A stretch of 64,000 nucleotides of DNA from Nitrospirota bacterium (GTDB lineage: Bacteria; Nitrospirota; UBA9217): NCBI GenBank assembly GCA_963749655.1, contig CAVVOB010000033.1, positions 1 through 64,000 on the forward strand, in the 5' to 3' direction. Below are positions 1 to 64,000 of the stretch, in pieces. The notes under the pieces were generated by a model. The model made no database searches. It was not told the DNA's origin and saw nothing but the letters and a program-made list of their open reading frames with translations. A program made the position numbers and the translations under genes. Position 1 is the first letter of the stretch; each line of letters opens with the position of its first letter.

Positions 1-9
1 GGGACAACG

Positions 10-488
10 TCAGTTCCCCATGCCGCGTCTGAAGGCATCGAGCCACATGATGTGGTTTTCTCCTCGTTGATGACCTCGTCGACAACATCCTTCTCCCTCA
101 CGATGGACCGGAGTTCCATGAAGTAAAGTAGGGTCTCCTTTCGAATCCCGAGCGCAAACATGACGGCATCCGTCACGGTCCTGACATGGTCCATGGCGGC
201 AGGGCCTTGCCGCTGCCGAGGAAGAATTCCGATTCCACGAAGGCCCGCATGTAGTTGCTTCACCTCTTCCCACTGGACCGGCTCCTGGTCCCCTGTTTCG
301 CGACCAGAGTCCCTCAGCCCGGTAAACATCTTCTCGTGCTGATTTTTCCTTGCCTGCCAGCGTGGTGAAAAGTTTCACCAGGCCCTCGTCCTTCTTGAAT
401 TTCTCCGCTATGTCGGTATAGAACTAACTGCCAGCGTTTCCGTCTGGACCGCCATCTCCATGACTTCGTCGATCGAATACTTGTTCAT
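10..488 (-). CDS. Ferritin/rubrerythrin-family protein (frameshifted in this sequence)
   Basis: Across frames reads MNKYSIDEVMEMAVQTE..FY..LFTTLAGKEK.H..KETLLYF..VINEEKNHIMWL: paired E/ExxH di-iron motifs. Confidence 0.75.
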
Positions 489-584
489 GCTCGTCTCCCT
501 CGTGAATAGAAGTGAATGGTCTGCGTGACGTGCCGCGCTCTGCATTAAGTACTAGGGAAAGCATAGCGCGTTCCCGGGGGAGTG

Positions 585-1253
585 TCAACCTGATGCTGGC
601 AGTCGGGGTTCCTCGACGATCCGGCCTAGCTCATAGAGCAGAAGCCGGTCGGCGAGCCGCATTGCCTGGTCGCGGTCGTGGGTGGTCATGACGACCGTTG
701 TGCGGGCTTCCTTCTTCATGGCGAGAATGATCGATTCGATGATCCCGGTGTTCTCCTCGTCCACCGATGCCGTAGGTTCGTCGAGAAAGAGGATCTCGGG
801 GCGGATGACGAGCGCCCGGGCGATGCCGAGCCGCTGCGCCTCGCCGCTCGAAAGGGTCCGGGCTGCCTGGTTCTTCTTGTGCTCCAGGCCGACGAAGGCC
901 AGAGCTTCGGCCACCCGCTGTTCGAGCTCTCTTTTCTGAACGCCCCGGATCCTGAGCCCGTAGGCGACGTTCTGGAGCGCTGTCGCATTGAAGACGCCCG
1001 TGCGGGGCAGGACAAGGGTGATCCGCCGCATAAGCGACAAGTCCTGTTCAAGGGCCGCACCGTTATCGGCAAAGAGAAGCTCGCCTTCATCCGGCTTTTC
1101 GAGAAGCGCGCATATCCTGAAGAACGTCGACTTGCCGCAGCCGTTCGAACCCATGAGCACGGAAATCCCATGCTCTCCGAACGAGACCGTGCAGTCCTGG
1201 AGAATGGCTCTCCCGCCGTAATTCTTTTTTATGTGGGACGCGGTGAGCTTCAT
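585..1253 (-). CDS. tupC: Tungstate ABC transporter ATP-binding subunit
   Basis: Walker A GSNGCGKST, signature LSSGE, Walker B LFLDEPT, H-loop TTHD; directly downstream of tupAB. Confidence 0.85.
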   Translation of the reverse strand: MKLTASHIKKNYGGRAILQDCTVSFGEHGISVLMGSNGCGKSTFFRICALLEKPDEGELLFADNGAALEQDLSLMRRITLVLPRTGVFNATALQNVAYGLRIRGVQKRELEQRVAEALAFVGLEHKKNQAARTLSSGEAQRLGIARALVIRPEILFLDEPTASVDEENTGIIESIILAMKKEARTTVVMTTHDRDQAMRLADRLLLYELGRIVEEPRLPASG

Positions 1254-1954
1254 GGATTCTGCATTGAACCTCTTTTCTGAATGCCGTGAAGCAGCGCGTT
1301 GACCGCGAACGAGATCGCCAGGAAGGATCATGCCCAGGGCCAAGGCGAGCTCGAAATTACCCTTGTCCGTTTCGAGGGCGATGGTCGTGGTCATGACACG
1401 GGTATAGCCGGCGATGTTGCCGCCCACGATCAGTACGAGCCCACCTCGGCCATGACCCTGCCGAAGGCCGCGATGATGGCCGACAGGATGCCGTAGCGCG
1501 CTTCCCTGATAATGGTTATGGTCACCTGTCCGGGTGTTGCTCCCAGCGTGCGTGCGGCCTGGCGGATGACGGGGTCCACTCCCATGATGGCGGAGTGGCA
1601 GAGCGAGGCGACGATCGGCAGGGCGAGGATGGTCTGTGCAATAATCATAGCCGAGGGCGAATACAGCAGTCCCAGAAATCCAAGCGGCCCTTTGCGCGAG
1701 AGAAGAAGATAGACGAACAATCCGACCACGACCGGAGGAAGTCCCATGAAGGTGTTGGTAACGCTGATGGCGAGGTCCCGGCCGGGAAATTTCTTGAGGC
1801 CGAGCAGCGCGCCCAGAGGCAGACCTGCGACAGCCGCGAGCATAAGGGCGAGGCCGGACACTTTCAAAGACAGGAGGATAATGCCGAACAGTTCGGCGTT
1901 GAGATGAAAGATCAGATTAAAGGCCTGGAGGAAACCCTGGGATATAGAGTCCAT
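1250..1954 (-). CDS. tupB: Tungstate ABC transporter permease (frameshifts near 1435 and 1320)
   Basis: MGLPPVVVGL..GPLG..AFGRVMAEVG joined to GGNIAGYTRVMTTTIALET, typical TupB. Confidence 0.88.
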
Positions 1955-2038
1955 AGATAAAAGACGGACCGGCGCGGGGAGGTATACTGGGGGTATCGAC
2001 TCGCTTATGCCGCGACGGTCCGTGCTTCTGCTGCATCC

Positions 2039-2855
2039 TTATTTTGCGTTCGGGATAAAGAGCGGGTTTCCGTTCTTGTCCTTGTAAGCGGCTACCGCGT
2101 CCTGGCCCTCTTTCGAGATGATCCAGTTCACGAATTCCATTGCTTCCTTGTATTTTACGGTCTTTGCTTTTTCCGGGTTCACGGCCATGACGCCGTACTG
2201 GTTGAAGAGCGCGGGATCGCCTTCGAGCACGATGATCATATCCAGCTTGTCCTTGTCCTTCGTTGCGAGCCAGGTGCCGCGGTACCGACAGCGTGTAGGC
2301 CCGCTTCTCGTCGGCAACGCGCTGGGTTTTCTCCATGCCCTGGCCGACCTCAAGATACCATTTCTGGCCTGCAGGTTCAATCCCCGCTTTTTTCCAGAGC
2401 GACAGCTCCTTGGTATTGGTGCCGGACTTGTCTCCGCGGGACACGAAAGACGAGCCCGATTGCGAGATCTTCTTGAAGGCATCGACTGCAGACTTCGTGC
2501 CCTTGATCTTCGCCGGATCGTTCGTCGGCCCTATTACCACAAAATCGTTGTACATCACGTCATGACGGTTCACGAAGTAGCCTTCTTCAACCGCCTTCAG
2601 CTCCTGCTCCTTGGCGTGAACGAAGACCACGTCCGCATCGCCGCGCTTACCGATCTCGATCGATGCGCCCGTTCCGACCGCGACCACGTCGATCTTGATT
2701 CCCGTTTTTTTCTCGAACAGGGGAAGCAGATAGTCGAACAACCCGGAATTCTGCGTGCTCGTGGTGGACGCCATTTTGATGCGCGTCTCGGCAAAGGCCG
2801 CGGCTGCACTGCCGATGACTGTAAAAGCGAGAATCAATACGAATAACTTTCTCAT
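2039..2855 (-). CDS. tupA: Tungstate ABC transporter periplasmic binding protein (frameshift ~2285)
   Basis: Signal peptide, ASTTSTQNSGL, VGTG, MYNDFV, SRGDKSGT; C-terminus LFNQYGVMAVNP in ORF 2039-2482. Confidence 0.9.
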
Positions 2856-3120
2856 GTATCCCTCCCTCTCATAAAAATGGTTTGATCAAACATGTTAAGT
2901 CAAAGGCTTGAACCGCGAGGACGCAAGGGACGCAAAGAAGTCAAAAACTTTGCAAAACGTTAATGCACAGCATTCGCTTTCTTCGCGCTCCTCGCGCCTT
3001 CGCGGTGAAATGTTTCTTCGTTTACACCTTCTTCTCTTCCGGCGATTTGGGGTTATATACTTGATCAGGACATAAGACTACCCCCTGTTATTGTTTTTTC
3101 CGCCCTGAGGACGCGGTGAA

Positions 3121-3879
3121 CTAAACTGCGTCGGGATTGAAAAGACGTGTGCCTTGTTTCGAGTATTTCGCTATGATGCCCTGCCCCTCGGGCGATGTAG
3201 CAAAAGCGATGAAATCCATCGCTTCACGGTACCGGACATTCGGGAAGCGGTCGGGATTGACGGCGATTACGCTGTAAAGATTCTTCAGCGCCGGGTCGCC
3301 CTGGAGAAGGACCTTCAGATCGAGCTGCTTCTCGTAGTTCAGGAACGTTCCGGTGTCCGTCAGCGTATAGGCTTTCTTCTGGTCCGCAATAAGAAGGGTA
3401 TCGCCCATTTTGCCGCCGGTCTCAAAGTACCATCCCTTGCCTTTCGGACTGATGCCCGCATCATCCCACAGGTCGAGCTCCCTGATGTTCGTGCCCGAGT
3501 CATCCCCCCGGGAAACGAAGGGAGAGCCCGTTTCCGCGACAAGCTCAAGAGCTTCTGCCGCCGTTTTTACGGTTTTCACCCGCGCAGGGTCCTTCGCAGG
3601 GCCGGCAATAACGAAGGCGTTATGCATGACCGCGCGACGGTTCACGCCGTAGCCTTCGGCAACGAACTTCTCCTCCCGGAACGGATCATGGACAAAGAGC
3701 AGGTCGGCCTCGCCCTTCTTCGCGATGCGAAGGGCCTTCCCGGTGCCCACGGCGATGACCTCCACGGTCACGCCGTATTTCGTCGATTTTTCAAAGGCGG
3801 GAATAAGGATGTCGAAGAGACCGGAGTTCTGGGTGCTCGTGGTAGAGGCGATGACAAGCTTGACGATTTTTTTGCTCAT
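3121..3879 (-). CDS. tupA: Second TupA-family tungstate-binding protein, no signal peptide
   Basis: ASTTSTQNSGL, VGTGKAL, SRGDDSGT, LKNLYSVIAVNP; GGAGG RBS before ATG at 3879. Confidence 0.82.
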   Translation of the reverse strand: MSKKIVKLVIASTTSTQNSGLFDILIPAFEKSTKYGVTVEVIAVGTGKALRIAKKGEADLLFVHDPFREEKFVAEGYGVNRRAVMHNAFVIAGPAKDPARVKTVKTAAEALELVAETGSPFVSRGDDSGTNIRELDLWDDAGISPKGKGWYFETGGKMGDTLLIADQKKAYTLTDTGTFLNYEKQLDLKVLLQGDPALKNLYSVIAVNPDRFPNVRYREAMDFIAFATSPEGQGIIAKYSKQGTRLFNPDAV

Positions 3880-3959
3880 GAGCTGCCTCCTGGCATGATG
3901 ATGGTATTCATTGTAGGCAAAAAGCCGAGACAAGTAAAATTCATTCCATGCATGGATCG

Positions 3960-3976
3960 TATGCGTTTTACGCATA
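3960..3976. promoter_or_regulatory. Inverted repeat TATGCG-N5-CGCATA (LysR-type T-N11-A box) between divergent tupA2 and tauE
   Basis: Perfect dyad in divergent intergenic region. Confidence 0.4.
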
Positions 3977-4057
3977 GAATAAAGTTGCAGAGAAGATGGA
4001 TCTGTCCTATAATTGCCCTGGTTTTGCCGGCAGTCATTTTCACTGCAGGAGGGCAAG

Positions 4058-5033
4058 ATGGATTTTCTCCAGATGACGTTTCCCGTCTCCGGGGTCTCAA
4101 CGAATGTTCTGCTTCCTCCCCTGGTCTCGATGATCATCTCGTTCTTCACCTCCATGGGCGGCATCTCCGGCGCTTTTCTTCTGCTTCCGTTCCAGATGAG
4201 CGCGTTGGGCTACACCGCGCCGTCCGTGAGCGGGACGAACCATGTCTTTAACATCGTCGCTATCCCGAGCGGAGTCTACCGGTATATCAAGGAAGGCCGC
4301 ATGGCATGGCCGCTCACCTGGGTGGTCATCGCCGGAACGCTGCCCGGCGTGTTCATCGGCTACTATCTCCGCGTGCTCTATTTGCCCCACCCGAAGAACT
4401 TCAAGTTGTTCGTCGGCTGCGTGCTGTTGTATATCGGCGTCCGACTGGTGCGCGATCTTCTCGCAGCGGATGGTTCGAGGTCCGCTGCCGCCAAGGCGCT
4501 TGAGGAAAAATTCAGGGCCAGGACGAAGGAGATCAGGAAAGAGCAGGGTGCTAGGATCGCCGCCGGCCTTTCGGCTGATGCCGTGGTGAAAACGATCAGT
4601 GTGTCGATGAAGAAGGTCGAGTACGAGTTCTGGGGAGAGCGGTATTCCTTCAGTACCCTGGGCATGTTCTGTCCTCGCTTTCGTGGTCGGCATCGTCGGC
4701 GGCGCGTACGGCATCGGCGGCGGGGCCATCATCGCGCCGTTCTGCGTGGCTTTTTTCCGGCTTCCGATTTACAGCATCGCGGGGGCCACGCTGATGGGGA
4801 CCTTCATCACCTCCGTTGCCGGAGCGGCATTTTTCAGCCTGATTCCGGCAGCCAACGGCGTGTCACCGCTGCCTGACTGGCCGCTCGGCATTCTCTTCGG
4901 AATCGGCGGCTTTCTGGGAATGTATCTCGGCGCCAAGACTCAGAAGTACCTTCCCCAGAAAGCGATCAAGACCATCGTGGGATCGGCCATTCTGTTTCTC
5001 GCAGTGAGTTATATCATACAGTTTTTTGCCTGA
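4058..5033 (+). CDS. Sulfite exporter TauE/SafE family membrane protein (frameshift ~4670)
   Basis: FFTSMGGISGAFLLLPFQ..GTLPG and GIVGGAYGIGGGAIIAPF repeats. Confidence 0.85.
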
Positions 5034-5336
5034 GACTCCCGCTTTGTCGGCATCGCCGCGCAAGCTGTGACCGCCGCTTACTTATTCACGCCTATAAGAA
5101 GATGCCGGGCTGGAAGTGTTTAGGACGACAATGCTTCGACCGCTGCTTTTTTGAACGTTCACTCCTCTGCGGAGATGCCCCCTAACAGCGGAGATTTTTT
5201 ACGCTTTTGCGCTTGCACGCATTCACGCTTACCCGCTCTTTCATTGCTCTTCTTCAGCATTCCGCATTTCTTAAGACCTGACCGCCGGGAGCTCCGCCTG
5301 CTATAATATGGTAGAGTTCACCGGCAGGGAGGTTCT

Positions 5337-6522
5337 ATGGGTTTCGCAGGCAGACTGGAAGGCATCGCGCCTTCCGACATCTTCCAGATCATCAGTCAAA
5401 ACAGGATGACCGGCACGCTGATCGCGCGCTGCCGGGACGGGACCGCCATGGTCATCTTCAAGAACGGCGAGGTGATCGAGGCGGCGAGCGACGCACCGCA
5501 GGAGTCCCTCGGTTACCTCCTCGTGTCTCAGGGGCTTGTGAACGAGCAGACCATCGTGGCGGCCCAGGAGCGCCGGAAGCAGTCGCCCGAACATCACCTG
5601 GGCGCTGTTCTTGTGGACATGGGCGCGATCTCCGCAAAGGCCCTCCAGGCCGTTGTGCTCAGGCAGATCGAGCGCATCGTGAGCCGTCTGGTCTCGTGCG
5701 ACGATGGGTTCATCACCTTCGACCGCGGCGAGACGGCGCTTAAGCGCAAGCTCAATACGAACGAGTTCTTCCTTGACTCGGGCATCAGCACCGAATACCT
5801 GATGATGGAGCACGCGAGGGTCGTCGATGAGGAGCGCAGACACGGGTCCGACCGGCGGCGCGCCCAGGCCCTCGGCGTGGCTGATAGACATGCAGGGCCT
5901 GCGTCTGCAGCGGCTATGCCCGCGGTCTCATCGTGGTTCCGGGCGATCAGGCTTCCGAAGTCAACGGCTTTGGCCGGAGTCGCGCAGGCCGTGTTCCGGA
6001 AGGGGCGGCAGATCGCACGTTCTCTGATCGACCCGGTCCGCAGCGGCCTGATCCCCTGGCTCAAGACTGCATCGGGCAGGGTCCGCGCTTTCTCGCCTGA
6101 CGGCAGGGCGCTGATCTTCGCCGGTATCGGGTGCATCGCGGCAGGCCTCGTGCTCATGTTGTTAACCGGCCTCTGGTTCCCGACGACGGGAAGCGAACTC
6201 GTGGTTACCGGACGGGTCGTGAACCTCCGCTCCAAGCCCGCGGCCGGCGCGAAAGTGATCGCGCAGGCGTGCGCAGGGCGAGACGGTTTCAGCCATCACG
6301 TCCAGGGAAGGCTGGCACCAGGTGCGGACAAAGGCGGGCGACACCGGCTGGATCAGGCAGAATCTGGCCGAACGCAGGGAGAACAAGGGCATGGCGCGGG
6401 GCTACGGCAAGATCGGCTGCGGGCTTGTGATCATCGCGGGCATGACGTCGCTCATCGTGGGCATCATGCGAAGACGAAGGGTCGGGGCGGCTGCTCCGGA
6501 CGTTCTCCGCGAGAGCGAGTGA
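5337..6522 (+). CDS. DUF4388 (PATAN-like) membrane protein with C-terminal SH3b domain (frameshift ~6270)
   Basis: MGFAGRLEGIAPSDIFQII...TGTL; LGYLLV/LGAVLV; VNLRSKP...WHQVRT..GDTGWI. Confidence 0.7.
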
Positions 6523-6525
6523 ATG

Positions 6526-6558
6526 AAAAAGGACCGGCGTCCTGCTCCGGTCCTTTTT
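6526..6558. terminator. Bidirectional intrinsic terminator
   Basis: AAAAAGGACCGG-loop-CCGGTCCTTTTT between convergent genes. Confidence 0.75.
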
Positions 6559-6621
6559 CTGTTGGATCATGGTTTACGATGTTCTGGACGTTGTCATTAA
6601 AGGCCGGCCCCCGGGATGGTT

Positions 6622-6855
6622 CTATTTATCCCGCACGATCCTGAGGAGAGCGGAAACAAAGCGAGCGAGGATGACGATCACGCCGAGAGCAATAATGATG
6701 AAAAGAAACAGGGACCACAGGGAGTCGAATAGTGCGCCGAGCTTTCTTGCCCACGCGTAATGATCCGTCAAATAGCCGATAGCAATGAATGCGAATAAGC
6801 ATCCTATCGCTAATTTCCAGTCTTCGCGGCTCATCTTTTTTCGTTCAGGGGTCAT
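6622..6855 (-). CDS. Small hypothetical membrane protein (2 TM)
   Basis: GGAGG RBS upstream; two hydrophobic segments. Confidence 0.55.
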   Translation of the reverse strand: MTPERKKMSREDWKLAIGCLFAFIAIGYLTDHYAWARKLGALFDSLWSLFLFIIIALGVIVILARFVSALLRIVRDK

Positions 6856-6929
6856 TCGTTAATACCTCCCGGGGCGAAATGGGAAATGCAAAGATACACT
6901 CTACGATGCGACACTGGCGTAAGCGACTG

Positions 6930-7502
6930 TCAGGAGCCGATGAAATGATTCTCTTTAACCGGCTCCGTAGGGCTGCCGGTCACAAAGAACCGTTCATACC
7001 CGCCAAGATCTACCGTTATGACGAAACTCTCGTCCGAACGTTTCTGATAGAAGACGCCATAACCGTTCATTATCGTGGAACAGTTAGGGTCGCCGGCGCC
7101 CCGGAGATGGCCGCCGGGCGTGAAACCTTCCAGCATGTCAGGACATGATCCCTTTTCTTTGCAGATGATCTCGGCTTTCCGGCCTGTCTCGCGCGCAAAA
7201 TCCATGGCGACTGCTTTTTTGTTGTTGGAATAGGCGCCGAATGCCGTAATGACTGCCAGAAAAACCAGCGCCCTGGCGGCTTTGTTGATCTTTACCCTGC
7301 GGTCCTTTTTCGAGAACCATTGAGTCGCAAGCTGCACCACCACGGCAACGGCGGAAATGAGCCACACCAAACCGAGCATTCCGTTCGCGGCAAAAAGAGC
7401 TACAAGAAGCAGTGCGGACAGAATCGTCCCGAACCACAGCGTCGCTTCCTTAGCAGGGCTCCCGACCTTATGCGCCTCTTGCTTCGCTCCATCATTTTCC
7501 AT
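6930..7502 (-). CDS. Hypothetical membrane protein
   Basis: Three hydrophobic segments followed by soluble Cys-containing domain. Confidence 0.6.
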   Translation of the reverse strand: MENDGAKQEAHKVGSPAKEATLWFGTILSALLLVALFAANGMLGLVWLISAVAVVVQLATQWFSKKDRRVKINKAARALVFLAVITAFGAYSNNKKAVAMDFARETGRKAEIICKEKGSCPDMLEGFTPGGHLRGAGDPNCSTIMNGYGVFYQKRSDESFVITVDLGGYERFFVTGSPTEPVKENHFIGS

Positions 7503-7708
7503 CGAAGATGCCCCCTTCAAGCATACCTGTGTGCTGACGCGCTCTGATATGCGAGGCGTGCCTTCATAATGAGTGTCTGGTCTTCATTTTGGCGTCACGC
7601 CCTCCTGCGAACCGGATTACCGATCGTTAAATCATACATATCGCAGGAGCTGCAAAGCACCGTAGGAACCATCGTCCCCCTCGGGTCTCAGGAGCGAACG
7701 GGGTGACC

Positions 7709-8239
7709 CTAAATATTTTCAGCGAGGCTCTCCTTTTCATAGGCCATTACCCGCTCACGTTCCTCTGCTATTGACAGCGACTCAAGGTACTTCTCCATCT
7801 CAGCCGCACAGGGAAAAGCAGTCGGAATCTGCGCATCAGGGACGCAGACAACCAGGACCGTCCTCACAAGATCCATCACGCTGAATTCGAGAAGTCCGCG
7901 AATTTTTTCAGGCGTGGCCTGTGTGAGCCGGAGAGGATCGGGATGATACCAGCCATGGCTCTGAGGAGTAACGGACGCAGCGTCGATATCCTTCGTTTTT
8001 GCTGCGATCATGCCCTGTTTCGCCGCAAAAGCGGAAACATGGGTGCGAAGCAGCTGGATTCCCCGTACTGCCGGATTGGAGCAGATGCCGGCCTTTCTCC
8101 AGGAGAGCCGGCAGAACCGGGAGAGATTGATTCCGCAGGAGTACAGGTAGCTTTCCGGGCCGGGTCCCGGCTCCTCCCGGATCACGACATACAGGAAAGC
8201 GTTTTTATACTCGAACGAACGGATCGGCGCGGATTGCAT
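7709..8239 (-). CDS. Hypothetical protein
   Basis: 176-aa ORF with AAGGA RBS. Confidence 0.55.
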   Translation of the reverse strand: MQSAPIRSFEYKNAFLYVVIREEPGPGPESYLYSCGINLSRFCRLSWRKAGICSNPAVRGIQLLRTHVSAFAAKQGMIAAKTKDIDAASVTPQSHGWYHPDPLRLTQATPEKIRGLLEFSVMDLVRTVLVVCVPDAQIPTAFPCAAEMEKYLESLSIAEERERVMAYEKESLAENI

Positions 8240-8435
8240 GATCAGTATCCTTTCTTTCTACGCATCACGTTGCCTGCCCTATGCCCTGTAGGGGGCCCGG
8301 CTTAAAGATTGAGTTGCTTTTCCTTTTCAAGACTGCCACTGCTGCTTCCACTTCTTTCCGACTGTCTCTTCACTTCGGAGATACCCCGGGACAGTCGCAG
8401 GGTCTTTCTGAGTCTGACCCCATGGTTTCTCACAA

Positions 8436-9719
8436 TTAGAATGTCGAACCGCTCAGCTGCCTTGCAAAGGCCGGCAATTTGTCCATGATCTCCTCTTCCC
8501 GCCCTTTGAAGGATTTCTCCGACGCGATTCCGAGTGTTTCAAGCGTTTCCACGTCGATCCGCTTTGCCTGCATGATGATGGTTTTCCCGAGCAGGCTCAG
8601 CCGACCGGTCACGACCTGGTTCGCAGCGAGTCCTTTGCCTGTCTTGATTGCGTCTTTTTCATCAATCAGGCCTGTCTGCTGCAAGGCCATTTCCTGCAGG
8701 ACCTGCTTCAGGTTCTCGCGGTTCACGAGAGTGAATCTTCTGAGCTGAAAAAACTCTTCGCGAAGCGCGTCTGTGAGGATCAAGGCCGACGGTTTATACT
8801 GCTCGGGCGCGTCAAAATCGTAAACGACCAGCCGCGTTTTGCCGGTCGCCGCCCCCGGCTCTATGACACCTGCCGGCTCCCTGACTACCTTGACATAATC
8901 CGGTATCGCTGCGGGCTCCGTCTCCTTGTTTCTGTGACGCCCGGCCGGACGGTCGTCTGTTTCCGGCGCCGCCCCCCCTGATTTCGAAGACGAATCACCT
9001 TCCGGCTCCCCCTGCGGCTCGACTGCAGCAGTTTGCCTGTCCGGTGCTGCTGCCTGGACCGGCTGACCGATCGGAGCCCGGGTAACGGGAGCAGGCGGTG
9101 CCGTTTCCTGCGGCTTGATCCCCTCTGCCTTTTTGAGCGCCGTTGCGAGCATATCTTCCTTCGCGCTCAGGAAGATCTCCCGGTAGGTTTTCCCGGTAAT
9201 TGCACGCTGCTCCTTCTGATCTGCCTTCATATTCCGCCTTACTTCGTACCGCACGCCGAACTTCTTTCCCGTATCGGTGTTGATCAGTATGTTCGTCACG
9301 GCGAATGCCGGCGTTGCCAATTCAGCCCGGAACTTTTCCCGTTCGACGATCATGACATACTCGGCATGCACGGCCTTTGCGATCTTTTTCGCCAGTGCCC
9401 AATCGTTGTTCTGAAGCAGTGAACGCGACAGCGTCTGCCCGCCGATCACGGTTGCAACGTCTTCTTCCGGGACGACCTGGTAGATTCCCGTCTCTTCGAG
9501 ACAGACCCGGGCAAGTCTGTACTGGATGTTAGCGAATCTGTCATGGGATTTCCCAAAGCCCATCTTACGGGCGGCACTGGACACGGGCTGGACATAGACG
9601 CGGAGCTTGGCATCCGGCGGAGGAGGAGGAAGGGTGCCGACATGAAAACTCACGCACCCGGTAAATGCGAAGAACCCGATACAGGAAAGGAGAAAGTTTT
9701 TTGACGTGCGACGGATCAT
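8436..9719 (-). CDS. Lipoprotein with C-terminal CsgG/TolB_N-like domain
   Basis: Lipobox FAFTGC; LVNRENLKQVLQEMALQQTG..ANQVVTG..IDVET. Confidence 0.7.
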   Translation of the reverse strand: MIRRTSKNFLLSCIGFFAFTGCVSFHVGTLPPPPPDAKLRVYVQPVSSAARKMGFGKSHDRFANIQYRLARVCLEETGIYQVVPEEDVATVIGGQTLSRSLLQNNDWALAKKIAKAVHAEYVMIVEREKFRAELATPAFAVTNILINTDTGKKFGVRYEVRRNMKADQKEQRAITGKTYREIFLSAKEDMLATALKKAEGIKPQETAPPAPVTRAPIGQPVQAAAPDRQTAAVEPQGEPEGDSSSKSGGAAPETDDRPAGRHRNKETEPAAIPDYVKVVREPAGVIEPGAATGKTRLVVYDFDAPEQYKPSALILTDALREEFFQLRRFTLVNRENLKQVLQEMALQQTGLIDEKDAIKTGKGLAANQVVTGRLSLLGKTIIMQAKRIDVETLETLGIASEKSFKGREEEIMDKLPAFARQLSGSTF

Positions 9720-9844
9720 ATACGCCTCCTGTTGGGAGCGGCAGTAAGTAGGAATGGCGCCGCCCTCTTCGATCCGCAGTTTTCCGGCCATGACAGAGGT
9801 TAGCAGATGTCGGGGAACGATGTCAATAACTCAATCTATAAGTC

Positions 9845-9966
9845 TGATAATCATAGGAAGGCACCCCATATGTTCCGATCGCCCTTGAACACGGGTTTCC
9901 TCTCATTGTCGTGGCTCGTAATATGATATAGAGCGCCGGCGTGCACGATTCATAAAAACGGGCCAT
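9845..9966 (-). pseudogene. N-terminal relic of REP-associated tyrosine (HUH) transposase, RAYT/TnpA-REP
   Basis: MAR../IVHAGALYHITSHDNERKPVFKGD resembles the RAYT start MARPLRIEYPGALYHITSRGNERKxIF; GGAGG-like region upstream absent, ORF broken. Confidence 0.7.
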
Positions 9967-10135
9967 ATCGGAGGTTGTCAGTGTGGAACGGCAAAGTCCA
10001 ACATTAAAGGCCTGACCATTTAAGGTTTCGTTTGCCGCAGTATGATGAATTCAGGATGATGCGGAGCGGGCGGAATAGGGGGCCAGAATAGCAGAGAAAA
10101 GAGCTAAATTCAACAAAAGAGATGCGGGGTTTTCC

Positions 10136-10246
10136 ATGACGGAGAAGCGACGTAAAATCGACGGTCGGTTCTTTGTCGAATCTTGTCGGCTGCCGGTGTT
10201 AGTCGGTTTTAAAGTGTCGTTTCCTGTCGGGTTTCGTCGACTTTTG
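10136..10246. repeat. 10-nt-period CGAC/GTCG inverted repeat element, copy 1
   Basis: GAAGCGACGTAAAATCGACGGTCG..GTCG units every ~10 nt. Confidence 0.65.
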
Positions 10247-10484
10247 ATTTTCTCCCTCCCCTCTTCCTGTGTCGTCCGACAAAAAAGTAAAGGAGTATCC
10301 CGATTGGAGGGACGATCACGACAAGAGCGATCCAGAGAAACTTGTCTTTCTTCTCTTTGAACTCACTGCTTATAACATCGGCAAAAGCCATTATCCAGAG
10401 GATGACAAAAAGCAGCGGAAGTATATAGTACAAACCGCAGGCAATATATTCATACTGCACCTCTAACGGCATTTCATTATTCAT
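10209..10484 (-). CDS. PLDc_N-type small membrane protein
   Basis: LWIMAFADVISSEFK..DKFLWIALVVIVPPIGILLYFFVGR. Confidence 0.75.
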   Translation of the reverse strand: MNNEMPLEVQYEYIACGLYYILPLLFVILWIMAFADVISSEFKEKKDKFLWIALVVIVPPIGILLYFFVGRHRKRGGRKSKVDETRQETTL

Positions 10485-10823
10485 ACGAGAAAAATACCAG
10501 ATGCTGAGGGCCATGTAAAGAGGCAATTACGAACGGTCGCGGCATAACAGCAGATGCCGTGATAACAAAGTTTTTACTGCTCGCGAAGAAGGGCGGCGAC
10601 TTCTTATCAATCCCACAATCTCGGATGTTCCCTCCGCTCTGTTCGTATCGATGAATATGACAGGTACCAATTATTTAGTTGCATTTTCTTGCACGGTGGT
10701 ATATTAATTAATGCACAAAATTCCATCTTTGCCTTGTTTCCAGACGCGACCTTAGAGCCGGGTTCGAACACCTCACTCGGCTCATAAAAAATACAGCAGT
10801 TTTTCGGGGGGAGGCTTCAAACC

Positions 10824-11827
10824 ATGTTTAGTCCGATGTCGATTTTAAGAAGAATAAGCGAGTGGTTCAACACCGGCATTTCAAGCAGAGCCAGGATCAT
10901 CATCATCGCAGTCTTGATCGTGTTTTCACTCGGGTCCCTCTTTACCGCCTACATGATCAACGATTATTTCGAGAACAATCCCAATGCATGCGGCACCTGT
11001 CATGTGCATGATGACGCAAACGTGGCATGGTCGACGAGCGTCCATCATGGAATAAACTGCCATGAGTGCCACCATTCCACCAAGCTCGACCAGATGAAAC
11101 AGGTCTTCGATTTTGCCGTGCTCGGCCACAACAAGGTCTCGCCCCGGCACGGGGAAGTGATCGTGCCCTGGAAGACATGCTTTGGCTGCCATTGGGAAAA
11201 GAACGAGAAAGAGCCGAACGCGCCGAGCATCGCCGATTCGCGATACCACGCAAAGCATGTGTTCATGGAAAAGATCGAATGCACGAAATGCCACGGCTAC
11301 CGGACCCATCAGTTCAGCCTCGAGGAACGGTATTGCCTGACCTGCCACAAGGACCGGGAAGTGCACGGGACCGGGATGGAGAAGCTTGCGTGCCTCAACT
11401 GCCATACGGACAGGACCAAGGACCTCAAGCCGGGGGTCAAGAAGTGCCTCTACTGCCACGGCGCTGAAAAATACCGCAAGGAACTGCTGGCTGACGCGAC
11501 GATCGATGTCACCCATTTCCAGCCCGACGAAAAGACGATCAAGCAAGGCGATCAAGATCGACCGGCCGGAGAACGGGCCCATGCAGTTCAACTGCTATGA
11601 ATGCCACAAGCCGCACAAATCCTCACGGCCTGACTGGGGCAACTGCCTCTCGTGCCATAAGAACATCATGTCCGTCGGCAAGCACAAGACCCATATCCAG
11701 GACTGGCGGCATGAAATGCAAGGATTGCCACAAGCCCCATGTCTGGACAATATCGAATGAGCAGGCCAAGAAGACCTGCGTGGCCTGCCATGAATACAGG
11801 ACGCCGAAGGCATTTCTGGGCCGGTAG
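10824..11827 (+). CDS. Membrane-anchored multiheme cytochrome c, 11 CxxCH motifs (frameshifts ~11545, ~11705)
   Basis: N-terminal TM; CGTCH CHECH CFGCH CTKCH CLTCH CLNCH CLYCH + CYECH CLSCH + CKDCH CVACH. Confidence 0.85.
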
Positions 11828-11884
11828 GCTGACGGTCGCGAGACCGCGCGAAGCCGAAGAGGAAGCCACACGTAGAAAATACAG

Positions 11885-11917
11885 AAGGCCCGGGAGATTC
11901 CCGGGCCTTTGTTTTTT
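11885..11917 (+). terminator. Intrinsic terminator after cytochrome gene
   Basis: AAGGCCCGGGA-gat-TCCCGGGCCTT followed by TGTTTTTT. Confidence 0.8.
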
Positions 11918-12135
11918 CGTTGAGAAGTGCCGCAACGGAGTGTTCTCGTCAGCAGAATCAGAGAATGCAGAGCAAAGGCCTGTCGGCCATGAAGACCTTA
12001 TTCTATTCGGCAGGTTCGCTAGCAGCCGCGCCCGCGCTCGGACCGAACTGTTTTTCGATGACAGGATACACTGCGTCAGCCGACTGAATTCCGGAGAGTG
12101 AGACAGGACGGAATACGAACAGGATGGCGACTGAC

Positions 12136-12423
12136 CTAAACCGAAGCTTCGCGCGGCAGCTCCACCGCTTCTTTGGCGCTTCTTTTCCTGACCGTCTTCG
12201 GTTTGATCTTGCCGGCGTTGACCACAAGGTCTGCGATGGTCGTTTCCCGTTTGGCAACGATGCCTGCCTGCTCGGTCGTCGACCTTTCCTTCAGCTGCTG
12301 GACCAGGCCGCGCGCCTTTTCCAGCTGCTCCATGGATTCAGTCAGTGCCTTGTTCTGGATCGACATCTTCGCGTCATCGATCAATGAATCGATTGCAATC
12401 CTTATCCGCAGGAACTCTTTCAT
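12136..12423 (-). CDS. Hypothetical helical protein
   Basis: AAGGAG RBS, MKEFLRIRIAID.. Confidence 0.6.
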   Translation of the reverse strand: MKEFLRIRIAIDSLIDDAKMSIQNKALTESMEQLEKARGLVQQLKERSTTEQAGIVAKRETTIADLVVNAGKIKPKTVRKRSAKEAVELPREASV

Positions 12424-12726
12424 AGGTCTCCTTCTTGAACTGTAGTTCTCCATTGTAAGACTTATTGGCGGTAAAAGCTCTAGAATTATTGTCATGATGT
12501 CATCCCTGTGAAAACGACTTTCTCTCGGCCGCGGGAGGTGAGGTGCAGAGGGGCGGAATACGAGGCTGCCTGGCAGAGAACAGAACTGAATGCAGCAAAA
12601 GAGACCTGACCCTAAAGGTCCTGGAACAAGCTGAAAGTTGGCCGCTAACGCTGACAGCTTTTTTTGTTAAAGACCTTATCCTATGATGTTCTCTTGCACT
12701 TCCTGTAAAATACATCTAGAATAGTC

Positions 12727-13221
12727 ATGGAAATACACCCGGAGGCAATGAATGAAAGCAAAAGCTGTTTCCCCATCAAAGAAAAAGACCGGCTCTACTG
12801 CAAAGAGGAAGCCGGTATCCGCATCAAAGAAAAAACGGACATCTCTATAAAGAAGAAAGTTTCTGCTTCTGCAAAGGACAAGAAGCCCGCAGCCCCATCC
12901 AGAGGAAAGCCCGTTTCCATGGCAACGAAGAAGCTTGAATTGCAGCATCAGGTAGCGGAGTTTGCAGGGTCAGCCTTTAAAGGCAAACGGACGGCATATT
13001 TTATTCTTGATACAGAGCGCACCAAAGAGGGCGCCTATAGAATGTGTTTTGCCATCGAGGGTGAAGCCGGGTTTTATAAACTGGATTGGAGCTGGCATTG
13101 CAGCTTCACCAAGGCAAAGGCGGAAACCGCCCTGATGAACAAGAAACTCGGCTTGAACGAAGAGGAAGTCAATAAGATCATAATTTCGACAATGGGACCG
13201 CCGGTTCGCCGGAAGAAGTAA
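12727..13221 (+). CDS. Hypothetical protein, Lys-rich N-terminus
   Basis: 164-aa ORF. Confidence 0.55.
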   Translation: MEIHPEAMNESKSCFPIKEKDRLYCKEEAGIRIKEKTDISIKKKVSASAKDKKPAAPSRGKPVSMATKKLELQHQVAEFAGSAFKGKRTAYFILDTERTKEGAYRMCFAIEGEAGFYKLDWSWHCSFTKAKAETALMNKKLGLNEEEVNKIIISTMGPPVRRKK

Positions 13222-13237
13222 CGGAGATACTGCCAGA

Positions 13238-13597
13238 ATGACACCCATGGAAGAACGAGACAAGGCTTTAGCAGCGCTTGACCCGTCGTGGCCTGAAATT
13301 TCGCTGGTGTTCAGGGAATGTTATTTATCGGCAGGAAAAGGTGCGCTTCTTGTTTATACGGATCCGGTCATACAGGGCAGCCTTCCCGCTGAGGATGATT
13401 ACCTGACCAAGAACGACGTTCTCGAAATAATCGACGGCAAAGATTCCAAAGCCGGGCTGGCTGCGCTTTTGAGCAGCTACGACCCCCATACGGAAGGAAT
13501 CCTGGTTTTAATTACGAGCGCTACGAATGCACCGTTCTTTGTCACTGTCAAGTTGAGGTCGCGGCACCATGTAAACGAGGAGATCGCGGGCAAGTGA
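13238..13597 (+). CDS. Hypothetical protein
   Basis: 119-aa ORF closely following previous gene. Confidence 0.55.
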   Translation: MTPMEERDKALAALDPSWPEISLVFRECYLSAGKGALLVYTDPVIQGSLPAEDDYLTKNDVLEIIDGKDSKAGLAALLSSYDPHTEGILVLITSATNAPFFVTVKLRSRHHVNEEIAGK

Positions 13598-13662
13598 TGC
13601 CTGAATTGCTGAAGGGGACTTGACCCTAAGACACGAAAAAGTGCAAGAAGAGGGGGAACGCC

Positions 13663-13860
13663 GTGAAAAACAGTGTCGTAAACATCGTCATTCTCGTGGT
13701 CGGAATCGTTCTGCTGGTCCTCGGGTTCAATGAATACGGCGCATTCGGATCCCGCGCGGGCAGGATGCTGGGCATGGGCATTTCGAACGAGGTCCTTGTC
13801 TTTTTTATTGCAGGAGCCGCATGCACCGCCTACGGGCTCATGAAGACGCTGAAAAAATAG
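13663..13860 (+). CDS. DUF3185-like small membrane protein
   Basis: LVVGIVLLVLGFNEYGAFGS..FFIAGA pattern. Confidence 0.65.
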   Translation: MKNSVVNIVILVVGIVLLVLGFNEYGAFGSRAGRMLGMGISNEVLVFFIAGAACTAYGLMKTLKK

Positions 13861-13923
13861 CAGGAAGCGGCTGCGCAAGGCGGTGCGGGCAGGATTCCGG
13901 CAAGAGAAGGCTCCCCTCTGTTC

Positions 13924-14229
13924 TCATTCTATGTGCGCCTTTGCCGTTTGGAGAGCAACGTCTTTATCCCGGGTAAACAGCCTCCACTTCATGCTTGATG
14001 AATGAATGCCTGCTTTCTTGTCCTGCCCTCTGCCGTAATACCAGTGACCAAAACGTTCGACCGTAGAAAAGGGATGATTGCCTGTACAGAGAAACCCGCA
14101 AGGCTTTATCTCTTTGAAATAAAGAGTTTCCTCCGGGGCCTCATCAAAAGACATATCTGCAGGCAATTCGATTTGAGATACATCCGCCTTCTCTTCTTCC
14201 TTTTCATCCAGCCAGTCTGAAATTTTCAT
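13924..14229 (-). CDS. Hypothetical protein
   Basis: AAGGAG RBS; MKISDWLDEK.. Confidence 0.55.
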   Translation of the reverse strand: MKISDWLDEKEEEKADVSQIELPADMSFDEAPEETLYFKEIKPCGFLCTGNHPFSTVERFGHWYYGRGQDKKAGIHSSSMKWRLFTRDKDVALQTAKAHIE

Positions 14230-14675
14230 TTGATTATGATCTCCTTCAGAGATCCAACAACGTTCGAGGCTGCTCAACAAGGTGCCACTGAAGCCTCCGG
14301 GGCAGCTTTTGATCGGCAGCTCGAGGATTCTCTCGATCCTGCCGCAGGCGCTGACAAAAAGGCGCTTCCCAGGCATTCGCATAGTTTACCCCCGGGATGA
14401 TCAAAGTATACCATGGTCGGGAGGTCCTTCCTCGAGCACTCAGCTGTCAGCTTGAGGCTTGAGCAAACTACATTTAACTGCTGCAGCCGGGTTAAGGACA
14501 AACGTGCAACTTCTCTTCTCCGAGATAAGCGGAAGATTACAAGGTTAGCAGGAAGCCCGGCCGCAGATTTATTGTTACGGCTCAGCCCTAGTGGAAGGCG
14601 GTAGAACAGGACATCAGATATTGAGCAAAGTCGTCCGTTAACGACCCGACCCTACGATGTTCCCTGTATTGAAAC

Positions 14676-15968
14676 TTATTCCTCACGAGGACCCCATTCG
14701 GGGTCCCAGTTCTTCTTCACCAGTTCGATAAACTCGTCAAGGTACGCGGCCGATGCAAGCGTTTTTCCTTCTCGCAGGCTCTTCCAGTCCATTTCCGGAA
14801 CATAGTAACCCTGCTTTTCATGTTCTTCGGCGGCCTTTTTCCGCGCCCCGGCGTCCGGCTCGAGTCTATAGAGAACGTATCCGCCTTCGCGTTTGTCGAT
14901 CATTGCTTGGGGACTATATCGGCCGAGGCTCAGCGGCAGCTTTGCTCCGGTCTTAAGCTTGTGTACCGTCTGCCCAAGCGAGGGGCCGATAAAGGGAGCA
15001 GGCGGCCTCGGATTCGAGCTGTCAACCGTTTTCATCGTTTCCCTCCGCGGCGTGCGCAGTCTCAGCAGAATTGCTTTGATAAAATCCTCGCGTTTGCCCA
15101 CATCGGCAAGATGTTCTTTCCTGAGCTCCTCGTTCGTGATCCTTTCTCCCATCTGGTCCGCTTTCCATTCCGGAAGTCTCTGCTCGATGATGTCGATCGC
15201 GCGCTTTGCATCAAGCCCTGCTTCAAGCAGAAGGTCGAGGATCTTCATCCGTTCCTGCCTTCCCTTCGCATAAGCGGGCCGCCATCCAAAGGCGAGGCTG
15301 CAGACGGGGTTCAGGTCACAGATCGGGGAGGATGTGTCGGGATCGGCTCCCGCATTCAGCAAGAGAGATGCGGCTGCGGCATTTCCTTCGCTGCAGACAA
15401 CGGAAAGCGGGGTCCCCGGGAACTCGCCGGGAAGCTCCTTATTGAGAGGAAAAGTTTTCTCATCGACCAGGTACTTGAAAACATCCAGGCCGTCGGTCCG
15501 CGTGACCGCGGCGGAGAGTCCCTGCCTCCCGACGCTTCCTCCGAGCTTGAGGGCCCACCGTACTTTTGTGATCGTTTGACCGCTGTCCCCGTTCCCGAAC
15601 ACAAGAATGTAGTCGACATTCCGCGCCAGCACATAACTCCAGTCCCAGACCGGGCTCTGCGATCTGTCCGCTTTATCGAGCAGCGCCGGTACTGCGACGG
15701 CGAGCAGCGCCGCACAGACGACGCCGGCGTATCCGAAAAAGAAAAACTTTGCTGAATCAACGTGGCCGAGGCGCCAGAGGAGCAGGCTGCCGATGAGCAT
15801 CTGCGAATAGGCAAAGACCATGACCCAGAGCAGAACCCATAACAGGAGAGCTTTGCCCATCCCGCTGGCAGGGCCCGAGCTTGTGGGACTGCGGAACACG
15901 ACACCGCAGGCCAGAAGCAGAAGAAGAACGAAAAGAGAACTTCCGATAAGGTAGATTTTCGCGGCCAT
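14676..15968 (-). CDS. Membrane-anchored ankyrin-repeat protein (possibly two genes joined)
   Basis: N-terminal TMs; GTPLSVVCSEGNAAAASLLLNAGADPD ankyrin motif; internal RBS+ATG at 15035. Confidence 0.65.
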   Translation of the reverse strand: MAAKIYLIGSSLFVLLLLLACGVVFRSPTSSGPASGMGKALLLWVLLWVMVFAYSQMLIGSLLLWRLGHVDSAKFFFFGYAGVVCAALLAVAVPALLDKADRSQSPVWDWSYVLARNVDYILVFGNGDSGQTITKVRWALKLGGSVGRQGLSAAVTRTDGLDVFKYLVDEKTFPLNKELPGEFPGTPLSVVCSEGNAAAASLLLNAGADPDTSSPICDLNPVCSLAFGWRPAYAKGRQERMKILDLLLEAGLDAKRAIDIIEQRLPEWKADQMGERITNEELRKEHLADVGKREDFIKAILLRLRTPRRETMKTVDSSNPRPPAPFIGPSLGQTVHKLKTGAKLPLSLGRYSPQAMIDKREGGYVLYRLEPDAGARKKAAEEHEKQGYYVPEMDWKSLREGKTLASAAYLDEFIELVKKNWDPEWGPREE

Positions 15969-15982
15969 GTTGGTTGTGCTCC

Positions 15983-16143
15983 TTACAAACCCCAAATGGG
16001 GCCATCAATGTTCTCTTTCCGGCGGAAGTACCCCGTGACAGCCGCAGGGTCTTTCTGCAAGCATGCCACTGTCTCCTTATAGCCGTATTCTTTTGCCAGA
16101 ATACTGAATAGCCGTCGAGCCGTCAAGATATTTATAGCTCTTC
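15983..16143 (-). pseudogene. Probable C-terminal HTH relic of RAYT-type transposase
   Basis: ARRLFSILAKEYGY..VA..LQKDPAAVT.Y resembles the HTH tail of long RAYTs. Confidence 0.5.
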
Positions 16144-16184
16144 CCGTTGGTTCCCTGAGAGGTTCAGGGAAGTCCGCTTCCGGC

Positions 16185-16420
16185 GAGGCTGCCGGAGGAG
16201 ACAACCAGGCGCCGAACCCTGTAGAACTTCTCCTCGCCGTCATGGCATCATGCCTCGAGGCCGCCTTTTACGAGTTTATCGTGCATGAACGCTTTACGAT
16301 CACTGCGCTGGCGGTCAATGACGAATGACGAAACGAAGATATGGGAACTCGCGGAGAAGATCGTTACCCATTGCTCCATTGTGGACAGCCTGAGAAAACC
16401 GACCCCGATGTCGGGCGGAT
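16185..16420 (+). pseudogene. OsmC-family relic with internal deletion
   Basis: GGDNQAPNPVELLLAVMASCL...then HCSIVDSLRKP in another frame. Confidence 0.65.
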
Positions 16421-16563
16421 AACGGTCGGCAAAAGACGAGAGCTGTAGTGCCCTACAATTTCATAAGGACGAGTGGCAGGTGGAGAATGATAGTTCTGTG
16501 GGCGAGTTAAGGCAAACAGGACCTGTATAACCATATAACGGGCGCATTAAGAGGTTACTCTTT

Positions 16564-17487
16564 TTATAATTTCCGTGGGACCCCGGTTTTCGTCCGCTCC
16601 TGAAGAAAGCGCTGAACTTCCGAGAGCGTCGGGATTCCCGTGCGTGCCCCGACTTTCCTGCACTTCATTGCCGCAACAGCCGACGCAAACCGGACCGTGT
16701 CTTCGAGAGGCAGCTTCCGGATAAGACCATAGAGATAGCCGGCGTGAAATGCATCACCGCAGCCGGTCGTGTCGACAACGTCGACGGGAAAGGCAGGGCA
16801 GGAAATGACCACATCGCCTGCAAAGGTGACGCTTCCGCGGGATCCGAGGGTAACCGTCGTGGTCCTGAAGCCCTGCTTCCTGACCTCCTGCCGGAACGAT
16901 CCTGGATCGTCCTTCCACCCCAGCATCTCTCCGGCGAACTCTTCCGAAGCGACCACATAATCGCAAAGCCGGGCAAGCTCGAGCATCCACTCTCTGGTCT
17001 TGCCTGCGTCAAGCATCACGGGCACGCCCGACTTCCGGGCCTCTCCGGCAGCGAAAAGCGAAATATCCTTCATCACGCCGTCCAGGAGCAGAAAATCCGC
17101 GCCTTGCAGGAAATCGGGCGGGAGTTCTTCCACCCGAAGCGGATCGCCCGAAGGCCGTTTCCAGAATATCGTACGCGTTCCCCGGGATTTGTCGATGACA
17201 ATGAACGCCTTCTGGGACAGGGAATCCACTCTCGTGACCACGCCGGTGATATCGACGCCTTCGTTGATCAGCGACTGCCGGATTGCCGCTCCCTCCCGTT
17301 CATCTCCGGTAACACTGTAGAACCTGCAGGGAACGCCGAGACGCGACAACGCAGCCATCTCGTTTCCGAGCGTCCCCCCTCCCTGCTCTTCCCAGGTCAG
17401 CACTTCCTTTTTTGTGTCGATCTGCGGATAGTGATCGACCATTGCGAGCGTGTCCCACGCACACTGCCCGACTCCGACAACTGCCAT
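16564..17487 (-). CDS. PfkB/ribokinase-family sugar kinase, paralog 1
   Basis: VVDTTGCGDAFHAG, AAMKCRKVGAR; closely similar to 57039-57950. Confidence 0.88.
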   Translation of the reverse strand: MAVVGVGQCAWDTLAMVDHYPQIDTKKEVLTWEEQGGGTLGNEMAALSRLGVPCRFYSVTGDEREGAAIRQSLINEGVDITGVVTRVDSLSQKAFIVIDKSRGTRTIFWKRPSGDPLRVEELPPDFLQGADFLLLDGVMKDISLFAAGEARKSGVPVMLDAGKTREWMLELARLCDYVVASEEFAGEMLGWKDDPGSFRQEVRKQGFRTTTVTLGSRGSVTFAGDVVISCPAFPVDVVDTTGCGDAFHAGYLYGLIRKLPLEDTVRFASAVAAMKCRKVGARTGIPTLSEVQRFLQERTKTGVPRKL

Positions 17488-17505
17488 AGATCCCCTCAGT
17501 GCCCA

Positions 17506-17574
17506 AGGGTCAGACGGCCGCACTTCTTCTGATCACAGATTTTTTACTGATTGCAGCAAACGAGACCTGACGCT
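17506..17574. repeat. REP-like inverted repeat AGGGTCAGAC...GAGACCTGACGCT
   Basis: Arms complementary; right arm nearly identical to 12591-12613. Confidence 0.65.
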
Positions 17575-17595
17575 ATAAGGTTCCCCGCGGGAAAC

Positions 17596-18288
17596 TCAGA
17601 ACTTCAGCCCGACTGCCTTTGTCAGGAACGACATAAACGGCGCGGCTGCCCGATACACATCTGCCACGCGATTCATGAACCCGGGTTTGCACGCGTCAGC
17701 CTCGCTGAACGAGGCCATCACGACAAAGTCCTTTCGCTTCAGGTCCTCAATGAAGGGATGCGCTGGGTCAAAGCCTTTTGGAGGGCGCGTGAGTTTCTCG
17801 CCCCAGAGCTCGCACGCTGCCTTGAATGCCCTGCCTGAGACGGCGCGTTTCCACAGCTCCGGATGCCGGGCGATCGCGTCGCGGATCTTCGCGAGCGTAT
17901 CCGCATCAGGATGCCAAACACCTGCTCCCACGGCCACGTCACCGGGCTCGAGATGAAAGTAAAAGCCCGGCCCATGCACCTCACTGTAGATTTCGTGGCG
18001 AAAATGGCTCGCTGCCGCGGTTTTGTACGGGCTCTTGTCCCGGGAAAAACGGGTGTCTCGATAAATGCGGAACAGTGAACCGTTGACAGGACGAGGGTCG
18101 GCCACAAAGTGCTTGCTGATCGAGCGCAAGGGGACGGCGAAGTCTGCGATAAAGCGGAGCATGGGATCGCGCACCTCTGACTCATATCGTGCTTTGTGCG
18201 CCTGGAACCATTCGCGGTTGTTGTTCTTTTTCAGCTGGCGCAGGAAGGTGAACAGCGCAGGGCTGAAATAGGCAGGGCTTTTCGTCAC
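17596..18288 (-). CDS. DUF2461 family protein
   Basis: FLRQLKKNNNREWF..SLFRIYRDTRFSRDKSPYKT..PKGF..HP..DLKRKDF. Confidence 0.9.
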   Translation of the reverse strand: MTKSPAYFSPALFTFLRQLKKNNNREWFQAHKARYESEVRDPMLRFIADFAVPLRSISKHFVADPRPVNGSLFRIYRDTRFSRDKSPYKTAAASHFRHEIYSEVHGPGFYFHLEPGDVAVGAGVWHPDADTLAKIRDAIARHPELWKRAVSGRAFKAACELWGEKLTRPPKGFDPAHPFIEDLKRKDFVVMASFSEADACKPGFMNRVADVYRAAAPFMSFLTKAVGLKF

Positions 18289-18364
18289 GATCTCCTCCTC
18301 ATCAAGACATCATTGTGTAAAGTAAGTTGAGGCAGAAACGCGCCTGACGAACCACTTCGCCTCC

Positions 18365-18563
18365 TTAGGTTTTCCTTTCGTCGCCTTTCTTGCATGCCCA
18401 AGAAAAGGTGACCCAAAGAAGGCACGGGGACCCCGCGACCATTCTTTGGCCGTCACGCTCGGTCGGACTCGGTACATTTCGGAAACTCGCCCTGCGGGCT
18501 CAGACGGCTTGAAATGTTTAACCCTCGTCCTCGGTCGCCTGCCGGGAATGGCCGCATGGGGGA
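18365..18563. repeat. Structured intergenic MITE-like element
   Basis: CTTTCTTGCATGCCCAAGAAAAG..AACTCGCCCTGCGGGCTCAGAC nested hairpins; single copy here. Confidence 0.45.
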
Positions 18564-18566
18564 CTT

Positions 18567-19214
18567 CTAGGCGACTTTTCGAATAATAACGTGCGTCGCC
18601 CGTTCACCGGGTGTGGTCCCGGCGCATGCATACCCCAGTGCCCGCATATTGATCCCGTTCAGCAGATGCTCGCCGGCGCCGAGCAGGACCGGCCGGACCA
18701 CGAGATGGAGCTCGTCGATCAACCGGGCGTTCAGATACTGCCGTATCGTGGCCACGCCGCCGCCCAGGCGGATATCCTGTCCGCCGGCAGCGGCTCGTGC
18801 CTGCTCCAGGGCGGCATGGATGCCTTCGGTCACGAACCGGAATTCAGTGCCGCCCTTCATCACGATCGGCCGACGCGCATGATGTGTCAGCACGAACACC
18901 GGCACGTGGTAGGGCGGCTCCTCCCCCCACCACCCCTTCCAGCTGTCATCCGGCCACGGACCCCGCACAGGACCGAACATGTTCCGTCCCAGGATCCACG
19001 CACCGATATTCACAAAGCTCTGCTCCGCCAATCGGTTGTCCACGCCCGTCTCGCCGCCTTCCTTCCCGTGCATGCGCTGCCACATCCGCGTCCGGAAGAA
19101 CCACTCGAACAACTCCGGCCCGTGCGTGCCTAAAGGGTTCTGAAGGCCCTGGTCGGTCCCGGCGCCATACCCGTCAAGGGATAAAGAAAAGCTGCTTACC
19201 TTGAGCTTTGACAT
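18567..19214 (-). CDS. Dihydrofolate reductase-like (RibD C-terminal) protein
   Basis: SLSLDGY, ILGRNMF, VFVLTH, IRLGGG, IDELHL..PVLLGAG. Confidence 0.9.
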   Translation of the reverse strand: MSKLKVSSFSLSLDGYGAGTDQGLQNPLGTHGPELFEWFFRTRMWQRMHGKEGGETGVDNRLAEQSFVNIGAWILGRNMFGPVRGPWPDDSWKGWWGEEPPYHVPVFVLTHHARRPIVMKGGTEFRFVTEGIHAALEQARAAAGGQDIRLGGGVATIRQYLNARLIDELHLVVRPVLLGAGEHLLNGINMRALGYACAGTTPGERATHVIIRKVA

Positions 19215-19294
19215 GACGTACCCCCTTGACAGACTTTTGTATCAAGTATAGCGCGAACATATGAATGATCAGCCCGGCTGTGCAGGTTGTTGAA

Positions 19295-19390
19295 GAGCTG
19301 GGGAGAGACGCTGCTCAGCTGTTGTCGAGCGTCTGATACGCAGGAGGTTGTGGTTGTTCATCAGGCAATGCGTAACGCACATGCGGATTG
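19295..19390 (-). pseudogene. Relic of RAYT HUH-motif region directly next to the intron insertion site
   Basis: HCLMNNHNLLRI resembles RAYT (Y/F)CLMxNHxHLL. Confidence 0.5.
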
Positions 19391-19392
19391 AG

Positions 19393-21307
19393 GTAGAGTA
19401 GAGAGCTGGTCGTATTGACCAGCCCTCCCTCATCAAACCGTGCATGCAGTTTTCCCGCACACGGCTTTCCGATGTTCTTCACCGCAAGGCATGCGCCTTC
19501 AACCAGCCCGCTGTCGTCGGCACTTTATAGAGCCCATACTTCTCGTACAAAGACCTGTTGGTGAACCTGCGTAAACCCCGCTGCCCTGCTTTTGATCTTA
19601 TGCCGCTTACGCAGATGCGTGCGCACTCGCGCTTCCACATGGAACTTGAGACGATCGAAGCGCCTTGCTGCTGTTGCGATAATGAAAATAGCCGACCCAG
19701 CCCCGAAGGGCGGTGTTGACTTCTTCTATTATCACGCTAAGCGGCTTCGGCGTCATCCGTCTGTGTGTTAAGGCGGTGACGCTGTCTTTGATCTTCTTCA
19801 GGGCCTTTCGTGATGGCTGTACCAGTGGGTAGAGGTTGCCCGTTCTCCGACTTCTTCCCATACGAAGTTCAAATCCAAGGAAGTTGAAGCCTTCTTTCTT
19901 GGCGTTCACTATGCGGGTCTTGTTCTCATTGAGCACAAGTCCCAGTCGTTCGAGCACCCGGCGCACTACCGCCATCGGCTGCTCGGTTCCCTTTCTGCAC
20001 AGCACGACAAAATCATCGGCATACCGTACAAGACGCGCTCCGAGTCTACTCTGGAGCTTCTTCTTGTGCCATATCCTATCTAACAGGTGCAGATAGAGGT
20101 TGGCCAGGAGCGGTGAAATGACCCCGCCTTGCGGTGTGCCTTTGGTGTTTGCCTTGCCGCCGCCGATGTTCCGCTTCGTTCCGTCCTTGTCCACTTCCAT
20201 GACCGGGGCCTTGAGCCACATCTGGATGATGTGCAGAATCGCACTATCAACGATGCGCTCGGCGACCACGGCCATGAGCTTGGCATGGGGGATGGTGTCG
20301 AAGTACTTTGAAACATCGGCGTCGATGACTTCCGTATAACCGCAGTTGAGGGCATACGATATGTCTTCGATTGCATCATGGGCCGACTTCTTGGGTCTGA
20401 ATCCGTATGAGGTGTCTATGAAGTCTGCTTCAAAGATCGGTTCGATGACCAGTTTGACGGCCATCTGGGCCACCCTGTCCCTAATGGTCGGGATACCGAG
20501 GGGACGCTCTGTGCCGTCTCCTTTGGGTATCATGACGCGCTTTACAGGGTTTGGTGCGTAGGTCTTGCTCTTCAGTGCTTCTTGCAGCTCCGCCAGAAAG
20601 GCGATTACCCCTTCTCCGGTCTCTATGGCCTCGAAGGTGACGCCGTCGATGCCGGCGCTCCCTTTGTTGGCCCTGACAAGATGGTAGGCGTGACTGAGGA
20701 TGTCGGCCCGGTGTATCTTGTCGTAGAGCGCGTAGAAGCGGTAGGCCGGTTCTTGCTTGGCCTTACGGTAGAGCTTCCTCTGGAGTGTCCTGATTGTCTC
20801 AGGGGTTGTTAGCATCTCTGCAATCCCCTCATCCTCTCTCCTTCGGTTGCGTGAACAAAGCAGGGTCCCTTTTCTCGGACAGGGTTATGTTGTCCCATGT
20901 CCTCAAACGATACTATGGACCCCTCCGACTCCCGATACAGCCCAATGCGTTTTCGTTTCCTTATACGCACCGGTTGATGTTCCTCTAACATCACTGTATC
21001 GGGTCTCCAGCACTGGACTGCTTATCTTCCGCTGCATGCCGCCCCTGCTACCCCGGGAGATCGCACAGATCGCTTCCGTTGTCTGAATCTGTGCGCATCG
21101 GCCTTCCCCATTTGACCACAGGGTCGGCATCTCCGAATAAGTTACGAGGCTACGTGTAGGTTCGCTTTCGCTGCGGCCTGTAGCTTTGCCGTTTGGGAAC
21201 TCACGACCTCTGATTGCTCAGACGCCGCTCCCTCGTGCTACCAAGGCGTACGGACAACTCCTTGGGCGGGACTTGAACCCGCAAGATAATCAGTTGTTAC
21301 TGCGAAC
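19393..21307 (-). mobile_element. Complete group II intron (~1915 nt)
   Basis: 5' GTTCG; domain V AAGCCGTGTGCGGGAAAACTGCATGCACGGTTT; domain VI GCTGGTC..GACCAGC..CTACTCTAC 3' end; encodes RT/maturase. Confidence 0.9.
19479..20815 (-). CDS. ltrA: Group II intron reverse transcriptase/maturase, no En domain (frameshift near 19655)
   Basis: NKGSAGIDG, RPLGIPTIRDR, GTPQGGVISPLLAN, RYADD, FNFLG, LRGWVGYF. Confidence 0.93.
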
Positions 21308-21352
21308 GGTCAGGTCTTGCGGTTTGACAGGCAGCGCTTTCACTGACTTTCA

Positions 21353-21470
21353 GTGGAGCCCCCTCCGGCAACCCGACCTGTCGGAACTCAAAATCATAAC
21401 GACCTCCCGCCTGCACCCGCCGTTTACGAGTGCGGATGCACGGAGTGCCGGGTGGAACTGCGAACTTGCG
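21353..21470. repeat. Dispersed element GTGGAGCCCCCT.., copy A
   Basis: Aligns with 43764-43880. Confidence 0.7.
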
Positions 21471-21527
21471 GAATTGCGAAGAATATTCCCGCTAAAATCA
21501 CTTGATCGGAGAAATACAGCTTGACGT

Positions 21528-21992
21528 CTAATTGATCGTAAACGTCACCGGCAGGTCCTGGCACCCCAGCATGTTGCTGCTTGAATCGACAGTCACGAAT
21601 CGCCACGACGCTTTATACGTAGCCGGCGAGAGGCTCGAATCAAAGCTGAGCGAGAACTTCATCGGGTTGTTCGAGTCGACCTGGGAAATGTTCATCCCGA
21701 CGGTTCGGGGGTCCGTTGCTCCCGGGGCATATCCTGCCCCAAGACCCGCGGTCTGGGAGCTGTAGCCGGCTGAAACAGTAACATCGGGCACAGAAACATT
21801 ATGAATAGCCGTGACCGTGACGGCGGTCAGGAGATTGCCCCCGTTGTCGAACAGCCATAGATTTCCGTTCGGCGTGCAGGCGGTCGAATCACTGCTGTCG
21901 CTGGTGCTGGTGTTGGTGGTGACGTTGCCGCAGGACAGGAGCGGCAACAGAACTGCGATCAGGAAAGCGTATCTCAGTATTGTCTTTTTCAT
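21528..21992 (-). CDS. Hypothetical lipoprotein, Ser/Thr-rich beta domain
   Basis: Lipobox LLSC; AAGGAG RBS. Confidence 0.7.
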   Translation of the reverse strand: MKKTILRYAFLIAVLLPLLSCGNVTTNTSTSDSSDSTACTPNGNLWLFDNGGNLLTAVTVTAIHNVSVPDVTVSAGYSSQTAGLGAGYAPGATDPRTVGMNISQVDSNNPMKFSLSFDSSLSPATYKASWRFVTVDSSSNMLGCQDLPVTFTIN

Positions 21993-22012
21993 GCCATGTG
22001 TCTCCTTATGGA

Positions 22013-22125
22013 AGCTCTCAGCGGTCAGTTCGCAGCCATCAGCTTTCACTTTGCATGCATCGGCGTAATCTGTAGATAGAGCTTTCCAGAGAGCGCCCGG
22101 AGAGCTTTACGCTGACTGCTGACCC
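22013..22125. repeat. Heptamer inverted repeat (TCAGCNN / GCTGACN)
   Basis: AGCTCTCAGCGGTCAG..TCAGC ... GCTGACTGCTGAC. Confidence 0.55.
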
Positions 22126-22127
22126 TC

Positions 22128-22493
22128 CTATTTTTTCCCGATGCAGATCCGCGCGTCGCTGGTGTTGTCCAGCGGCTTCATGAACTTGATCGTCATGCTG
22201 AGCTTGTCGCCCTTCTGCAGCATCGCGCCGTCGGAGGTAACCTGTTGTCCCGGCGCAAGCTTGAACCCGTCCTTCACGTAGAAGTCCGCCACCTTTGCCG
22301 CGGCGTCCCTGGTCCGGTAGCAGACGCCGGCGCCCCCGCCCGTGGCCTTCATGATCTGGTCCTGCACCTTCGACCATTGCTCGTCCTTTTTCGCGTTAGG
22401 ATAGATCTTAACGCCGAGGTCCTCTGCCGCGAATGCAAAACCTGTTGTTGCGAAAAGCATTGCTGCTGCGCTAATGCAGATGCGCTTGACCAT
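22128..22493 (-). CDS. Small secreted protein (paralog of 28164-28577)
   Basis: Signal peptide; EDLGVKIYPNAK..YRT.D...KVADFY. Confidence 0.7.
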   Translation of the reverse strand: MVKRICISAAAMLFATTGFAFAAEDLGVKIYPNAKKDEQWSKVQDQIMKATGGGAGVCYRTRDAAAKVADFYVKDGFKLAPGQQVTSDGAMLQKGDKLSMTIKFMKPLDNTSDARICIGKK

Positions 22494-22521
22494 GATATCC
22501 TCCCTGGAAACCGACGTGGAC

Positions 22522-22988
22522 CGACCGCACAGGGTCAGGTCTTTTATTTTGGTGTTGAAGAACATGTGTTTAGTTCAAGCGGCACACCACTTCAGGCCAG
22601 GTCCTTTTTTAAAGTTCTTCTCCGATGCCCCCGTAGACCTCTTACGATCAGATAGTGTCCCTGTTATTTTCTCGCCAGGTTTGTATCCAGATTTGCAAGC
22701 ACCTGCCTGCTAGCGGCCTTTGCCAGATCGATGAGCTTGGGGTGAAGCGCCTTGCGACCGCACAGGGTCAGGTCTTTTATTTTGGTGTTGAAGAACATGT
22801 GTTTAGTTCAAGCGGCACACCACTTCAGGCCAGCGTCCTTTTTTAAAGTTCTTCTCCGATGCCCCCGTAGACCTCTTACGATCAGATAGTGTCCCTGTTA
22901 TTTTCTCGCCAGGTTTGTATCCAGATTTGCAAGCACCTGCCTGCTAGCGGCCTTTGCCAGATCGATGAGCTTGGGGTGAAGCGCCTTG
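22522..22988. repeat. Tandem duplication, 233/234 bp units (22522-22754, 22755-22988)
   Basis: Near-identical units differing by small indels; includes REP-like site and 3' end of adjacent gene. Confidence 0.9.
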
Positions 22989-23599
22989 TAGTTGCCCACG
23001 CCCATCACCACCGTAACGCCGTCGTCCGATTCGATCTCGACCGAGTCCTGCCACAGCACGTCGCCGTTCACGTCATAGACCACGACCATATACGTCACCG
23101 AGGCTGTTACACTGCCCGCGGAAAGGGCGATGGGGACCGGCAGCAGGCCGCCGATCGCGAGACCGCTTTTCTTGGCATTGTAGCTTGCGGACACCACGAG
23201 GAATCCCTTGGCTTTGAGCTCCTTTGCAAGCGCCCGTATGTTCTTCTGCTCGTCGGTGATCGAAAATCCCTTGTACCCGGGCGCGAGGTCGCCGGTAAAC
23301 ATCGGCCCCGTATCCTTGATGGCATTGTAGGGTCTGCTCGAAAGCACCGCACTCTCCGGCGCCAGCCTGAAGCGCCGCGACTTGCCGAGCTCCCGTACCG
23401 AGATCGCCGCAAGCTGCGCAGCCAGCTCCTTGTCTTCCCGGTCGTTTGTCGCAAGGCCGGATACGGCCGCCTGCGCCGTCACCATCGCAAATAAAGGCCT
23501 GGACCTGGCGAAGAATTCCTCATTGGCCCTGAACGAGGCGCAGCCGGTTGCCAATGAAACAGCCAGGAGCAGTACTGCACTTCGCGTTGCCTTTTTCAT
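22898..23599 (-). CDS. Hypothetical lipoprotein
   Basis: Lipobox LATGC; GGAG RBS. Confidence 0.7.
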   Translation of the reverse strand: MKKATRSAVLLLAVSLATGCASFRANEEFFARSRPLFAMVTAQAAVSGLATNDREDKELAAQLAAISVRELGKSRRFRLAPESAVLSSRPYNAIKDTGPMFTGDLAPGYKGFSITDEQKNIRALAKELKAKGFLVVSASYNAKKSGLAIGGLLPVPIALSAGSVTASVTYMVVVYDVNGDVLWQDSVEIESDDGVTVVMGVGNYKALHPKLIDLAKAASRQVLANLDTNLARK

Positions 23600-23685
23600 C
23601 TTTGTCTCCTGTTCTTTATTTGATCCGGGCTTTCCCTTTGTATCATCTGCCTAATCGTAGAAGATAAGCTCTTAAAAATCGTTTC

Positions 23686-23786
23686 TATCCGCAGATGACG
23701 CAGAGCACGCAGAAAAAGCAAAGCTGGGTCTGTTTAAACCAGTGCCTGGATTCAGACTTTCATACGTCATCTGCGTAATCTGTGGA
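23686..23786. repeat. Nonamer-period inverted repeat (CGCAGATGA / ATCTGCGT)
   Basis: ATCCGCAGATGACGCAGA...GTCATCTGCGTAATCTGTGGA; similar at 28014, 29330, 31225. Confidence 0.7.
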
Positions 23787-23978
23787 AAAAATTCTTTAAA
23801 TCTTTTCTATCCGCGGTTTCCCCCGGCTGGTGCGTTTCTAGGGCAGGCTGCAATTCTTCAAGGAATAGATCAACGAGAAGGTTCGAGCAGTGGTGACAGG
23901 ACGAGAATAGGACAAATAGGGGAAAAAGGCAAGGCAATAGCGAATTGCCATCCGCTTTAAACATGAGACTGATCCAGT

Positions 23979-25107
23979 TTACTTGATGGATACAAGAAAC
24001 AAACCCTTGTCCGTCTTAACAACAAACGACTTGTTCCCTTTTGCCAGGAACTCGTTCAGCTTCCTGCTCGTATCGAAGTCCCGATGGGTGATGTAATGCC
24101 CGGTGAAAGGAATTTCGGCGCCCGGGTTTGCGATGGCCTTTTCGATGTCCTGGAACAGGCCGAACCGGAACTCGTCGCTCGTGATCGCGAAGGTTGCCGT
24201 TCCCCGGGGAACGCTGTCGATCCTTTTCGCTTCCACTTTCGGGGTCTTCGGATAATAGCCCTTCTTTTCCATCTCGTCATTGGCCCGCAGCATGGCATCG
24301 CCTTCTGCCAGTCCCTGCGCCTGAAAGCCCGCCACCGCTCCAGCGTAGGCTTCACGAACGGTCCTGCTCCGCTCCAACTGCGGACGGTGCAGATGATCCG
24401 TCAGGTCCGCTGTTGCGATCTCCTCGCGAAGCTGCGGCCCGCCTGAAGAGGAAACACGGAGGGGCTTTCGCTGCTTCGTGTCTGCTTCGTAGAGAAGGAG
24501 CGCCCGGCTCCTGTAATCCACGATCTCGAAAGGGCCGGAGAGGATCTGTTCGGTCCAGCGGTCCGTCGTGTGATGCCCCGGTGTCCATGTTTCCCTGTCG
24601 ACAAAGCCGGTCCCATTCGCGTTCCAGGAACCGACGATCCATTCATTGTTCGTGAGGCCGGGCGGGTCATTGGGAAGAAAGTCGAGGCCTATCTTATAAT
24701 GAAGCGTGCGGCCTTCCCATCGGAGCTCGCACTCCGGGATGCCGAAAAGATAATTGCGGTACTGCGTCTTCGGCTTGAGCAGGATGGGGAACTCGCCAGG
24801 TATGGAGTGTGGTTGTCTCTCCTGTTTCGCGGCTGGTCTTCTGGAGGGAGAACCGGTCGCCGAGCACGATCACCGCAGCAGGCGGGGTGAAGAACTCGAT
24901 GCCCGGCCCCCAGGAGACGCCCCAGGCGTCCCTGGTCAGGTAATAGACCTCGCGGCCGTCAGGTCCGAAGACCGGTGCGTGAAAGGTCTGGCTGCGGTCC
25001 AGGCGGGGAACGATGCCGAGCTGATAGGCGAACCAGCCTGGGATAAGAAGCAGCAGGGCTGCGATGACGAGGCCGATGCGCAGTCTTTTTTTCGTTTTTG
25101 GTTGCAA
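23979..25107 (-). CDS. Hypothetical membrane-anchored protein (frameshifted)
   Basis: N-terminal TM ORF 24694-25107 continuing into ORF 23979-24521. Confidence 0.5.
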
Positions 25108-25316
25108 TGCTGTCTCTGTAAGTCAGGTGTTGCACGCGTTGCCTTTAGAATGCAGGCGAGAAGCTTCTCAGGAGGCGGTCCAAAATGCTTCACCCTCGGA
25201 TTCGGTCACCTGCCTGAATTTTCGCACGGGGCGGCGTCAAGGAGCTCTGGGTCCAAACTCCGCTCACAGCGCAAGGCAGAAAAGACGAACGGCGCGGGAA
25301 CCGACGTCTTTCCTGC

Positions 25317-26308
25317 TTATTTTCGGGTCATCTGCTTCAGTTCGCTGAACGCTTTCTTTGAACATTCCGGGCACAGTCCATGGCTGAACTCCGCTTCCGA
25401 ATGTTCGCTGATATAGGATTCTATGTGTTTCCAGCGGCCCTTGTCGTCCCGTATCTTTTTGCAGGAGGCGCAGATCGGCAGCAGGCCGCTTAACTGCTTG
25501 ACCTCGCCGAGCGCTTCATGGAGCTGCAGGATAAGCTGGTTTCTTTCGAGCGCGATCCGGTGAAACGTGTGGAACAGAAAATAGAGGACGACAAGGTATG
25601 CTCCCAGGCGCTGCGAGGTGCCAGAACCACCACTTCGCGTTCCAGGCCGTGGAGAAGGGAAACTCCAGCTCGGCCAGGCCGAAGAGCAGATACAGGCAGG
25701 AAAAGAGATAGGATTCGCTCTTATGAAAGCGGAAGTAATCGACCAGGAAATAAACGAAGGCGGCGATGAACAGGATCCCGGCAGCGAGGTTGATCGTTAT
25801 TGCCGGCGGGGTAAAAACGTCCGTTTTCCACCATCGCCGGGAGCCATTCTTGATACCGGCTCGTAAGGACTCCGAGTACGATCAGGCTCCCCGCGATCGT
25901 CCACGCAAGCCGCCTGTCTGTTTTTATCGAGCGGTCCACATACGCGGGGGACCAGATGAGCGCGGAGCCGAGACCGCCGGCGAGGCTTGCGACGCTGTGA
26001 AACAGGATAAAGCTGTGTCCGCGTCCGGAGACGGCGTGAAAGCCGTCCAGGATGCCCATGGCGAGAAAACCGACGGCGAGGGGGGAATATTTCTCGACAT
26101 CCTGTTCTGATTTGCCCTGGAGGAGAAAGATCGCCATGACGACCGCGGACATCGCGCCCAGGGCCTCGGCCGCTGCATGGAGGGGCTCATTGACGAAGAG
26201 TTTGTTCCCCCACAGGGCTGCCAGCGCAAGCGTGGTCGATACTACGAGAAAGAATACCGCGCCGAGGGGCAATAACACGGATAAGCGCTTATTTCTTGTT
26301 GTAACCAT
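25317..26308 (-). pseudogene. Multi-TM sensor (MASE-like) joined to C-terminal LLPICASCKKIRD..SHGLCPEC domain; fragmented
   Basis: TM repeats with MGILDGFH motif; Cys tail typical of signalling proteins; several frame breaks. Confidence 0.55.
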
Positions 26309-26331
26309 GTTCTCTCCGGCTGCCGATGTAA

Positions 26332-26568
26332 AAACCGACGAGACCCGATGTGAACCGATGCTGTCAAAGGCCGACGAACACCGACATGAGCCGGACTACT
26401 GCAGAACTGAATGAACCGAGGTAACCCGACTAGAATCGACAAGAACCGACGACTGCAAAAGCGACCGTCGGCTCCCGTCGCCTTTCGTCGCTTCTCGTCG
26501 GGTCTCGTCTGCCTTACCCCGTCGCCTCTCGTCGACTTTACGTCGCTTTTTTGTCGAAACTCGTCGCC
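26332..26568. repeat. 10-nt-period CGAC/GTCG inverted repeat element, copy 2 (longest)
   Basis: CGAC-type units, centre CGACCGTCG, then GTCG units. Confidence 0.75.
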
Positions 26569-27003
26569 CTACCTTCCCTCCTGCCTCTTCCACCTGACCA
26601 GCAGGTAGATGACGATCCAGGCAAAGGTCCGGAACATCATCGCGAAGATGCTTTTCATCGCCACGATCTGGCCCGTCTGCTTCAGGGCGAACAGGCCGGC
26701 AAAGACGATCGCGTGGAGCGTCAGGATATTCACCGCAAAGTTCCGGCTCCGTTCGCTCCCTTGCCAGATCCCCACGCCGACCGCGGCGGACAAGGCGCCC
26801 AGGACCACGTTGTACCAGACGAGCCAGGGGAGAACAGGGTAGTCGGGGACATACTGGCCGAGCAGCACCCTGCCGCCTTCGAGCACGGAGAGCAGGCCGA
26901 GCATGACTGCAAGGATGGCGGCGACCTGGTCGCGCTTCTGCTGGGTGATCTTCACCGTCGCCGGCGGCGCTGCTTTTTCTTTCGTGCGTTTCTTTTTTGA
27001 CAT
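26569..27003 (-). CDS. Hypothetical 4-TM membrane protein
   Basis: Four hydrophobic segments; AAGGA RBS. Confidence 0.7.
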   Translation of the reverse strand: MSKKKRTKEKAAPPATVKITQQKRDQVAAILAVMLGLLSVLEGGRVLLGQYVPDYPVLPWLVWYNVVLGALSAAVGVGIWQGSERSRNFAVNILTLHAIVFAGLFALKQTGQIVAMKSIFAMMFRTFAWIVIYLLVRWKRQEGR

Positions 27004-27019
27004 GTTTATTCCTTAAGGA

Positions 27020-27233
27020 AAGCTTTCAGCGATCAGCTGTCGGCTTTTTCCGCAATTCGCAGATGTGCAGAAGTTTTATTATAGTTATGAAAAACAACTG
27101 AAGGATCGGGCAAAGATGATAGAACGAGAATAGAACAAATTGCCGTAAAACGCAAGAATAACGATGAGGGATTTAATTGCTCATTACAGGTTTTCAGAAA
27201 AAGCTGACGGCTGACCGCTGAAAGCTGACAGCT
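27020..27233. repeat. Heptamer inverted repeat enclosing AT-rich spacer
   Basis: AGCTTTCAGCGATCAGCTGTCGGC ... GCTGACGGCTGACCGCTGAAAGCTGACAGCT. Confidence 0.7.
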
Positions 27234-27266
27234 TTATATACACACATCACCGCATAAACGCATACC

Positions 27267-27611
27267 TCAATGATACCCCCGCTCACCGAAGGGCCTGAGC
27301 TTCTCCAGCCACATCGACTCAAGCGCTTTCAAGTCGTCGCGGTAATCGTACGCAGGATCGTCGACGGGCTTGAGCGTATCGAGCACCTCGATGACGAAGC
27401 TCTGCTCTCCCATCTCTTTCCAGTCCTGTGCCAGTCCGGGGCTGGGGAGAAAGGTCCCCATCCTGAGCTGAAACCGTATGCTGTTGATCGTGCCCGCCGT
27501 ATTGGCGCTGGCCGCGAGGTACAGGCGGTTGTTCCTGGTGTTCCTGACCTGCACGATGCCCATGGGCTGGATGGTCTTTTTGTATTCCTTGATCGCGTCC
27601 TTGCGGTCCAT
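27267..27611 (-). CDS. GIY-YIG-like family small protein
   Basis: KEYK..PMGIVQVRN..N.RLYL..FQL..LAQDWKEMGE..FVIEVLD..LE.MWLEKL.P. Confidence 0.75.
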   Translation of the reverse strand: MDRKDAIKEYKKTIQPMGIVQVRNTRNNRLYLAASANTAGTINSIRFQLRMGTFLPSPGLAQDWKEMGEQSFVIEVLDTLKPVDDPAYDYRDDLKALESMWLEKLRPFGERGYH

Positions 27612-27630
27612 CACGTTCTCCGATCTTATA

Positions 27631-27769
27631 AACCGACGTACCCCGACTAGAACCGACATGAACCGACCGTCGCCTCTCGTCGACTCTTGTCGGGTCTGGT
27701 CGCCTTATCCTCCGTCGACTCTCGCCGCCTCTCGTCGATTTTACGTCGCTTCTCGTCGGGTCTTGTCTG
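27631..27769. repeat. 10-nt-period CGAC/GTCG inverted repeat element, copy 3
   Basis: AACCGACGTACCCCGACTAGAACCGACATGAACCGACCGTCG.. Confidence 0.75.
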
Positions 27770-27771
27770 TT

Positions 27772-27966
27772 TTACTTGTCGCTCGCGACTTTTTTCGCGC
27801 CCCGGCACAGGGGGCAAAGGCTGGTCCCCTTTCCATGGCAGTTGATGCACGGCCGCTGAGCAGCGTTGCTGCTGGACTGCCGTCCCTGGCCGTGGCAGAC
27901 GGGACAGGTTACGGAGCCTTTTCCTTTGCATTCAGGACAGGGTTTCATTGCTGTTTTCTCCGGCAT
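27772..27966 (-). CDS. Stand-alone DnaJ-type zinc-finger mini-protein
   Basis: CPECKGKG, CPVCHGQG, CINCHGKG, CPLCRG; GAGG RBS. Confidence 0.7.
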   Translation of the reverse strand: MPEKTAMKPCPECKGKGSVTCPVCHGQGRQSSSNAAQRPCINCHGKGTSLCPLCRGAKKVASDK

Positions 27967-28163
27967 TTGTTTTCCTCTCTCAGTTGGATCGATTATAAAA
28001 GCTTGGAACCTTTTATCCACAGATGACGCAGATGTCGCAGAAAGAGCGAACCTTGAATTGAGACCCCGGACTTCCATCTGGGTAAGCTGCGTAATCTCAC
28101 GGACAAAACCGACTCAGGACTTTTAGCTAAGAACTCAAAACTAATAATTCAAAACTCTTTATT

Positions 28164-28577
28164 TCAGATCGCCGGACCCGACTTGCCCGCCTGCTCCACT
28201 TCTTTGAAGATCAGGACCAGCGTGTCCGTCATCTTCGCTCCCGTCTTCGCATCCCTCCAGGGGTTCTGGACAACCACATCCACGCCCGAATCCGCCTTGA
28301 ACCGCACCCGCTCCGGAGACGGGCTGCCCATCTTCAGGAGCAGGAGCCCCTTCTTCCTGTAGAACTCAGTGACTTTTGCAATGCCGTCGTTCGTCCGGTA
28401 CGCAGCCCCCCGGGCGGACAGGGACTTCATGAGCAGTTCCGTCCTGGCCTGGTCGTATTTCGCTCCGGGGTACACTGCCACGCCGAGGCGATCTTCGGCT
28501 GCAGCAGACGAGATGATGAAGATCGTGAAAACGAATGCGGCAAAACAGGTTCTTGCGGCTTTCCTGGTTAACAACAT
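28164..28577 (-). CDS. Small secreted protein (paralog of 22128-22493)
   Basis: Signal peptide; EDRLGVAVYPGAK..YRT.D...KVTEFY. Confidence 0.7.
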   Translation of the reverse strand: MLLTRKAARTCFAAFVFTIFIISSAAAEDRLGVAVYPGAKYDQARTELLMKSLSARGAAYRTNDGIAKVTEFYRKKGLLLLKMGSPSPERVRFKADSGVDVVVQNPWRDAKTGAKMTDTLVLIFKEVEQAGKSGPAI

Positions 28578-28723
28578 GTTCGGCTCCCTTTACGTCAATA
28601 TATATGGCCCGCACACCACTTCCCTGAAGCTTTAGAAAAGCACTATATTATATACCTCCTGAATGCGTCAAGAAGAGAAAAAAGGGGGGGCCGGTACCAA
28701 CGGATTCCGGGCCGCAAAAGAAA

Positions 28724-28756
28724 CAAAAAAAGCCCCTTCTCTCAAGGGGCAGGCTT
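28724..28756 (-). terminator. Terminator after tRNA pair
   Basis: GCCCCTT-loop-AAGGGGC stem with T-run on minus strand. Confidence 0.6.
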
Positions 28757-28776
28757 GTTTGGATCAGATCGGCAAA

Positions 28777-28852
28777 TGGTGGTCCCAACGGGAATCGAAC
28801 CCGTGTCTCCGGCGTGAGAGGCCAGCGTCCTAGGCCGCTAGACGATGGGACC
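28777..28852 (-). tRNA. tRNA-Glu(CTC)
   Basis: GGTCCCATCGTCTAGCGGCCTAGGAC..CT-CTC-AC..GGTTCGATTCC..GGACCACCA. Confidence 0.95.
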
Positions 28853-28854
28853 GT

Positions 28855-28968
28855 TTTGAGAGTCTGTAGTTGATAGTTCTGAGTGGTGAGTTTTGAGTTA
28901 ATGATGAAGCAGCAGGAACTTGTAACCGGCCGCCGACTCAGAACTAAAAACTCGCAACTCAAAACTGA
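28855..28968. repeat. Heptamer inverted repeat (GAGTTTT / AACTCAA) between the two tRNAs
   Basis: GAGTGGTGAGTTTTGAGTT ... ACTCAGAACTAAAAACTCGCAACTCAAAACT. Confidence 0.7.
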
Positions 28969-28975
28969 ATTTTAA

Positions 28976-29049
28976 TGGTTGGGAGAGGAGGATTCGAACC
29001 CCCGTAGACAGGTTCAGAGCCTGTCGTCCTACCACTGGACGATCCCCCA
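28976..29049 (-). tRNA. tRNA-Gln(CTG)
   Basis: TGGGGGATCGTCCAGTGGTAGGAC..CT-CTG-AA..GGTTCGAATCC..CCAACCA. Confidence 0.95.
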
Positions 29050-29067
29050 GGCAGACACAGAGTTAGC

Positions 29068-29095
29068 ACTATATCCAAAACCTCGCAGGTGTCAA
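29068..29095 (-). promoter_or_regulatory. Sigma70 promoter of tRNA operon
   Basis: TTGACA-16nt-TATAGT just upstream of tRNA-Gln. Confidence 0.7.
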
Positions 29096-29520
29096 GGGTA
29101 AAAACGCAGGTTTTTCCGGCGTTTTACCGCGGACCCGAAGCCCATGAAATGCTTGACTTACCGGGCCTGAATACAGTAGTTCTGGTATCATTAGGAAACG
29201 AGATACCTGGGGAACAACCACTTGACGCTCCCCTTGGCAATCGGGGAGGAGTCGCCGTAGCCCTTTCCGCAGATAGAGGCAGAGGAGCTAGACAAGGTAT
29301 AGGATCAGCTATGCTTATTCTCAATTTTGAGATCTGCGTAATCTGTGGAAGAAAGATCTTTATGAAATCGATTTAACCGGGGAGAAACTGCAGACAACGC
29401 AGAAAGATTCATCAACTTCACATGAGAATCTTTATTGTCGAGTTTTTGTCTGCCTATTCCGCGTGACAATGTGCGGTAGATACGTCTGTTTAGGAAACGG
29501 AAAGGAGCGAATATGCACCT

Positions 29521-31188
29521 ATGAGCCCCAATCGCATCAAGAACGTCTATGTCGTCGGCCACACCACGCCGGACACGGATTCGGTCTGCTCGGCCATCGC
29601 CTATGCCTACTTCAAGAACATCACGGACAAGCGGTACGTCTTCACGCCGGTGCGCGCCGGCAAGCTGAACCACGAGACGACCTTCGTGCTCGAACGGTTC
29701 GGCGTGCCCCCTTCCGGCGGAGATCGACAGCCTGGTCGCGACGGTCAGCGACCTGGACCTCAAGCGGCCGATCGCCGTCGGCGTCAGGGACTCCATCCAG
29801 GCGCTGGCGCTCCTGATGCGCGAGCAGAACGTGCGGTCCGTGCCCGTGGTGGACGAATCGGGAAGGCTTGCCGGCGTCGTGGGGCTCAAGGACATCGCCC
29901 GCCACTACATGGACAGCGTGGGCTTTGCGGACCTTTCGAAGGCGCCCATCGAGCTCGACATCCTGCGTGAAAACGCTCGACGGCCGCGTCATCAGCAACG
30001 CGAAACAGCTCACGGTGCTCACCGGCAGGGTCCTGATCGCGGCCATGCAGCGCGGCACCCTGCTGAACCGGGTGCGCCCCGGCGACGTGGTCGTCGTGGG
30101 CGACCAGAACGACGTCCAGCTCGAGCTCATCCGGATGGGCTGCTCCGCGGTGATCGTGACCGACAATGCGCAGATCTCGAACGAGGTCATCGCGGCGGCC
30201 GGAGAAAAGAACGTGCTGCTCCTCTCGTCGCCGCCATCCGGCCTTTGCCACGGTCCAGCTCATGACCATGTCCGAGCCGGTCTCGTCCATCATGACCACG
30301 ACCTGCCCGACGGTCGGCCTGTACACGCCCATCTCGGAGGTGCGCGCGCGGATCGTCGAGTCGCGACTACCGCTCCGTGGTCGTCGTGGACAGCGACCAC
30401 CGGCTGATCGGCTTCATCACCCGGACGGACCTCCTGACGCCGGTGCGCAAGATGGCGATCCTCGTGGACCACAACGAGCTGTCGCAGGCCGTGGACGGCA
30501 TCGAGGAGGCCGAGATCCTCGAGATCATCGACCACCACCGCGTGGGCGACATCTCGCACCACGGCGCCGATCTACGTGTACAACGACCCGGTCGGCAGCA
30601 CCTGCACGGTCGTGGCCGGCATCATGTTCCTGTACCAGACGCACATCCCGACGGAGATCGCCGGCATCCTGCTGTCGGGCATCCTTTCGGACACGCTGCT
30701 CCTGACGCTCTCGACCACGACCGAGCGCGACCGCACGACCGCCGAGCGCCTGGCCGAGATCGCCGGCGTCGACATCCCGTCCTATTCCCGGGAGCTGCTG
30801 CACGCGAGCATCAATCTCGAGGACAAGAGCGCGGCCGAGCTGATCGCGGCGGACTTCAAGGAGTTCCTGATCGGCGGCAAGAAGCTCGGCGTGAGCCAGA
30901 TGATGTCCCTGGACTGCGCCGAGATCGACGCACGGGAGCGGGAGCTGGTGGCGCGAGCTCGAACGCCTGCGCGTGGCGAACAATTACGATCTCACGGTGC
31001 TCTTGGTGCTGAACCCCCTCGGCAAGGGGCAGGAGCGCATCCTGCTCCGGGGCGAGACCTGGATCGTGGAGAAGGCCTTCGACGTGACGGTGGTGAACGA
31101 TACCTGCACCGTGCCGCGCGTCATGTCGCGGAAAAAGGACTTTATCCCCGCCATCGGCCAGGTGCTGACCATGGGGCAGGCGCGGTAA
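29521..31188 (+). CDS. ppaC: Mn-dependent inorganic pyrophosphatase with CBS/DRTGG domains (multiple frameshifts)
   Basis: GHTTPDTDSVCSAIAYA, LVDHNE, IIDHH, PVGSTCT, ILSDTL, DFKEF, VMSRKK. Confidence 0.9.
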
Positions 31189-31393
31189 TGCATCAATCTG
31201 AACAACTCTTCGGAAAATCCTTCTAACCGCAGAAGTGGCAGAATATGCAGAAGAGGATGACCGTAACTTTCAGAAAAATTTTTTCTTCTTTTTTTCTGCG
31301 TCATCTGCTCATTCTGCGGTAAATACATGACAGAATCTGCACTGTAAAACCCGGCCATCGACTTTCGACGTCTCTGGTCGGGTTTCGTCTGCC

Positions 31394-32405
31394 TCAGCTT
31401 CCCGGCGCGCAGGCCACCATGCCCTCGAGCTTGGATATTGCCGACGGCTGGCCGAGGACGATCAGCGTGTCCCTGGCCTCGAGCAGGCTCGCGGACTCGG
31501 GATTGAAGACCATCTTGCCGCTTGTCCTTCTTGATGCCCACGATGATCACGCCGGTGTCCCTGCGCAGGCCGGCGTCCTTCAGGTTCTGGTTGATGAAGG
31601 GGGAACGGTCGGGGATGAAGATCTCCTCCATCTGGAGATCGATGTGTTCGCGGCCCGTGGCGATCTCGATGAAGTCCACCACATTCGGCCTCAGGATGGC
31701 CTGGGCCATGCGGCTCCCGCCGATCTGGTACGGAGAGACGACCTTGTTGGCGCCGGCGCGCTTCAGCTTGATGTCCGAGCCGGGCTCGCCCGAGCGGGCG
31801 AGGATGTACAGCTCGGGGTTCAGCCCCCGGGCGGTCAGGGTGATGTACACGTTCTCCGTGTCGGAGGTGACGACGGAGACGAGCCCCTTGGCGCGCTTGA
31901 TGCCGGCCTTGAGCAGCGTCTCGTCCTCGGTGGCGTTGCCGCGCAGGAACAGCACACCGTCTTCCTCCAGTTTTTCGAGCACCGCGGGGTTGTTCTCCAC
32001 CACCACGAAGGGAATGGGCTTCGCGGCAAACTCCCTGCAGATGAGCGAGCCGATCCTGCCGTACCCGCAGACGATGTAGTGGTCCCGCAACGCCTCGATC
32101 GATTTTTCCACTTTTTTCCTCCCGAGAAAACGCTGGAACTGGCCTTCGAACATGATCTGGGCGAGCTTGCTCACGGTGTAGCCGAGCACGGTCACGCCGA
32201 AGACGATCAGCAGGATGGTGAATATCTTCCCGGCATCGCTCAGGTCATGGACCTCCTTGAAGCCGATCGTGGCGAGGGTGATGACGGTCATGTAGAAGGC
32301 GTCGAGAAAGCGCCAGCCTTCGATGACCATATACCCCGCCGTGCCCAGGGAAACGAGCAGCAGCAGGATGAGCAGCGATACTTTCAGTTGTTTGACAGGA
32401 TTCAT
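31394..32405 (-). CDS. Potassium channel with TrkA-N/TrkA-C (RCK) domains (frameshift ~31525)
   Basis: TLATIGF pore motif, VCGYGRIG, GNATEDETLLKAGI. Confidence 0.9.
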
Positions 32406-32448
32406 CGTTCCATCTTGTCTCGAGTCTCAAGTCTCAAGTCGAAAAAAG

Positions 32449-32556
32449 CAGGGTCCAGGGTATGGGGTCCAGGGTCCAGTCAGGGGTGCAATGCCATTCC
32501 GGCCCCTTGCCTTATTTGCATTCCCGTGCTACTGGACCCTTGCTACTGGACCCTGC
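32449..32556. repeat. Heptamer inverted repeat (GGGTCCA / TGGACCC)
   Basis: CAGGGTCCAGGGTATGGGGTCCAGGGTCCAGT ... ACTGGACCCTTGCTACTGGACCCTG. Confidence 0.65.
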
Positions 32557-32565
32557 TTTCCTGCC

Positions 32566-33870
32566 CTACCGGTACGGATAGAAGATATAGAAGACGAGCG
32601 ACAGCGCGGCGAAGACCCACATGCCTGCAGGCACTTCGCGGAACCTGCCGTTCACGGTCTTGAGCAGGGGGTAGGCGAGCAGCCCGGCGGTCATGCCCAC
32701 GCCGATGTTGTAGGTGAAGATCATCAGCACGATGGTGAGGAAGGCCGGGACCAGCTCGGTGTAGTCGCTGAAGTCGATCTTCGTGAGGGGGCTGATCATG
32801 AAGATGCCGATCACGATCAGCGCCGTGCCGTAGGCGTGCGGCGGCACGGCGGTCAGGATGGGGCGAAGAAGAGCGCGAGCAGGAAGAGCGCCGAGACCAC
32901 GAGCGCCGTGAAGCCCGTCCGGCCTCCCTCGGTGATCCCCGCGGCGGATTCGATGTAGGCCCCCGTGGTCGTGGTGCCCGAGCATCGGCGCGATCAGGTT
33001 CGCCACCGCGTCGGCCAGCATGGGCTTCTCGATCTCGGGCAGGTTCCCCTTCTCGTCCAGGAGGCCGCCGCGGGCCGACAGGCCGATCAGCGTTCCCACG
33101 GTATCGACAAAGGCCATGACGAAGATGATGAGGACGATGGGCAGGTTCTTGAGGCTCAGCGCGCCGGCGATATCCAGCTGCAGCGCGATGGGACCAAGGC
33201 CCGGCGGCAGGCTCACCCAGGAGGCGGGCATCGGCGTGACGTCCGCAGGATAAACGACAGCACGGTGGTCGCGAGGATGCCGATGATGATCGCGCCCCGG
33301 ACCTTCCTGATCATGAGCCAGGTGATGATGAAGAACCCGAGCACGGCGAGCAGCACCGTGGGCTGGGACAGCCTCCCGAGGCTCACCGGCGCGCCCGGGC
33401 ACGCCGAGCACGACCACGCCCGTCTCGTTCAGGCCGATGAACGTGAGAAAGAGGCCGATCCCCACGGAGAAGCTGTACTTGAGCGACTGCGGCAGCGTGT
33501 CCGCGAGCCAGCCCCGGACCTTGAAGACCGTGAGCAGCGTGAACAGGACGCCGGCGATGAAGATCGCGCCGAGGGCGGTCTGCCAGGGGCAGCCGAGCAC
33601 CTTCACGACGGTAAAGGCGATGAAGGCGTTCTCTCCCATGTACGGCGCGATGGCAAAAGGCCGCTTCGCGTAGAGGCCCATGATCAGGGTGCCGAAGGCC
33701 GCGGCCAGGATCGTGGCGGTCATGGACGGCCCCTTGGGAATGCCCGCGGCCTCGAGGATCGCCGGGTTCACGATGATGATGTAGGCCATGGTCAGGAAGG
33801 TCGCGAGGCCGGCGAGCGTTTCCTGCTTGTAGGTCGTACGATGTTTATCGAATTCGAAATAGGTTTTCAC
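32566..33870 (-). CDS. NCS2 (AzgA-type) purine permease (internal frameshifts)
   Basis: [34 protein letters not shown]. Confidence 0.9.
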
Positions 33871-34006
33871 GGAGCGTTTCCTTGTCAACGAAAGAGGGAT
33901 GGCTGATCGCAAACCACGGCCAGACTATATCATAAATTCCGGGAATTTCCCACGCCTTCCTGGCTCCTGCAGGGAAGGATTTTTGTAAGATTCTGCAATA
34001 ACAGGG

Positions 34007-34036
34007 TTGACAAACACCCCGAAAACAACCTATTAT
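34007..34036 (+). promoter_or_regulatory. Sigma70 promoter for ACT-liv-paaK cluster
   Basis: TTGACA-18nt-TATTAT. Confidence 0.55.
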
Positions 34037-34115
34037 GGGACGTTTCTCGGAGCGCTTGCGCCTACAGCGCGTCTGAGAGCGCCTTTCCTTTTCACCGCCC
34101 AGGCAGGAGAGCTTC

Positions 34116-34547
34116 GTGAAGGTCGAACAGATATCCATATTCCTCGAAAACAAATCAGGCCGGCTCTCCGAAGTCGCCGACATCCTGGCCAGAAACAACA
34201 TTGATATCCGGGCGTTGTCCCTGGCCGATACGGCCGATTTCGGGATCCTGCGGCTCATCGTCAACGACCTGGAAAGAACCAAGCAGCTCCTGAAAACCAA
34301 CAGCTTCACCGTGGGCAGCAACGAGGTCGTTGCCGTGGAGGTGCTGGACCGGCCCGGCGGCCTGGCCGGAATCCTGGGAACGCTGCAGGGCAAGAGCATC
34401 AACGTGGAATACATGTACGCCTTTTCCCAGAAGAGCGGCGGGAACGCCGTCCTGATCTTCCGCTTCGACGAGACCGAAAAGGCGATCGAGGTCCTGCAGA
34501 AAAGCGGCATCAGGATCCTGAAGCGTGAAGAAGTGCTTGCCATGTAA
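34116..34547 (+). CDS. Tandem ACT-domain protein
   Basis: [46 protein letters not shown]. Confidence 0.9.
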
Positions 34548-34600
34548 GAACCATCCCCTCGCCTTGAGCGGGATATCCTTTTCGAGGAGGTAACAAGATC

Positions 34601-35749
34601 ATGAAACTTCTGAAGCTTGCAGCAGCTGCAGCATGCATCGTCGCCCTGTCGGTCACCACGGCGCTCGCGGGCGGCGCCATCAGGATCGGCGCGATCCTGG
34701 CCGTGACCGGTCCTGCATCGTTCCTGGGAGCTCCCGAGGCAAAGACCCTCCAGATGATGGTCGACGACCTCAATGCCAAGGGCGGCATCAACGGCAGCAA
34801 GGTGGAGCTCGTGATCAAGGACTCCGGCGCAAGCCCGGAAAAGGCGATCTCCTTTGCCAAGCAGCTCATCGAGGAAGAGAAGGTCTTTGCGATCATCGGC
34901 CCCTCCACCTCGGGCGAGACCATGAAGATCAAGGACATCGCCGAGCAGGGCCAGACCATCCTGCTGTCCTGCGCAGCGGCCGAATCGATCGTCAATCCGC
35001 TGGCCAAGTATGTGTTCAAGACGCCCCAGAAGGACAGTGATGCAGTCATCAGGATCTTCCAGCAGATGAAGAAGATGGGCATCACGAAGATCGGCGTTCT
35101 GTCCTCCAACACCGGCTTCGGCGGCGCGGGAAAAGCGCAGCTCGAGAAGCTTGCGCCTGAGCACGGGATCCAGATCGCCGTCAACGAAGTTTACGACAAG
35201 GCGGCCACCGACCTCACCGCCGAGGTGACGAAGGTCAAGGCGGCCAATGTCCAGGCCATCGTGAACTGGTCCATCGAGCCGGCTCAGGCCATCGTGATCA
35301 AGAACGCCCGCCAGATCGGCCTGACCATCCCGATCTTCCAGAGCCACGGCTTCGGCAACATCAACTACGTGAAGGCCGCCGGCCCGGCCGCCGAGGGCGT
35401 GATCTTCCCGGCAGGCAGGCTGCTCGTGGCCGACGTGCTTTCAGGCAAGAACCCCCAGAAGCCCGTGCTCGAGTCCTACAAGAAGGCATACGAGACAAAA
35501 TACAAGGAAGACGTGAGCACCTTCGGCGGACACGCCTATGACGCGATGAAGATCCTGGAGCAGGCCATCAAGGCCGCGGGCGCCGGCGCGGACAAGGAAA
35601 AAGTCCGGACGACGATCGAGAACATGAAGGGCCTGGTCGGCACGGCGGGCATCTTCAATTTCTCGCCCACAGACCACAACGGCCTCGGCCTCGATGCCTT
35701 TGAAATGCTGACCGTGAAGGACGGCAAGTTCACCGTGCTGGAGAAATAG
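34601..35749 (+). CDS. livK: Branched-chain/aromatic acid ABC substrate-binding protein (LivK-like)
   Basis: Signal peptide, IRIGAILAVTGPASFLG, NAKGGING, GHAYDA. Confidence 0.85.
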   Translation: MKLLKLAAAAACIVALSVTTALAGGAIRIGAILAVTGPASFLGAPEAKTLQMMVDDLNAKGGINGSKVELVIKDSGASPEKAISFAKQLIEEEKVFAIIGPSTSGETMKIKDIAEQGQTILLSCAAAESIVNPLAKYVFKTPQKDSDAVIRIFQQMKKMGITKIGVLSSNTGFGGAGKAQLEKLAPEHGIQIAVNEVYDKAATDLTAEVTKVKAANVQAIVNWSIEPAQAIVIKNARQIGLTIPIFQSHGFGNINYVKAAGPAAEGVIFPAGRLLVADVLSGKNPQKPVLESYKKAYETKYKEDVSTFGGHAYDAMKILEQAIKAAGAGADKEKVRTTIENMKGLVGTAGIFNFSPTDHNGLGLDAFEMLTVKDGKFTVLEK

Positions 35750-35770
35750 CACTACCGGAAACGCAGTCAT

Positions 35771-36134
35771 CACCGCGAAGGCGCGAAGGACGCGAAGGTT
35801 AAAGCGCAGCGATTTTCCCCGCTTTCCCTGGCGCTCTTTGCGCCTTCGCGGTTCTATCTAACTAAGATTGATAAAATCGTAAAAAGCACGGCGTCACAAA
35901 GTCACGAAGCCTCAAAGAGTTATATTCTTTATTTCCAAAAGGCATTTCTTCGTGCTCTCTCTGTGTTGACCTGTGAAAAATTAAATTTTTTCGATTTCAT
36001 CAGGGCTTTGATGGTTCCGTTAAAAGTCCTGTTTAACCGCAGAGCCGCGGGGGGCGCGGAAAAAACCTTCTTGTCTTGAAGGTCTTTTTCTCAGCGTCTC
36101 CGCGGTGGGTTCTGACTTTTTACGAATTCATCAA
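35771..36134. repeat. Composite repeat cluster: nonamer hairpin plus two TTGAT..AAAAG / TTTT..CGA..CATCA IR elements each enclosing a nonamer hairpin
   Basis: 35771-35853; 35868-36002; 36008-36134. Confidence 0.7.
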
Positions 36135-36164
36135 GGTTCGGTCTTCGGCAGCAATGGACGATAA

Positions 36165-37055
36165 ATGTTTTTAGAATTATTCTTTCAATACCTCGTCGCC
36201 GGCCTCACCTACGGCACCATCTACGCCATCGTCGGCATCGGCTTCAACATCATTTACAACACCACGGGGATCATCAATTTCGCCCAGGGCGAATTCGTGA
36301 TGCTCGGCGGCATGACCGCGGTGACCCTGCACGGCTTCCTGCCCCTGCCTCTGGCGATCGTCGGGGCGGTCGCCCTCACCATGGTCGTCGGCGGCCTGAT
36401 CGAAATCGCCTTCATCCGCTGGCTCGTGAAACCGTCGGTGCTCCGCATGATCATCATCACGATCGGCATCTCGATCCTCATCCGCGAAGGCGCGCTCGAG
36501 ATCTGGGGCGAAGGGGTCCGCTCGCTGCCTTACTTCACAGGCAACGAGATCTCGGCGATCTCCCTGGGCGGGGTGCGCGTCTCACCGCAGGTCCTCTGGA
36601 GCATCGGCGTCTGCTCCGTCATCGTGGTCCTCCTGAGCCTGTTCTTCATGCACACCATGCTCGGCAGGGAGATGCGCGCCTGCGCGGCGAACCGCGAGGC
36701 GGCGGCGCTGTGCGGCATACCGACGAAGAACATGATCACCTTCAGTTTTGTGCTGTCCGCGGGGATCGGCGCCCTTGCAGGGTGCGTCGTGTCCCCGATC
36801 ACCTACACGCAGTACAATATCGGCGCGGGCCTGGCCATCAAGGGCTTCACCGTCGCCATCCTGGGAGGACTCGGTAACAGCATGGCCGCCGTGGCTGCGG
36901 GCTTTATCCTCGGCATCCTCGAGAGCTTCAGCATCTGGGTCCTGCCCACGGCCTACAAGGACGCGATCTCGATCGCCATCCTGCTCGCGATGCTGTTCGT
37001 CAGGCCGAGCGGGCTGTTCGGCGACCGCGAAGCCATGAGGTTGAAGGATTTCTGA
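36165..37055 (+). CDS. livH: Branched-chain amino acid ABC permease
   Basis: GIINFAQGEFVMLG, ILGGLGN, VRPSGLFG. Confidence 0.9.
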   Translation: MFLELFFQYLVAGLTYGTIYAIVGIGFNIIYNTTGIINFAQGEFVMLGGMTAVTLHGFLPLPLAIVGAVALTMVVGGLIEIAFIRWLVKPSVLRMIIITIGISILIREGALEIWGEGVRSLPYFTGNEISAISLGGVRVSPQVLWSIGVCSVIVVLLSLFFMHTMLGREMRACAANREAAALCGIPTKNMITFSFVLSAGIGALAGCVVSPITYTQYNIGAGLAIKGFTVAILGGLGNSMAAVAAGFILGILESFSIWVLPTAYKDAISIAILLAMLFVRPSGLFGDREAMRLKDF

Positions 37056-38152
37056 TGAAACACGAACACTACATCCCGCCCGTCCTGCTCTTCGGACTGA
37101 TCACGCTCGTCCAGATCGCCGCGTCCGTGAGCGGCAAGGCCTTCTACCTGACGCAGCTGACGATGACGGCGTACTATTCCCTGATCGTCATCGGACTGAG
37201 CCTTTTGATGGGCTTTGCGGGCCAGATCTCCCTGGGCCACGCGGGTTTCTTCGCCATCGGCGGGTACACGTCGGCCGTGCTCACCACGCTCGACCTGACG
37301 GCCTTTCGCGAGGCAGCGCCCGTGGCCCTGCTGACGAACCTCCACGTGCTGACCGCACGCCAGGACCTTTACGGCGGCCAGGCGTTGACCGTTCATCCCT
37401 GGGCCGCTTTCGCCGTCGCCATCGTGGTGACGCTTGCCATCGCCTATGCGATCGGCGTTCCGGTGCTCAAGCTCAGGGGGCACTACCTGGCCATGGCCAC
37501 CCTGGGCTTCGGCACGATCATCTACAGCGTCGTTCTGGGGACGCAGCGCTTCGGCGCCGCGGACGGGGTCTCGGGCGTGCCGCCCTTCCCGCTCGTTGCC
37601 GGGCTCAGCGTGAGCGGCAGCCCGTCGCTCCGGGTGCTGAATTATTACTTTTCCTGGGCACTGGTCACCGTGGTGCTGCTCCTGCTCGTGAACCTGATCA
37701 ACTCGCGCGTGGGGCGCGCCCTTCGCTCGATCCACGGCGCCGAGGATGCCGCGAACGCCATGGGCGTCGATACGCCGAGGTACAAGCTCGCGACCTTTAT
37801 TCTGAGCGCCGTGTTCGCGGCGATCGCCGGCGTGTTCCTCACCCACTTCAACGGCGGCATCGGGCCGTCCGAGGCGGGGGTCATGAAGTCCGTGCGCTAC
37901 GTCGCCATCGTGGCCGTGGGCGGCATGGGAAGCATCTGGGGCACGCTTCTCATGAGCGTGGTGCTCAACTTCTGCTCGCTGCGCGGCTATTTCGGCTCGC
38001 TCGATGACGCCGTGTTCGGCTTCATCCTGATCGTGATCATGCTCTTTTCGCCCGAGGGCGTCATCAGCCTGCAGGTGCGGGAGCGCGTCAAGCAGCTGCT
38101 CCTGCTGCCGCTGGCAAGAAGATTAGCGAACGGCAAGGGCAAGGCCGAGTAA
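37055..38152 (+). CDS. livM: Branched-chain amino acid ABC permease
   Basis: GFAGQISLGHAGFFAIGGY, LRGHYLAMATLGF. Confidence 0.9.
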   Translation: MKHEHYIPPVLLFGLITLVQIAASVSGKAFYLTQLTMTAYYSLIVIGLSLLMGFAGQISLGHAGFFAIGGYTSAVLTTLDLTAFREAAPVALLTNLHVLTARQDLYGGQALTVHPWAAFAVAIVVTLAIAYAIGVPVLKLRGHYLAMATLGFGTIIYSVVLGTQRFGAADGVSGVPPFPLVAGLSVSGSPSLRVLNYYFSWALVTVVLLLLVNLINSRVGRALRSIHGAEDAANAMGVDTPRYKLATFILSAVFAAIAGVFLTHFNGGIGPSEAGVMKSVRYVAIVAVGGMGSIWGTLLMSVVLNFCSLRGYFGSLDDAVFGFILIVIMLFSPEGVISLQVRERVKQLLLLPLARRLANGKGKAE

Positions 38153-38238
38153 GCCGCGGCAGGAGCACTTTGGAATTTGCCGAAAGTAATGTTGCGGATT
38201 AATGAGAATCTATATTATATCTGCGGATCAAACCAATG

Positions 38239-38309
38239 CGTCATTCTTGCGAAGGCGGTAATCCAGTCTTTTTGAAACCTCTGGATGCCGGATCAAGTCC
38301 GGCATGACG
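38239..38309. repeat. REP/RPE-like palindromic element
   Basis: CGTCATTCTTGCGAAGGCGGTAATCCAG..CTGGATGCCGGATCAAGTCCGGCATGACG. Confidence 0.65.
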
Positions 38310-38469
38310 GCAAAAAGACTTCTACTACAGGTTTGATTGCATGACCGAACTACGGGATAACGTCAGGATATGAGCTGGACCCGGTTGATCCTGTAGATCC
38401 TGTTATCCTGTCCGCTCTTGTTCCGACTTGACACGATTGATTTTCAGCACTTGAAACGCGGTATCGATC

Positions 38470-39234
38470 ATGACTCTTCTCGAAGTAGACAACATCAGCA
38501 AGCGCTTCGGCGGGCTCCAGGCCGTGAAGGATGTTTCCTTCACCGTGCAGAAGGGCTGCATCAAGGCCGTCATCGGGCCGAACGGCGCGGGCAAGACCAC
38601 GCTGTTCAACCTCGTGTCCGGCTTCCTTCCTCCGGACTCTGGCGCCATCCGGTACCGGGACCGGCCCATCCACGGCCGGAGCCCCTACCAGATCGCGGGC
38701 GCCGGCCTGTCGCGCACCTTTCAGCACATCCGGCTGTTCCCCCAGATGACGGCCATGGAAAACGTGATGGTCGGCCGCCACGTGAAGGGCAAGGCGGGGT
38801 TCATCGCCGGCATGCTGAACCTTCCCCGGACCCGGCGCGAGGAGCGTGACATCCGGGACCATGCCATAAGCGTGATGGAGCTCCTCGGGATCGCGTCCTT
38901 TGCCGACACCGAGGCGACGAGCCTCTCCTACGGTCAGCAGCGGATCGTCGAGCTGGCCCGCGCCCTGGCCGGCGAGCCCGAGATGCTGCTCCTGGACGAG
39001 CCCGCGGCAGGGCTCAACATGCGCGAGACCGCCGACATGGCGAACCTGATCACGAAGATCCGCGACCGGGGCGTCACGGTCTTGATCGTCGAGCACGACA
39101 TGCAGCTGGTGATGAACATTTCCGACGAGGTCGTGGTCCTGAGCTACGGCAAAAAGATCGCCGATGCCGCGCCCCGGGCGGTCCAGAAGGACCCCGAGGT
39201 CGTCCGCGTGTACCTGGGGGAGGACGATGCTTAG
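38470..39234 (+). CDS. livG: Branched-chain ABC ATP-binding protein
   Basis: GPNGAGKTT, LSYGQQR, LLLDEPAAG, EHDM, VYLG. Confidence 0.92.
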   Translation: MTLLEVDNISKRFGGLQAVKDVSFTVQKGCIKAVIGPNGAGKTTLFNLVSGFLPPDSGAIRYRDRPIHGRSPYQIAGAGLSRTFQHIRLFPQMTAMENVMVGRHVKGKAGFIAGMLNLPRTRREERDIRDHAISVMELLGIASFADTEATSLSYGQQRIVELARALAGEPEMLLLDEPAAGLNMRETADMANLITKIRDRGVTVLIVEHDMQLVMNISDEVVVLSYGKKIADAAPRAVQKDPEVVRVYLGEDDA

Positions 39235-39951
39235 ATCCGGAACCTCGACGCGGCCTACGGCAGCCTGCGGGTGCTCAGGCGCGTTTCGATCCATGTGAAG
39301 CAGGGGGAGATCGTCACGATCATCGGAGCGAACGGCGCGGGCAAGACTACGCTCCTCAAGACGGTGACCGGCCTTCTGCGCGCCCAGGCGGGAGAGATCC
39401 TCTTCAACGACCAGGACATCACCCGCGCCCCGACCGAGCGGATCGTCATGAGCGGCTGCTCGCTCGTGCCCGAGGGCAGGCAGGTCTTCCCGGCCATGCC
39501 GGTAAAGGAAAACCTTCTCCTGGGGGCCTATGTCCAGTTCAAGCGCGGAAAGCGGTCCGATGTTCAGCAGGACCTGGAGCGCGTATACGGCATCTTTCCC
39601 GTGCTCAGGCAGCGCGAGCGCCAGCTCGCCGGCACCCTGTCCGGCGGCGAGCAGCAGATGCTCGCCATGGCCCGGGCGCTCATGGCCCGGCCGTCCCTGA
39701 TCATGCTCGACGAGCCCTCGATGGGCCTGGCGCCGCTCATGGTGAAGGAGATCTTCAACATCATCGTCCGGCTCCGGCAGGAGGGCAACACGGTCCTGCT
39801 CGTGGAGCAGAACGCCCGCAGCGCCCTCAGGATCGCGAACCGGGGCTACGTGCTCGAAACGGGCAGGATCATCCTCGAGGGCGATGCCGAAGATTTGCTC
39901 GCGAACCGCGACGTGCAGAGAGCGTATCTGGGAAGAGACGTCAATGAATAA
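39227..39951 (+). CDS. livF: Branched-chain ABC ATP-binding protein (1-nt slip near start)
   Basis: GANGAGKTT, VPEGRQVF, LSGGEQQM, LDEPSMGLAP, VEQNA. Confidence 0.92.
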
Positions 39952-40070
39952 GTTTTGCGTTCTTAGTTTTGAGTTTTTAGTTAACTTAAAACGCTGCAGC
40001 TATAACTCATAACTGCTGTTGGAAGCCGTTCTGAGTTAAACTCAAAACTAAAAACTCATAACTCAAAACT
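39951..40070. repeat. Heptamer inverted repeat (AGTTTTG / AACTCAA)
   Basis: TTAGTTTTGAGTTTTTAGTT ... AACTCAAAACTAAAAACTCATAACTCAAAACT. Confidence 0.7.
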
Positions 40071-40090
40071 GCCGTTAAACCGGAGGTGCT

Positions 40091-41389
40091 ATGTACTGGC
40101 AGCCTGAAAGCGAATGCATGAGCAGGGACGAGCTGGCGCAGCTCCAGCTCGAACGGCTCGAGTCCACATTGAGCCGGGTCTACATGAACGTGCCGTTTTA
40201 CCGCAAAAAGTTCGACGAGATCAAGTTCAATCCCGACGAGCTGCGGTCGCTGGGCGATCTGCAATCGCTGCCCTTTACGACCAAGGACGACCTCCGGGAC
40301 AACTATCCTTACGGCCTGTTCGCCGTGCCGCTCCGCGAGGTCGTCCGGGTGCACGCGTCGTCGGGCACGACGGGCATGTCCACGGTGGTCGGCTACACCC
40401 GGAACGACATCAAGACCTGGTCGAACCTCGTCGCGCGGGTCCTGACCGCCGGCGGGATCACCAAGGACGACGTGATCCAGATCGCCTTCAACTACGGCCT
40501 CTTTACCGGCGCCTTCGGCCTGCACTACGGCGCCGAGCGCATCGGCGCTTCGGTCATCCCGATCTCGAGCGGCAACACCAAACGCCAGATCAAGATCATG
40601 CAGGACTTCAAGACCACGGCCCTCGTGGGCACGCCGAGCTACGCCATGCTCATCGCCGACACGATCCGGGAAATGGGCATCCACCCCAACACCCTCTCGC
40701 TCAAGTACGGACTCTTCGGCGCCGAGCCGTGGTCCGATGCCATGCGGAAGGAGCTCGAAAACAAGCTCAACATCACGGCCACGGACAATTACGGCCTCTC
40801 GGAAGTGATGGGACCCGGCGTTGCCGGCGAATGCCTCGAGCGAAACGGGCTCCACATCGCCGAGGACAACTTCCTGGTGGAAGTGATCAACCCCGATACT
40901 CTGCAGCCGGTCAAGCCGGGCGAGATCGGCGAGCTGGTCGTCACCACGCTCACGAAGGAAGCATTCCCCGTGATCCGCTACCGGACCCGGGACCTGACCC
41001 GGCTCATCCCCGGCGACTGTCCCTGCGGAAGGACCCTGGCCAGGATGACGCGCGTCCTCGGGAGGACCGACGACATGCTGATCATCCGCGGCGTGAACGT
41101 GTTCCCGCAGCAGATCGAAACGGTGCTCATCGAGATCGAAGGCATTGCGCCGCACTACCAGATCATCATCGACCGCAAGGGCGCCCTGGACGAAACGACC
41201 GTGCTGGTCGAGGTCTCGGAGTCGATCTTCTTCGACGAGATGAGGAAGCAGAGCGAGCTCAAGGAGACGATCAAGAAACGGCTCGCCGCGGAACTCGGCA
41301 TTTCCGTCGACGTGAAGCTGGTGGAGAAGAAGACGCTGGAGCGGTTCGAAGGAAAAGCGAAGAGGGTCATCGACAACAGAAAGTTCTGA
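40091..41389 (+). CDS. paaK: Phenylacetate-CoA ligase family
   Basis: [62 protein letters not shown]. Confidence 0.92.
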
Positions 41390-41392
41390 AAG

Positions 41393-41556
41393 GGGAGCAG
41401 CAGAGAGCATAGGGCACAGGGCAGGGAGCAGGGAGCAAAGCGCAGAGGGCATAGGGTTGACGGCAGAAGGCAGATAAGCCCGGTACATTTCCGTTATGCG
41501 TCATGCACTATGCTCCATGCCTGCAGTTCCATGCCCCATGCACCATGCCCTATGCG
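41393..41556. repeat. Heptamer inverted repeat (GCATAGG / CCATGCC)
   Basis: AGCATAGGGCACAGGGCAGGGAGCAGGGAGCAAAG ... CCATGCCCCATGCACCATGCCCTATGC. Confidence 0.7.
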
Positions 41557-41562
41557 CATGTT

Positions 41563-42372
41563 ATGAAAATCATCGACTACCACACCCACATCTTTCCCGA
41601 CAAGATCGCAAAGCCCGCCATGGACGCCCTGGCGGCCGAGTCCGGCGAATACCGGCCGAAGACGGACGGGACCATGCGGGGCCTGCTCGAATCCATGGAG
41701 CGCGCGAACATCTCCGCGAGCCTCGTCGCCAACATCGCCACGAAGACCTCGCAGATGATGCCCATCCTCGAGTACTGCAAACAGATCAAGAGCGACCGCA
41801 TCCACCCCTTGGTCTCCTTTCACCCGTCGAACGACACCTATGAAGTCGAGGAGATGCTGGGCGACGCCCACCAGTTCGGGATCAAGGGCGTCAAGATGCA
41901 CCCCATGTATCAGAACTTCGATATCGACGACAAATACATGTACGGGTTTTACGAGCTTATCGCAGCCATGGGGCTGCAGATCATGTTCCACACCGGATTT
42001 GATATGGCCTTCCCCGGCAATACGCAGGGGGACGTGGAGCGGGTCAGGAAGATCGCCAACTGGTTCAGGGACCTCACGATCATCTGCACCCACGTGGGCG
42101 GCTGGAAGCAGTGGGACCGGATCGCCTGCCTGCAGGAATGCCGGAACGTGCATACCGAAACGTCGCTGACGCTGACCGAGATCTCCGACGACGAGTTCGT
42201 GAAGGCCCTGTCCTTCTTCGACGAGGACCGTATTCTTTTCGGGAGCGACAGCCCGTGGGCCGACCAGAAGGAAATGGCGGAGCGGACGCTCCGGCTGAAC
42301 ATTTCGGACCGGATGAAGGAAAAGATGATGTATCAGAACGCCGAGAGGCTGCTCGGCTTGAGCCGGGCATGA
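41563..42372 (+). CDS. Amidohydrolase family protein
   Basis: IIDYHTHIFP, GVKMHP, FHTG, HVGG, ILFGSDSPW. Confidence 0.88.
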   Translation: MKIIDYHTHIFPDKIAKPAMDALAAESGEYRPKTDGTMRGLLESMERANISASLVANIATKTSQMMPILEYCKQIKSDRIHPLVSFHPSNDTYEVEEMLGDAHQFGIKGVKMHPMYQNFDIDDKYMYGFYELIAAMGLQIMFHTGFDMAFPGNTQGDVERVRKIANWFRDLTIICTHVGGWKQWDRIACLQECRNVHTETSLTLTEISDDEFVKALSFFDEDRILFGSDSPWADQKEMAERTLRLNISDRMKEKMMYQNAERLLGLSRA

Positions 42373-42416
42373 GCATTTGAAACCGCGGCACTCATAATGA
42401 AAAGGGGCGGGGAATC

Positions 42417-43101
42417 ATGAAGAAGATCGTGATCGCGCAGCACATCGGCAGAACGCTGATGAAGCAGAACACCTTCCTGAATCGTTCGGACATCAAGATC
42501 TTTACCGCAGACTCACATGAGAGCATGCTCGGGATCCACCGCACCGTGCATGCGGACCTCATCATCACCCATTTCGACCTGCCCCGGATGAAGGCCGGCC
42601 GGTTCTGCTCCCTTGTCAAGGCAGGCGCTGCAACGGAAAGACCGGCCGTTCTCTATGATCTGCCCGGCAAGGACGAGCGCGGTCCTGCAAAGCAGCCGCT
42701 GCGGAGCCGATGTCGTATTGTACGAACCTGCCAGGACCGGCAAGATCCTCGCAGCTGCCCGAAAAATCCTCAATCTGTCGTGGCGGGAGACCTACCGCGT
42801 GCTTTTGAACGTTGCGGTCGAGGGGAGCGCGGGCGACCAGTCCTTTTCCTGCCACTCGCTGGACATCAGCCCGACGGGGATGCTCCTGGAGACCGCGCAG
42901 ACGTTCCGCGCCGCAGACCGCGTGTCCTGCTCCTTCCTGCTGCCCGATGCCACCAGGATCGAGGCGTCGGGCGAAGTGGCCCGGGTGATCCCGAAGCTGC
43001 CCGGCTCGGACACGAACCTCTACGGCATCCGGTTCAGCTCCATCGCCAGCGAAGGCCGGTCGGCGCTGGAATCGTTGATACGCACCATGTCCGCGTTCTG
43101 A
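42417..43101 (+). CDS. Receiver-like plus PilZ domain protein (frameshift ~42650)
   Basis: ADLII..DLPRM; PilZ RETYR and DISPTG, GEVAR, YGIRF. Confidence 0.75.
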
Positions 43102-43294
43102 CCAGCTGATCTGCTGTTCCAGGAAGGAAAAGGTTTTTCGCGACCTCCCGCGTCAAAAAAAATCTGAGCTGAATTTTACTATTTTTCCCTGCGACCTTGG
43201 CGCCTTCGCAATGAAGGCATCTCATCTTCCCCTGAAACAGCTCCCTGCCCGCCTGTTGTCGTCGAGGCGAACCAGAATCTTCCGGACCAGCCCG

Positions 43295-43687
43295 TCACTT
43301 GATCTTCCCGATATAGGTTTGAATAACCGGCCAGTCCGCTTCAGCCCAATCCAGGGTATGCATCTTTTCAGGCCTTACCCAGACGACGGCCTTGTGTTCA
43401 TGAAGGACGATCTCGCCCTTCACGAGGACGCAGCGGAAGGGATAGAGCGTTACCGTGAAGGCCGGGTAGGAATGCGTTGCAGGAGGCAGCGGATCGTTGA
43501 CTGCTATGTCCACGCCGAGCTCTTCGAGCACCTCCCGTTTCAGGCACTCGGCAGGGCTCTCGCCTTCCTTGATCTTTCCCCCGGGAAACTCCCACTTGAG
43601 GGGCAGGCTCATGACCTCGCTCCGCTGCGCAGCGAGGACCCTGCCGTCCCGTTCGATGATCGCGCAGGCTACGTGAAGGATGTTCAT
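43295..43687 (-). CDS. Nudix (d)NTP pyrophosphohydrolase (MutT/NudG-like)
   Basis: WEFPGGKIKEGESPAECLKREVLEELG. Confidence 0.9.
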   Translation of the reverse strand: MNILHVACAIIERDGRVLAAQRSEVMSLPLKWEFPGGKIKEGESPAECLKREVLEELGVDIAVNDPLPPATHSYPAFTVTLYPFRCVLVKGEIVLHEHKAVVWVRPEKMHTLDWAEADWPVIQTYIGKIK

Positions 43688-43763
43688 AGTGCCTGTTCCC
43701 CGGCGTGTTGAACGATCATATTCCGAAATGCCGCCTTTTGGATAAGAAGGAATCAGCCATGGA

Positions 43764-43965
43764 GTGGAGCCCCCTCTGACAAGAGCCGGAGGCTCCCTTG
43801 AACAACGCGACCTCCCGCCTGCACCCGGCGGTTACGAGTGCGTATGCATGGAGTGCCAGGTGGAACTGCGAACTCGCGCATGCGTGACACGTTCGTGTCA
43901 CGCGCGAGTGAGCGCTTTCCGCCCCCGGCAGGAGCCGGGGGATGCCAAGGCGCGGGATTGCGTGC
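43764..43965. repeat. Dispersed element GTGGAGCCCCCT.., copy B (full length)
   Basis: Left part matches 21353-21470, right part matches 56620-56672; hairpin CCCCCGGC-AGGA-GCCGGGGG. Confidence 0.75.
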
Positions 43966-43970
43966 GGTCG

Positions 43971-44516
43971 TCAGGATTCCGCGATCTGCTCCAAGCGATC
44001 ATCTTCGACTTTATAAAGAAGGGGCGCAATCAAAATTTTCGGATATAAACCTTGCAGCCGCGCTGTTTCAGCGAGAATGAATGTTATGGGATCTCCAATC
44101 TGGTGTGACCCGGCGTATTCGTCGAATTGCTTCGCTGCTCCGTCCCGGTCGTATCCGGCGCGCGCGACCAGACCGCGTATGAAAGGGTCTCTTTTTTCGC
44201 TGACGCGGCTCATGCCGCAGTCGGTATGCGCCAGCAGAGCGATTGTCGATACGCCGCCGACCGCGATGGCATAGGATATCTCAAACTCGCTGCCCTGCAG
44301 ATTTCCGCCTGCCCCTCTGATGATGTAGGCAAATTCGTTCGGAATGACGAGGTCCTTTCGGTTATCCATGCACATCCCTACAAGAAGCTCGGCATGGGTG
44401 GTCGTGGGCGGCAGCTTCTCCCGGAGGTTGTGATACAAAAACAACCGCTCGATGGGCGTATTTCTATACTTCGGCAGAATGTCATCGGGCTTGTACACGG
44501 GAATAAGGTTTATCAT
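43971..44516 (-). CDS. Beta-class carbonic anhydrase-like protein
   Basis: CMDNR, IRGAGG, HTDCGM. Confidence 0.8.
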   Translation of the reverse strand: MINLIPVYKPDDILPKYRNTPIERLFLYHNLREKLPPTTTHAELLVGMCMDNRKDLVIPNEFAYIIRGAGGNLQGSEFEISYAIAVGGVSTIALLAHTDCGMSRVSEKRDPFIRGLVARAGYDRDGAAKQFDEYAGSHQIGDPITFILAETARLQGLYPKILIAPLLYKVEDDRLEQIAES

Positions 44517-45145
44517 CGACGCGACCTTTCTTCCGGCGAAGCAGGTGACTTTCGCCGGCGGACTTGTTGTTCTGAAATTGCAGCGGGCGACTTGATCGCA
44601 GGAAGCAAGCCGACGGTCGCTCCTTCAATATCGAGCATCTTCAGCTTGATCGAGACCCCGCCGTGCGCTGAGAACCCTCCGGCCTTGCTGCCCGAGGCCA
44701 ATACCCGATGGCACGGTATGATGAGCGGTACCGGATTCTTTCCCAGGGCCTGCCCCACGGCACGGCTTGCAGCCGGACGTTTCATGGCTTTCGCGACTTC
44801 ACCGTACGTCATTGTCCTGCCTGCGTAAATAGTCCGGCAAACGTCGTACACCTGTTTGGCGAGGGGACTGACGCCGTCGACAGCTACGGCTACATCGCTG
44901 AAGTCCTGAGGATCGCCTTCAAGATGCTTCCTGATCTTTTTAATAATCCCGGCAACAGCAGGAGGAATTGCATCGGCCTTTTCGGCGCCGCTTGTTTGCG
45001 CGATCCTTGATTCGGTCTGCTTGTTCGATGCTTCGGGCAGCTGAAATGCGGTAATGACCGGCGCGTTACCGTTGATCGGACTCTTCCATGCGATAGCGCA
45101 GGCGCCCAAGGGCGTCTCGAAAAGACTGTATACCGCTTGTTTCAT
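44513..45145 (-). CDS. ogt: Methylated-DNA-[protein]-cysteine S-methyltransferase
   Basis: TYGEVA, RAVGQAL..NP..IIPCHRV. Confidence 0.9.
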   Translation of the reverse strand: MKQAVYSLFETPLGACAIAWKSPINGNAPVITAFQLPEASNKQTESRIAQTSGAEKADAIPPAVAGIIKKIRKHLEGDPQDFSDVAVAVDGVSPLAKQVYDVCRTIYAGRTMTYGEVAKAMKRPAASRAVGQALGKNPVPLIIPCHRVLASGSKAGGFSAHGGVSIKLKMLDIEGATVGLLPAIKSPAAISEQQVRRRKSPASPEERSRR

Positions 45146-45181
45146 TAAGGGCCCCTTTCAGTCCGTTCCTTCCTTCCAGTG

Positions 45182-46250
45182 CTACCCCACCTCAGCATCC
45201 ATTTCAAGGAACCCGCCAAAGCGCTGCGCCGCAGCAATCAACGCACGGTGCTCGGCAGCGGACAACGGTGTGAAGGGCTGCGACGCGATGACAGCCCACT
45301 TCTTCTTGAACGTCCGTTTCCAGGTACCCCTGACCCGTCCGTTTATGACGAAAGTAGGAGGCAGCATGCCGTTCGGCGGAGTCAGCTTTTTGTAATGTTT
45401 GACATCCATGGATGCTGAGCGGTCTCTGTAGCTCAACAGATATTCGTCGAACCCGGGAAGCAGATATGCCGTTCCGGCGCCCTTTTTCATCCCTGTCTGG
45501 TTGCGTGCAAACCAGTAGGCCTGCCCTTCTACCGTATCTTTGGCAAGCTTTGGTGAGACGGCATCGAGCGCAGCAGATGCGGCCTTTGCGGACAAACCCG
45601 ACCACCAGGTAAAATCCTGGAGCGACGCCGGCCCGCGGCTCGTGAAGTATCGAAGCGCAAGCTCGGCAGCGGCTTCTGCCGGATCGGGAAACCTGTTCCT
45701 GAGCATTGCCTTGTCCTGCAACATGAACGTCGGATTGTTGCTGCGCATGATCCCCTGGCAGATGATGCGTTCCATCACCGCCCGCTGCAGCAGGTAGCGG
45801 AGTACGCTGGCCCGCTGTCGAGATGCCGTTCTTTTCCAGAATAGCGACCAGTGCGGGCCGGTCCAGCTGCCTGTCGCCCTGCAGTGCCTTCGCAATGATC
45901 TCATTGCTGCGGCCCATGGTGCGCTCGTCAAGCTCGAGCTCTTTGTATCGTCGCGCGTTCCCGGCAACGACACCGGGCGCAAGAAGCGCCAGCATCCAGC
46001 CGATGTCCGCTGCCGTGACAAAGTGAAGCGTTCCCCGCAGGGCCCAGGTACGGACGATCTTTTTGTCGATGATCGCCTGTTCCACGCCGGCATCCGTGCT
46101 GCCCGGCACGCGAAGCCCGATGGACCATTTTGCTCCTGCGTAATCCTGCGCCTGTATCGCTCCCATCCACGCCATGGCTTCAGCAGGGAGCTTGAATGGG
46201 GATCGGATGAGCTGTTGACTGTACAGGCGCTGCATGGCAATGTTCGACAT
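45182..46250 (-). CDS. AlkZ/YcaQ-family (HTH_42) DNA glycosylase (frameshift ~45805)
   Basis: IQAQD, RTWALRGTLHFV, GPASLQDFTWWSG, LLPGFDEYLLSY.DRS, GTWK. Confidence 0.85.
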
Positions 46251-46255
46251 GGCTA

Positions 46256-46933
46256 TCAGTTACCGGTACGGTATTGCTTCGCAAGCAGCTTTTCACTGGC
46301 AGTCGTAGCGATGCCGTCCTTTTCGTACAGCTTCAGCACATCGGTCATCGGTTTTTGCGACATGACGGCGTCCGTGACCACGGAGACTTTATAGCCCCGG
46401 TTCAGTCCTCCCAGGGCTGTTTTATGCACGCAATACACACCGTCCAGCCCTGCGAGGTACAGTTCATTCACCTGACGGGATATCAGGAATTCTCCGAGTT
46501 GAGGGTTCGAGAAGGCGTCGGAGATCTTTTTCGTGAAATCGTTCTTGTTGATCACCTTGATACGGCTGTCGACCTCGGTTCCCGGAAGCCCTTCGATGGT
46601 CCTGCCCACAAGCGTTCTCATGATCGCGTTGTTGTCGAAGAGCTGACGGATATAGACGACCTGCATGCCCGATTTCGATGCCCAGTCGATCAGCTTGTTG
46701 ATCGCGGCGATCTGCGCCTCGACGTTCTTCAGCAGCGGCTCCTTCGCGCCTTTGACGCCGGTATAGTCCTCCTGCACATCGATCACCAGAAGCGCTTTTG
46801 CCGGACTGGCGTAGGAGCTTATCTTCGGTCCCGTCGTGGGAGTATAGATTTTCTTGAAGGTAAAGAACAGCAGCGTTGCAACGACAACAACGATTACAGC
46901 CAGTGAAAGCGGTATTTTTTTCCAGAGAGACAT
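46256..46933 (-). CDS. Isochorismatase-family cysteine hydrolase with N-terminal anchor
   Basis: ALLVIDVQEDY, FTKKISDAF, GLDGVYCVHKTA, GYKV.VV.DAV. Confidence 0.85.
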   Translation of the reverse strand: MSLWKKIPLSLAVIVVVVATLLFFTFKKIYTPTTGPKISSYASPAKALLVIDVQEDYTGVKGAKEPLLKNVEAQIAAINKLIDWASKSGMQVVYIRQLFDNNAIMRTLVGRTIEGLPGTEVDSRIKVINKNDFTKKISDAFSNPQLGEFLISRQVNELYLAGLDGVYCVHKTALGGLNRGYKVSVVTDAVMSQKPMTDVLKLYEKDGIATTASEKLLAKQYRTGN

Positions 46934-46957
46934 GTTCAATCCTCCTCTATCGTTTTT

Positions 46958-47659
46958 TTACGTTCCGGCGCAAGAAGACATCCCTGCGTCGAACTTCCTG
47001 CACGCCTTCACGATTGCAGCCGCTGTTTCAGCGTCAGCATCAGGACCTACGGTTTCAGCGGGATCGCCGTTCTTATTGAGGAATACCTGATAGGCTTTGA
47101 CGGCGAGAACAGCCAATTGACCCGGATCAGAAGGGATCCTCGTGCCGGGGAAGCATTCGGCATGCTCCTGTATGAACGTCGCCGCAGCCTGTACTGCTGC
47201 ATGTTCTGCGCGGTCCTGTTTTGCCGGATAACTGAATTTCCACCGCCTTACGCGTTCAGCGATCCGAGCCTTGTCCTTATCACGCGGCGTGATCCCGGCT
47301 GCTGGAAATATTCTGCAATCGTAGTTAAGGCATGTGAGGGGGCGTTGTTCATAGATCGAGCATTTGCCCTTAACCATCATGGGGCAGAACCCCTTCTTAT
47401 CGTACCCCATCAGCGCATGTCCTGTGGGAAGTCCGGGCGCAGCAACCAGGAGATCCTTGCGTATCCGGGCAAGGGTACCGGTTTCTTCGGGCCCCACCTG
47501 GATGAACTGGTACGAGCTGCAACAGCCGATGCACTCCCCGCAGGGAACATCCATGCCGCTTTCATCGAGCAGCGCCTTCCGTATGTCGCGAAGCCAGGAT
47601 GAAAAGCCGCCCGCGGCAAGGTTCGGCTCGGCTTGTTTAAAATTGTTAAGGTCGGTCAT
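46958..47659 (-). CDS. YkgJ-family cysteine-cluster protein
   Basis: CGECIGCC..CPMM..KCSIYEQRPLTC..YDC. Confidence 0.85.
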   Translation of the reverse strand: MTDLNNFKQAEPNLAAGGFSSWLRDIRKALLDESGMDVPCGECIGCCSSYQFIQVGPEETGTLARIRKDLLVAAPGLPTGHALMGYDKKGFCPMMVKGKCSIYEQRPLTCLNYDCRIFPAAGITPRDKDKARIAERVRRWKFSYPAKQDRAEHAAVQAAATFIQEHAECFPGTRIPSDPGQLAVLAVKAYQVFLNKNGDPAETVGPDADAETAAAIVKACRKFDAGMSSCAGT

Positions 47660-48454
47660 ACCTGTATCTCGCGAGAGTCTTTGCTCCCCATAAGAACGTC
47701 ACGATTATTGCCGCAAGCGCAATGATCGAGTAACCGACAGCCGCATCCGCCAGCTCGAACTGTGAACGGCCGCCGGGAAAAATACTCCGACCCGTATTGC
47801 CCACGGCATGAAAGACGATGACGCCGAACACGCTCTTTCCCGTATTGTTGTAGAGCCAGACATACAAGATCCGGAAGCCGACGGTAGCGAGAAATCCCCA
47901 GGCCATCAATGCAGGGGACTGGCCGATCTGGATCATGGACGGAAAATGCCAGAACGCCCACAAAATCCCTACAATGAAGCAGGACGTCAGTGCGCTCCAC
48001 CGGTCCTGCAGGGGATCGATGGCATATCCCATGTAACCCAGCTCTTCGCCCGCGGCAGCGATAAAGAACGCGATGAACAAAAGCGGCGTCACAACAGGAA
48101 TATGCCACTCTGCAGGGACCGGCAAACCGATCAGGCGCATTACCCAGTAAGTCAGCGCGTAAAGAAATGGCATCAGAAAAATGATGGGCACATACCAGAT
48201 CTTTTGCGGGATTCTCCGGTAATCGAAGGCTCTTTTCAGGAGCCTCCATACGCCGGCGAACTCTCCTCCCGGTAAACAAGGATCGAAGCCGCGATGAGCG
48301 GAACAAAGGTGGCCCCGACGTCGGTCACGGGAAGATTGTCCGGAAGCCCTTTGACCTTGACCATGGTGCTGAGCAGCCAAAAGGGAATTGTAAGCACGTA
48401 GACCAGCAGGAAGAAGGTCAAAGGAGACCTGCGCATCGATGTTCCCGTGGTCAT
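47646..48454 (-). CDS. CPBP/CAAX-family intramembrane metalloprotease (frameshift ~48265)
   Basis: GEELGYMG, WAFWH, YNNT..S...FH. Confidence 0.85.
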
Positions 48455-48589
48455 GATCTGATGACGTCCTTTCTCTTTCGAAGTAATAAACAATGGTACC
48501 GCGTGATCAAGGTTCGTTCACCTTCAGATTGCTCGTTGCCGCGGCCGTGCTCCTGGCATGCCCCTTACTAGACGCTCATGGTTCTTCGG

Positions 48590-49039
48590 TCACGCTGTCC
48601 TGATCGCTACAAAGACCCCTTCCATCCTCCCCGCGATTTCCTGCTCATATTCCAGAAAGGACAGCAGCTCGATCCGGGCGATTTTCCTGCGCGTCAGCAC
48701 GGCGACAAAGCGCTGCCAGACCGCAGGATCAGGCGCCTTGCATGTTGCGGTAAACGTTCCCGCCATGGGCTTATCGTAGCTCATGGCATTCTTCTGGATG
48801 ACCACGCGGCACGCAAGCCCCTCGCGCTCCAGCCCGAAGTGCACCACGGACCAGGCGGCCAGGATCGCGAGGGACGACGCGCTGCCGCCGAAAACGGTTT
48901 CGCGGTGGTTTATGTTCGGAGCGAGGGGCGCGGACAGGGTCACAGCCGCACTGTCCGCTGCGCGGACTTCGACGCCCATGGCCCTGGACAGCGGAATGTG
49001 TTCGTGCAGATAATCCTGAATTTCCCTGATGGTGCTCAC
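48590..49039 (-). CDS. YiiD C-terminal-type thioesterase
   Basis: HEHIPLSRAMG..APLAPNINH..TVFGGS. Confidence 0.85.
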   Translation of the reverse strand: MSTIREIQDYLHEHIPLSRAMGVEVRAADSAAVTLSAPLAPNINHRETVFGGSASSLAILAAWSVVHFGLEREGLACRVVIQKNAMSYDKPMAGTFTATCKAPDPAVWQRFVAVLTRRKIARIELLSFLEYEQEIAGRMEGVFVAIRTA

Positions 49040-49082
49040 GCCCCGACAGCCGCCTCCTCGAAAATTTTTTTCTCTCCGGGCG

Positions 49083-49451
49083 TTATCTTCTCTTCCCGCC
49101 CTTTACAGCCTTCTTTCCCTTTACGATTTTTTTTCTCTTCGCTGCGAGCAGCGCCTTCTTTGCCCATTCTTTCAGGAGATCGGGGTCTTCCAGCACATCT
49201 CCCGGCACTTCGTAGTAACTCATCTCATATGAGTCCTTGCCATAGGGCTTGAACGGTCCTGCGCCTGCCGCAGCGTAGTCTGCCCTGTTCGTATCATCGG
49301 CTTTAAGGTACAGCACGTCATCGGAAACGAGGCCGAAGAAGAACCCGTCCAGGTAAAGGCCTGCTCCGCCGAACATGCGTCTGGCCTGCACCGGACCGAA
49401 GGCGGCAAGTTGATCGAGCACGTAATCGAGATATTCCCGGCTTATGGACAT
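49083..49451 (-). CDS. TfoX/Sxy N-terminal domain protein
   Basis: RRMFGGAGLY..LYLKAD..MSYYEVP.DVLED. Confidence 0.88.
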   Translation of the reverse strand: MSISREYLDYVLDQLAAFGPVQARRMFGGAGLYLDGFFFGLVSDDVLYLKADDTNRADYAAAGAGPFKPYGKDSYEMSYYEVPGDVLEDPDLLKEWAKKALLAAKRKKIVKGKKAVKGGKRR

Positions 49452-49510
49452 GGATGACTTTACGATGAAACTGCCGGACCTGTCAAGAGGCGATCAGAAG
49501 AGAAAAACTT

Positions 49511-49607
49511 CACCGCGAGGGCGCAAGGAGCGCGAGGACGTCAAAATTCAAACAGTCTGTAGTAAAATCCGTCTCGATTTCCTCGCGACCATCGCGCCTT
49601 CGCGGTT
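49511..49607. repeat. Nonamer-period inverted repeat (CGCGAGGGC / CCTTCGCGG)
   Basis: CACCGCGAGGGCGCAAGGAGCGCGAGG ... CCTCGCGACCATCGCGCCTTCGCGGTT; same family at 2911-3008 and 35771-35853. Confidence 0.75.
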
Positions 49608-49625
49608 CCACGGCTTGCCTGGTGT

Positions 49626-50093
49626 CTACGGCTCGTACACCATCAAATTGCTTGTTGCAGTCGCTGCCAGCTTTTCATTGTCGACGAACGCTTCAGCGGA
49701 AAGCTGAAGCAGTTTCCTGCCTTTTGCCTTGAACTCTGCCCGGATGATCACGGACGCGCCCGGCTTGATCGGCCTGATGAAATTCACGGTCATGTCGATG
49801 GATACGCAGGGCTTGCGCAGGGAGGCAAAGGACAGGGAGCCGAATGCGTCGTCGAAGAAACTGGCAAGGATGCCCCCCTGCAGTGTGCCGACGGGATTTG
49901 TCTGAAATTCTCGCACAGGAAAAGCGAGCGAAATCCTTTTGCCCGGCTCGTACGAAAGGATCTTCCCTTCAGCAGCCGCGAACGTGGGCGGCGGCAGAGT
50001 TATCCCGGGATACCTGGTGGTAAACTCCGGATCCAGGAAAAATTTCGAAAAGTCCTTGTCAGGCATTATGCTTAGTTCAGGCGCTTCGCTCAT
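49626..50093 (-). CDS. PaaI-family thioesterase
   Basis: NPVGTLQGGILASFFDD, VNFIRP. Confidence 0.85.
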   Translation of the reverse strand: MSEAPELSIMPDKDFSKFFLDPEFTTRYPGITLPPPTFAAAEGKILSYEPGKRISLAFPVREFQTNPVGTLQGGILASFFDDAFGSLSFASLRKPCVSIDMTVNFIRPIKPGASVIIRAEFKAKGRKLLQLSAEAFVDNEKLAATATSNLMVYEP

Positions 50094-50229
50094 ATCAGAC
50101 TCCTTCGCGGTTCACGGACCGACAAGATAGGTGGTAAGTTGTACGCCTCATCAATGCTGCCCGAAACAACGTGCCGGAGTAAGTCGATGATGTCCTTGCA
50201 GGATTGCGTAGTATTGTCCGGCGGGGTGA

Positions 50230-50606
50230 TCACCCCTGCTTTTTGAGCCTTTCCAGATTTTCCCTCACCTTGTATTTCACTATCCTCTTGATCAGCGCCG
50301 TGGGAAACGGCCGGTCATGAGGAAACTTGATCGATCCCTTTGCGCTTTTATAATTCTTGATCTCATCCTGAAAAGCAGCCACGCCGCTCGCTCCCGGATA
50401 GAAGCCGATGTGACTCTTGAAAACGCGGCGTACCAAAGCAGCACGCCGTTGAAGAAGAACGCCGGCATCCAGTAACTTATTTTTTCAACCGCATCCGGTG
50501 CAAGCGTTCTGACGATGGACCGTATTTCCTTCAGCCTTTTTCGCGCCGCTGCTGGATGGCCTCGCAGGTACGCGTCAACAGATAGAGCTACTTTCGCTGT
50601 TTTCAT
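50230..50606 (-). CDS. DUF1801 (YdhG-like) protein (frameshift ~50425)
   Basis: VDAYL..APDAVEKISYWMPAF + FKSHIGFYP..KGSIKFP. Confidence 0.85.
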
Positions 50607-50608
50607 AT

Positions 50609-51169
50609 TCACCTCGTGGGTTCGTAGCACAGCAGCACATTTCCGTTCTTGAAGGTCCGCGTTTTTGTCAGCTTCAGCACTTGTTTGTCTTTCATACCCT
50701 CGAACAGAGTTTTCCCTTTGCCGAGAACAATGGGGTTCACGATGATCTGGTATTCATCGATCAGGCCTTCCTGGGCCAGTTGTGATACGATGCTGCCGCT
50801 TCCCATGATCACAATGTCCGGACCGCCTGCTTTTTTCATCTTGCGCACCTCAGCAGCAAGTCCGTCGTTCACCAGCCTCGTGTTGTTCCATTCTGCCTTT
50901 TTCAATTTTTTCGAGAACACGACTTTCGGCATTTCATTCATGGCTTTGGCTACAGCCGGCGCTTGCTGCATCGCCAGGGGGGTCGGCCACCAGCTCGCCA
51001 TCAGCTCGTAGGTCTTTCGCCCGTAAAGAGCTTCGCCTCCGCCTTTTGCGTTTCCGTTCACGAAATCGATCCACTCCGGGTCCTGCTTGTGCGCCCAGCT
51101 CATATCGCCCTTCGCGTCCGTAAAATATCCGTCCAGGGACACTTGATTGAACACAATCACTCTTCTCAT
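50609..51169 (-). CDS. Dihydrofolate reductase-like (RibD C-terminal) protein
   Basis: VSLDGY, GRKTYE, KVVFS, GSGS, IDEY..NPIVLGKG. Confidence 0.9.
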   Translation of the reverse strand: MRRVIVFNQVSLDGYFTDAKGDMSWAHKQDPEWIDFVNGNAKGGGEALYGRKTYELMASWWPTPLAMQQAPAVAKAMNEMPKVVFSKKLKKAEWNNTRLVNDGLAAEVRKMKKAGGPDIVIMGSGSIVSQLAQEGLIDEYQIIVNPIVLGKGKTLFEGMKDKQVLKLTKTRTFKNGNVLLCYEPTR

Positions 51170-51185
51170 GGAAGACCTCCTTTAC

Positions 51186-51605
51186 TTATGATTCGCTGCG
51201 ACAAGCCTGCTGATCACCAGTCCCGCACTTTCCTGCTCTCGCCTCGACCAACCTGCCCCCAAACCATGAATAAGGCAGGGAGAGCGCAATCAGGGACAGC
51301 GGATACCAGGCCGGTCCGAAATTCCACAAGACAATCGCTCCGCCTGTGCTGAGCAGCACGCCGATGCCGCCGAGGATCAGCGCGTGCAGCATCGGCTTCT
51401 TAGGCGCCAGGCGCGCCGTGATATAACAGCCGATGATCGAATAGATGCCGCGATAAAACGACGCGAGCAGCAGCAACCCCGTATTGTACATCGGTTGTCC
51501 GGGCGGAGGAAATACTCCGGCTGCGTGCATCAAGGCGTCCGTTCCCGTATGGGTAACGAAAATAAACAGCAAGCCAGCAAAAACCGCTCCAATGCTTTTC
51601 AGCAT
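51186..51605 (-). CDS. Hypothetical 4-TM membrane protein
   Basis: GCYITARLAP..PMLHALILG..GPAWYP. Confidence 0.7.
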   Translation of the reverse strand: MLKSIGAVFAGLLFIFVTHTGTDALMHAAGVFPPPGQPMYNTGLLLLASFYRGIYSIIGCYITARLAPKKPMLHALILGGIGVLLSTGGAIVLWNFGPAWYPLSLIALSLPYSWFGGRLVEARAGKCGTGDQQACRSES

Positions 51606-51623
51606 ACGATCACCCCCTTTTCG

Positions 51624-52514
51624 TTATACCTTCTCCAAATGACCTCTCACGGCGTTGAAAACCCGCTCAGGCACAGCCAGACGGCCATCTTCATCAGCGT
51701 ACATCCTGCGGATTTCCTTGAACGAGACATCCGGATCGCGCGTAAGCTCGGCGAGCCGGTCGAAGAAGACCAGCTTCCTTTTCTCCTGCAGACTGCTGCC
51801 CGGCCTCGGCATCGGTCCCCAGCCGTCCCATTGCAGCATCTCCCTCTTGTTCAGTGCGGCAAAATCCCGGATCAGGACGTCGGCTATGAACCAGAGTCCG
51901 CGCAGATCGCCCGCGATGATGCCGAACTTGCCGGCATCTGCCTTTCCCGTCCGGCATCCTGCCCATGCATCGCTCGCGACGATGAACCGGTCGCGCGGCA
52001 CGTCGAGCACATTGTGTTTGATGCGCATGTTTTCACTCCATACTGCATCGAACTGAGGATCAACAAGCACCCATCGGCCCTCGGCTTCGTTCCAGTATTC
52101 AGCGAGGGAGTGGTCCTCGAAATAGCCGGGATTGAAATACGCGCCGAACCCGTACCGCGCTCGGGCGGGGATGCCCTTTGCGCGCAGCATCGCGATGAGC
52201 AAGACGGCAAAGTGGCGGCAGACGCCGACCAGGCGCTTTTCCGGCTTTCGTTCGACGGACAGCGGCCGGTCGTCGAGAGCAGTCAACGCCCCCAGCATGC
52301 TTGTCACGGGACGGATATGGCTTTCGTTCTTTCGCTCTTCCGTGGGCTCGTATCCATAAAATGATGCTGCAGTAAATTCGTGGATCGCCAGCCCCTGCAC
52401 AATGCTCGTGAGCTTTTTTACGTCATCCGGCAATTTCGCAACAAGCCCTCTGTATTTCCCGAGGCTTGTCATCGGTCCTGCTGTGGAATAATACCGGGCA
52501 ATCAGTTTGTTCAT
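51624..52514 (-). CDS. Transglutaminase-like domain protein
   Basis: GVCRHFA..LRAKGIPARARYGF..DH..AEYW..WVLVD triad. Confidence 0.85.
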   Translation of the reverse strand: MNKLIARYYSTAGPMTSLGKYRGLVAKLPDDVKKLTSIVQGLAIHEFTAASFYGYEPTEERKNESHIRPVTSMLGALTALDDRPLSVERKPEKRLVGVCRHFAVLLIAMLRAKGIPARARYGFGAYFNPGYFEDHSLAEYWNEAEGRWVLVDPQFDAVWSENMRIKHNVLDVPRDRFIVASDAWAGCRTGKADAGKFGIIAGDLRGLWFIADVLIRDFAALNKREMLQWDGWGPMPRPGSSLQEKRKLVFFDRLAELTRDPDVSFKEIRRMYADEDGRLAVPERVFNAVRGHLEKV

Positions 52515-52531
52515 GCGAAGTCACTTCCTTC

Positions 52532-53171
52532 TTACCGCCGCATACTTTCTTTCCCGTCGGTCATCTCGACTGATCCTGTTTTCAGTTTACCCGCAAGTCT
52601 GTACACATTGATGACCACCCCTGTGTTTGTTGTACTTGAACTCACCAGCTTCAGGGTGCGCGGAACGGATCCGCTGCCGAACAGACGTTTGCCTGTCCCG
52701 AGCGTTACCGGAAGTGTAAGCAGGCGGTACTCGTCAATAAGGTCGTTCTGGATCAATGTCTGCGCCAGATCCCGCGCTGCCGTGGACCTGCACCTCGTTG
52801 CTGAAGCGCTTCTTGATCTCTGCAACCTCCTTGACCACATCGCGGACATGAAATGAATTGTTCCACGAAAACGTTGTCCGCGTCCGCGATGCCACGAACT
52901 TGGGCAGCGAGTTGAGCTTGGTTGCGACCAGATCGTTCGGGTCCGTGATCTTCGGCCACCAGGATGCGAAGATGTCATATGTCCCGCGGCCAAGCAGGAA
53001 GGCATCCGCTTTCGAAAAGATCTCTGCTATTGTTTTACCGCCGTCCTCGTCAAAGTACGGAATTACCCAGCCTCCGTTGGTGAAGTTGCCGCTCTCATCC
53101 TCGCCCGGACCTCCGGGCGCCTGCATTACGCCGTCGAGAGAGACAAATGTTGTGATAGTCAGTTCAGCCAT
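52532..53171 (-). CDS. Dihydrofolate reductase-like protein (frameshift ~52775)
   Basis: VSLDGVMQAPG, LLGRGTY, IDEY..PVTLGTGKRLF. Confidence 0.88.
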
Positions 53172-53197
53172 GATGTCCTCCTCAGTCTTAATCCTCC

Positions 53198-53256
53198 GGT
53201 TACTTCGCCGAGCCTGTTGACTCAATAAGAGCCTTCAGCTTGTCGAGAATCTGCTC
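53198..53256 (-). pseudogene. C-terminal relic of an SRPBCC/AHSA1-type gene
   Basis: EQILDKLKALIE..* ending just before the RBS of the next gene. Confidence 0.4.
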
Positions 53257-53362
53257 TTTTGCCGGCTTGGTAATATGTACAATTTTATTTGCCGCATCAT
53301 CACCATCAAATTCCTGACGTCCTCAGCGTCCTCGATGGCTACGGTAACCGCGAAATGCGGGT

Positions 53363-53426
53363 TGCTATCGCTCCGGTTCACCGGCGGGCCGCGCAGCGGA
53401 CCGTCCGCTGCAACCGGTTGTTAGGC
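53363..53426 (-). other. Integron attC site (degenerate core)
   Basis: GCCTAACAACCGGTTGCAGCGGAC..GCCCGCCGGTGAACCGGAGCGATAGCA: RYYYAAC inverse core, palindromic arms, right after stop codon. Confidence 0.7.
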
Positions 53427-53431
53427 CGCCC

Positions 53432-54061
53432 TCACTGACGCACATAGCGCACGTGTGTGGCGGCTGGACCATCAAGAACCCTGTCAATGCGAAACTGCGG
53501 CCCGGGCTCGCGTAGGTTCTCGAAGAGACGCCGCCCGCCGCCGAACAACACGGGTGCCAAGGCGATTTCCAGCTCGTCGACGACACCCAGGTTCAGGTAC
53601 TGCTGGATCACATCCGCGCCACCCGCGATACGAATATCACGACTGCCTGCGGATTTCCGAGCCAGCTCCAGGGCACGCTCCGGCCCGTCATTGATGAAGT
53701 AAAAGGTCGTCCCACCGGGGCGCACCCAGGGTTCGCGTTTCTCATGGGTAAGAACGTATACCGGTGTGTGAAACGGAGCCTCCTCTGGCCAGGCGACCTC
53801 GCCTTGGTCGAACATTCGCTTGCCCATGATGTTGGCACCGATGCGCTCCGTGGTGCTGCGAACCAGGTCATTGACCGGGCCGGTCTCTCCCCCTGGTCCG
53901 AGCTTGAGGTTGTCGCGGAAGTACTGTTGATTGATGATCCAGGCCATCAGCGCACCCCACTTCGCGCCCCAGTTCTTGTACTCAGGCTTGCCCATGGTCA
54001 TTCCTTCCGGTGCCATGTAGCCATCGAGGCTAAGTCCAATGTTGACGAATACTTTGCTCAT
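53432..54061 (-). CDS. Dihydrofolate reductase-like protein, gene cassette between two attC
   Basis: LSLDGY, IMGKRMF, VYVLTH, IAGGA, VDEL..PVLFG.GRRLF. Confidence 0.9.
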   Translation of the reverse strand: MSKVFVNIGLSLDGYMAPEGMTMGKPEYKNWGAKWGALMAWIINQQYFRDNLKLGPGGETGPVNDLVRSTTERIGANIMGKRMFDQGEVAWPEEAPFHTPVYVLTHEKREPWVRPGGTTFYFINDGPERALELARKSAGSRDIRIAGGADVIQQYLNLGVVDELEIALAPVLFGGGRRLFENLREPGPQFRIDRVLDGPAATHVRYVRQ

Positions 54062-54094
54062 GATTCTCCTCTCGCATGTTCGGATGTCGGCCTG

Positions 54095-54150
54095 GTTCAA
54101 CGTTTGAATTAAACCGCGGCGCGAAGCAGCGTCGGCTTGAATCGTTAGGC
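54095..54150 (-). other. Integron attC site (aadA-like)
   Basis: GCCTAAC-GATTCAAGCCGACGCTGCTTCGCGCCGCGGTTTAATTCAAAC-GTTGAAC with GTTRRRY core. Confidence 0.75.
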
Positions 54151-54174
54151 GTATGCCTTGTCGTGCATCGGCAG

Positions 54175-54756
54175 TCAGCGCTCGACGGCGTACCGAACCA
54201 GGAGCAGGCTCGAGCCATCGAAGGTGCGGGTGTCCAGCAGGCGAAGCGAGCCGGGCGGCCGGGTCTCGAATGCCCGGACACCCTCACCGACAACGCCGGC
54301 GCCGATCATAAAATGCAGCTCATCGACCAGGCCGGCGGCGAGAAGGTCGTTCCAGAGGACGTGACTGCCAAATACCAGGATTTCCCGCCCCAGCCCCTTC
54401 TTGAGTGCCGCGACCTCCGCGTGCGCACGAGCACGCCGAACGACACGGGTCGGGCCCCACCCCGCGACTTCGTCGGGCTTCAGGCTGTTCGAGACCACGA
54501 CCTTCTCGATGGCGGTGTTGAGACGCGAGATCTCGCGCTCCACAGCCGGCTGGCTCACGTCCTCGGCGATCGCGGGCCAATAGGACCGGAAGGCCTCGAA
54601 CGACTTACGCCCGAGTAGCAGCGTGTCGGCCGCCCGGAGTCGCTCCGCGTTGTAGTCGGAGAAGCCGTTGTCGAACGGCATGGCCATGATGTCCCCGCCT
54701 GGGCCGGAGTAAAACCCGTCGAGTGAGATGATGTTGCAGACGATGAGCTTACGCAT
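54175..54756 (-). CDS. Dihydrofolate reductase-like protein (cassette)
   Basis: ISLDGF, LLGRKSF, KVVVS, FGS, VDEL. Confidence 0.88.
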   Translation of the reverse strand: MRKLIVCNIISLDGFYSGPGGDIMAMPFDNGFSDYNAERLRAADTLLLGRKSFEAFRSYWPAIAEDVSQPAVEREISRLNTAIEKVVVSNSLKPDEVAGWGPTRVVRRARAHAEVAALKKGLGREILVFGSHVLWNDLLAAGLVDELHFMIGAGVVGEGVRAFETRPPGSLRLLDTRTFDGSSLLLVRYAVER

Positions 54757-54918
54757 GATTGGTGAATCTCCTTTTGGACGATGCTGCTATCTTTCTCTCC
54801 GCCGTAAATGCCGTCATTGCTTATTCTTTCCCATTGTACTACTGATATTTGAATATCGTTGATGTTCGAACGACACAACTCCGCTCTTTGATGTCTCCCG
54901 CGCAAAAACTATTTGCCC

Positions 54919-55377
54919 TTATACGCTTCCTTCAACTCTCGCAATATCGATCTTCGTCATGGTGAGCATCGCCTGCGTCACGCGGCCGGCCTTAACTGGA
55001 TCGCGATCCGACATCAGTTTGGTCAATACCGTCGGCACGACCTGCCAGGACACGCCGTATCTGTCCTTGAGCCACCCGCATTGTCCTTTTTCTCCGCCCG
55101 CGGAGAGCTTATCCCAGAAGTGATCCACTTCTTTCTGCGTCCTGCAATTCACCACGAACGATATGGCCTCGGTGATCGGACGGAACGGGCCGGCTGCCAT
55201 GAGCATGAACTCCTGGCCGTCAAGTTCGAGCGTGACGACCTCGACCGTTCCCGACGGCGTGTCCGTGATCGTTGAGACATCTTTGATCTTCGAGCGTCTT
55301 CCGAAGACCTTCACATAGAAGTTCGCCGCTTCCTTCGCGCCTTTTTCGAACCAAATAAATGGGGTGATCTTCTGCAT
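54919..55377 (-). CDS. VOC/PhnB-like (3-demethylubiquinone-9 3-methyltransferase family) protein
   Basis: MQKITPFIWF..AISFVVNC.TQ.EVD.FWDKLS..QCGWLKDRYGVSWQVVP. Confidence 0.9.
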   Translation of the reverse strand: MQKITPFIWFEKGAKEAANFYVKVFGRRSKIKDVSTITDTPSGTVEVVTLELDGQEFMLMAAGPFRPITEAISFVVNCRTQKEVDHFWDKLSAGGEKGQCGWLKDRYGVSWQVVPTVLTKLMSDRDPVKAGRVTQAMLTMTKIDIARVEGSV

Positions 55378-55403
55378 GGGAACCTCCTTTTGATGCGGCG
55401 TGC

Positions 55404-55440
55404 ACCCCTCACCTTTATCCTCTCCCTCTGAGGGGAGAGG
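55404..55440. repeat. REP-like palindrome CCTCTCCC-N-GGGAGAGG
   Basis: ACCCCTCACCTTTATCCTCTCCCTCTGAGGGGAGAGG. Confidence 0.55.
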
Positions 55441-55449
55441 AATATGTGG

Positions 55450-55984
55450 TCAGCTCTTTTCCACCAGCGCTTTCAGGTTTGCGAGTCCTGTTTCGAAATC
55501 GCTTCCCACCATCTTGTCCACATTGATGAACGTGCAGACGAGTCTTGCTCATATAGTTGTTCGTTCCGCGCATGGACCACGTCACGTTCGTGCCGCCGCC
55601 CTTCGGCTCCAGCGTATACTCCACGATGTTCCGGCCTTGCATCGGCTCAAACAGGTCCAGGGTCAGCACAACTTTGGTCGGAGGCACGGCCTCGATTATT
55701 TCCAGGCGGCCGGCGCCGACTTTCTTTTTGTCGCCGGCAAACTCGTACACTGCGCCCTTGCCGCTCGGCGCGCCGCTGAACGTCCGTTTCATGGAAGGAT
55801 CCCTTTTTTCGTAGGGCGACCAGAGATCCCCCTTGTGAAAGTCGCTCATGTAGGGATAGATTCTTTCCGGAGCGGCGTTGATGCTCACGCTCCGGCTGAT
55901 CAAAAACGTGCTCGGCTGGAATGCCGCGTAAACCAGAACCGCGGCGATAAGAACCACGACTGAAATGAGAATTTTTCTGACCAT
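55450..55984 (-). CDS. SRPBCC (polyketide cyclase) family protein (frameshift ~55540)
   Basis: RSVSINA.PE..WSPYEKRDP..G.GAVY..VTWSM + VGSDFETGLANLK. Confidence 0.85.
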
Positions 55985-55998
55985 GACTTTCTCCTTTC

Positions 55999-56012
55999 GT
56001 TGTATATACAAC
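55999..56012. promoter_or_regulatory. Putative MarR operator 2
   Basis: Perfect palindrome GTTGTATATACAAC just upstream of SRPBCC RBS. Confidence 0.75.
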
Positions 56013-56029
56013 TCACTGGCTTAAAAATT

Positions 56030-56483
56030 TTAAATGGGGTGCTTCTTCCTTACGGCGCCATGCAGTGTATGCACGGCGGAAACGCCTTTTTCTCCCAGGA
56101 GCCGGGACGCATCCTTCTGCGCTTTCTGCCAGGCGGGGTGAAATGCCGCAAGCACTTTTCTTCCCTTGGCAGTTACGCTCACGACCTGCTCCTTCCCTCC
56201 ATCCACGCCCGCGGACTCGATCCAACCCTGTCTTCTTCATCCGGTCCAGGTTGCGGCTGACCGTGGATTTTTCCATGATCAGCACCTGCCCGATCCTGCC
56301 CGGCCCCGCCTGGCCCACCGTTGACAGCATGATGAGCATCGTTGCCTGGTTCACGGTGATACCAAAGGGCTGGAGTGCGGAGTCGTAAAGATTTGTGATG
56401 ACCCGGTTCAGCGCCCGCACCCGGAAAGCTATGCACTCATCCCCCATGACTTGCGCCAGTTTTCTTGTTTTACCGTCGTCCAT
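56030..56483 (-). CDS. MarR-family regulator (frameshift ~56232)
   Basis: CIAFRVRALNRVITNLYD..L.P.GIT..Q..EKSTVSRNLDRM. Confidence 0.85.
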
Positions 56484-56495
56484 TGCACGCTCCAT

Positions 56496-56539
56496 GTTGT
56501 ATATACAACAACTGTACCGAAAAAAACCGGCTCTGTCAA
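56496..56539 (-). promoter_or_regulatory. MarR promoter with operator 1 at the start site
   Basis: TTGACA(56539-56534)-17nt-TACAGT then GTTGTATATACAAC (56496-56509). Confidence 0.75.
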
Positions 56540-56619
56540 GTGCACCGCGATTTTTGCATTTTCTATTTTTTTGGTCGTGCAGGTGGATCGGGATAGGGAC
56601 CAAAATGCGGCAAGCTGTA

Positions 56620-56672
56620 GTGGAGCCCCCTCCAGCAGGAGCCGGGGGATGCCAAGGCGCGGGATTGCCTGC
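56620..56672. repeat. Dispersed element GTGGAGCCCCCT.., copy C (internally collapsed)
   Basis: Left terminus fused to GCAGGAGCCGGGGGATGCCAAGGCGCGGGATTGC of copy B right end. Confidence 0.7.
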
Positions 56673-57038
56673 GCGGAATTCATCAGTACATAGCCAAGCA
56701 GAGAAGTCTCCCTAAGACGGTGTAAAGTCTTGTTACGGTTTAACAGTGAGTTGATTTGTGCTGCCGACCATGGACTTGAACGTATTAAAAATATTGCTTC
56801 ATCACAGGGTGTTCCCTCTCGTTAGTAAGGATTTGCCACGACAGATTCAGAGAGGGCGAATACATTCCTCATCTAAAAAGTTGTCAACGACGGTATATTT
56901 TCGGGGGGCGATAAGGCCGGGATACAAGAGAAGTGGCGACGGGTTCCGCAAGGCCGGAAAGAACACCGGCCGGGCGGTGACCGGTTAGAGAAAGCGCGGC
57001 TGCTTTCCGGGAAGTCGAATCGCTGCCATTGAAGCGGC

Positions 57039-57950
57039 TCAGAGACGATGGGCTATGCCCCGCTCCTGAAGAAATTGCAGCACTTCCGCGAGCCTCGGGA
57101 TGCCCGCCCGTCCGCCGAGCTTCCTGCATTTCATTGCAGCAACAGCCGATGCAAACCGGATCGTGTCTCTAAGCGGCCACTTTTGAAGCAGACCGTAGAG
57201 GTAGCCGCCGTGAAATACATCGCCTGCGCCGGTCGTGTCCACTGCCTCGACGGGAAAGGCAGGGCAGGAAATAATTTCCTCGCCTGCAAAGGTGACGCTT
57301 CCCCTGCTGCCGAGAGTGATGGTCGTGATGCCGAAGCCGAGCTTTCCGACCTCCTGTCTGAACGATCCAGGATCATCTTTCCATCCCAGTTCCCTGGCAA
57401 ACTCCTCGGACCCGACCACATAATCGCTCATGCGGGCAAGCTCGAGCATTCCCTCTCTCACCCGGCCTGCATCGACCATCACGGGAACGCCCTCTTTCCT
57501 GGCCTGCTCGGCGCTGAAGAGCGAAACATCCTTCATCAGACCGTCGAGGAGCAGAAACTTCGCGCCTGCGAGGAAATCGGATGAAAGTTCTTCGACGCGG
57601 AGCGGATCGCCGGTCGGCCGTTTCCAGAAGATCGTACGCGTCCCCTTGGATTTGTCGATGGCAATGAACGCAGTCTGGGACGAGGCCTTCGCTCGCTTGA
57701 CCAGGCCCGTTGCATCGACTTTTTCGTCTATGAGGGACTGACGGATTGCAGCGCCTTCCCGGTCATCTCCGATAACGCCGTGGAACCGGCAGGGCACGCC
57801 GAAACGGGACAAGGCAGCGAGCGCCGATGCGACCGGCCCGCCGCCCTGCTCTTCCCACACAAGGGCTTCCTTTTTTGTGTCCGCCTGCGGGAAGCTGTCG
57901 ACAACCGCGAGCACGTCCCAGGCGCATTGCCCGATCCCCACAACTGTCAT
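57039..57950 (-). CDS. PfkB/ribokinase-family sugar kinase, paralog 2
   Basis: QGGGPVA, AVDTTGAGDVFHGG, AAMKCRKLGGR. Confidence 0.9.
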   Translation of the reverse strand: MTVVGIGQCAWDVLAVVDSFPQADTKKEALVWEEQGGGPVASALAALSRFGVPCRFHGVIGDDREGAAIRQSLIDEKVDATGLVKRAKASSQTAFIAIDKSKGTRTIFWKRPTGDPLRVEELSSDFLAGAKFLLLDGLMKDVSLFSAEQARKEGVPVMVDAGRVREGMLELARMSDYVVGSEEFARELGWKDDPGSFRQEVGKLGFGITTITLGSRGSVTFAGEEIISCPAFPVEAVDTTGAGDVFHGGYLYGLLQKWPLRDTIRFASAVAAMKCRKLGGRAGIPRLAEVLQFLQERGIAHRL

Positions 57951-57984
57951 ACAAAACCTCCAATCGATATATCCTTGTCCGCCA

Positions 57985-58053
57985 GCCCCTCGCCCTTGCT
58001 ACTTGCCCCTTGCTAATTGCCCCTTGACCCTGGCCCCTTGACCCTGCCCTTTG
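57985..58053. repeat. Heptamer tandem repeat (CCCTTGC/CCCTTGA), single arm
   Basis: GCCCCTCGCCCTTGCTACTTGCCCCTTGCTAATTGCCCCTTGACCCTGGCCCCTTGACCC. Confidence 0.65.
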
Positions 58054-58194
58054 CCATCGTACCAGAAAATTTGGAGAACGGGAAGCAGGATACAGAAAGA
58101 ACCGGTCGACGGCAAAGCCAATGCTGTCTCGCTCGCGCAAAGCCGCAAAGTCGCAAAGGAAAGCGGGGGCAAAGCCCGTTCGGCAGGTTCGGTT

Positions 58195-58342
58195 GTGTGC
58201 ATGGATTTTCGTGTAGGTAGTGTTCGGATCAGGACCAGGAACAGGTATGGCTGTTCATCAAAGAAGAGGTAAAAAGGGGCATCACTGCTTCGCCGTAACT
58301 TGATCCTGCGAGAGGGAGTGTCGATTTTAAGGTCTGCCACGC
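58195..58342 (-). pseudogene. REP-like arm followed by possible RAYT HUH-region relic
   Basis: GGCAGACCTTAAAATCGACA then FYLF/LMNSH..KSMH; highly decayed. Confidence 0.3.
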
Positions 58343-58394
58343 GGCGATCCTATACGCATAGGATGGGCTGAAGATATCGGGACGGATTTCATTT

Positions 58395-59342
58395 TCAGGG
58401 AGTCGCGTCAACCGACCGTTTGCCGTGGTCCGTAACGCGGTCGAACTCGTCATCACGCTCCCGCGCTTTCGCCAGGACGGACTGCGCCCGTGTTTCGATT
58501 TCCTTTTGCAGCTCGCCGCAGGACTGCGCGGGAGGAAGTTGGGCAAGGGTGTCGTAAATTTCCTTACTCGTTTGCCTGGCGATCCCTTCGTGTTCTCCTT
58601 CATGCCGTTCGAGCTGGACAAGGCGTTTCTGCCATTCCTCTGTCACCTTCGGGTCCGCATCGGGGTTGTTCCAGCGCGGATAGGTGAACGTCAGCCGCGC
58701 ATCGATGCGGACCCGGTCGATACGGCACGCGCCATTCTCCAGCCGGTAAGTATAATACCAGTGATAGTAGGGATCTGTTTCGGCGACGAAACCATGCGGG
58801 CCGAGGCTGTGCACCTGAGCATCCAGGTCCCCCAGCGTCGAACCGCTAACGTCGTAGTATTTTGTATCCGTGGTTATGAATACACCCGTTTCGAATGCCG
58901 TGCCGGTCTCCTTGGAATACATGATGTCCAGTTTTCCCGGAATGCCGGTGCCGCCCGTGGCAACAGCATATACGATGGCGGCGATGAGGGCGCCGAAACA
59001 GATGAGCGGTACCATGCTCATCGCAAGACCGATCAGAGCGCGCTTCCTGGGCTTCTCCTTCCATATTGCCACGACGTTGAAAGGCACGGCGACTAGGGTG
59101 CCCCAGGTGATGCAATTGTCTACGATCGACCGCAGGAGGCTTCCGCAGGGAGGATTGATCACAATCCACAAAACGAGCCACAGCAGAGGGAAAGCGCCGA
59201 GCCAGATACCGATCGTTCCCAGTCGCAGGCGGGGTCGGTCATTCGGCTGTGGGACGCGAGGGCGGTACTTTTCGAAAATGATCCCGCAATAACTGCACTC
59301 GATGTCCGAGGACGATTCCTTATGGCATTTCGGGCATTGCAT
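58395..59342 (-). CDS. Zn-ribbon plus TM plus DUF922 putative Zn-protease
   Basis: CPKC..CSYCG; YYDVSGST; YPRW; HEGEH motif. Confidence 0.8.
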   Translation of the reverse strand: MQCPKCHKESSSDIECSYCGIIFEKYRPRVPQPNDRPRLRLGTIGIWLGAFPLLWLVLWIVINPPCGSLLRSIVDNCITWGTLVAVPFNVVAIWKEKPRKRALIGLAMSMVPLICFGALIAAIVYAVATGGTGIPGKLDIMYSKETGTAFETGVFITTDTKYYDVSGSTLGDLDAQVHSLGPHGFVAETDPYYHWYYTYRLENGACRIDRVRIDARLTFTYPRWNNPDADPKVTEEWQKRLVQLERHEGEHEGIARQTSKEIYDTLAQLPPAQSCGELQKEIETRAQSVLAKARERDDEFDRVTDHGKRSVDATP

Positions 59343-59531
59343 TTTAGCGTCTCATATCTCCTGCACGCCGCGTGTCAACGTTCCCAAAGTGGCTGTGTGT
59401 GGTTTCAAAATAGCAATTTTCAAGTCAGACACTCTGCAGCTCCCTTAGTCTGTTTGTGACTGGCCTCCGTAAGAATTTTATAGTTGGCTTTACAATATTG
59501 GCTCTGAAGTCCTTGCACAGCGCCCCTGTCG

Positions 59532-60194
59532 TCATTTTCGATTACTCTTGTCGATTGCAATGCTTGTGGTCTGGGCTTCGCAGGAGTAGTCGTAGAGGAA
59601 GCTCATTACCATCCGATCATAGATTTCTCGCCACACGTCGTATGGCCGGTGAGAAGGCATCATGAAAAGCAGGGAGAAGTGTACCCACGTGTCGATGTTC
59701 TCCCGGTAGACGTACTCCTTCAACACTTGATCGTTTTTTCTCTGCTGCACAGTCAGCTGTACGTAATCCCGTTCAAATCCCGGCAGCAGTGTAAACGTAA
59801 ACCCAGATATGAAGCCGCTGATGATGGCAACGGCCGTGTTCCCCGGCGTAGTCCCGATCCGAAAATCCCATTTAATGCTGTTCTGTATTTTTTCACCATT
59901 CGGGCTGCAATGTTCGGGAGCCTTTAGGAAAAAGCCGCTCTTCTCGAGCATGGCAAACGTTCTGTCTATGACCTCCCGGTCTGCATCCTTCATACTGCCC
60001 GTTGGCTTCGACACCAGACACGTCTTCTCCTGGGGTGGCGGCCCAAGATCCGAATAGGTATAGGAAGGAATTTCCTTGCCGGGAAAAGAAGCACACCCGT
60101 TCAGCCAGAGAGCAAAGGTCAGGAACGACAGGACGAGAATAGGAGTGTGGCTTTTAAACGATGCACACGATGTATTTTTCCTAGTATTGGTCAT
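59532..60194 (-). CDS. Hypothetical lipoprotein
   Basis: Lipobox LNGC; ISGFTFTLLPG..Y.Y.E...TWVH. Confidence 0.7.
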   Translation of the reverse strand: MTNTRKNTSCASFKSHTPILVLSFLTFALWLNGCASFPGKEIPSYTYSDLGPPPQEKTCLVSKPTGSMKDADREVIDRTFAMLEKSGFFLKAPEHCSPNGEKIQNSIKWDFRIGTTPGNTAVAIISGFISGFTFTLLPGFERDYVQLTVQQRKNDQVLKEYVYRENIDTWVHFSLLFMMPSHRPYDVWREIYDRMVMSFLYDYSCEAQTTSIAIDKSNRK

Positions 60195-60219
60195 GGTCTC
60201 CTCTGTTTGCTATGAATCA

Positions 60220-61542
60220 TCACTTACCCTGCCGCGATATAGTATCTCGAATTTCGGCGGCCTTCTCTCGTGCCTCCCGAACTTGCCCGGAGGCCAGTCC
60301 CTTAATGATGACAGCTAATCGGTCTTTGTACGTCGTTTCATCCTGCAGCAGCCAGGCGCATGCAGCGACAGGGTCTACCGCAGTACCTCTGCCGTTCAGA
60401 TACATGTCCGCCAAGTCACCAATAACGTTGCGATTGCCTTTTTCCGCAAGTCCACGTATGTTTTCAAAGACCTTGGATTCCAATTGTTTCATATGGTTCA
60501 TGAGCGTTTCTTTTTGAACTTCTTCACGGGATTTGCCGAGCTTGGCCCAACGACGACAATCTTCGATGTTATCCTTGTCCCAGGCTTCCGGGTAGTAGTT
60601 TCGCGAGTCGATAGTGTTGAGCAGATTCATTGCCTCAACCTTTCCGGCACGACAGGCGAATCTCGCATGCCAATTGAGGACCCACGATGAATTCGGATAG
60701 TTGAGTTCGATCTGTTTGAATCCCGCATTCATTCTGTCCCATGAAACGTTGGAGCTCTCAAAATCCTGCCACTCCCGATTTAGAAACATGGTCCATGCGG
60801 TCCTGGCATAGATCGTGGCTCCCTCGGCGCCTGGGTTCTTGTTTGAAATTTCCGTGATGAATCGCTGCCAGTCTCCGTCAGTGCCAAACCACTTTGGCAA
60901 AAGATAGTTCGCCCTGGCAAAGTAGTGCGCATAATAATCCGGTGTCTGCTGGATCGCTTCTTTGAAGAGGATTGCATAGGCATTCTCCTCCACTCCTTTG
61001 ATCGTTGCCAGTGCAAGAAGGAGCTGGAAGCGTTTCGGACAATCAGCAACGCCGGGTCTCAAAGGTTGATTAATAATACTCCACGCCTTGTCCAGGCGCT
61101 CCTCGACCAGTCGCCATGCTTCCTGCTTAACCTCTCCGGCATAGCCGCTGCCGCGCGCTTTCCAGGCATAGGACTTCCATAAAGCCGCGGATGCACACTG
61201 TGCTGTTACGGAATCACGACGTGAGCTCCGCCACTTTTCCGCGCGGGAAATGTACAGCGGGAACACCCACTCCGGCGTTGTGCTACCCGGCTCGAATGCA
61301 GTATAGAAGACATGTAATTTCCACTGACCGTCGGGGAATCGCGTTTTCTCTACGCGAAACTTGGCCGCCATGTTGTCAAGTTCCGTGTACTTTTCAACCT
61401 CGAATAGTTGCCTCACCGATTTGACCAATGCATCGTGAGCCTTAACGCCATCGGTAAAATCATTCGCCCAGGCCGCACGTATGGGGACTGCCGCGACAAG
61501 GATCACGAGGATGTAATAACCGGTTTTCAGAAATAAGTTCAC
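60220..61542 (-). CDS. DUF4034-like secreted protein with C-terminal Sel1-like repeat
   Basis: AWKARGSGYA..V, YLLPKWFG; LADMYLNGRG...DPVAACAW. Confidence 0.75.
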   Translation of the reverse strand: MNLFLKTGYYILVILVAAVPIRAAWANDFTDGVKAHDALVKSVRQLFEVEKYTELDNMAAKFRVEKTRFPDGQWKLHVFYTAFEPGSTTPEWVFPLYISRAEKWRSSRRDSVTAQCASAALWKSYAWKARGSGYAGEVKQEAWRLVEERLDKAWSIINQPLRPGVADCPKRFQLLLALATIKGVEENAYAILFKEAIQQTPDYYAHYFARANYLLPKWFGTDGDWQRFITEISNKNPGAEGATIYARTAWTMFLNREWQDFESSNVSWDRMNAGFKQIELNYPNSSWVLNWHARFACRAGKVEAMNLLNTIDSRNYYPEAWDKDNIEDCRRWAKLGKSREEVQKETLMNHMKQLESKVFENIRGLAEKGNRNVIGDLADMYLNGRGTAVDPVAACAWLLQDETTYKDRLAVIIKGLASGQVREAREKAAEIRDTISRQGK

Positions 61543-61730
61543 AATCGTCTCCGCAAAGGCCGATGTTGTCAGACATCGGAAATTAAGATTTTGATATCAT
61601 CATCTTTACGTTATAAATGCGATGTCCCTTTTTCTCTCTGCAACCGGATGCTTACTACCGGTAGGATTGGGGACAATGTCTCTCATTTTGCATATCTTCA
61701 AGTCTTTCCTTCGCTCTCTTTATATCATCA

Positions 61731-63035
61731 TTACCAAATAGGCCCCATGAACAACCAACGGAGTGCGACGCGTTCCTCGGCCGTCCCGCCGTTGAAGCGC
61801 GCAAGCGTACGCTCAGCACGGCCGTTTCTTGACTGGAGCAGGTCATACCTCGTTGCCATAGTCTTCGGCAAGGTGGTGGTTGCACCCGAGGCGAGAGTCC
61901 ATTCCTGCCAGGTGATTGCATTGCAGAGATCGAAGTCGTACTTTATACGAAAGACGGACAAATAAGGATCGGCAAAATACGTATAATCAGGCGGGTCCGG
62001 AACCGTTCCGCCGAGCCCGACAAGTTCATCGGCCAGGGTGGTATCTGTCTGATACGAGAGAAGCGCACCGGGCTTTACCCAGTCATACGCGATATACTCT
62101 TCAATTGTCCAGTAAGGATCTATGCTACTCGATATTCCGCTCTGCACAAGATCGGTGACGGTCATGCCCGACATGATGCCGCTTGATGCCTGCATGTTGC
62201 CGATGATGCGTGCAAGAATGCCATCTATTCCGGGATAGGCGGAAGGAAGGCTCAGCTCCATAGAGAATCGAAACAACAGCAGATCGTTCATTGCGTCGCT
62301 GTTCCACTGCATGGTGATCAATGACCCACTGCTCGAACTAATCAGGGAATCTGCAAGGTTTCCCTCGACGGACCTGAACTCTGCGGGCAGAGCTGCTTCC
62401 AATACATCCACGGTCTGCAGTAGGTGATCGGACAGGATAGGATCGACGCTCAGGGAAGCCATGGATGAAACGCTTCTATTCAACACGGCGCGCTGATGCA
62501 GCTGATTCGTCGTCATGATCATCAGCAAATTGACCAGTTCGCGGTCCGCGTCGGTAAAGGTTGAAAACGGGGGCTGCGAAAGCTTCGGCTGCAGGTCGAC
62601 GAACGAAGCAAGTACTGCCAGATCCAGCTGTTCCGGTGTAATGCCCGAAGTCCCGGCAGCCTGGATCACGTCCCACATCAGCTGATCGACCGAGGTTGCT
62701 TTTGCATCGACGTCTGCTGCGGCCTGATAGTTCGTTCGAAAGGTCTGAAGGACCGTTGGAAGCGCATCGACAAAAGGCGTCAGGTCTACACCGTTGCCGA
62801 GGGAATCCTGGAAAGCCTGCGCGCTGTTCTTTGCGGCGGCTCCGAGTTCAGCGGCATATGCCGTAGTCGTTACGCCGGACCGTGTCGTAAACGTTACGAT
62901 AAGGTCGGCCACGCTGGTAAGATCCACGGTGTTCGGGGGAGGCAGCGGCCCGGGCTCGTCCTTCTTGTTTTTGCCGCAGGCGTAAGCCAGGCTGAGAGAA
63001 CATACCATAAGGAGAACCATGATTTTTTTGCACAT
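61731..63035 (-). CDS. Hypothetical lipoprotein
   Basis: Lipobox-like LAYACG; acidic 434-aa ORF. Confidence 0.65.
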   Translation of the reverse strand: MCKKIMVLLMVCSLSLAYACGKNKKDEPGPLPPPNTVDLTSVADLIVTFTTRSGVTTTAYAAELGAAAKNSAQAFQDSLGNGVDLTPFVDALPTVLQTFRTNYQAAADVDAKATSVDQLMWDVIQAAGTSGITPEQLDLAVLASFVDLQPKLSQPPFSTFTDADRELVNLLMIMTTNQLHQRAVLNRSVSSMASLSVDPILSDHLLQTVDVLEAALPAEFRSVEGNLADSLISSSSGSLITMQWNSDAMNDLLLFRFSMELSLPSAYPGIDGILARIIGNMQASSGIMSGMTVTDLVQSGISSSIDPYWTIEEYIAYDWVKPGALLSYQTDTTLADELVGLGGTVPDPPDYTYFADPYLSVFRIKYDFDLCNAITWQEWTLASGATTTLPKTMATRYDLLQSRNGRAERTLARFNGGTAEERVALRWLFMGPIW

Positions 63036-63386
63036 TGGCAACACAGTGATTCCTCCTTTCGATGCGATAGCGTGTTGAAGCACGATTTGAGTTGCGGATT
63101 CTTCGTCTTAACCTGTTGCCGGATTGGCACCTGATGGAGGGACACGGTTGATGGAACGAGAATAAGATAATCGGACGGAAAAGGCAAGTGTCTCGATGGG
63201 GTATTTTTGGGGGAGAAGATTTTAAAGCGGTTTTGAGTTGTGAGTGTTGAGTTTTGAATTGCTACCAGGTCCCCATTGCTCTCCCCAGTTTTCCGGCTTT
63301 CGACAACCAGCGGTTGCCGATGTGTACCGGACCCCGGGTTTCCGCGCTCTTCGCGCCCTGGGGTAAACCGTTTGTTGCTCTGTTTT

Positions 63387-64000
63387 TTAGGTTCTCGGGG
63401 TCAATTTGTATCTCCGGGAACGGCAATTTTCAAGTCTCACCTCCTCGGTCCTGCCACAAGCTGCCGGCGCTTCCGGGCCGGCGTTCACCTTGACTGCAAA
63501 GTACAGATACCCTATGGCCATTATGAAGAAGACGATCGACGAGGCGGGCACGTGAATGCCCGCGAGCAGGAGCAGCGTGGGAAGGACGACGGCCGGCGTG
63601 AGCGCCACCGCTGCGAGCCGGTACAGGGCATCGGAGTCGAGCGGGGCCCTGAGCTTTTTCACAAAGATCATCCCGATCCCGGCGTAGATCATCGTCTGGA
63701 AGAACCGGTAGACAAAGTCGCCTGCCAGCATGACCGGATAGGCGACGATGCCGAAATATTTCCCGAACGCCCGGACCCAGCGGTCCACAATGTCGCGGTC
63801 GATGGAGGCGTCGGCCCCGGACAGGTTGTAGACCTTCGCCGCGTCCCTCTGCGGACTTCGGAACATGATCTGGTCCCCGGTGAGGAGCACTGTGGCGTCC
63901 GTCTGCTCGAGCGAGATGATCCCGCCCGAGGTATCGATGACCATGAACGGCGTGCGGCCGTCGGACTCCAGGATGGTGTACGGAACCGGCCGGTCGATCG
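63387..64000 (-). CDS. DUF1189-like membrane protein (5' part outside window)
   Basis: VIDTSG; LYRLAAVALTPAVVL..GYLYFAV. Confidence 0.7.
   Translation of the reverse strand, partial: IDRPVPYTILESDGRTPFMVIDTSGGIISLEQTDATVLLTGDQIMFRSPQRDAAKVYNLSGADASIDRDIVDRWVRAFGKYFGIVAYPVMLAGDFVYRFFQTMIYAGIGMIFVKKLRAPLDSDALYRLAAVALTPAVVLPTLLLLAGIHVPASSIVFFIMAIGYLYFAVKVNAGPEAPAACGRTEEVRLENCRSRRYKLTPRT
63397..63442. repeat. REP-like inverted repeat at 3' end of last gene
   Basis: GGGGTCAATTTGTATC..GCAATTTTCAAGTCTCACCT. Confidence 0.6.

Follow-up and report, generated by a model that had tools for sequence, protein, structure and literature searches.

A 64,000-nucleotide stretch of DNA from a Nitrospirota bacterium (the window) raises the question of why a short, degenerate motif ending in TGACCC recurs between its genes. 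A sequence-only reading of the window had proposed that the copies are attC-like sites at which an HUH enzyme captures, excises or shuffles single genes, yielding an integron-like cassette array. The strings quoted in that reading sit where it placed them, and the 8-mer core CYTGACCC is over-represented in the window (11 matches versus 4.32 ± 1.96 expected; 0 of 100 shuffles reach 11), two of the 11 matches (40993 and 42041) being coding DNA inside the 'core' block. The sites are, with high probability, the terminal inverted repeats (TIRs) of TIRtrons and mostly worn-down element ends, the window holding relics only. A TIRtron is here a unit of ~945 bp in which one TIRYT gene lies between two inverted repeats of ~25–35 nt, and TIRYTs are RAYT-like HUH/Y1 tyrosine transposases with a C-terminal helix-turn-helix (HTH) tail.

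The TIR core of the recurring motif is GACCTGACCC, and the motif forms the ends of an element of ~945 bp whose single gene encodes a 283-aa HUH/Y1 protein. Contig C23 of the same assembly carries three copies with inverted ends, the other two being 91% and 72% identical to copy B, and copies B and C, as read from the sequence, have no visible target duplication. The genome carries three transposase gene copies and additional fragments, two of the gene copies being 95% identical in protein. Pfam Y1_Tnp is matched at 2.6e-13 and 2.3e-14, and NCBIfam NF047646 (REP-associated tyrosine transposase, REP_Tyr_transpos) at 86.4 and 90.1 bits, above its cut-off of 80. Hence the link to a RAYT-type HUH enzyme that had been proposed holds, including an intact RAYT flanked by the same arms, here the three C23 elements with the motif as inverted repeats. 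An alignment of the transposase and three paralogues shows NHYH, FQGRY and RYVVLNP as common motifs, present as NHYH, FQ and YVVLNP in copy B and with NHVH and NHIH in paralogues. The C-terminus matches HTH_23 (E 7.5e-5) at 22.9 bits, below the Pfam cut-off of 24.6, with a further hint of a sigma-70-type HTH (E 0.001); a phmmer search of the transposase against PDB sequences returned nothing at E<=0.01. Two or more TIR families are present in the genome, with ends of the GACCTGACCC type at the C23 genes and of the GATGTCTGACCCC type at the paralogues on contigs C13 and C28; a third TIR variant is possible. The element geometry extends to wider relatives, from which 48 loci were retrieved: among the 22 that are full-length, a TIR lies ~26 nt before the start codon in 21 and directly after the stop codon in 18, with both present in 17.

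Membership of the window sites was assessed with several sequence models. A position weight matrix (PWM) trained on both ends of each of the three C23 elements (six sequences), with no window sequence included, found 17 genomic matches at >=20 bits versus none in the reversed genome, and 23 versus 2 at >=18 bits. Four of the 11 non-training matches at >=20 bits (22553, 22786, 9997 and 12591) fall inside the window, which makes up 1.5% of the assembly; 22553 and 22786 belong to one tandem duplication, so that the four matches represent three independent sites. A family-1 HMM built from 21 copies, all outside the window, recovers the same four sites (E 8.6e-5, 1e-4, 0.0021 and 0.31), with 17563 and 14639 only marginal. 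The motif is a true repeat family, and membership is confirmed by models that contain no window sequence. The covariance model R1, run with filters off and with three window copies in its training set, divides the 14 positions of the sequence-only reading: four match at E<0.01 (12591, the right arm only of 17506–17574, 22531 and 22764), three at 0.01–1 (14640 at 0.065, 21308 at 0.27 and 8399 at 0.84) and three at 1–10 (5264, 13616 and 7573), while 58321, 59413, 61690 and 63397–63442 give no match up to E=10. The repeat is thus real, but only part of that list stands, and two good copies, 9992–10030 (family 1) and 61568–61598 (family 2), were absent from it. Taking the models together, the sites at 9992, 12589, 17549, 22522, 22754 and 61568 are TIR copies, those at 14639, 21308 and 7572 are marginal, and those at 5264, 13616, 58321 and 61690 do not qualify. 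Among the 'related ends' that had also been listed, 14656 and 17577 are the outer flanks of the TIRs at 14639 and 17549, whereas 9810 and 22651/22885 found no support. The reported proximity of the sites to stop codons proved uninformative: validated copies lie 11 to ~340 nt from the nearest stop, and this says little because, with co-directional genes, every spacer runs from the stop of one gene to the start of the next.

Table 1. TIR copies, transposase remnants and associated repeats in the window.
Position	Strand	Feature	Evidence
7572..7641	-	Degenerate left end of a family-1 element: TIR, last codons and 3' flank of transposase gene	BLAST with element B: 76% over 71 nt, E 1.3e-5
8405..8424	+	Possible family-2-like relic, weak (listed earlier as 8399-8420)	Family-2 HMM E 3.4; R1 E 0.84
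9872..9955	-	Transposase N-terminus remnant, residues 5-32	tblastn with 283-aa protein: 61% over 28 aa, E 0.003; start-codon region aligned
9992..10030	+	Family-1 TIR, promoter-proximal (right-end) type	PWM 24.8 bits; non-window HMM E 0.0021; CM E 2.6e-7 in window
12589..12622	+	Family-1 TIR, right-end type	PWM 20.2 bits; HMM E 0.31; CM E 1.6e-5; aligns to element right ends
14639..14665	+	Marginal family-1 TIR relic: core and conserved outer flank	CM E 0.065; HMM E 2.6
17506..17585	.	Miniature doublet	Right arm 17549-17585 (+) is a family-1 TIR; left arm 17506-17520 only a weak inverted match
21308..21327	-	Truncated family-1 TIR; group II intron 5' end in place of outer part	PWM 17.3 bits; CM E 0.27
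22522..22556	-	Family-1 TIR, left-end type, without transposase gene	PWM 32.5 bits; HMM E 8.6e-5; CM E 7.2e-8
22754..22789	-	Duplicate of the 22522..22556 TIR, from tandem duplication	PWM 32.5 bits; HMM E 1e-4; CM E 6.9e-8
22522..22988	.	Tandem duplication, 233/234 bp	Repeat families D4 and D6, 95-100% identity
59413..59431	+	Tentative degenerate copy of third TIR variant	Exact 14-mer in common with 63423; terminal TGACCC degenerate
61568..61598	-	Family-2 TIR (GGGGTCAGACAT type), promoter-side leader, without gene	nhmmer, 9 non-window family-2 copies: E 3.6e-6, 28.6 bits
63423..63442	+	Tentative degenerate copy of third TIR variant	Exact 14-mer in common with 59413

The window contains no working element; its copies are relics (Table 1). 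These comprise ends with bits of gene or leader, gene-less solo ends, a miniature doublet, an intron-cut end and a re-copied end, and they are concentrated in the first 23 kb, a region of lower G+C in which many ORFs match no family and which is not syntenic with relatives. Transposase gene or leader remnants are retained at 7572–7641, 9872–10030 and 12527–12622, which are therefore decayed elements. The end at 7572 is weak by covariance model alone (E 4.6) and was rescued by BLAST with element B, and the copy at 12589 carries on its inner side ~60 nt of decayed transposase leader. Only 11 nt separate the relic at 14639 from the stop codon of ORF 14676–15995. The right arm of the doublet was outside the covariance model training set (E 5.5e-4; E 0.037 at genus scale), and the ssDNA fold of the doublet is no better than that of shuffles (z -0.17). 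At 21308 the TIR/intron junction was read from the sequence and the intron identified by Rfam. The repeat unit at 22522–22988 consists of the 3' end of ORF 22898–23599, a spacer and the TIR, and the duplication junction falls 10 nt beyond the TIR's TGACCC, on its outer side; the ORF itself was examined and is not a transposase.

Across the genus, 14 of 15 genomes carry copies, 117 in all and 0–24 per genome, with 20 at E<=0.1 in this one. Adjacent inward-facing pairs among these 117 copies all span 891–1152 bp, which is the element itself (13 of 14 adjacent (-,+) pairs span 891–952 bp), the next pair spanning 92 kb, and no TIR pair enclosing cargo was found in the 15 genomes. An empty site was looked for and not found; the mobility of the family and its exact ends are therefore deduced from copy comparison only. 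Comparison with 14 same-genus genomes showed no synteny in the window region. Because the assembly is a bin (completeness 86.6%, contamination 5.8%), it is an assumption that C23 and the window contig belong together. Transposase gene remnants do occur in the window itself.

How, then, would such ends move? In the mechanism that we favor, the enzyme would recognize the TIR and one DNA strand would be nicked and rejoined ~6–11 nt outside TGACCC, which would move the whole unit with no visible target duplication; occasionally the tip would be re-copied, giving rise to short stutters and to the 233-bp repeat. Tandem duplication is seen at 23 of 63 related ends; inner controls show it in 5 of 63 cases and random 44-mers in 52 of 3000. 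In this genome only 2 of 37 TIR-like ends have it. The 233-bp duplication, ending 10 nt outside one TIR, fits the end-stutter of related ends.

The cassette model that prompted this work has several observations in its favor, yet we consider it very improbable. The link to the enzyme holds, the copies are concentrated in a variable region of mostly co-oriented genes (the 4 of 11 independent PWM matches mentioned above), one TIR lies at a rearrangement edge, two unrelated ORFs lie inside the inward-facing pair 7572/9992, and ORFs 7709–8239 and 13924–14382 recur at 88–90% nucleotide identity in different contexts in same-genus genomes, where a TIR or transposase copy often lies within ~1.3 kb of them. 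However, the motif adjoins homologs of ORF 13924–14382 in only one of four relatives examined, and the 7572/9992 interval keeps both tips of the transposase gene and is better read as a gutted element. Validated copies are mixed in orientation (-,+,+,+,+,-,-,-) and the intervals hold 1–4 ORFs on both strands, which speaks against cassettes with one site each in a common orientation. Nor is the integron analogy supported by other results: ssDNA folding of eight ends gave seven no better than shuffles (z -0.44 to +0.98) and one at z -2.28, so that TIRs are, as predicted by folding, neither hairpins nor attC-like structures; there is no cargo-bearing pair among the 117 copies in the 15 genomes; and the 131 ORFs scanned in the window include no integrase, recombinase or intact RAYT, the sole mobile-element enzyme being a group II intron reverse transcriptase. 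Co-orientation moreover reaches across 44–64 kb, where only TIR relics of other families occur and 21 of 21 Pfam-supported ORF pieces are on the minus strand; GC skew declines steadily along the window. The shared strand of the genes is independent of the motif, the minus-strand bias extending well past the motif-bearing region. We give still less credence to the idea that the motif serves the group II intron as a homing target (exon-binding site partner) and recurs through past intron insertions. The only full intron in the window does begin directly after GACCTGACC of a TIR, and on contig C27 an intron 3' fragment sits between a family-2 and a family-1 TIR, but five intron copies or fragments have no TIR in common in their 3' exons, this genome has a single copy of the intron plus one fragment, and the 17 of 22 loci with the motif at fixed distances around transposase genes are all without an intron.

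TIRtron ends need not account for every listed site, and the weak ones (5264, 13616, 58321 and 61690; perhaps also 8399, 59413 and 63423) are somewhat more readily explained as chance matches to a short, loose consensus. Their covariance model E-values exceed 0.8 or no match is found, PWM matches at 14–16 bits number 46 in the reversed genome as against 75 in the real one, and the 8-mer core is present in coding DNA of the core block too; against this, 8399 resembles family-2 ends, and 59413 and 63423 have in common an exact 14-mer that occurs nowhere else in the genome (2 exact copies versus 0 in the reversed genome; 5 versus 1 with up to one mismatch). Solo ends and doublets might instead be non-autonomous units, REP/REPIN- or MITE-like, copied in trans by a TIRYT rather than produced by decay, an explanation that we regard as rather doubtful. 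Doublets are known from the window (17506–17585) and from C28 (130028–130110), several solo copies lack a gene remnant, other genomes in the genus contain clusters of solo copies that all point the same way, and TIR families are described as singles, dimers and clusters in the cited part of Di Nocera et al. (PMC3733652). Yet copy numbers are low, three window copies retain gene or leader remnants, many solo right ends in one relative likewise adjoin 5' gene fragments, and this genome has no identical solo copies in different contexts, the tandem duplicate aside. Most solo copies (17549, 22522, 22754, 14639 and 61568) are without a transposase remnant, an observation that speaks against decay, and solo copies could have spread as ends alone, with no need for an origin by decay. 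A weak, non-integron form of the original idea, in which TIRs, gene-less relics included, are live nick-and-rejoin sites for TIRYTs supplied in trans, with the break ~6–11 nt outside TGACCC, appears unlikely. The literature cited here, in the parts relied on, reports no experimental activity for any TIRYT. If the sites were live, the 8–17-nt tip stutters and the duplication at 22522–22988 would be scars of one reaction, and clustered relics would be hot spots that duplicate, delete or reshuffle neighboring genes.

Compared with known systems, the likeness to integrons is superficial, namely short sites between mostly co-oriented, functionally unrelated genes in a variable region; there is here no tyrosine-recombinase integrase, attI/Pc or folded bottom-strand attC structure; the sites face both ways, and the genes do not come one to a site. 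In IS200/IS605 elements the hairpins are subterminal and TIRs are lacking, and the protein, of ~150 aa, has a Y...Q motif. The present family shares with them the catalytic superfamily (Pfam Y1_Tnp) and, in copies B and C, the lack of a visible target duplication, but an assignment to IS200/IS605 was rejected (NF033573 at 16.3 bits versus a cut-off of 55; no hairpins). A REP is an imperfectly palindromic repeat that bears a GTAG/CGTC tag and occurs in tens to hundreds of copies, the gene being single-copy and vertically inherited. Like the REPtron/REP-RAYT/REPIN systems (Escherichia coli TnpA-REP, Pseudomonas), the elements described here have an HUH/Y1 gene between inverted copies of a cognate repeat, with gene-less copies and doublets scattered in intergenic DNA; unlike them, they have no palindrome, only ~20 copies and a multi-copy gene. 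A canonical REP/RAYT system was rejected, as seven of the eight folded ends are no better than shuffles as hairpin palindromes and the combination of a high-copy repeat with a single-copy gene is not found.

A closer relative is TnpA-Y1 subclass 2.1 (Quentin et al. 2018, PMC6006769), equivalent to the group 1 RAYTs of Bertels (PMC5581495). Table 1 of PMC6006769 lists for this subclass NH[YF]H or NHVH, FQ or W[EQ], and Y[IV]HLNP or YIELNP, with a C-terminal HTH of the Bac_DnaA_C, HTH_23 or HTH_28 kind given in the same account; the motifs of the transposase and its paralogs agree with this published table, from which the assignment was made. Also shared, as far as the cited account goes, are the NH[YF]H, FQ and Y[IV]xLNP motifs, a length well over the 150-aa core, the lack of REP hairpins and a prevalence in delta-proteobacteria-like anaerobes; the C-terminal HTH of HTH_23 type has a possible counterpart here in the sub-cut-off match. 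The subclass averages 1.9 copies per genome at 49% identity (PMC6006769), whereas two copies here are 95% identical in protein. The TIRtron/TIRYT class itself was already described by Di Nocera, De Gregorio and Rocco in 2013 (PMC3733652); its published traits, within the cited parts of PMC3733652 and PMC6006769, are an HTH_23/DnaA_C tail, NH[YF]H, FQ and Y..LNP motifs and no hairpin REP, with TIRs sharing GGGGWSAS in many, though not all, TIRYTs and TIR families occurring as singles, dimers and clusters. The present family resembles it in its RAYT-like HUH/Y1 gene, in having TIRs at fixed distances rather than hairpin REPs, in a moderate number of TIR copies, found as singles, dimers and clusters as well, and in the tip, which reads GGGGTCAG in family 2, an exact GGGGWSAS fit, and AGGGTCAG or GTGTCAGG in family 1, with 7 of 8 positions at best. 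It differs in its several copies per genome (one contig bears three of the same family, 72–91% identical) and in having near-identical copies across several metagenome bins, and thus this lineage looks more insertion-sequence-like than the mostly single genes described in the cited part of PMC3733652.

The sequence-only reading had listed 14 TGACCC-type positions in the window and read them as an HUH-driven, integron-like cassette system. The strings that it quoted are present where it placed them, and the CYTGACCC core occurs 11 times in the window versus 4.3 ± 2.0 expected; the quality of the quoted copies is very uneven. When the window was scanned with R1, a sequence-only covariance model, with filters off, four of the 14 positions matched at E < 0.01, three at E 0.01-1 and three at E 1-10, and four had no match; overall, the observation is partly confirmed. 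Sites containing GACCTGACC, preceded by an A/T-rich stretch and followed by CTA, form a small genome-wide family, and Rfam has no match at the TGACCC-type sites. The window copies are relics of TIRtrons, that is, of RAYT-like HUH/Y1 tyrosine transposase (TIRYT) genes located between two terminal inverted repeats (TIRs). The assembly GCA_963749655.1, of which the window is contig C33, consists of 39 contigs with 4.27 Mb (86.6% complete, 5.8% contamination), and a fraction of only 0.05 of sampled sequence words is present, as contigs, in one DNA sequencing run.

Contig C23 of the same assembly has three units of ~945 bp, no more than 9 kb apart, each of which is bounded by inverted copies of the motif and has a single gene inside. 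The gene of copy B is intact and encodes a protein of 283 amino acids; those of copies A and C are frameshifted. The protein matches Pfam Y1_Tnp, contains the motifs NHYH, FQGRY and RYVVLNP and has a putative HTH-like C-terminal tail. It scores 86.4 and 90.1 bits with NCBIfam NF047646, 'REP-associated tyrosine transposase' (cut-off 80), and only 16.3 bits with the IS200 NCBIfam model (cut-off 55). The proposed link to a RAYT is thus borne out, with the motif forming the inverted ends of a RAYT-type gene in all three units. A phmmer search of PDB sequences with the transposase gave no match at E ≤ 0.01. Three paralogues, 34-39% identical, are encoded on contigs C13, C28 and C30, and the genes on C13 and C28 have TIRs of a second family around them, whose tip is GGGGTCAGACAT (family 2, the TIRs of the C23 elements being family 1). 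A -35 box of the gene within the TIR was considered and dropped, as a consensus promoter scan of copy B called no promoter in that region. Within C23:120001-140000, the three TIRtrons are located in a dump of mobile elements inside a type I restriction-modification locus. This dump contains HsdM in split pieces, a pair of identical IS66-family transposase genes and one zeta-toxin-like gene; the arrangement of zeta gene and TIRtron is found again at 91-94% identity in one same-genus genome.

The assembly contains 20 TIR copies (E ≤ 0.1), and across 15 genomes of the genus the number ranges from 0 to 24, with at least one copy in 14 of them. Among the 117 copies in these genomes, 28 form 14 adjacent inward-facing pairs; the span is 891-952 bp in 13 of these and 1152 bp in the remaining one, and the next adjacent pair is 92 kb wide. 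Folded as single-stranded DNA, seven of eight ends do no better than shuffled sequences, i.e. they form no hairpins. For comparison, 48 loci encoding relatives of the C23 protein were taken, mostly from Nitrospirota-labelled bins, the rest including Deltaproteobacteria, Thermodesulfobacteriota, Rhodoferax and Actinomycetota. In 21 of the 22 full-length loci, some 26 nt separate the end of the upstream TIR from the start codon, in 18 a downstream TIR follows the stop codon, and 17 have both. Searches of the genus with three element-plus-flank stretches found shared flanks and no clean empty site, the best candidates having a different gene at that place. Of modest usefulness is that the genus provides a TIRtron family in several copies, some intact and some decayed, along with two TIR families and miniature derivatives.

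Two models built independently of the window copies recover part of the sites. A position weight matrix trained only on the six C23 element ends gives 17 genome matches at 20 bits or more versus 0 in the reversed genome, and 23 versus 2 at 18 bits or more. Four of the 11 non-training matches at the higher threshold fall in the window (22553, 22786, 9997 and 12591), and the same four are recovered by an HMM trained on 21 copies, all outside the window, with 17563 and 14639 marginal. The TIR beside the transposase remnant and the family-2 relic are both absent from the earlier list (see the table). Both the 22522 and the 22754 copy correspond to the gene-distal (left) end of the element, yet lack a gene; the adjoining ORF 22898-23599 was considered as a decayed transposase and rejected as unrelated. 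Positions 59413 and 63423 have in common one 14-mer, without further copies in the genome, which resembles a third end variant; they may tentatively be assigned to this variant.

Features of the window and, for the stutter duplications, of other loci and contigs
Feature	Position	Evidence or remark
Degenerate left end	7572-7641	BLAST; keeps 3' tip of transposase gene
Transposase N-terminal remnant	9872-9955	tblastn; adjoins TIR 9992-10030; 9872-10030 keeps 5' tip of gene
Decayed copy	12527-12622	still alignable to leader of intact elements
Doublet, 69-80 nt	17506-17585	comparable doublet on C28
Cut end	21308-21327	interrupted at GACCTGACC by group II intron 5' end
Family-2 relic	61568-61598	family-2 model, E 3.6e-6
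Stutter duplications	loci L031-L078; C13 72252; C20 89948	
Group II intron, complete	19393-21307 (-)	RT/maturase ORF 19607-20815
~120-bp repeat	21349-21470; 43808-43878	
~180-270-bp repeat	18380-18560	
Three short repeat families	26465-27772, 31355-31394; 28112-28967, 39951-40079, 63219-63260; 2974-3017, 35770-35855, 43184, 49501-49609	
Genes split between frames	4013-5030, 10824-11757, 29521-31223, 45185-46250, 52535-53225	TauE, multihaem cytochrome c, DHH/DRTGG/DHHA2 protein, AlkZ-like glycosylase, RibD_C
PfkB-family kinase paralogues	16564-17523; 57039-57950	
RibD_C-domain paralogues	50612-54756 (-); 18567-19214	run of at least five; one more

The integron analogy, in which the sites would be the joints of HUH-driven cassettes, is unsupported. 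The sites are strongly clustered in a variable region, and two small ORFs have counterparts at 88-90% identity in other genomes, where the context has changed and a TIR or transposase copy is usually nearby. However, neither a recombinase nor an intact RAYT was found in the window, the orientation of the sites is mixed, some intervals contain several genes on both strands, the single-strand folds reveal no site structure, and in none of the 15 genomes is cargo enclosed by a TIR pair. The pair 7572/9992 does enclose two foreign ORFs, which a gutted element explains equally well, and the motif lies beside homologues of ORF 13924-14382 in only one of four relatives.

The co-orientation of genes, another feature of the cassette reading, spans the whole of 44-64 kb, where 21 of 21 Pfam-supported ORF pieces are on the minus strand; together with a GC skew that declines steadily across the window, this suggests ordinary strand bias, possibly caused by replication. 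The region has no synteny with any of 14 same-genus genomes, and its homology blocks are ORFs at 70-90% identity; because blocks and ORFs coincide, block edges cannot separate recombination at the sites from plain spacer divergence. Most small ORFs between the sites obtain no function from NCBIfam or Pfam. ORFs 7709-8239 and 13924-14382 have no family match; several same-genus genomes contain them with 88-90% DNA identity, and the similarity is confined to the ORF. In each of the five loci seen, a TIR or transposase copy lies within ~1.3 kb of ORF 7709-8239. The claim of a new cassette system driven by HUH, tempting but unsupported, is thereby removed, and the puzzling intergenic motifs are assigned to TIRtrons, a described but biochemically unstudied class.

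Directly outside the TGACCC tip, a tandem duplication ('stutter') is present at 23 of the 63 TIR-like ends of the 48 related loci; its unit of 8-17 nt is repeated with no more than one mismatch and occasionally stands in three copies. The distance from the T of TGACCC to the start of the duplication is 0-6 nt, and the first unit runs to 6-11 nt past TGACCC. Applied to the inner side, this test gave 5/63, and random 44-mers of the window's assembly, in which only two of 37 ends have a stutter, gave 52/3000. Since the units differ between the two ends of one element, the stutter is not a classical target duplication. In the window, a tandem duplication of 233/234 bp (22522-22988) ends exactly 10 nt beyond the TGACCC of its solo TIR. 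We hypothesize that the stutters and this duplication arise as side products when the element tip is nicked and rejoined. Among the papers listed by literature searches, none pairs TIRtrons or TIRYTs with tandem duplications, and both TIRYT papers there lack the term 'tandem duplication' in their searched text. The stutter and the junction 10 nt outside the solo TIR offer a concrete, testable guess at the TIRYT cut position, and this end-duplication signature is the only lead here worth an experiment.

The window also contains a group II intron with Rfam matches to D1-D4 and domain V/VI, whose 5' end directly follows the GACCTGACC of a TIR. A 3' fragment of 244 nt (86% identical) lies on contig C27 between a family-2 and a family-1 TIR; homing of the intron to TIRs was rejected, as the 3' exons of five copies have no TIR in common. 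The ~120-bp repeat has ~20 near-full-length (at least 113 nt) and ~26 partial copies in the assembly, 80-94% identical, and the ~180-270-bp intergenic repeat has 5-6, with many copies in same-genus genomes. Rfam returned nothing meaningful for either repeat, neither of which has a family there. In one relative (L016, 9215-12910), three copies of the latter are interspersed with single genes and with a fragment of a transposase. The three short intergenic repeat families are a CGTCG-rich one with 10-nt periodicity, a AACTCAAAACT-type near tRNA-Glu and tRNA-Gln genes, and a GCGCCTTCGCGGT-type inverted repeat. The frame-split genes are either real pseudogenes or assembly indel errors. The PfkB-family paralogues are 78-79% identical in DNA, with similarity stopping at the ORF ends, and the RibD_C-domain proteins are dihydrofolate-reductase-like.

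The feature belongs to an already described class. In the available text of PMC3733652 (Di Nocera et al. 2013), the name 'TIRtrons' is given to RAYT-like genes with a TIR on either side and 'TIRYTs' to their proteins; the TIRs have a common GGGGWSAS tip, and TIR families are moderately numerous, with single, dimeric and clustered copies. Most TIRYTs were assigned to TnpA-Y1 subclass 2.1 (PMC6006769; Quentin et al. 2018), which has the motifs NH[YF]H/NHVH, FQ or W[EQ] and Y[IV]HLNP/YIELNP, a median length of 238 aa, HTH_23/HTH_28/DnaA_C tails and no REP; this subclass is frequent among epsilon-, beta- and delta-proteobacteria. The corresponding group 1 is the RAYT group most like insertion sequences (PMC5581495; Bertels et al. 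2017). The text available for these three papers reports no biochemistry of the class. The canonical REP features that were tested, a palindrome, high copy number and a single-copy gene, are absent here, whereas the C23 protein and its ends fit the descriptions of TIRtrons/TIRYTs, subclass 2.1 and group 1 RAYTs alike.

What the first reader, a model, noticed from the sequence alone, without database searches (positions are those of the whole stretch)
19380..21330. Group II intron inserted precisely into the REP-like GACCTGACC|CT site
Seen: removing the intron (19393-21307, minus) rejoins GCAAGACCTGACC|CTCAAT, the same AGACCTGACCCT found empty at 12602-12613 and 22531/22764. A domain-I stem-loop at 21101-21128 exposes GGTCAA, complementary to the 5' exon TGACC (candidate EBS1/IBS1). 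The RT has no endonuclease domain. Known: En-less introns use ssDNA targets, and IIC-attC introns home into integron attC hairpins. Inference: this intron lineage is specialised on RAYT-associated REP sites, a parallel to attC-homing introns.
Basis: partly seen in the sequence, partly recalled or inferred. Interest (0 to 1): 0.8.

Follow-up and report, generated by a model that had tools for sequence, protein, structure and literature searches.

The report
Group II intron in REP-like repeat
A mobile self-splicing intron sits exactly inside a short repeat that elsewhere forms the ends of RAYT transposase units, and its relatives in other bacteria often sit in such repeats too, which points to a target habit not yet described for introns of this type.

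Summary
Window 19393-21307 (minus strand) is a 1,915-nt group II intron. Its ends are fixed by two Rfam matches and by 67 homologous 5' junctions. Removing it restores GACCTGACC|CT, the motif that stands empty at 12602, 22531 and 22764. The domain-I loop GGUCAA (21112-21117) is the true EBS1: across 61 homologues it changes together with the last five exon bases in five fully complementary combinations. The encoded protein has reverse-transcriptase and maturase domains and no endonuclease domain. In this copy two extra bases break the maturase frame.

The motif is the outer end of the ~25-nt inverted repeats that bound three RAYT (REP-associated tyrosine transposase) genes on contig C23. About ten further copies stand alone. 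Relatives lie within about 60 nt of a RAYT gene at six loci, on either side. Of 29 TGACC-type sites in other genomes, 19 score as REP-like. Other members of the clade use unrelated sites, hairpins are uncommon (7 of 47), and a second pairing (EBS2) appears at some sites. This is therefore a sequence-guided preference of sub-lineages, not hairpin recognition as in IIC introns. The intron class is unresolved, and nothing here tests mobility.

The parts
19393..21307 (-). Group II intron, 1,915 nt, starting GUUCGC and ending CUCUAC
   Evidence: Rfam RF02005 and RF00029. The 5' and 3' ends are conserved in homologues. Environmental contigs cover only this span.
21308..21331 (-). 5' exon part of the REP-like motif (CCTGTCAAACCGCAAGACCTGACC). 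The last five bases, 21308-21312 (TGACC), are IBS1.
   Evidence: Scored with a matrix built from six RAYT flanks (positions -24 to -6 only), it ranks 13th of 1,798 TGACCC sites in the genome. A near-identical empty copy lies on contig C4.
19391..19392 (-). First two bases of the 3' exon (CT), which complete the motif. C at +1 is the candidate IBS3.
   Evidence: The 3' exon starts with C in 51 of 54 homologous full-length copies. The partner base EBS3 was not located.
21101..21128 (-). Domain I hairpin carrying EBS1. EBS1 itself is GGUCAA at 21112-21117.
   Evidence: Covariation with the exon: 43 of 61 pairs are 5/5 Watson-Crick, against a permutation mean of 18.2 and maximum of 29 in 2,000.
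21129..21144 (-). Internal loop just 5' of the EBS1 hairpin, a candidate EBS2. It is not matched by this site's exon.
   Evidence: The loop matches exon positions -17 to -6 over 5 or more bases in 11 of 62 homologues (permutation mean 4.3, maximum 10 in 1,000). The best match at the window's site is 3 bases. Weak evidence.
21041..21275 (-). Ribozyme domains I-IV, Rfam type group-II-D1D4-6
   Evidence: The same family is hit in each of the four relatives' loci scanned: L031 (both copies), L049, L055 and L077.
19479..20815 (-). Gene for the intron-encoded protein (RT plus maturase, no endonuclease). It is open only over 19607-20815 (402 aa). Single extra bases at 19660 and 19570 shift the frame within the maturase domain.
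   Evidence: Environmental contigs of relatives lack both extra bases (table 4).
19393..19469 (-). Domains V and VI. The candidate branch-point A is at 19399, 7 nt from the 3' splice site.
   Evidence: RF00029, 54.2 bits. The position of the A is read from the alignment and and is inferred.
12602..12613 (+). Empty copy of the motif (AGACCTGACC|CT)
22531..22542 (-). Empty copy of the motif, first unit of a 234-bp tandem duplication
22764..22775 (-). Empty copy of the motif, second unit of the tandem duplication

Best explanation
Window 19393-21307 (minus strand) is a bacterial group II intron retroelement whose protein lacks an endonuclease domain. Its ribozyme is of Rfam type D1D4-6 and uses exon pairing of the IIB/IIC style.

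It entered by reverse splicing between GACCTGACC and CT of a short REP-like repeat. That repeat is the outer end of the ~25-nt terminal inverted repeats of RAYT units in this genome, and it also occurs as about ten solitary copies.

At this site recognition rests on 5 bp between EBS1 (GGUCAA) and the exon end TGACC, probably plus the C at +1. The candidate second pairing (EBS2) is not satisfied. The exon base at -6 is C, where the loop would pair with T. This looks like a spread from the better-matching repeat variant ...GATTTGACC, found in sister genomes, to a related repeat.

In sub-lineages of this clade EBS1 is tuned to the terminal pentamer of such repeats (TGACC, and TGTCC or TGTTC beside two RAYT genes), which gives the intron many harmless intergenic homes.

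The window's copy lies between two genes of the same orientation, so it could be transcribed by read-through. Its maturase frame is broken, so it is probably a decaying or non-autonomous copy.

Shown: boundaries, motif, RAYT association, EBS1 covariation, absence of an endonuclease domain, the frame breaks. Inferred: reverse splicing as the mode of entry, the reason for the repeat preference, present inactivity.
For: - Intron identity and ends.
- The protein is RVT_1 plus GIIM only. The intact relative scores 396.8 bits on TIGR04416 (cut-off 300).
- EBS1: 43 of 61 intron/exon pairs are 5/5 Watson-Crick and 53 of 61 with G-U allowed. Five fully complementary combinations occur: TGACC/GGUCA, TGTCC/GGACA, CGTCC/GGACG, GCTAC/GUAGC and TGGCC/GGCCA. 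Permuted pairings give a mean of 18.2 and a maximum of 29 in 2,000.
- The base just 5' of EBS1 is U while exon +1 is C in 51 of 54 copies, so this is not the IIA delta pairing.
- RAYT link in this genome: three C23 genes score 86-92 bits on NF047646 (cut-off 80). Each is flanked by inverted copies of the motif. Homology between two RAYT copies begins and ends at the motif.
- The site ranks 13th of 1,798 TGACCC sites on a matrix that excludes IBS1.
- The only other intron piece in the genome (C27:47959-48199) follows ...TCTGACC|CC and lies 25 nt from another motif copy.
- Other genomes: 19 of 29 TGACC-type sites reach the 95th percentile of the background and 11 of 29 the 99th. For other site types the figures are 7 of 36 and 1 of 36.
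- A Y1 transposase homologue is present in 12 of 110 loci. It lies within about 60 nt of the junction in six (L004, L006, L029 downstream of the gene; L046, L065, L095 upstream on the other strand), with different truncation points or hosts.
- The sister repeat GAAGATTTGACC occurs 14 times in G022 against 0 for the control pattern, partly as inverted pairs.
- No terminator-like site lies next to the insertion point.
Against: - The motif family is small (about 17 copies in 4.27 Mb) and single copies are not clear palindromes, so 'REP' is used loosely.
- 37 of 67 junctions do not end in TGACC, and many of those sites are not REP-like.
- In G065 none of the six full copies lies beside a RAYT gene. 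One of those copies sits in the terminator after a tRNA gene.
- The scoring matrix favours A-rich sequence. The background is mostly coding DNA, so part of the enrichment may reflect intergenic composition. The contrast with the non-TGACC intron sites only partly controls for this.
- Conserved bases upstream of IBS1 could in principle be read by the intron or its protein rather than reflect repeat identity.
- Splicing and mobility were not observed. The runs laid do not contain this organism's flanks.
- The two frame breaks could be assembly errors in a metagenome-derived genome of 86.6% completeness and 5.8% contamination.
Confidence: 0.75

Rival explanations
1. There is no preference for the repeat as such. 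The intron needs only about 5 bp of IBS1 plus C at +1 and survives best in intergenic DNA. The repeats merely supply many such sites, and the RAYT neighbours are a by-product.
For: - Sites within one genome share little beyond (T)GACC|C.
- Most sites lack an EBS2 match (51 of 62).
- A related multi-copy lineage (L049, L050, L053, L054) uses AT-rich sites that are not REP-like.
- No RAYT gene lies beside the six copies in G065.
Against: - The genome has 1,798 TGACCC sites, yet the one full copy lies in a motif member and the one fragment lies 25 nt from another.
- 11 of 29 foreign TGACC-type sites exceed the 99th percentile on positions outside IBS1.
- Six junctions lie within about 60 nt of a RAYT gene. 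These genes number only 4 to 11 matches per genome in the four relatives searched and 9 in the window's genome.
Confidence: 0.18
2. It behaves like a IIC or IIC-attC intron. The DNA hairpin formed by the palindromic repeat is the main signal, with only a short pairing.
For: - Some sites lie at the end of the 3' arm of long perfect palindromes: L034, L037, L055, L085 and L010. L135 and L137 lie at the end of imperfect ones, read by eye.
- 7 of 47 sites have such a repeat, against a shuffle mean of 1.2 and a maximum of 5 in 200.
- The nearest solved RTs are IIC enzymes, at 177-180 bits.
Against: - 40 of 47 sites, including the window's, have no such hairpin.
- EBS1 pairing is 5-6 bp with covariation.
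- A candidate EBS2 exists.
- The insertion point lies inside the arm, not after the stem.
- No terminator is adjacent.
- RTs at 47-50% identity belong to introns of another Rfam type, whereas IIC RTs score only slightly better than the CL and ML enzymes.
Confidence: 0.04
3. The association arises the other way round. RAYT or repeat activity moves or duplicates DNA that already carries intron pieces, or the repeats insert beside introns.
For: - Many copies are 5'-truncated fragments lying beside the repeats.
- Short tandem duplications surround several of them.
Against: - Junctions are exact at the intron's own 5' and 3' ends, and EBS1 matches the exon.
- The fragments beside RAYT genes are truncated at different points, 1531 and 1597.
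- Full-length copies interrupt otherwise intact motifs.
Confidence: 0.03

Closest known systems
Class C (IIC) group II introns that insert after intrinsic terminators
   Same: The protein lacks an endonuclease domain. Targets are intergenic, specificity is relaxed, and a subset of sites lies at DNA palindromes. Descriptions come from passages of PMC4424553, PMC7306698 and PMC12584367.
   Different: Pairing here is 5-6 bp and covaries. The insertion point lies inside a repeat, not downstream of a terminator stem. A candidate EBS2 exists. Class membership of the protein was not shown.
IIC-attC introns in integron attC sites
   Same: An intron lineage tied to the recombination or repeat sites of another mobile system that works on single-stranded DNA (passages of PMC7923331).
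   Different: attC recognition relies on a bulged hairpin with a TTGT/T pairing. Here the partner is a RAYT terminal repeat and a hairpin is mostly absent. No integron was sought.
Insertion sequences that target REP sequences, and the Pseudomonas putida KT2440 group II intron
   Same: A table in Tobes and Pareja 2006 (PMC1525189) lists IS elements with 100% association to REPs and a group II intron with 2 of 9 copies at REPs. REPs as landing sites, and an intron at REPs, are therefore on record.
   Different: That record is a count in one genome, without mechanism or lineage analysis. Here the pairing loop covaries with the repeat end across many genomes, and copies lie in the repeats that bound RAYT genes.
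Introns without an endonuclease that home into insertion sequences (RmInt1 type, class D)
   Same: The strategy is the same: an intron without an endonuclease lives in multicopy mobile DNA (recalled; only the search listings of PMC4615759 and PMC5894124 were seen).
   Different: RmInt1 uses a long, specific homing site. Most sites here match only EBS1 and +1.
Class F sensu lato (groups g1-g4) introns without an endonuclease
   Same: The host range overlaps (Geobacter, Solibacter, Pelobacter and betaproteobacterial relatives). An intron on Nitrobacter hamburgensis X14 plasmid 1 has an RT 49% identical over 95% of the length. Class lists come from passages of PMC3552965.
   Different: That Nitrobacter intron and two others at 47-50% identity hit Rfam D1D4-4, not D1D4-6. 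It is not verified that the plasmid copy is the database intron. No reference tree was built.

Membership tests
Group II intron (bacterial retroelement form) | Conserved domain V and domain VI with a bulged A near the 3' end | tested here: met
   RF00029 scores 54.2 bits (cut-off 40) at 19393-19469. An A lies at 19399, 7 nt from the end (the bulge is read from the alignment).
Group II intron (bacterial retroelement form) | Domain I-IV ribozyme structure | tested here: met
   RF02005 scores 69.0 bits (cut-off 49), matching model positions 1-225 of 225.
Group II intron (bacterial retroelement form) | 5' end GUGYG (consensus as quoted in PMC7923331) | tested here: inconclusive
   The intron starts GUUCG, and the clade has GU[A/U]CG. 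Position 3 departs from the consensus throughout the lineage.
Group II intron (bacterial retroelement form) | RT/maturase protein encoded in domain IV | tested here: met
   RVT_1 scores 134.7 bits and GIIM 33.8 bits in the window's copy. The intact relative scores 396.8 bits on TIGR04416 (cut-off 300). The window's frame is broken.
Group II intron (bacterial retroelement form) | EBS1-IBS1 pairing with the 5' exon | tested here: met
   Covariation in 61 pairs.
Group II intron (bacterial retroelement form) | Splicing and mobility | not testable with these tools
   The runs found do not hold this organism's flanks.
Class C (IIC) introns | Short IBS1 of 3-4 bp and no EBS2 | tested here: not met
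   5/5 pairs in 43 of 61 and 6/6 in 22 of 61. A candidate EBS2 matches in 11 of 62 (weak).
Class C (IIC) introns | Stem-loop (terminator or attC) directly upstream of the insertion point | tested here: not met
   None at the window's site. 7 of 47 among relatives. No terminator-like site is adjacent.
Class C (IIC) introns | Protein falls within the class C clade | not tested
   Only solved structures were compared: IIC RTs 177-180 bits, T.el4h 145, LtrA 137. No reference tree was available.
REP / RAYT system | RAYT gene (Y1 HUH transposase of the REP-associated type) | tested here: met
   Three C23 genes score 86.4, 90.1 and 91.8 bits on NF047646 (cut-off 80) and hit Pfam Y1_Tnp. None lies in the window.
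REP / RAYT system | RAYT flanked by repeats in inverted orientation | tested here: met
   Motif copies point outward on both sides of each of the three genes. Homology between two RAYT copies ends at the motif.
REP / RAYT system | Repeat is itself palindromic and present in many extragenic copies | tested here: inconclusive
   About 17 copies in 4.27 Mb. Single copies show no clear hairpin (read by eye). Inverted pairs occur in relatives.

The most novel reading that the evidence does not exclude
The intron clade may exploit RAYT chemistry as well as the repeat sequence. A nick or single-stranded state made at the repeat end could provide the primer that a protein without an endonuclease lacks.

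The hint is a duplication of the 11 nt that follow the insertion point. It flanks 5'-truncated copies in three genomes (L004, L006, own C27) and stands in tandem at one empty repeat (L135). This is the pattern expected if reverse transcription starts from a bottom-strand 3' end 11 nt downstream and an aborted cDNA is joined back.
Probability: 0.1. Interest if true: 0.85.

Novelty: new variant of a known kind. Interest (0 to 1): 0.6.

Why it matters
A 2015 review names three target habits for bacterial group II introns: long homing sites, terminator motifs and attC sites. It assigns the last two to class C only (passage of PMC4424553).

A widespread clade of another RNA type that tunes a 5-6 bp guide to the ends of RAYT-associated repeats would add a fourth habit. 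It would link two selfish systems that both depend on single-stranded DNA. It would also give a simple natural test bed for how much specificity EBS1 alone can provide.

The window's own copy is an ordinary, probably decaying insertion with no evident effect on the neighbouring genes.

Tried and rejected
- Class assignment failed.
  - The Rfam D1D4 family numbers could not be mapped to classes.
  - Simon et al. 2008 is not held.
  - Passages of Toro and Martinez-Abarca 2013 give class lists but no signatures.
  - Plasmid hits at 47-50% identity turned out to be a different Rfam type.
- A IIC-style hairpin was sought and found at only 7 of 47 sites.
- EBS2 was sought by complementarity anywhere in domain I and then at one loop. 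The signal is real but weak and is absent at the window's site.
- EBS3 was not located.
- Sequencing runs:
  - No run held more than 0.30 of the sampled words.
  - The four runs laid hold relatives of the intron but not this locus.
  - Nothing can therefore be said on splicing, on an empty allele, or on whether the two extra bases are assembly errors.
  - RNA contigs over the intron do not prove transcription.
- The duplication of the 3' exon was checked in all 8 truncated copies that have both flanks. It was present in 3, so it is reported as unexplained, not as a rule.
- Repetitiveness of the site variants:
  - It was clear in G022, with 14 matches against 0 for the control pattern.
  - It was slight in G065, with 8 matches against 3.
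- One of the 67 regex junctions (L041, position 5406) has no EBS1 hairpin and is probably spurious. Two copies (L042, L048) were dropped from the 3' exon count because the end pattern matched too early.
- Literature searches found no paper describing a group II intron lineage tied to REP or RAYT sites, apart from the count in PMC1525189. The library lacks most subscription journals.
Full report
WHAT IS THERE

On the minus strand of the window, Rfam finds domains I-IV of a group II intron (RF02005, 69.0 bits, cut-off 49) at 21041-21275. It finds domains V/VI (RF00029, 54.2 bits, cut-off 40) at 19393-19469. Between them lies an open frame, 19607-20815, with Pfam RVT_1 and GIIM and no nuclease domain.

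The 3' end at 19393 is the last position of the Rfam model. The 5' end at 21307 follows from homologues. In 67 distinct junctions collected from relatives the intron begins GT[A/T]CGCAGTAAC. One of those 67 is probably a spurious pattern match.

Contigs from four environmental runs cover 19393-21307 and fall to zero in the flanks. One contig shows two introns in tandem, separated by a C, 34 other bases and TGACC. The flanks read ...CAAGACCTGACC | CTCAAT....

THE MOTIF

AGACCTGACCCT stands without mismatch at 12602, 22531 and 22764. With up to one mismatch the window has 5 matches against 0.11 expected by shuffling. The two copies near 22.6 kb belong to a 234-bp tandem duplication.

The whole genome has 39 contigs and 4.27 Mb. 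It holds about 17 members of a family with the consensus TGTCAA, then about 8 bases, then AAGACCTGACCCT.

Six members flank three genes on contig C23, pointing outward on both sides. These genes score 86-92 bits on NCBIfam 'REP-associated tyrosine transposase' (cut-off 80) and hit Pfam Y1_Tnp. An alignment of two of these gene copies shows that homology starts and stops at the motif. The motif is therefore the end of a terminal inverted repeat of about 25 nt.

The other members are solitary. One, on contig C4, matches the intron's own 5' exon over 24-26 nt with no homology beyond. Single copies are not obvious palindromes, so 'REP-like' is the fair term.

TARGET RECOGNITION

The hairpin at 21101-21128 shows GGUCAA in its loop. 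The hairpin could be located in 61 homologous introns. Its first five loop bases pair perfectly with the last five exon bases in 43 of them, and in 53 when G-U pairs are allowed. Five fully complementary combinations occur. Permuting introns against exons gives a mean of 18.2 and at most 29 perfect pairs in 2,000 trials. This settles EBS1/IBS1.

The 3' exon starts with C in 51 of 54 full-length copies. The base next to EBS1 is U, so the pairing is of the IIB/IIC kind, not the IIA kind. The partner base was not found.

An internal loop just upstream of the hairpin matches exon positions -17 to -6 over 5 or more bases in 11 of 62 cases. Permutation gives a mean of 4.3 and a maximum of 10 in 1,000. 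That suggests an EBS2 used at some sites.

The window's site does not match this loop. It also pairs only 5 of the 6 EBS1 bases. The repeat variant ...GATTTGACC of sister genomes pairs all 6.

IS THE LINEAGE TIED TO THESE REPEATS?

Within the genome:
- There are 1,798 TGACCC sites.
- On a matrix built only from the six RAYT flanks, and only from positions -24 to -6, the intron's site ranks 13th. Ten of the twelve sites above it are family members.
- The only other intron piece is a 243-nt 3' fragment on C27. It follows ...TCTGACC|CC and lies 25 nt from another family member.

Across genomes:
- 22 of 61 related genomes hold matches, many of them 5'-truncated. A protein-guided scan returned 80 further loci, with 65-97% RT identity. 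The nearest are Nitrospirota genomes assembled from metagenomes.
- Of 29 foreign sites ending in TGACC, 19 reach the 95th percentile of the background and 11 the 99th. Among 36 sites of other types the figures are 7 and 1.
- A Y1 transposase homologue lies in 12 of 110 loci. In six it is within about 60 nt of the junction. Three are just downstream of the gene's stop and three are upstream of its start on the other strand, as expected for inverted terminal copies.
- RAYT-type matches number only 4 to 11 per genome in the four relatives searched and 9 in the window's genome.

Against a strict specialisation:
- 37 of 67 junctions end in other pentamers.
- One multi-copy relative uses AT-rich sites that are not REP-like.
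- One near-identical copy sits in a tRNA terminator.
- None of the six copies in G065 is next to a RAYT gene.
- The matrix favours A-rich sequence, so composition may inflate the figures.

NOT A HAIRPIN READER

Only 7 of 47 reconstituted sites have a perfect inverted repeat of 7 or more bases ending at the site. Shuffles give a mean of 1.2 and a maximum of 5 in 200. The window's site has none.

No terminator-like site is adjacent. Where palindromes exist, the intron sits inside the 3' arm, two or so bases from its end. This differs from the description of IIC and IIC-attC introns in the passages read.

CLASS

Among solved structures, IIC reverse transcriptases score highest (177-180 bits). T.el4h (145 bits) and LtrA (137 bits) are not far behind.

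The best plasmid-borne relatives are 47-50% identical, among them an intron on Nitrobacter hamburgensis X14 plasmid 1. Three of these were scanned, and their ribozymes hit Rfam D1D4-4. The four clade loci scanned (L031, L049, L055, L077) all hit D1D4-6. Toro and Martinez-Abarca list Nitrobacter hamburgensis introns under class F (passages). I could not verify that the plasmid copy is one of them. The class therefore stays open.

STATE OF THIS COPY

Compared with a copy whose RT is 97% identical and whose frame is an intact 444 aa, the window has single extra bases at 19660 and 19570. They shift the frame within the maturase domain. Contigs of relatives lack both bases.

It is the only full copy in an 86.6%-complete genome. 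It lies between two minus-strand genes, in their orientation. It is probably non-autonomous, unless the breaks are assembly errors.

UNEXPLAINED

In 3 of 8 truncated copies with both flanks, the 11 nt that follow the insertion point stand on both sides of the fragment. Similar tandem copies follow some full copies and one empty repeat. This would fit priming from a bottom-strand end 11 nt downstream. The protein has no endonuclease, and nothing here tests the idea.

PRIOR KNOWLEDGE AND VERDICT

Seven full-text searches found no description of an intron lineage tied to REP or RAYT sites. The exception is a table entry of 2 of 9 intron copies at REPs in Pseudomonas putida KT2440.

This is a new variant of a known kind, and the bolder mechanism remains open.

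Noticed in passing
L004, L006, L024 (own genome C27:47959-48199), L107, L008, L135: The 10-13 nt that follow the insertion point are duplicated. The 11-nt form flanks 3 of 8 truncated intron copies that have both flanks. Tandem copies also follow some full copies and stand at one empty repeat. L004 has five copies upstream of the fragment.
   Followed up: partly
window 19480-20846 (joint in an RNA contig of run X15): An environmental metatranscriptome contig joins 20846 to 19480 and so skips 1,365 nt, almost exactly the protein gene. This points to ORF-less derivatives of this intron family. Run X16 has loose ends at the same places.
   Followed up: no
window 22522-22988: A 234-bp unit is repeated twice at 99% identity, upstream of a small secreted-protein-like gene. 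Each unit carries an empty copy of the motif.
   Followed up: partly
G065:C6:242808-273706 (loci L031-L033, L126, L128, L130): A related Nitrospirota genome holds six full copies, all on the plus strand of their contigs. Three lie within 6 kb of each other, and two of those are only 214 nt apart.
   Followed up: partly
L111 2587-4449 and 4668-6530 (G000:C23): Two ORFs of the same length (620 aa) lie in tandem next to the RAYT genes. Their identity was not compared, and neither was examined further.
   Followed up: no
G000:C28:139707-140036: A longer RAYT-like gene (about 310 aa, of the same type as one on C13) carries an in-frame TAG. The flanks of this second RAYT type were not analysed. A homologue of this type lies just upstream of an intron in L029.
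   Followed up: no
window 28780-28852 and 28979-29049: Two tRNA genes on the minus strand (Rfam 62 and 63 bits), unrelated to the finding.
   Followed up: no
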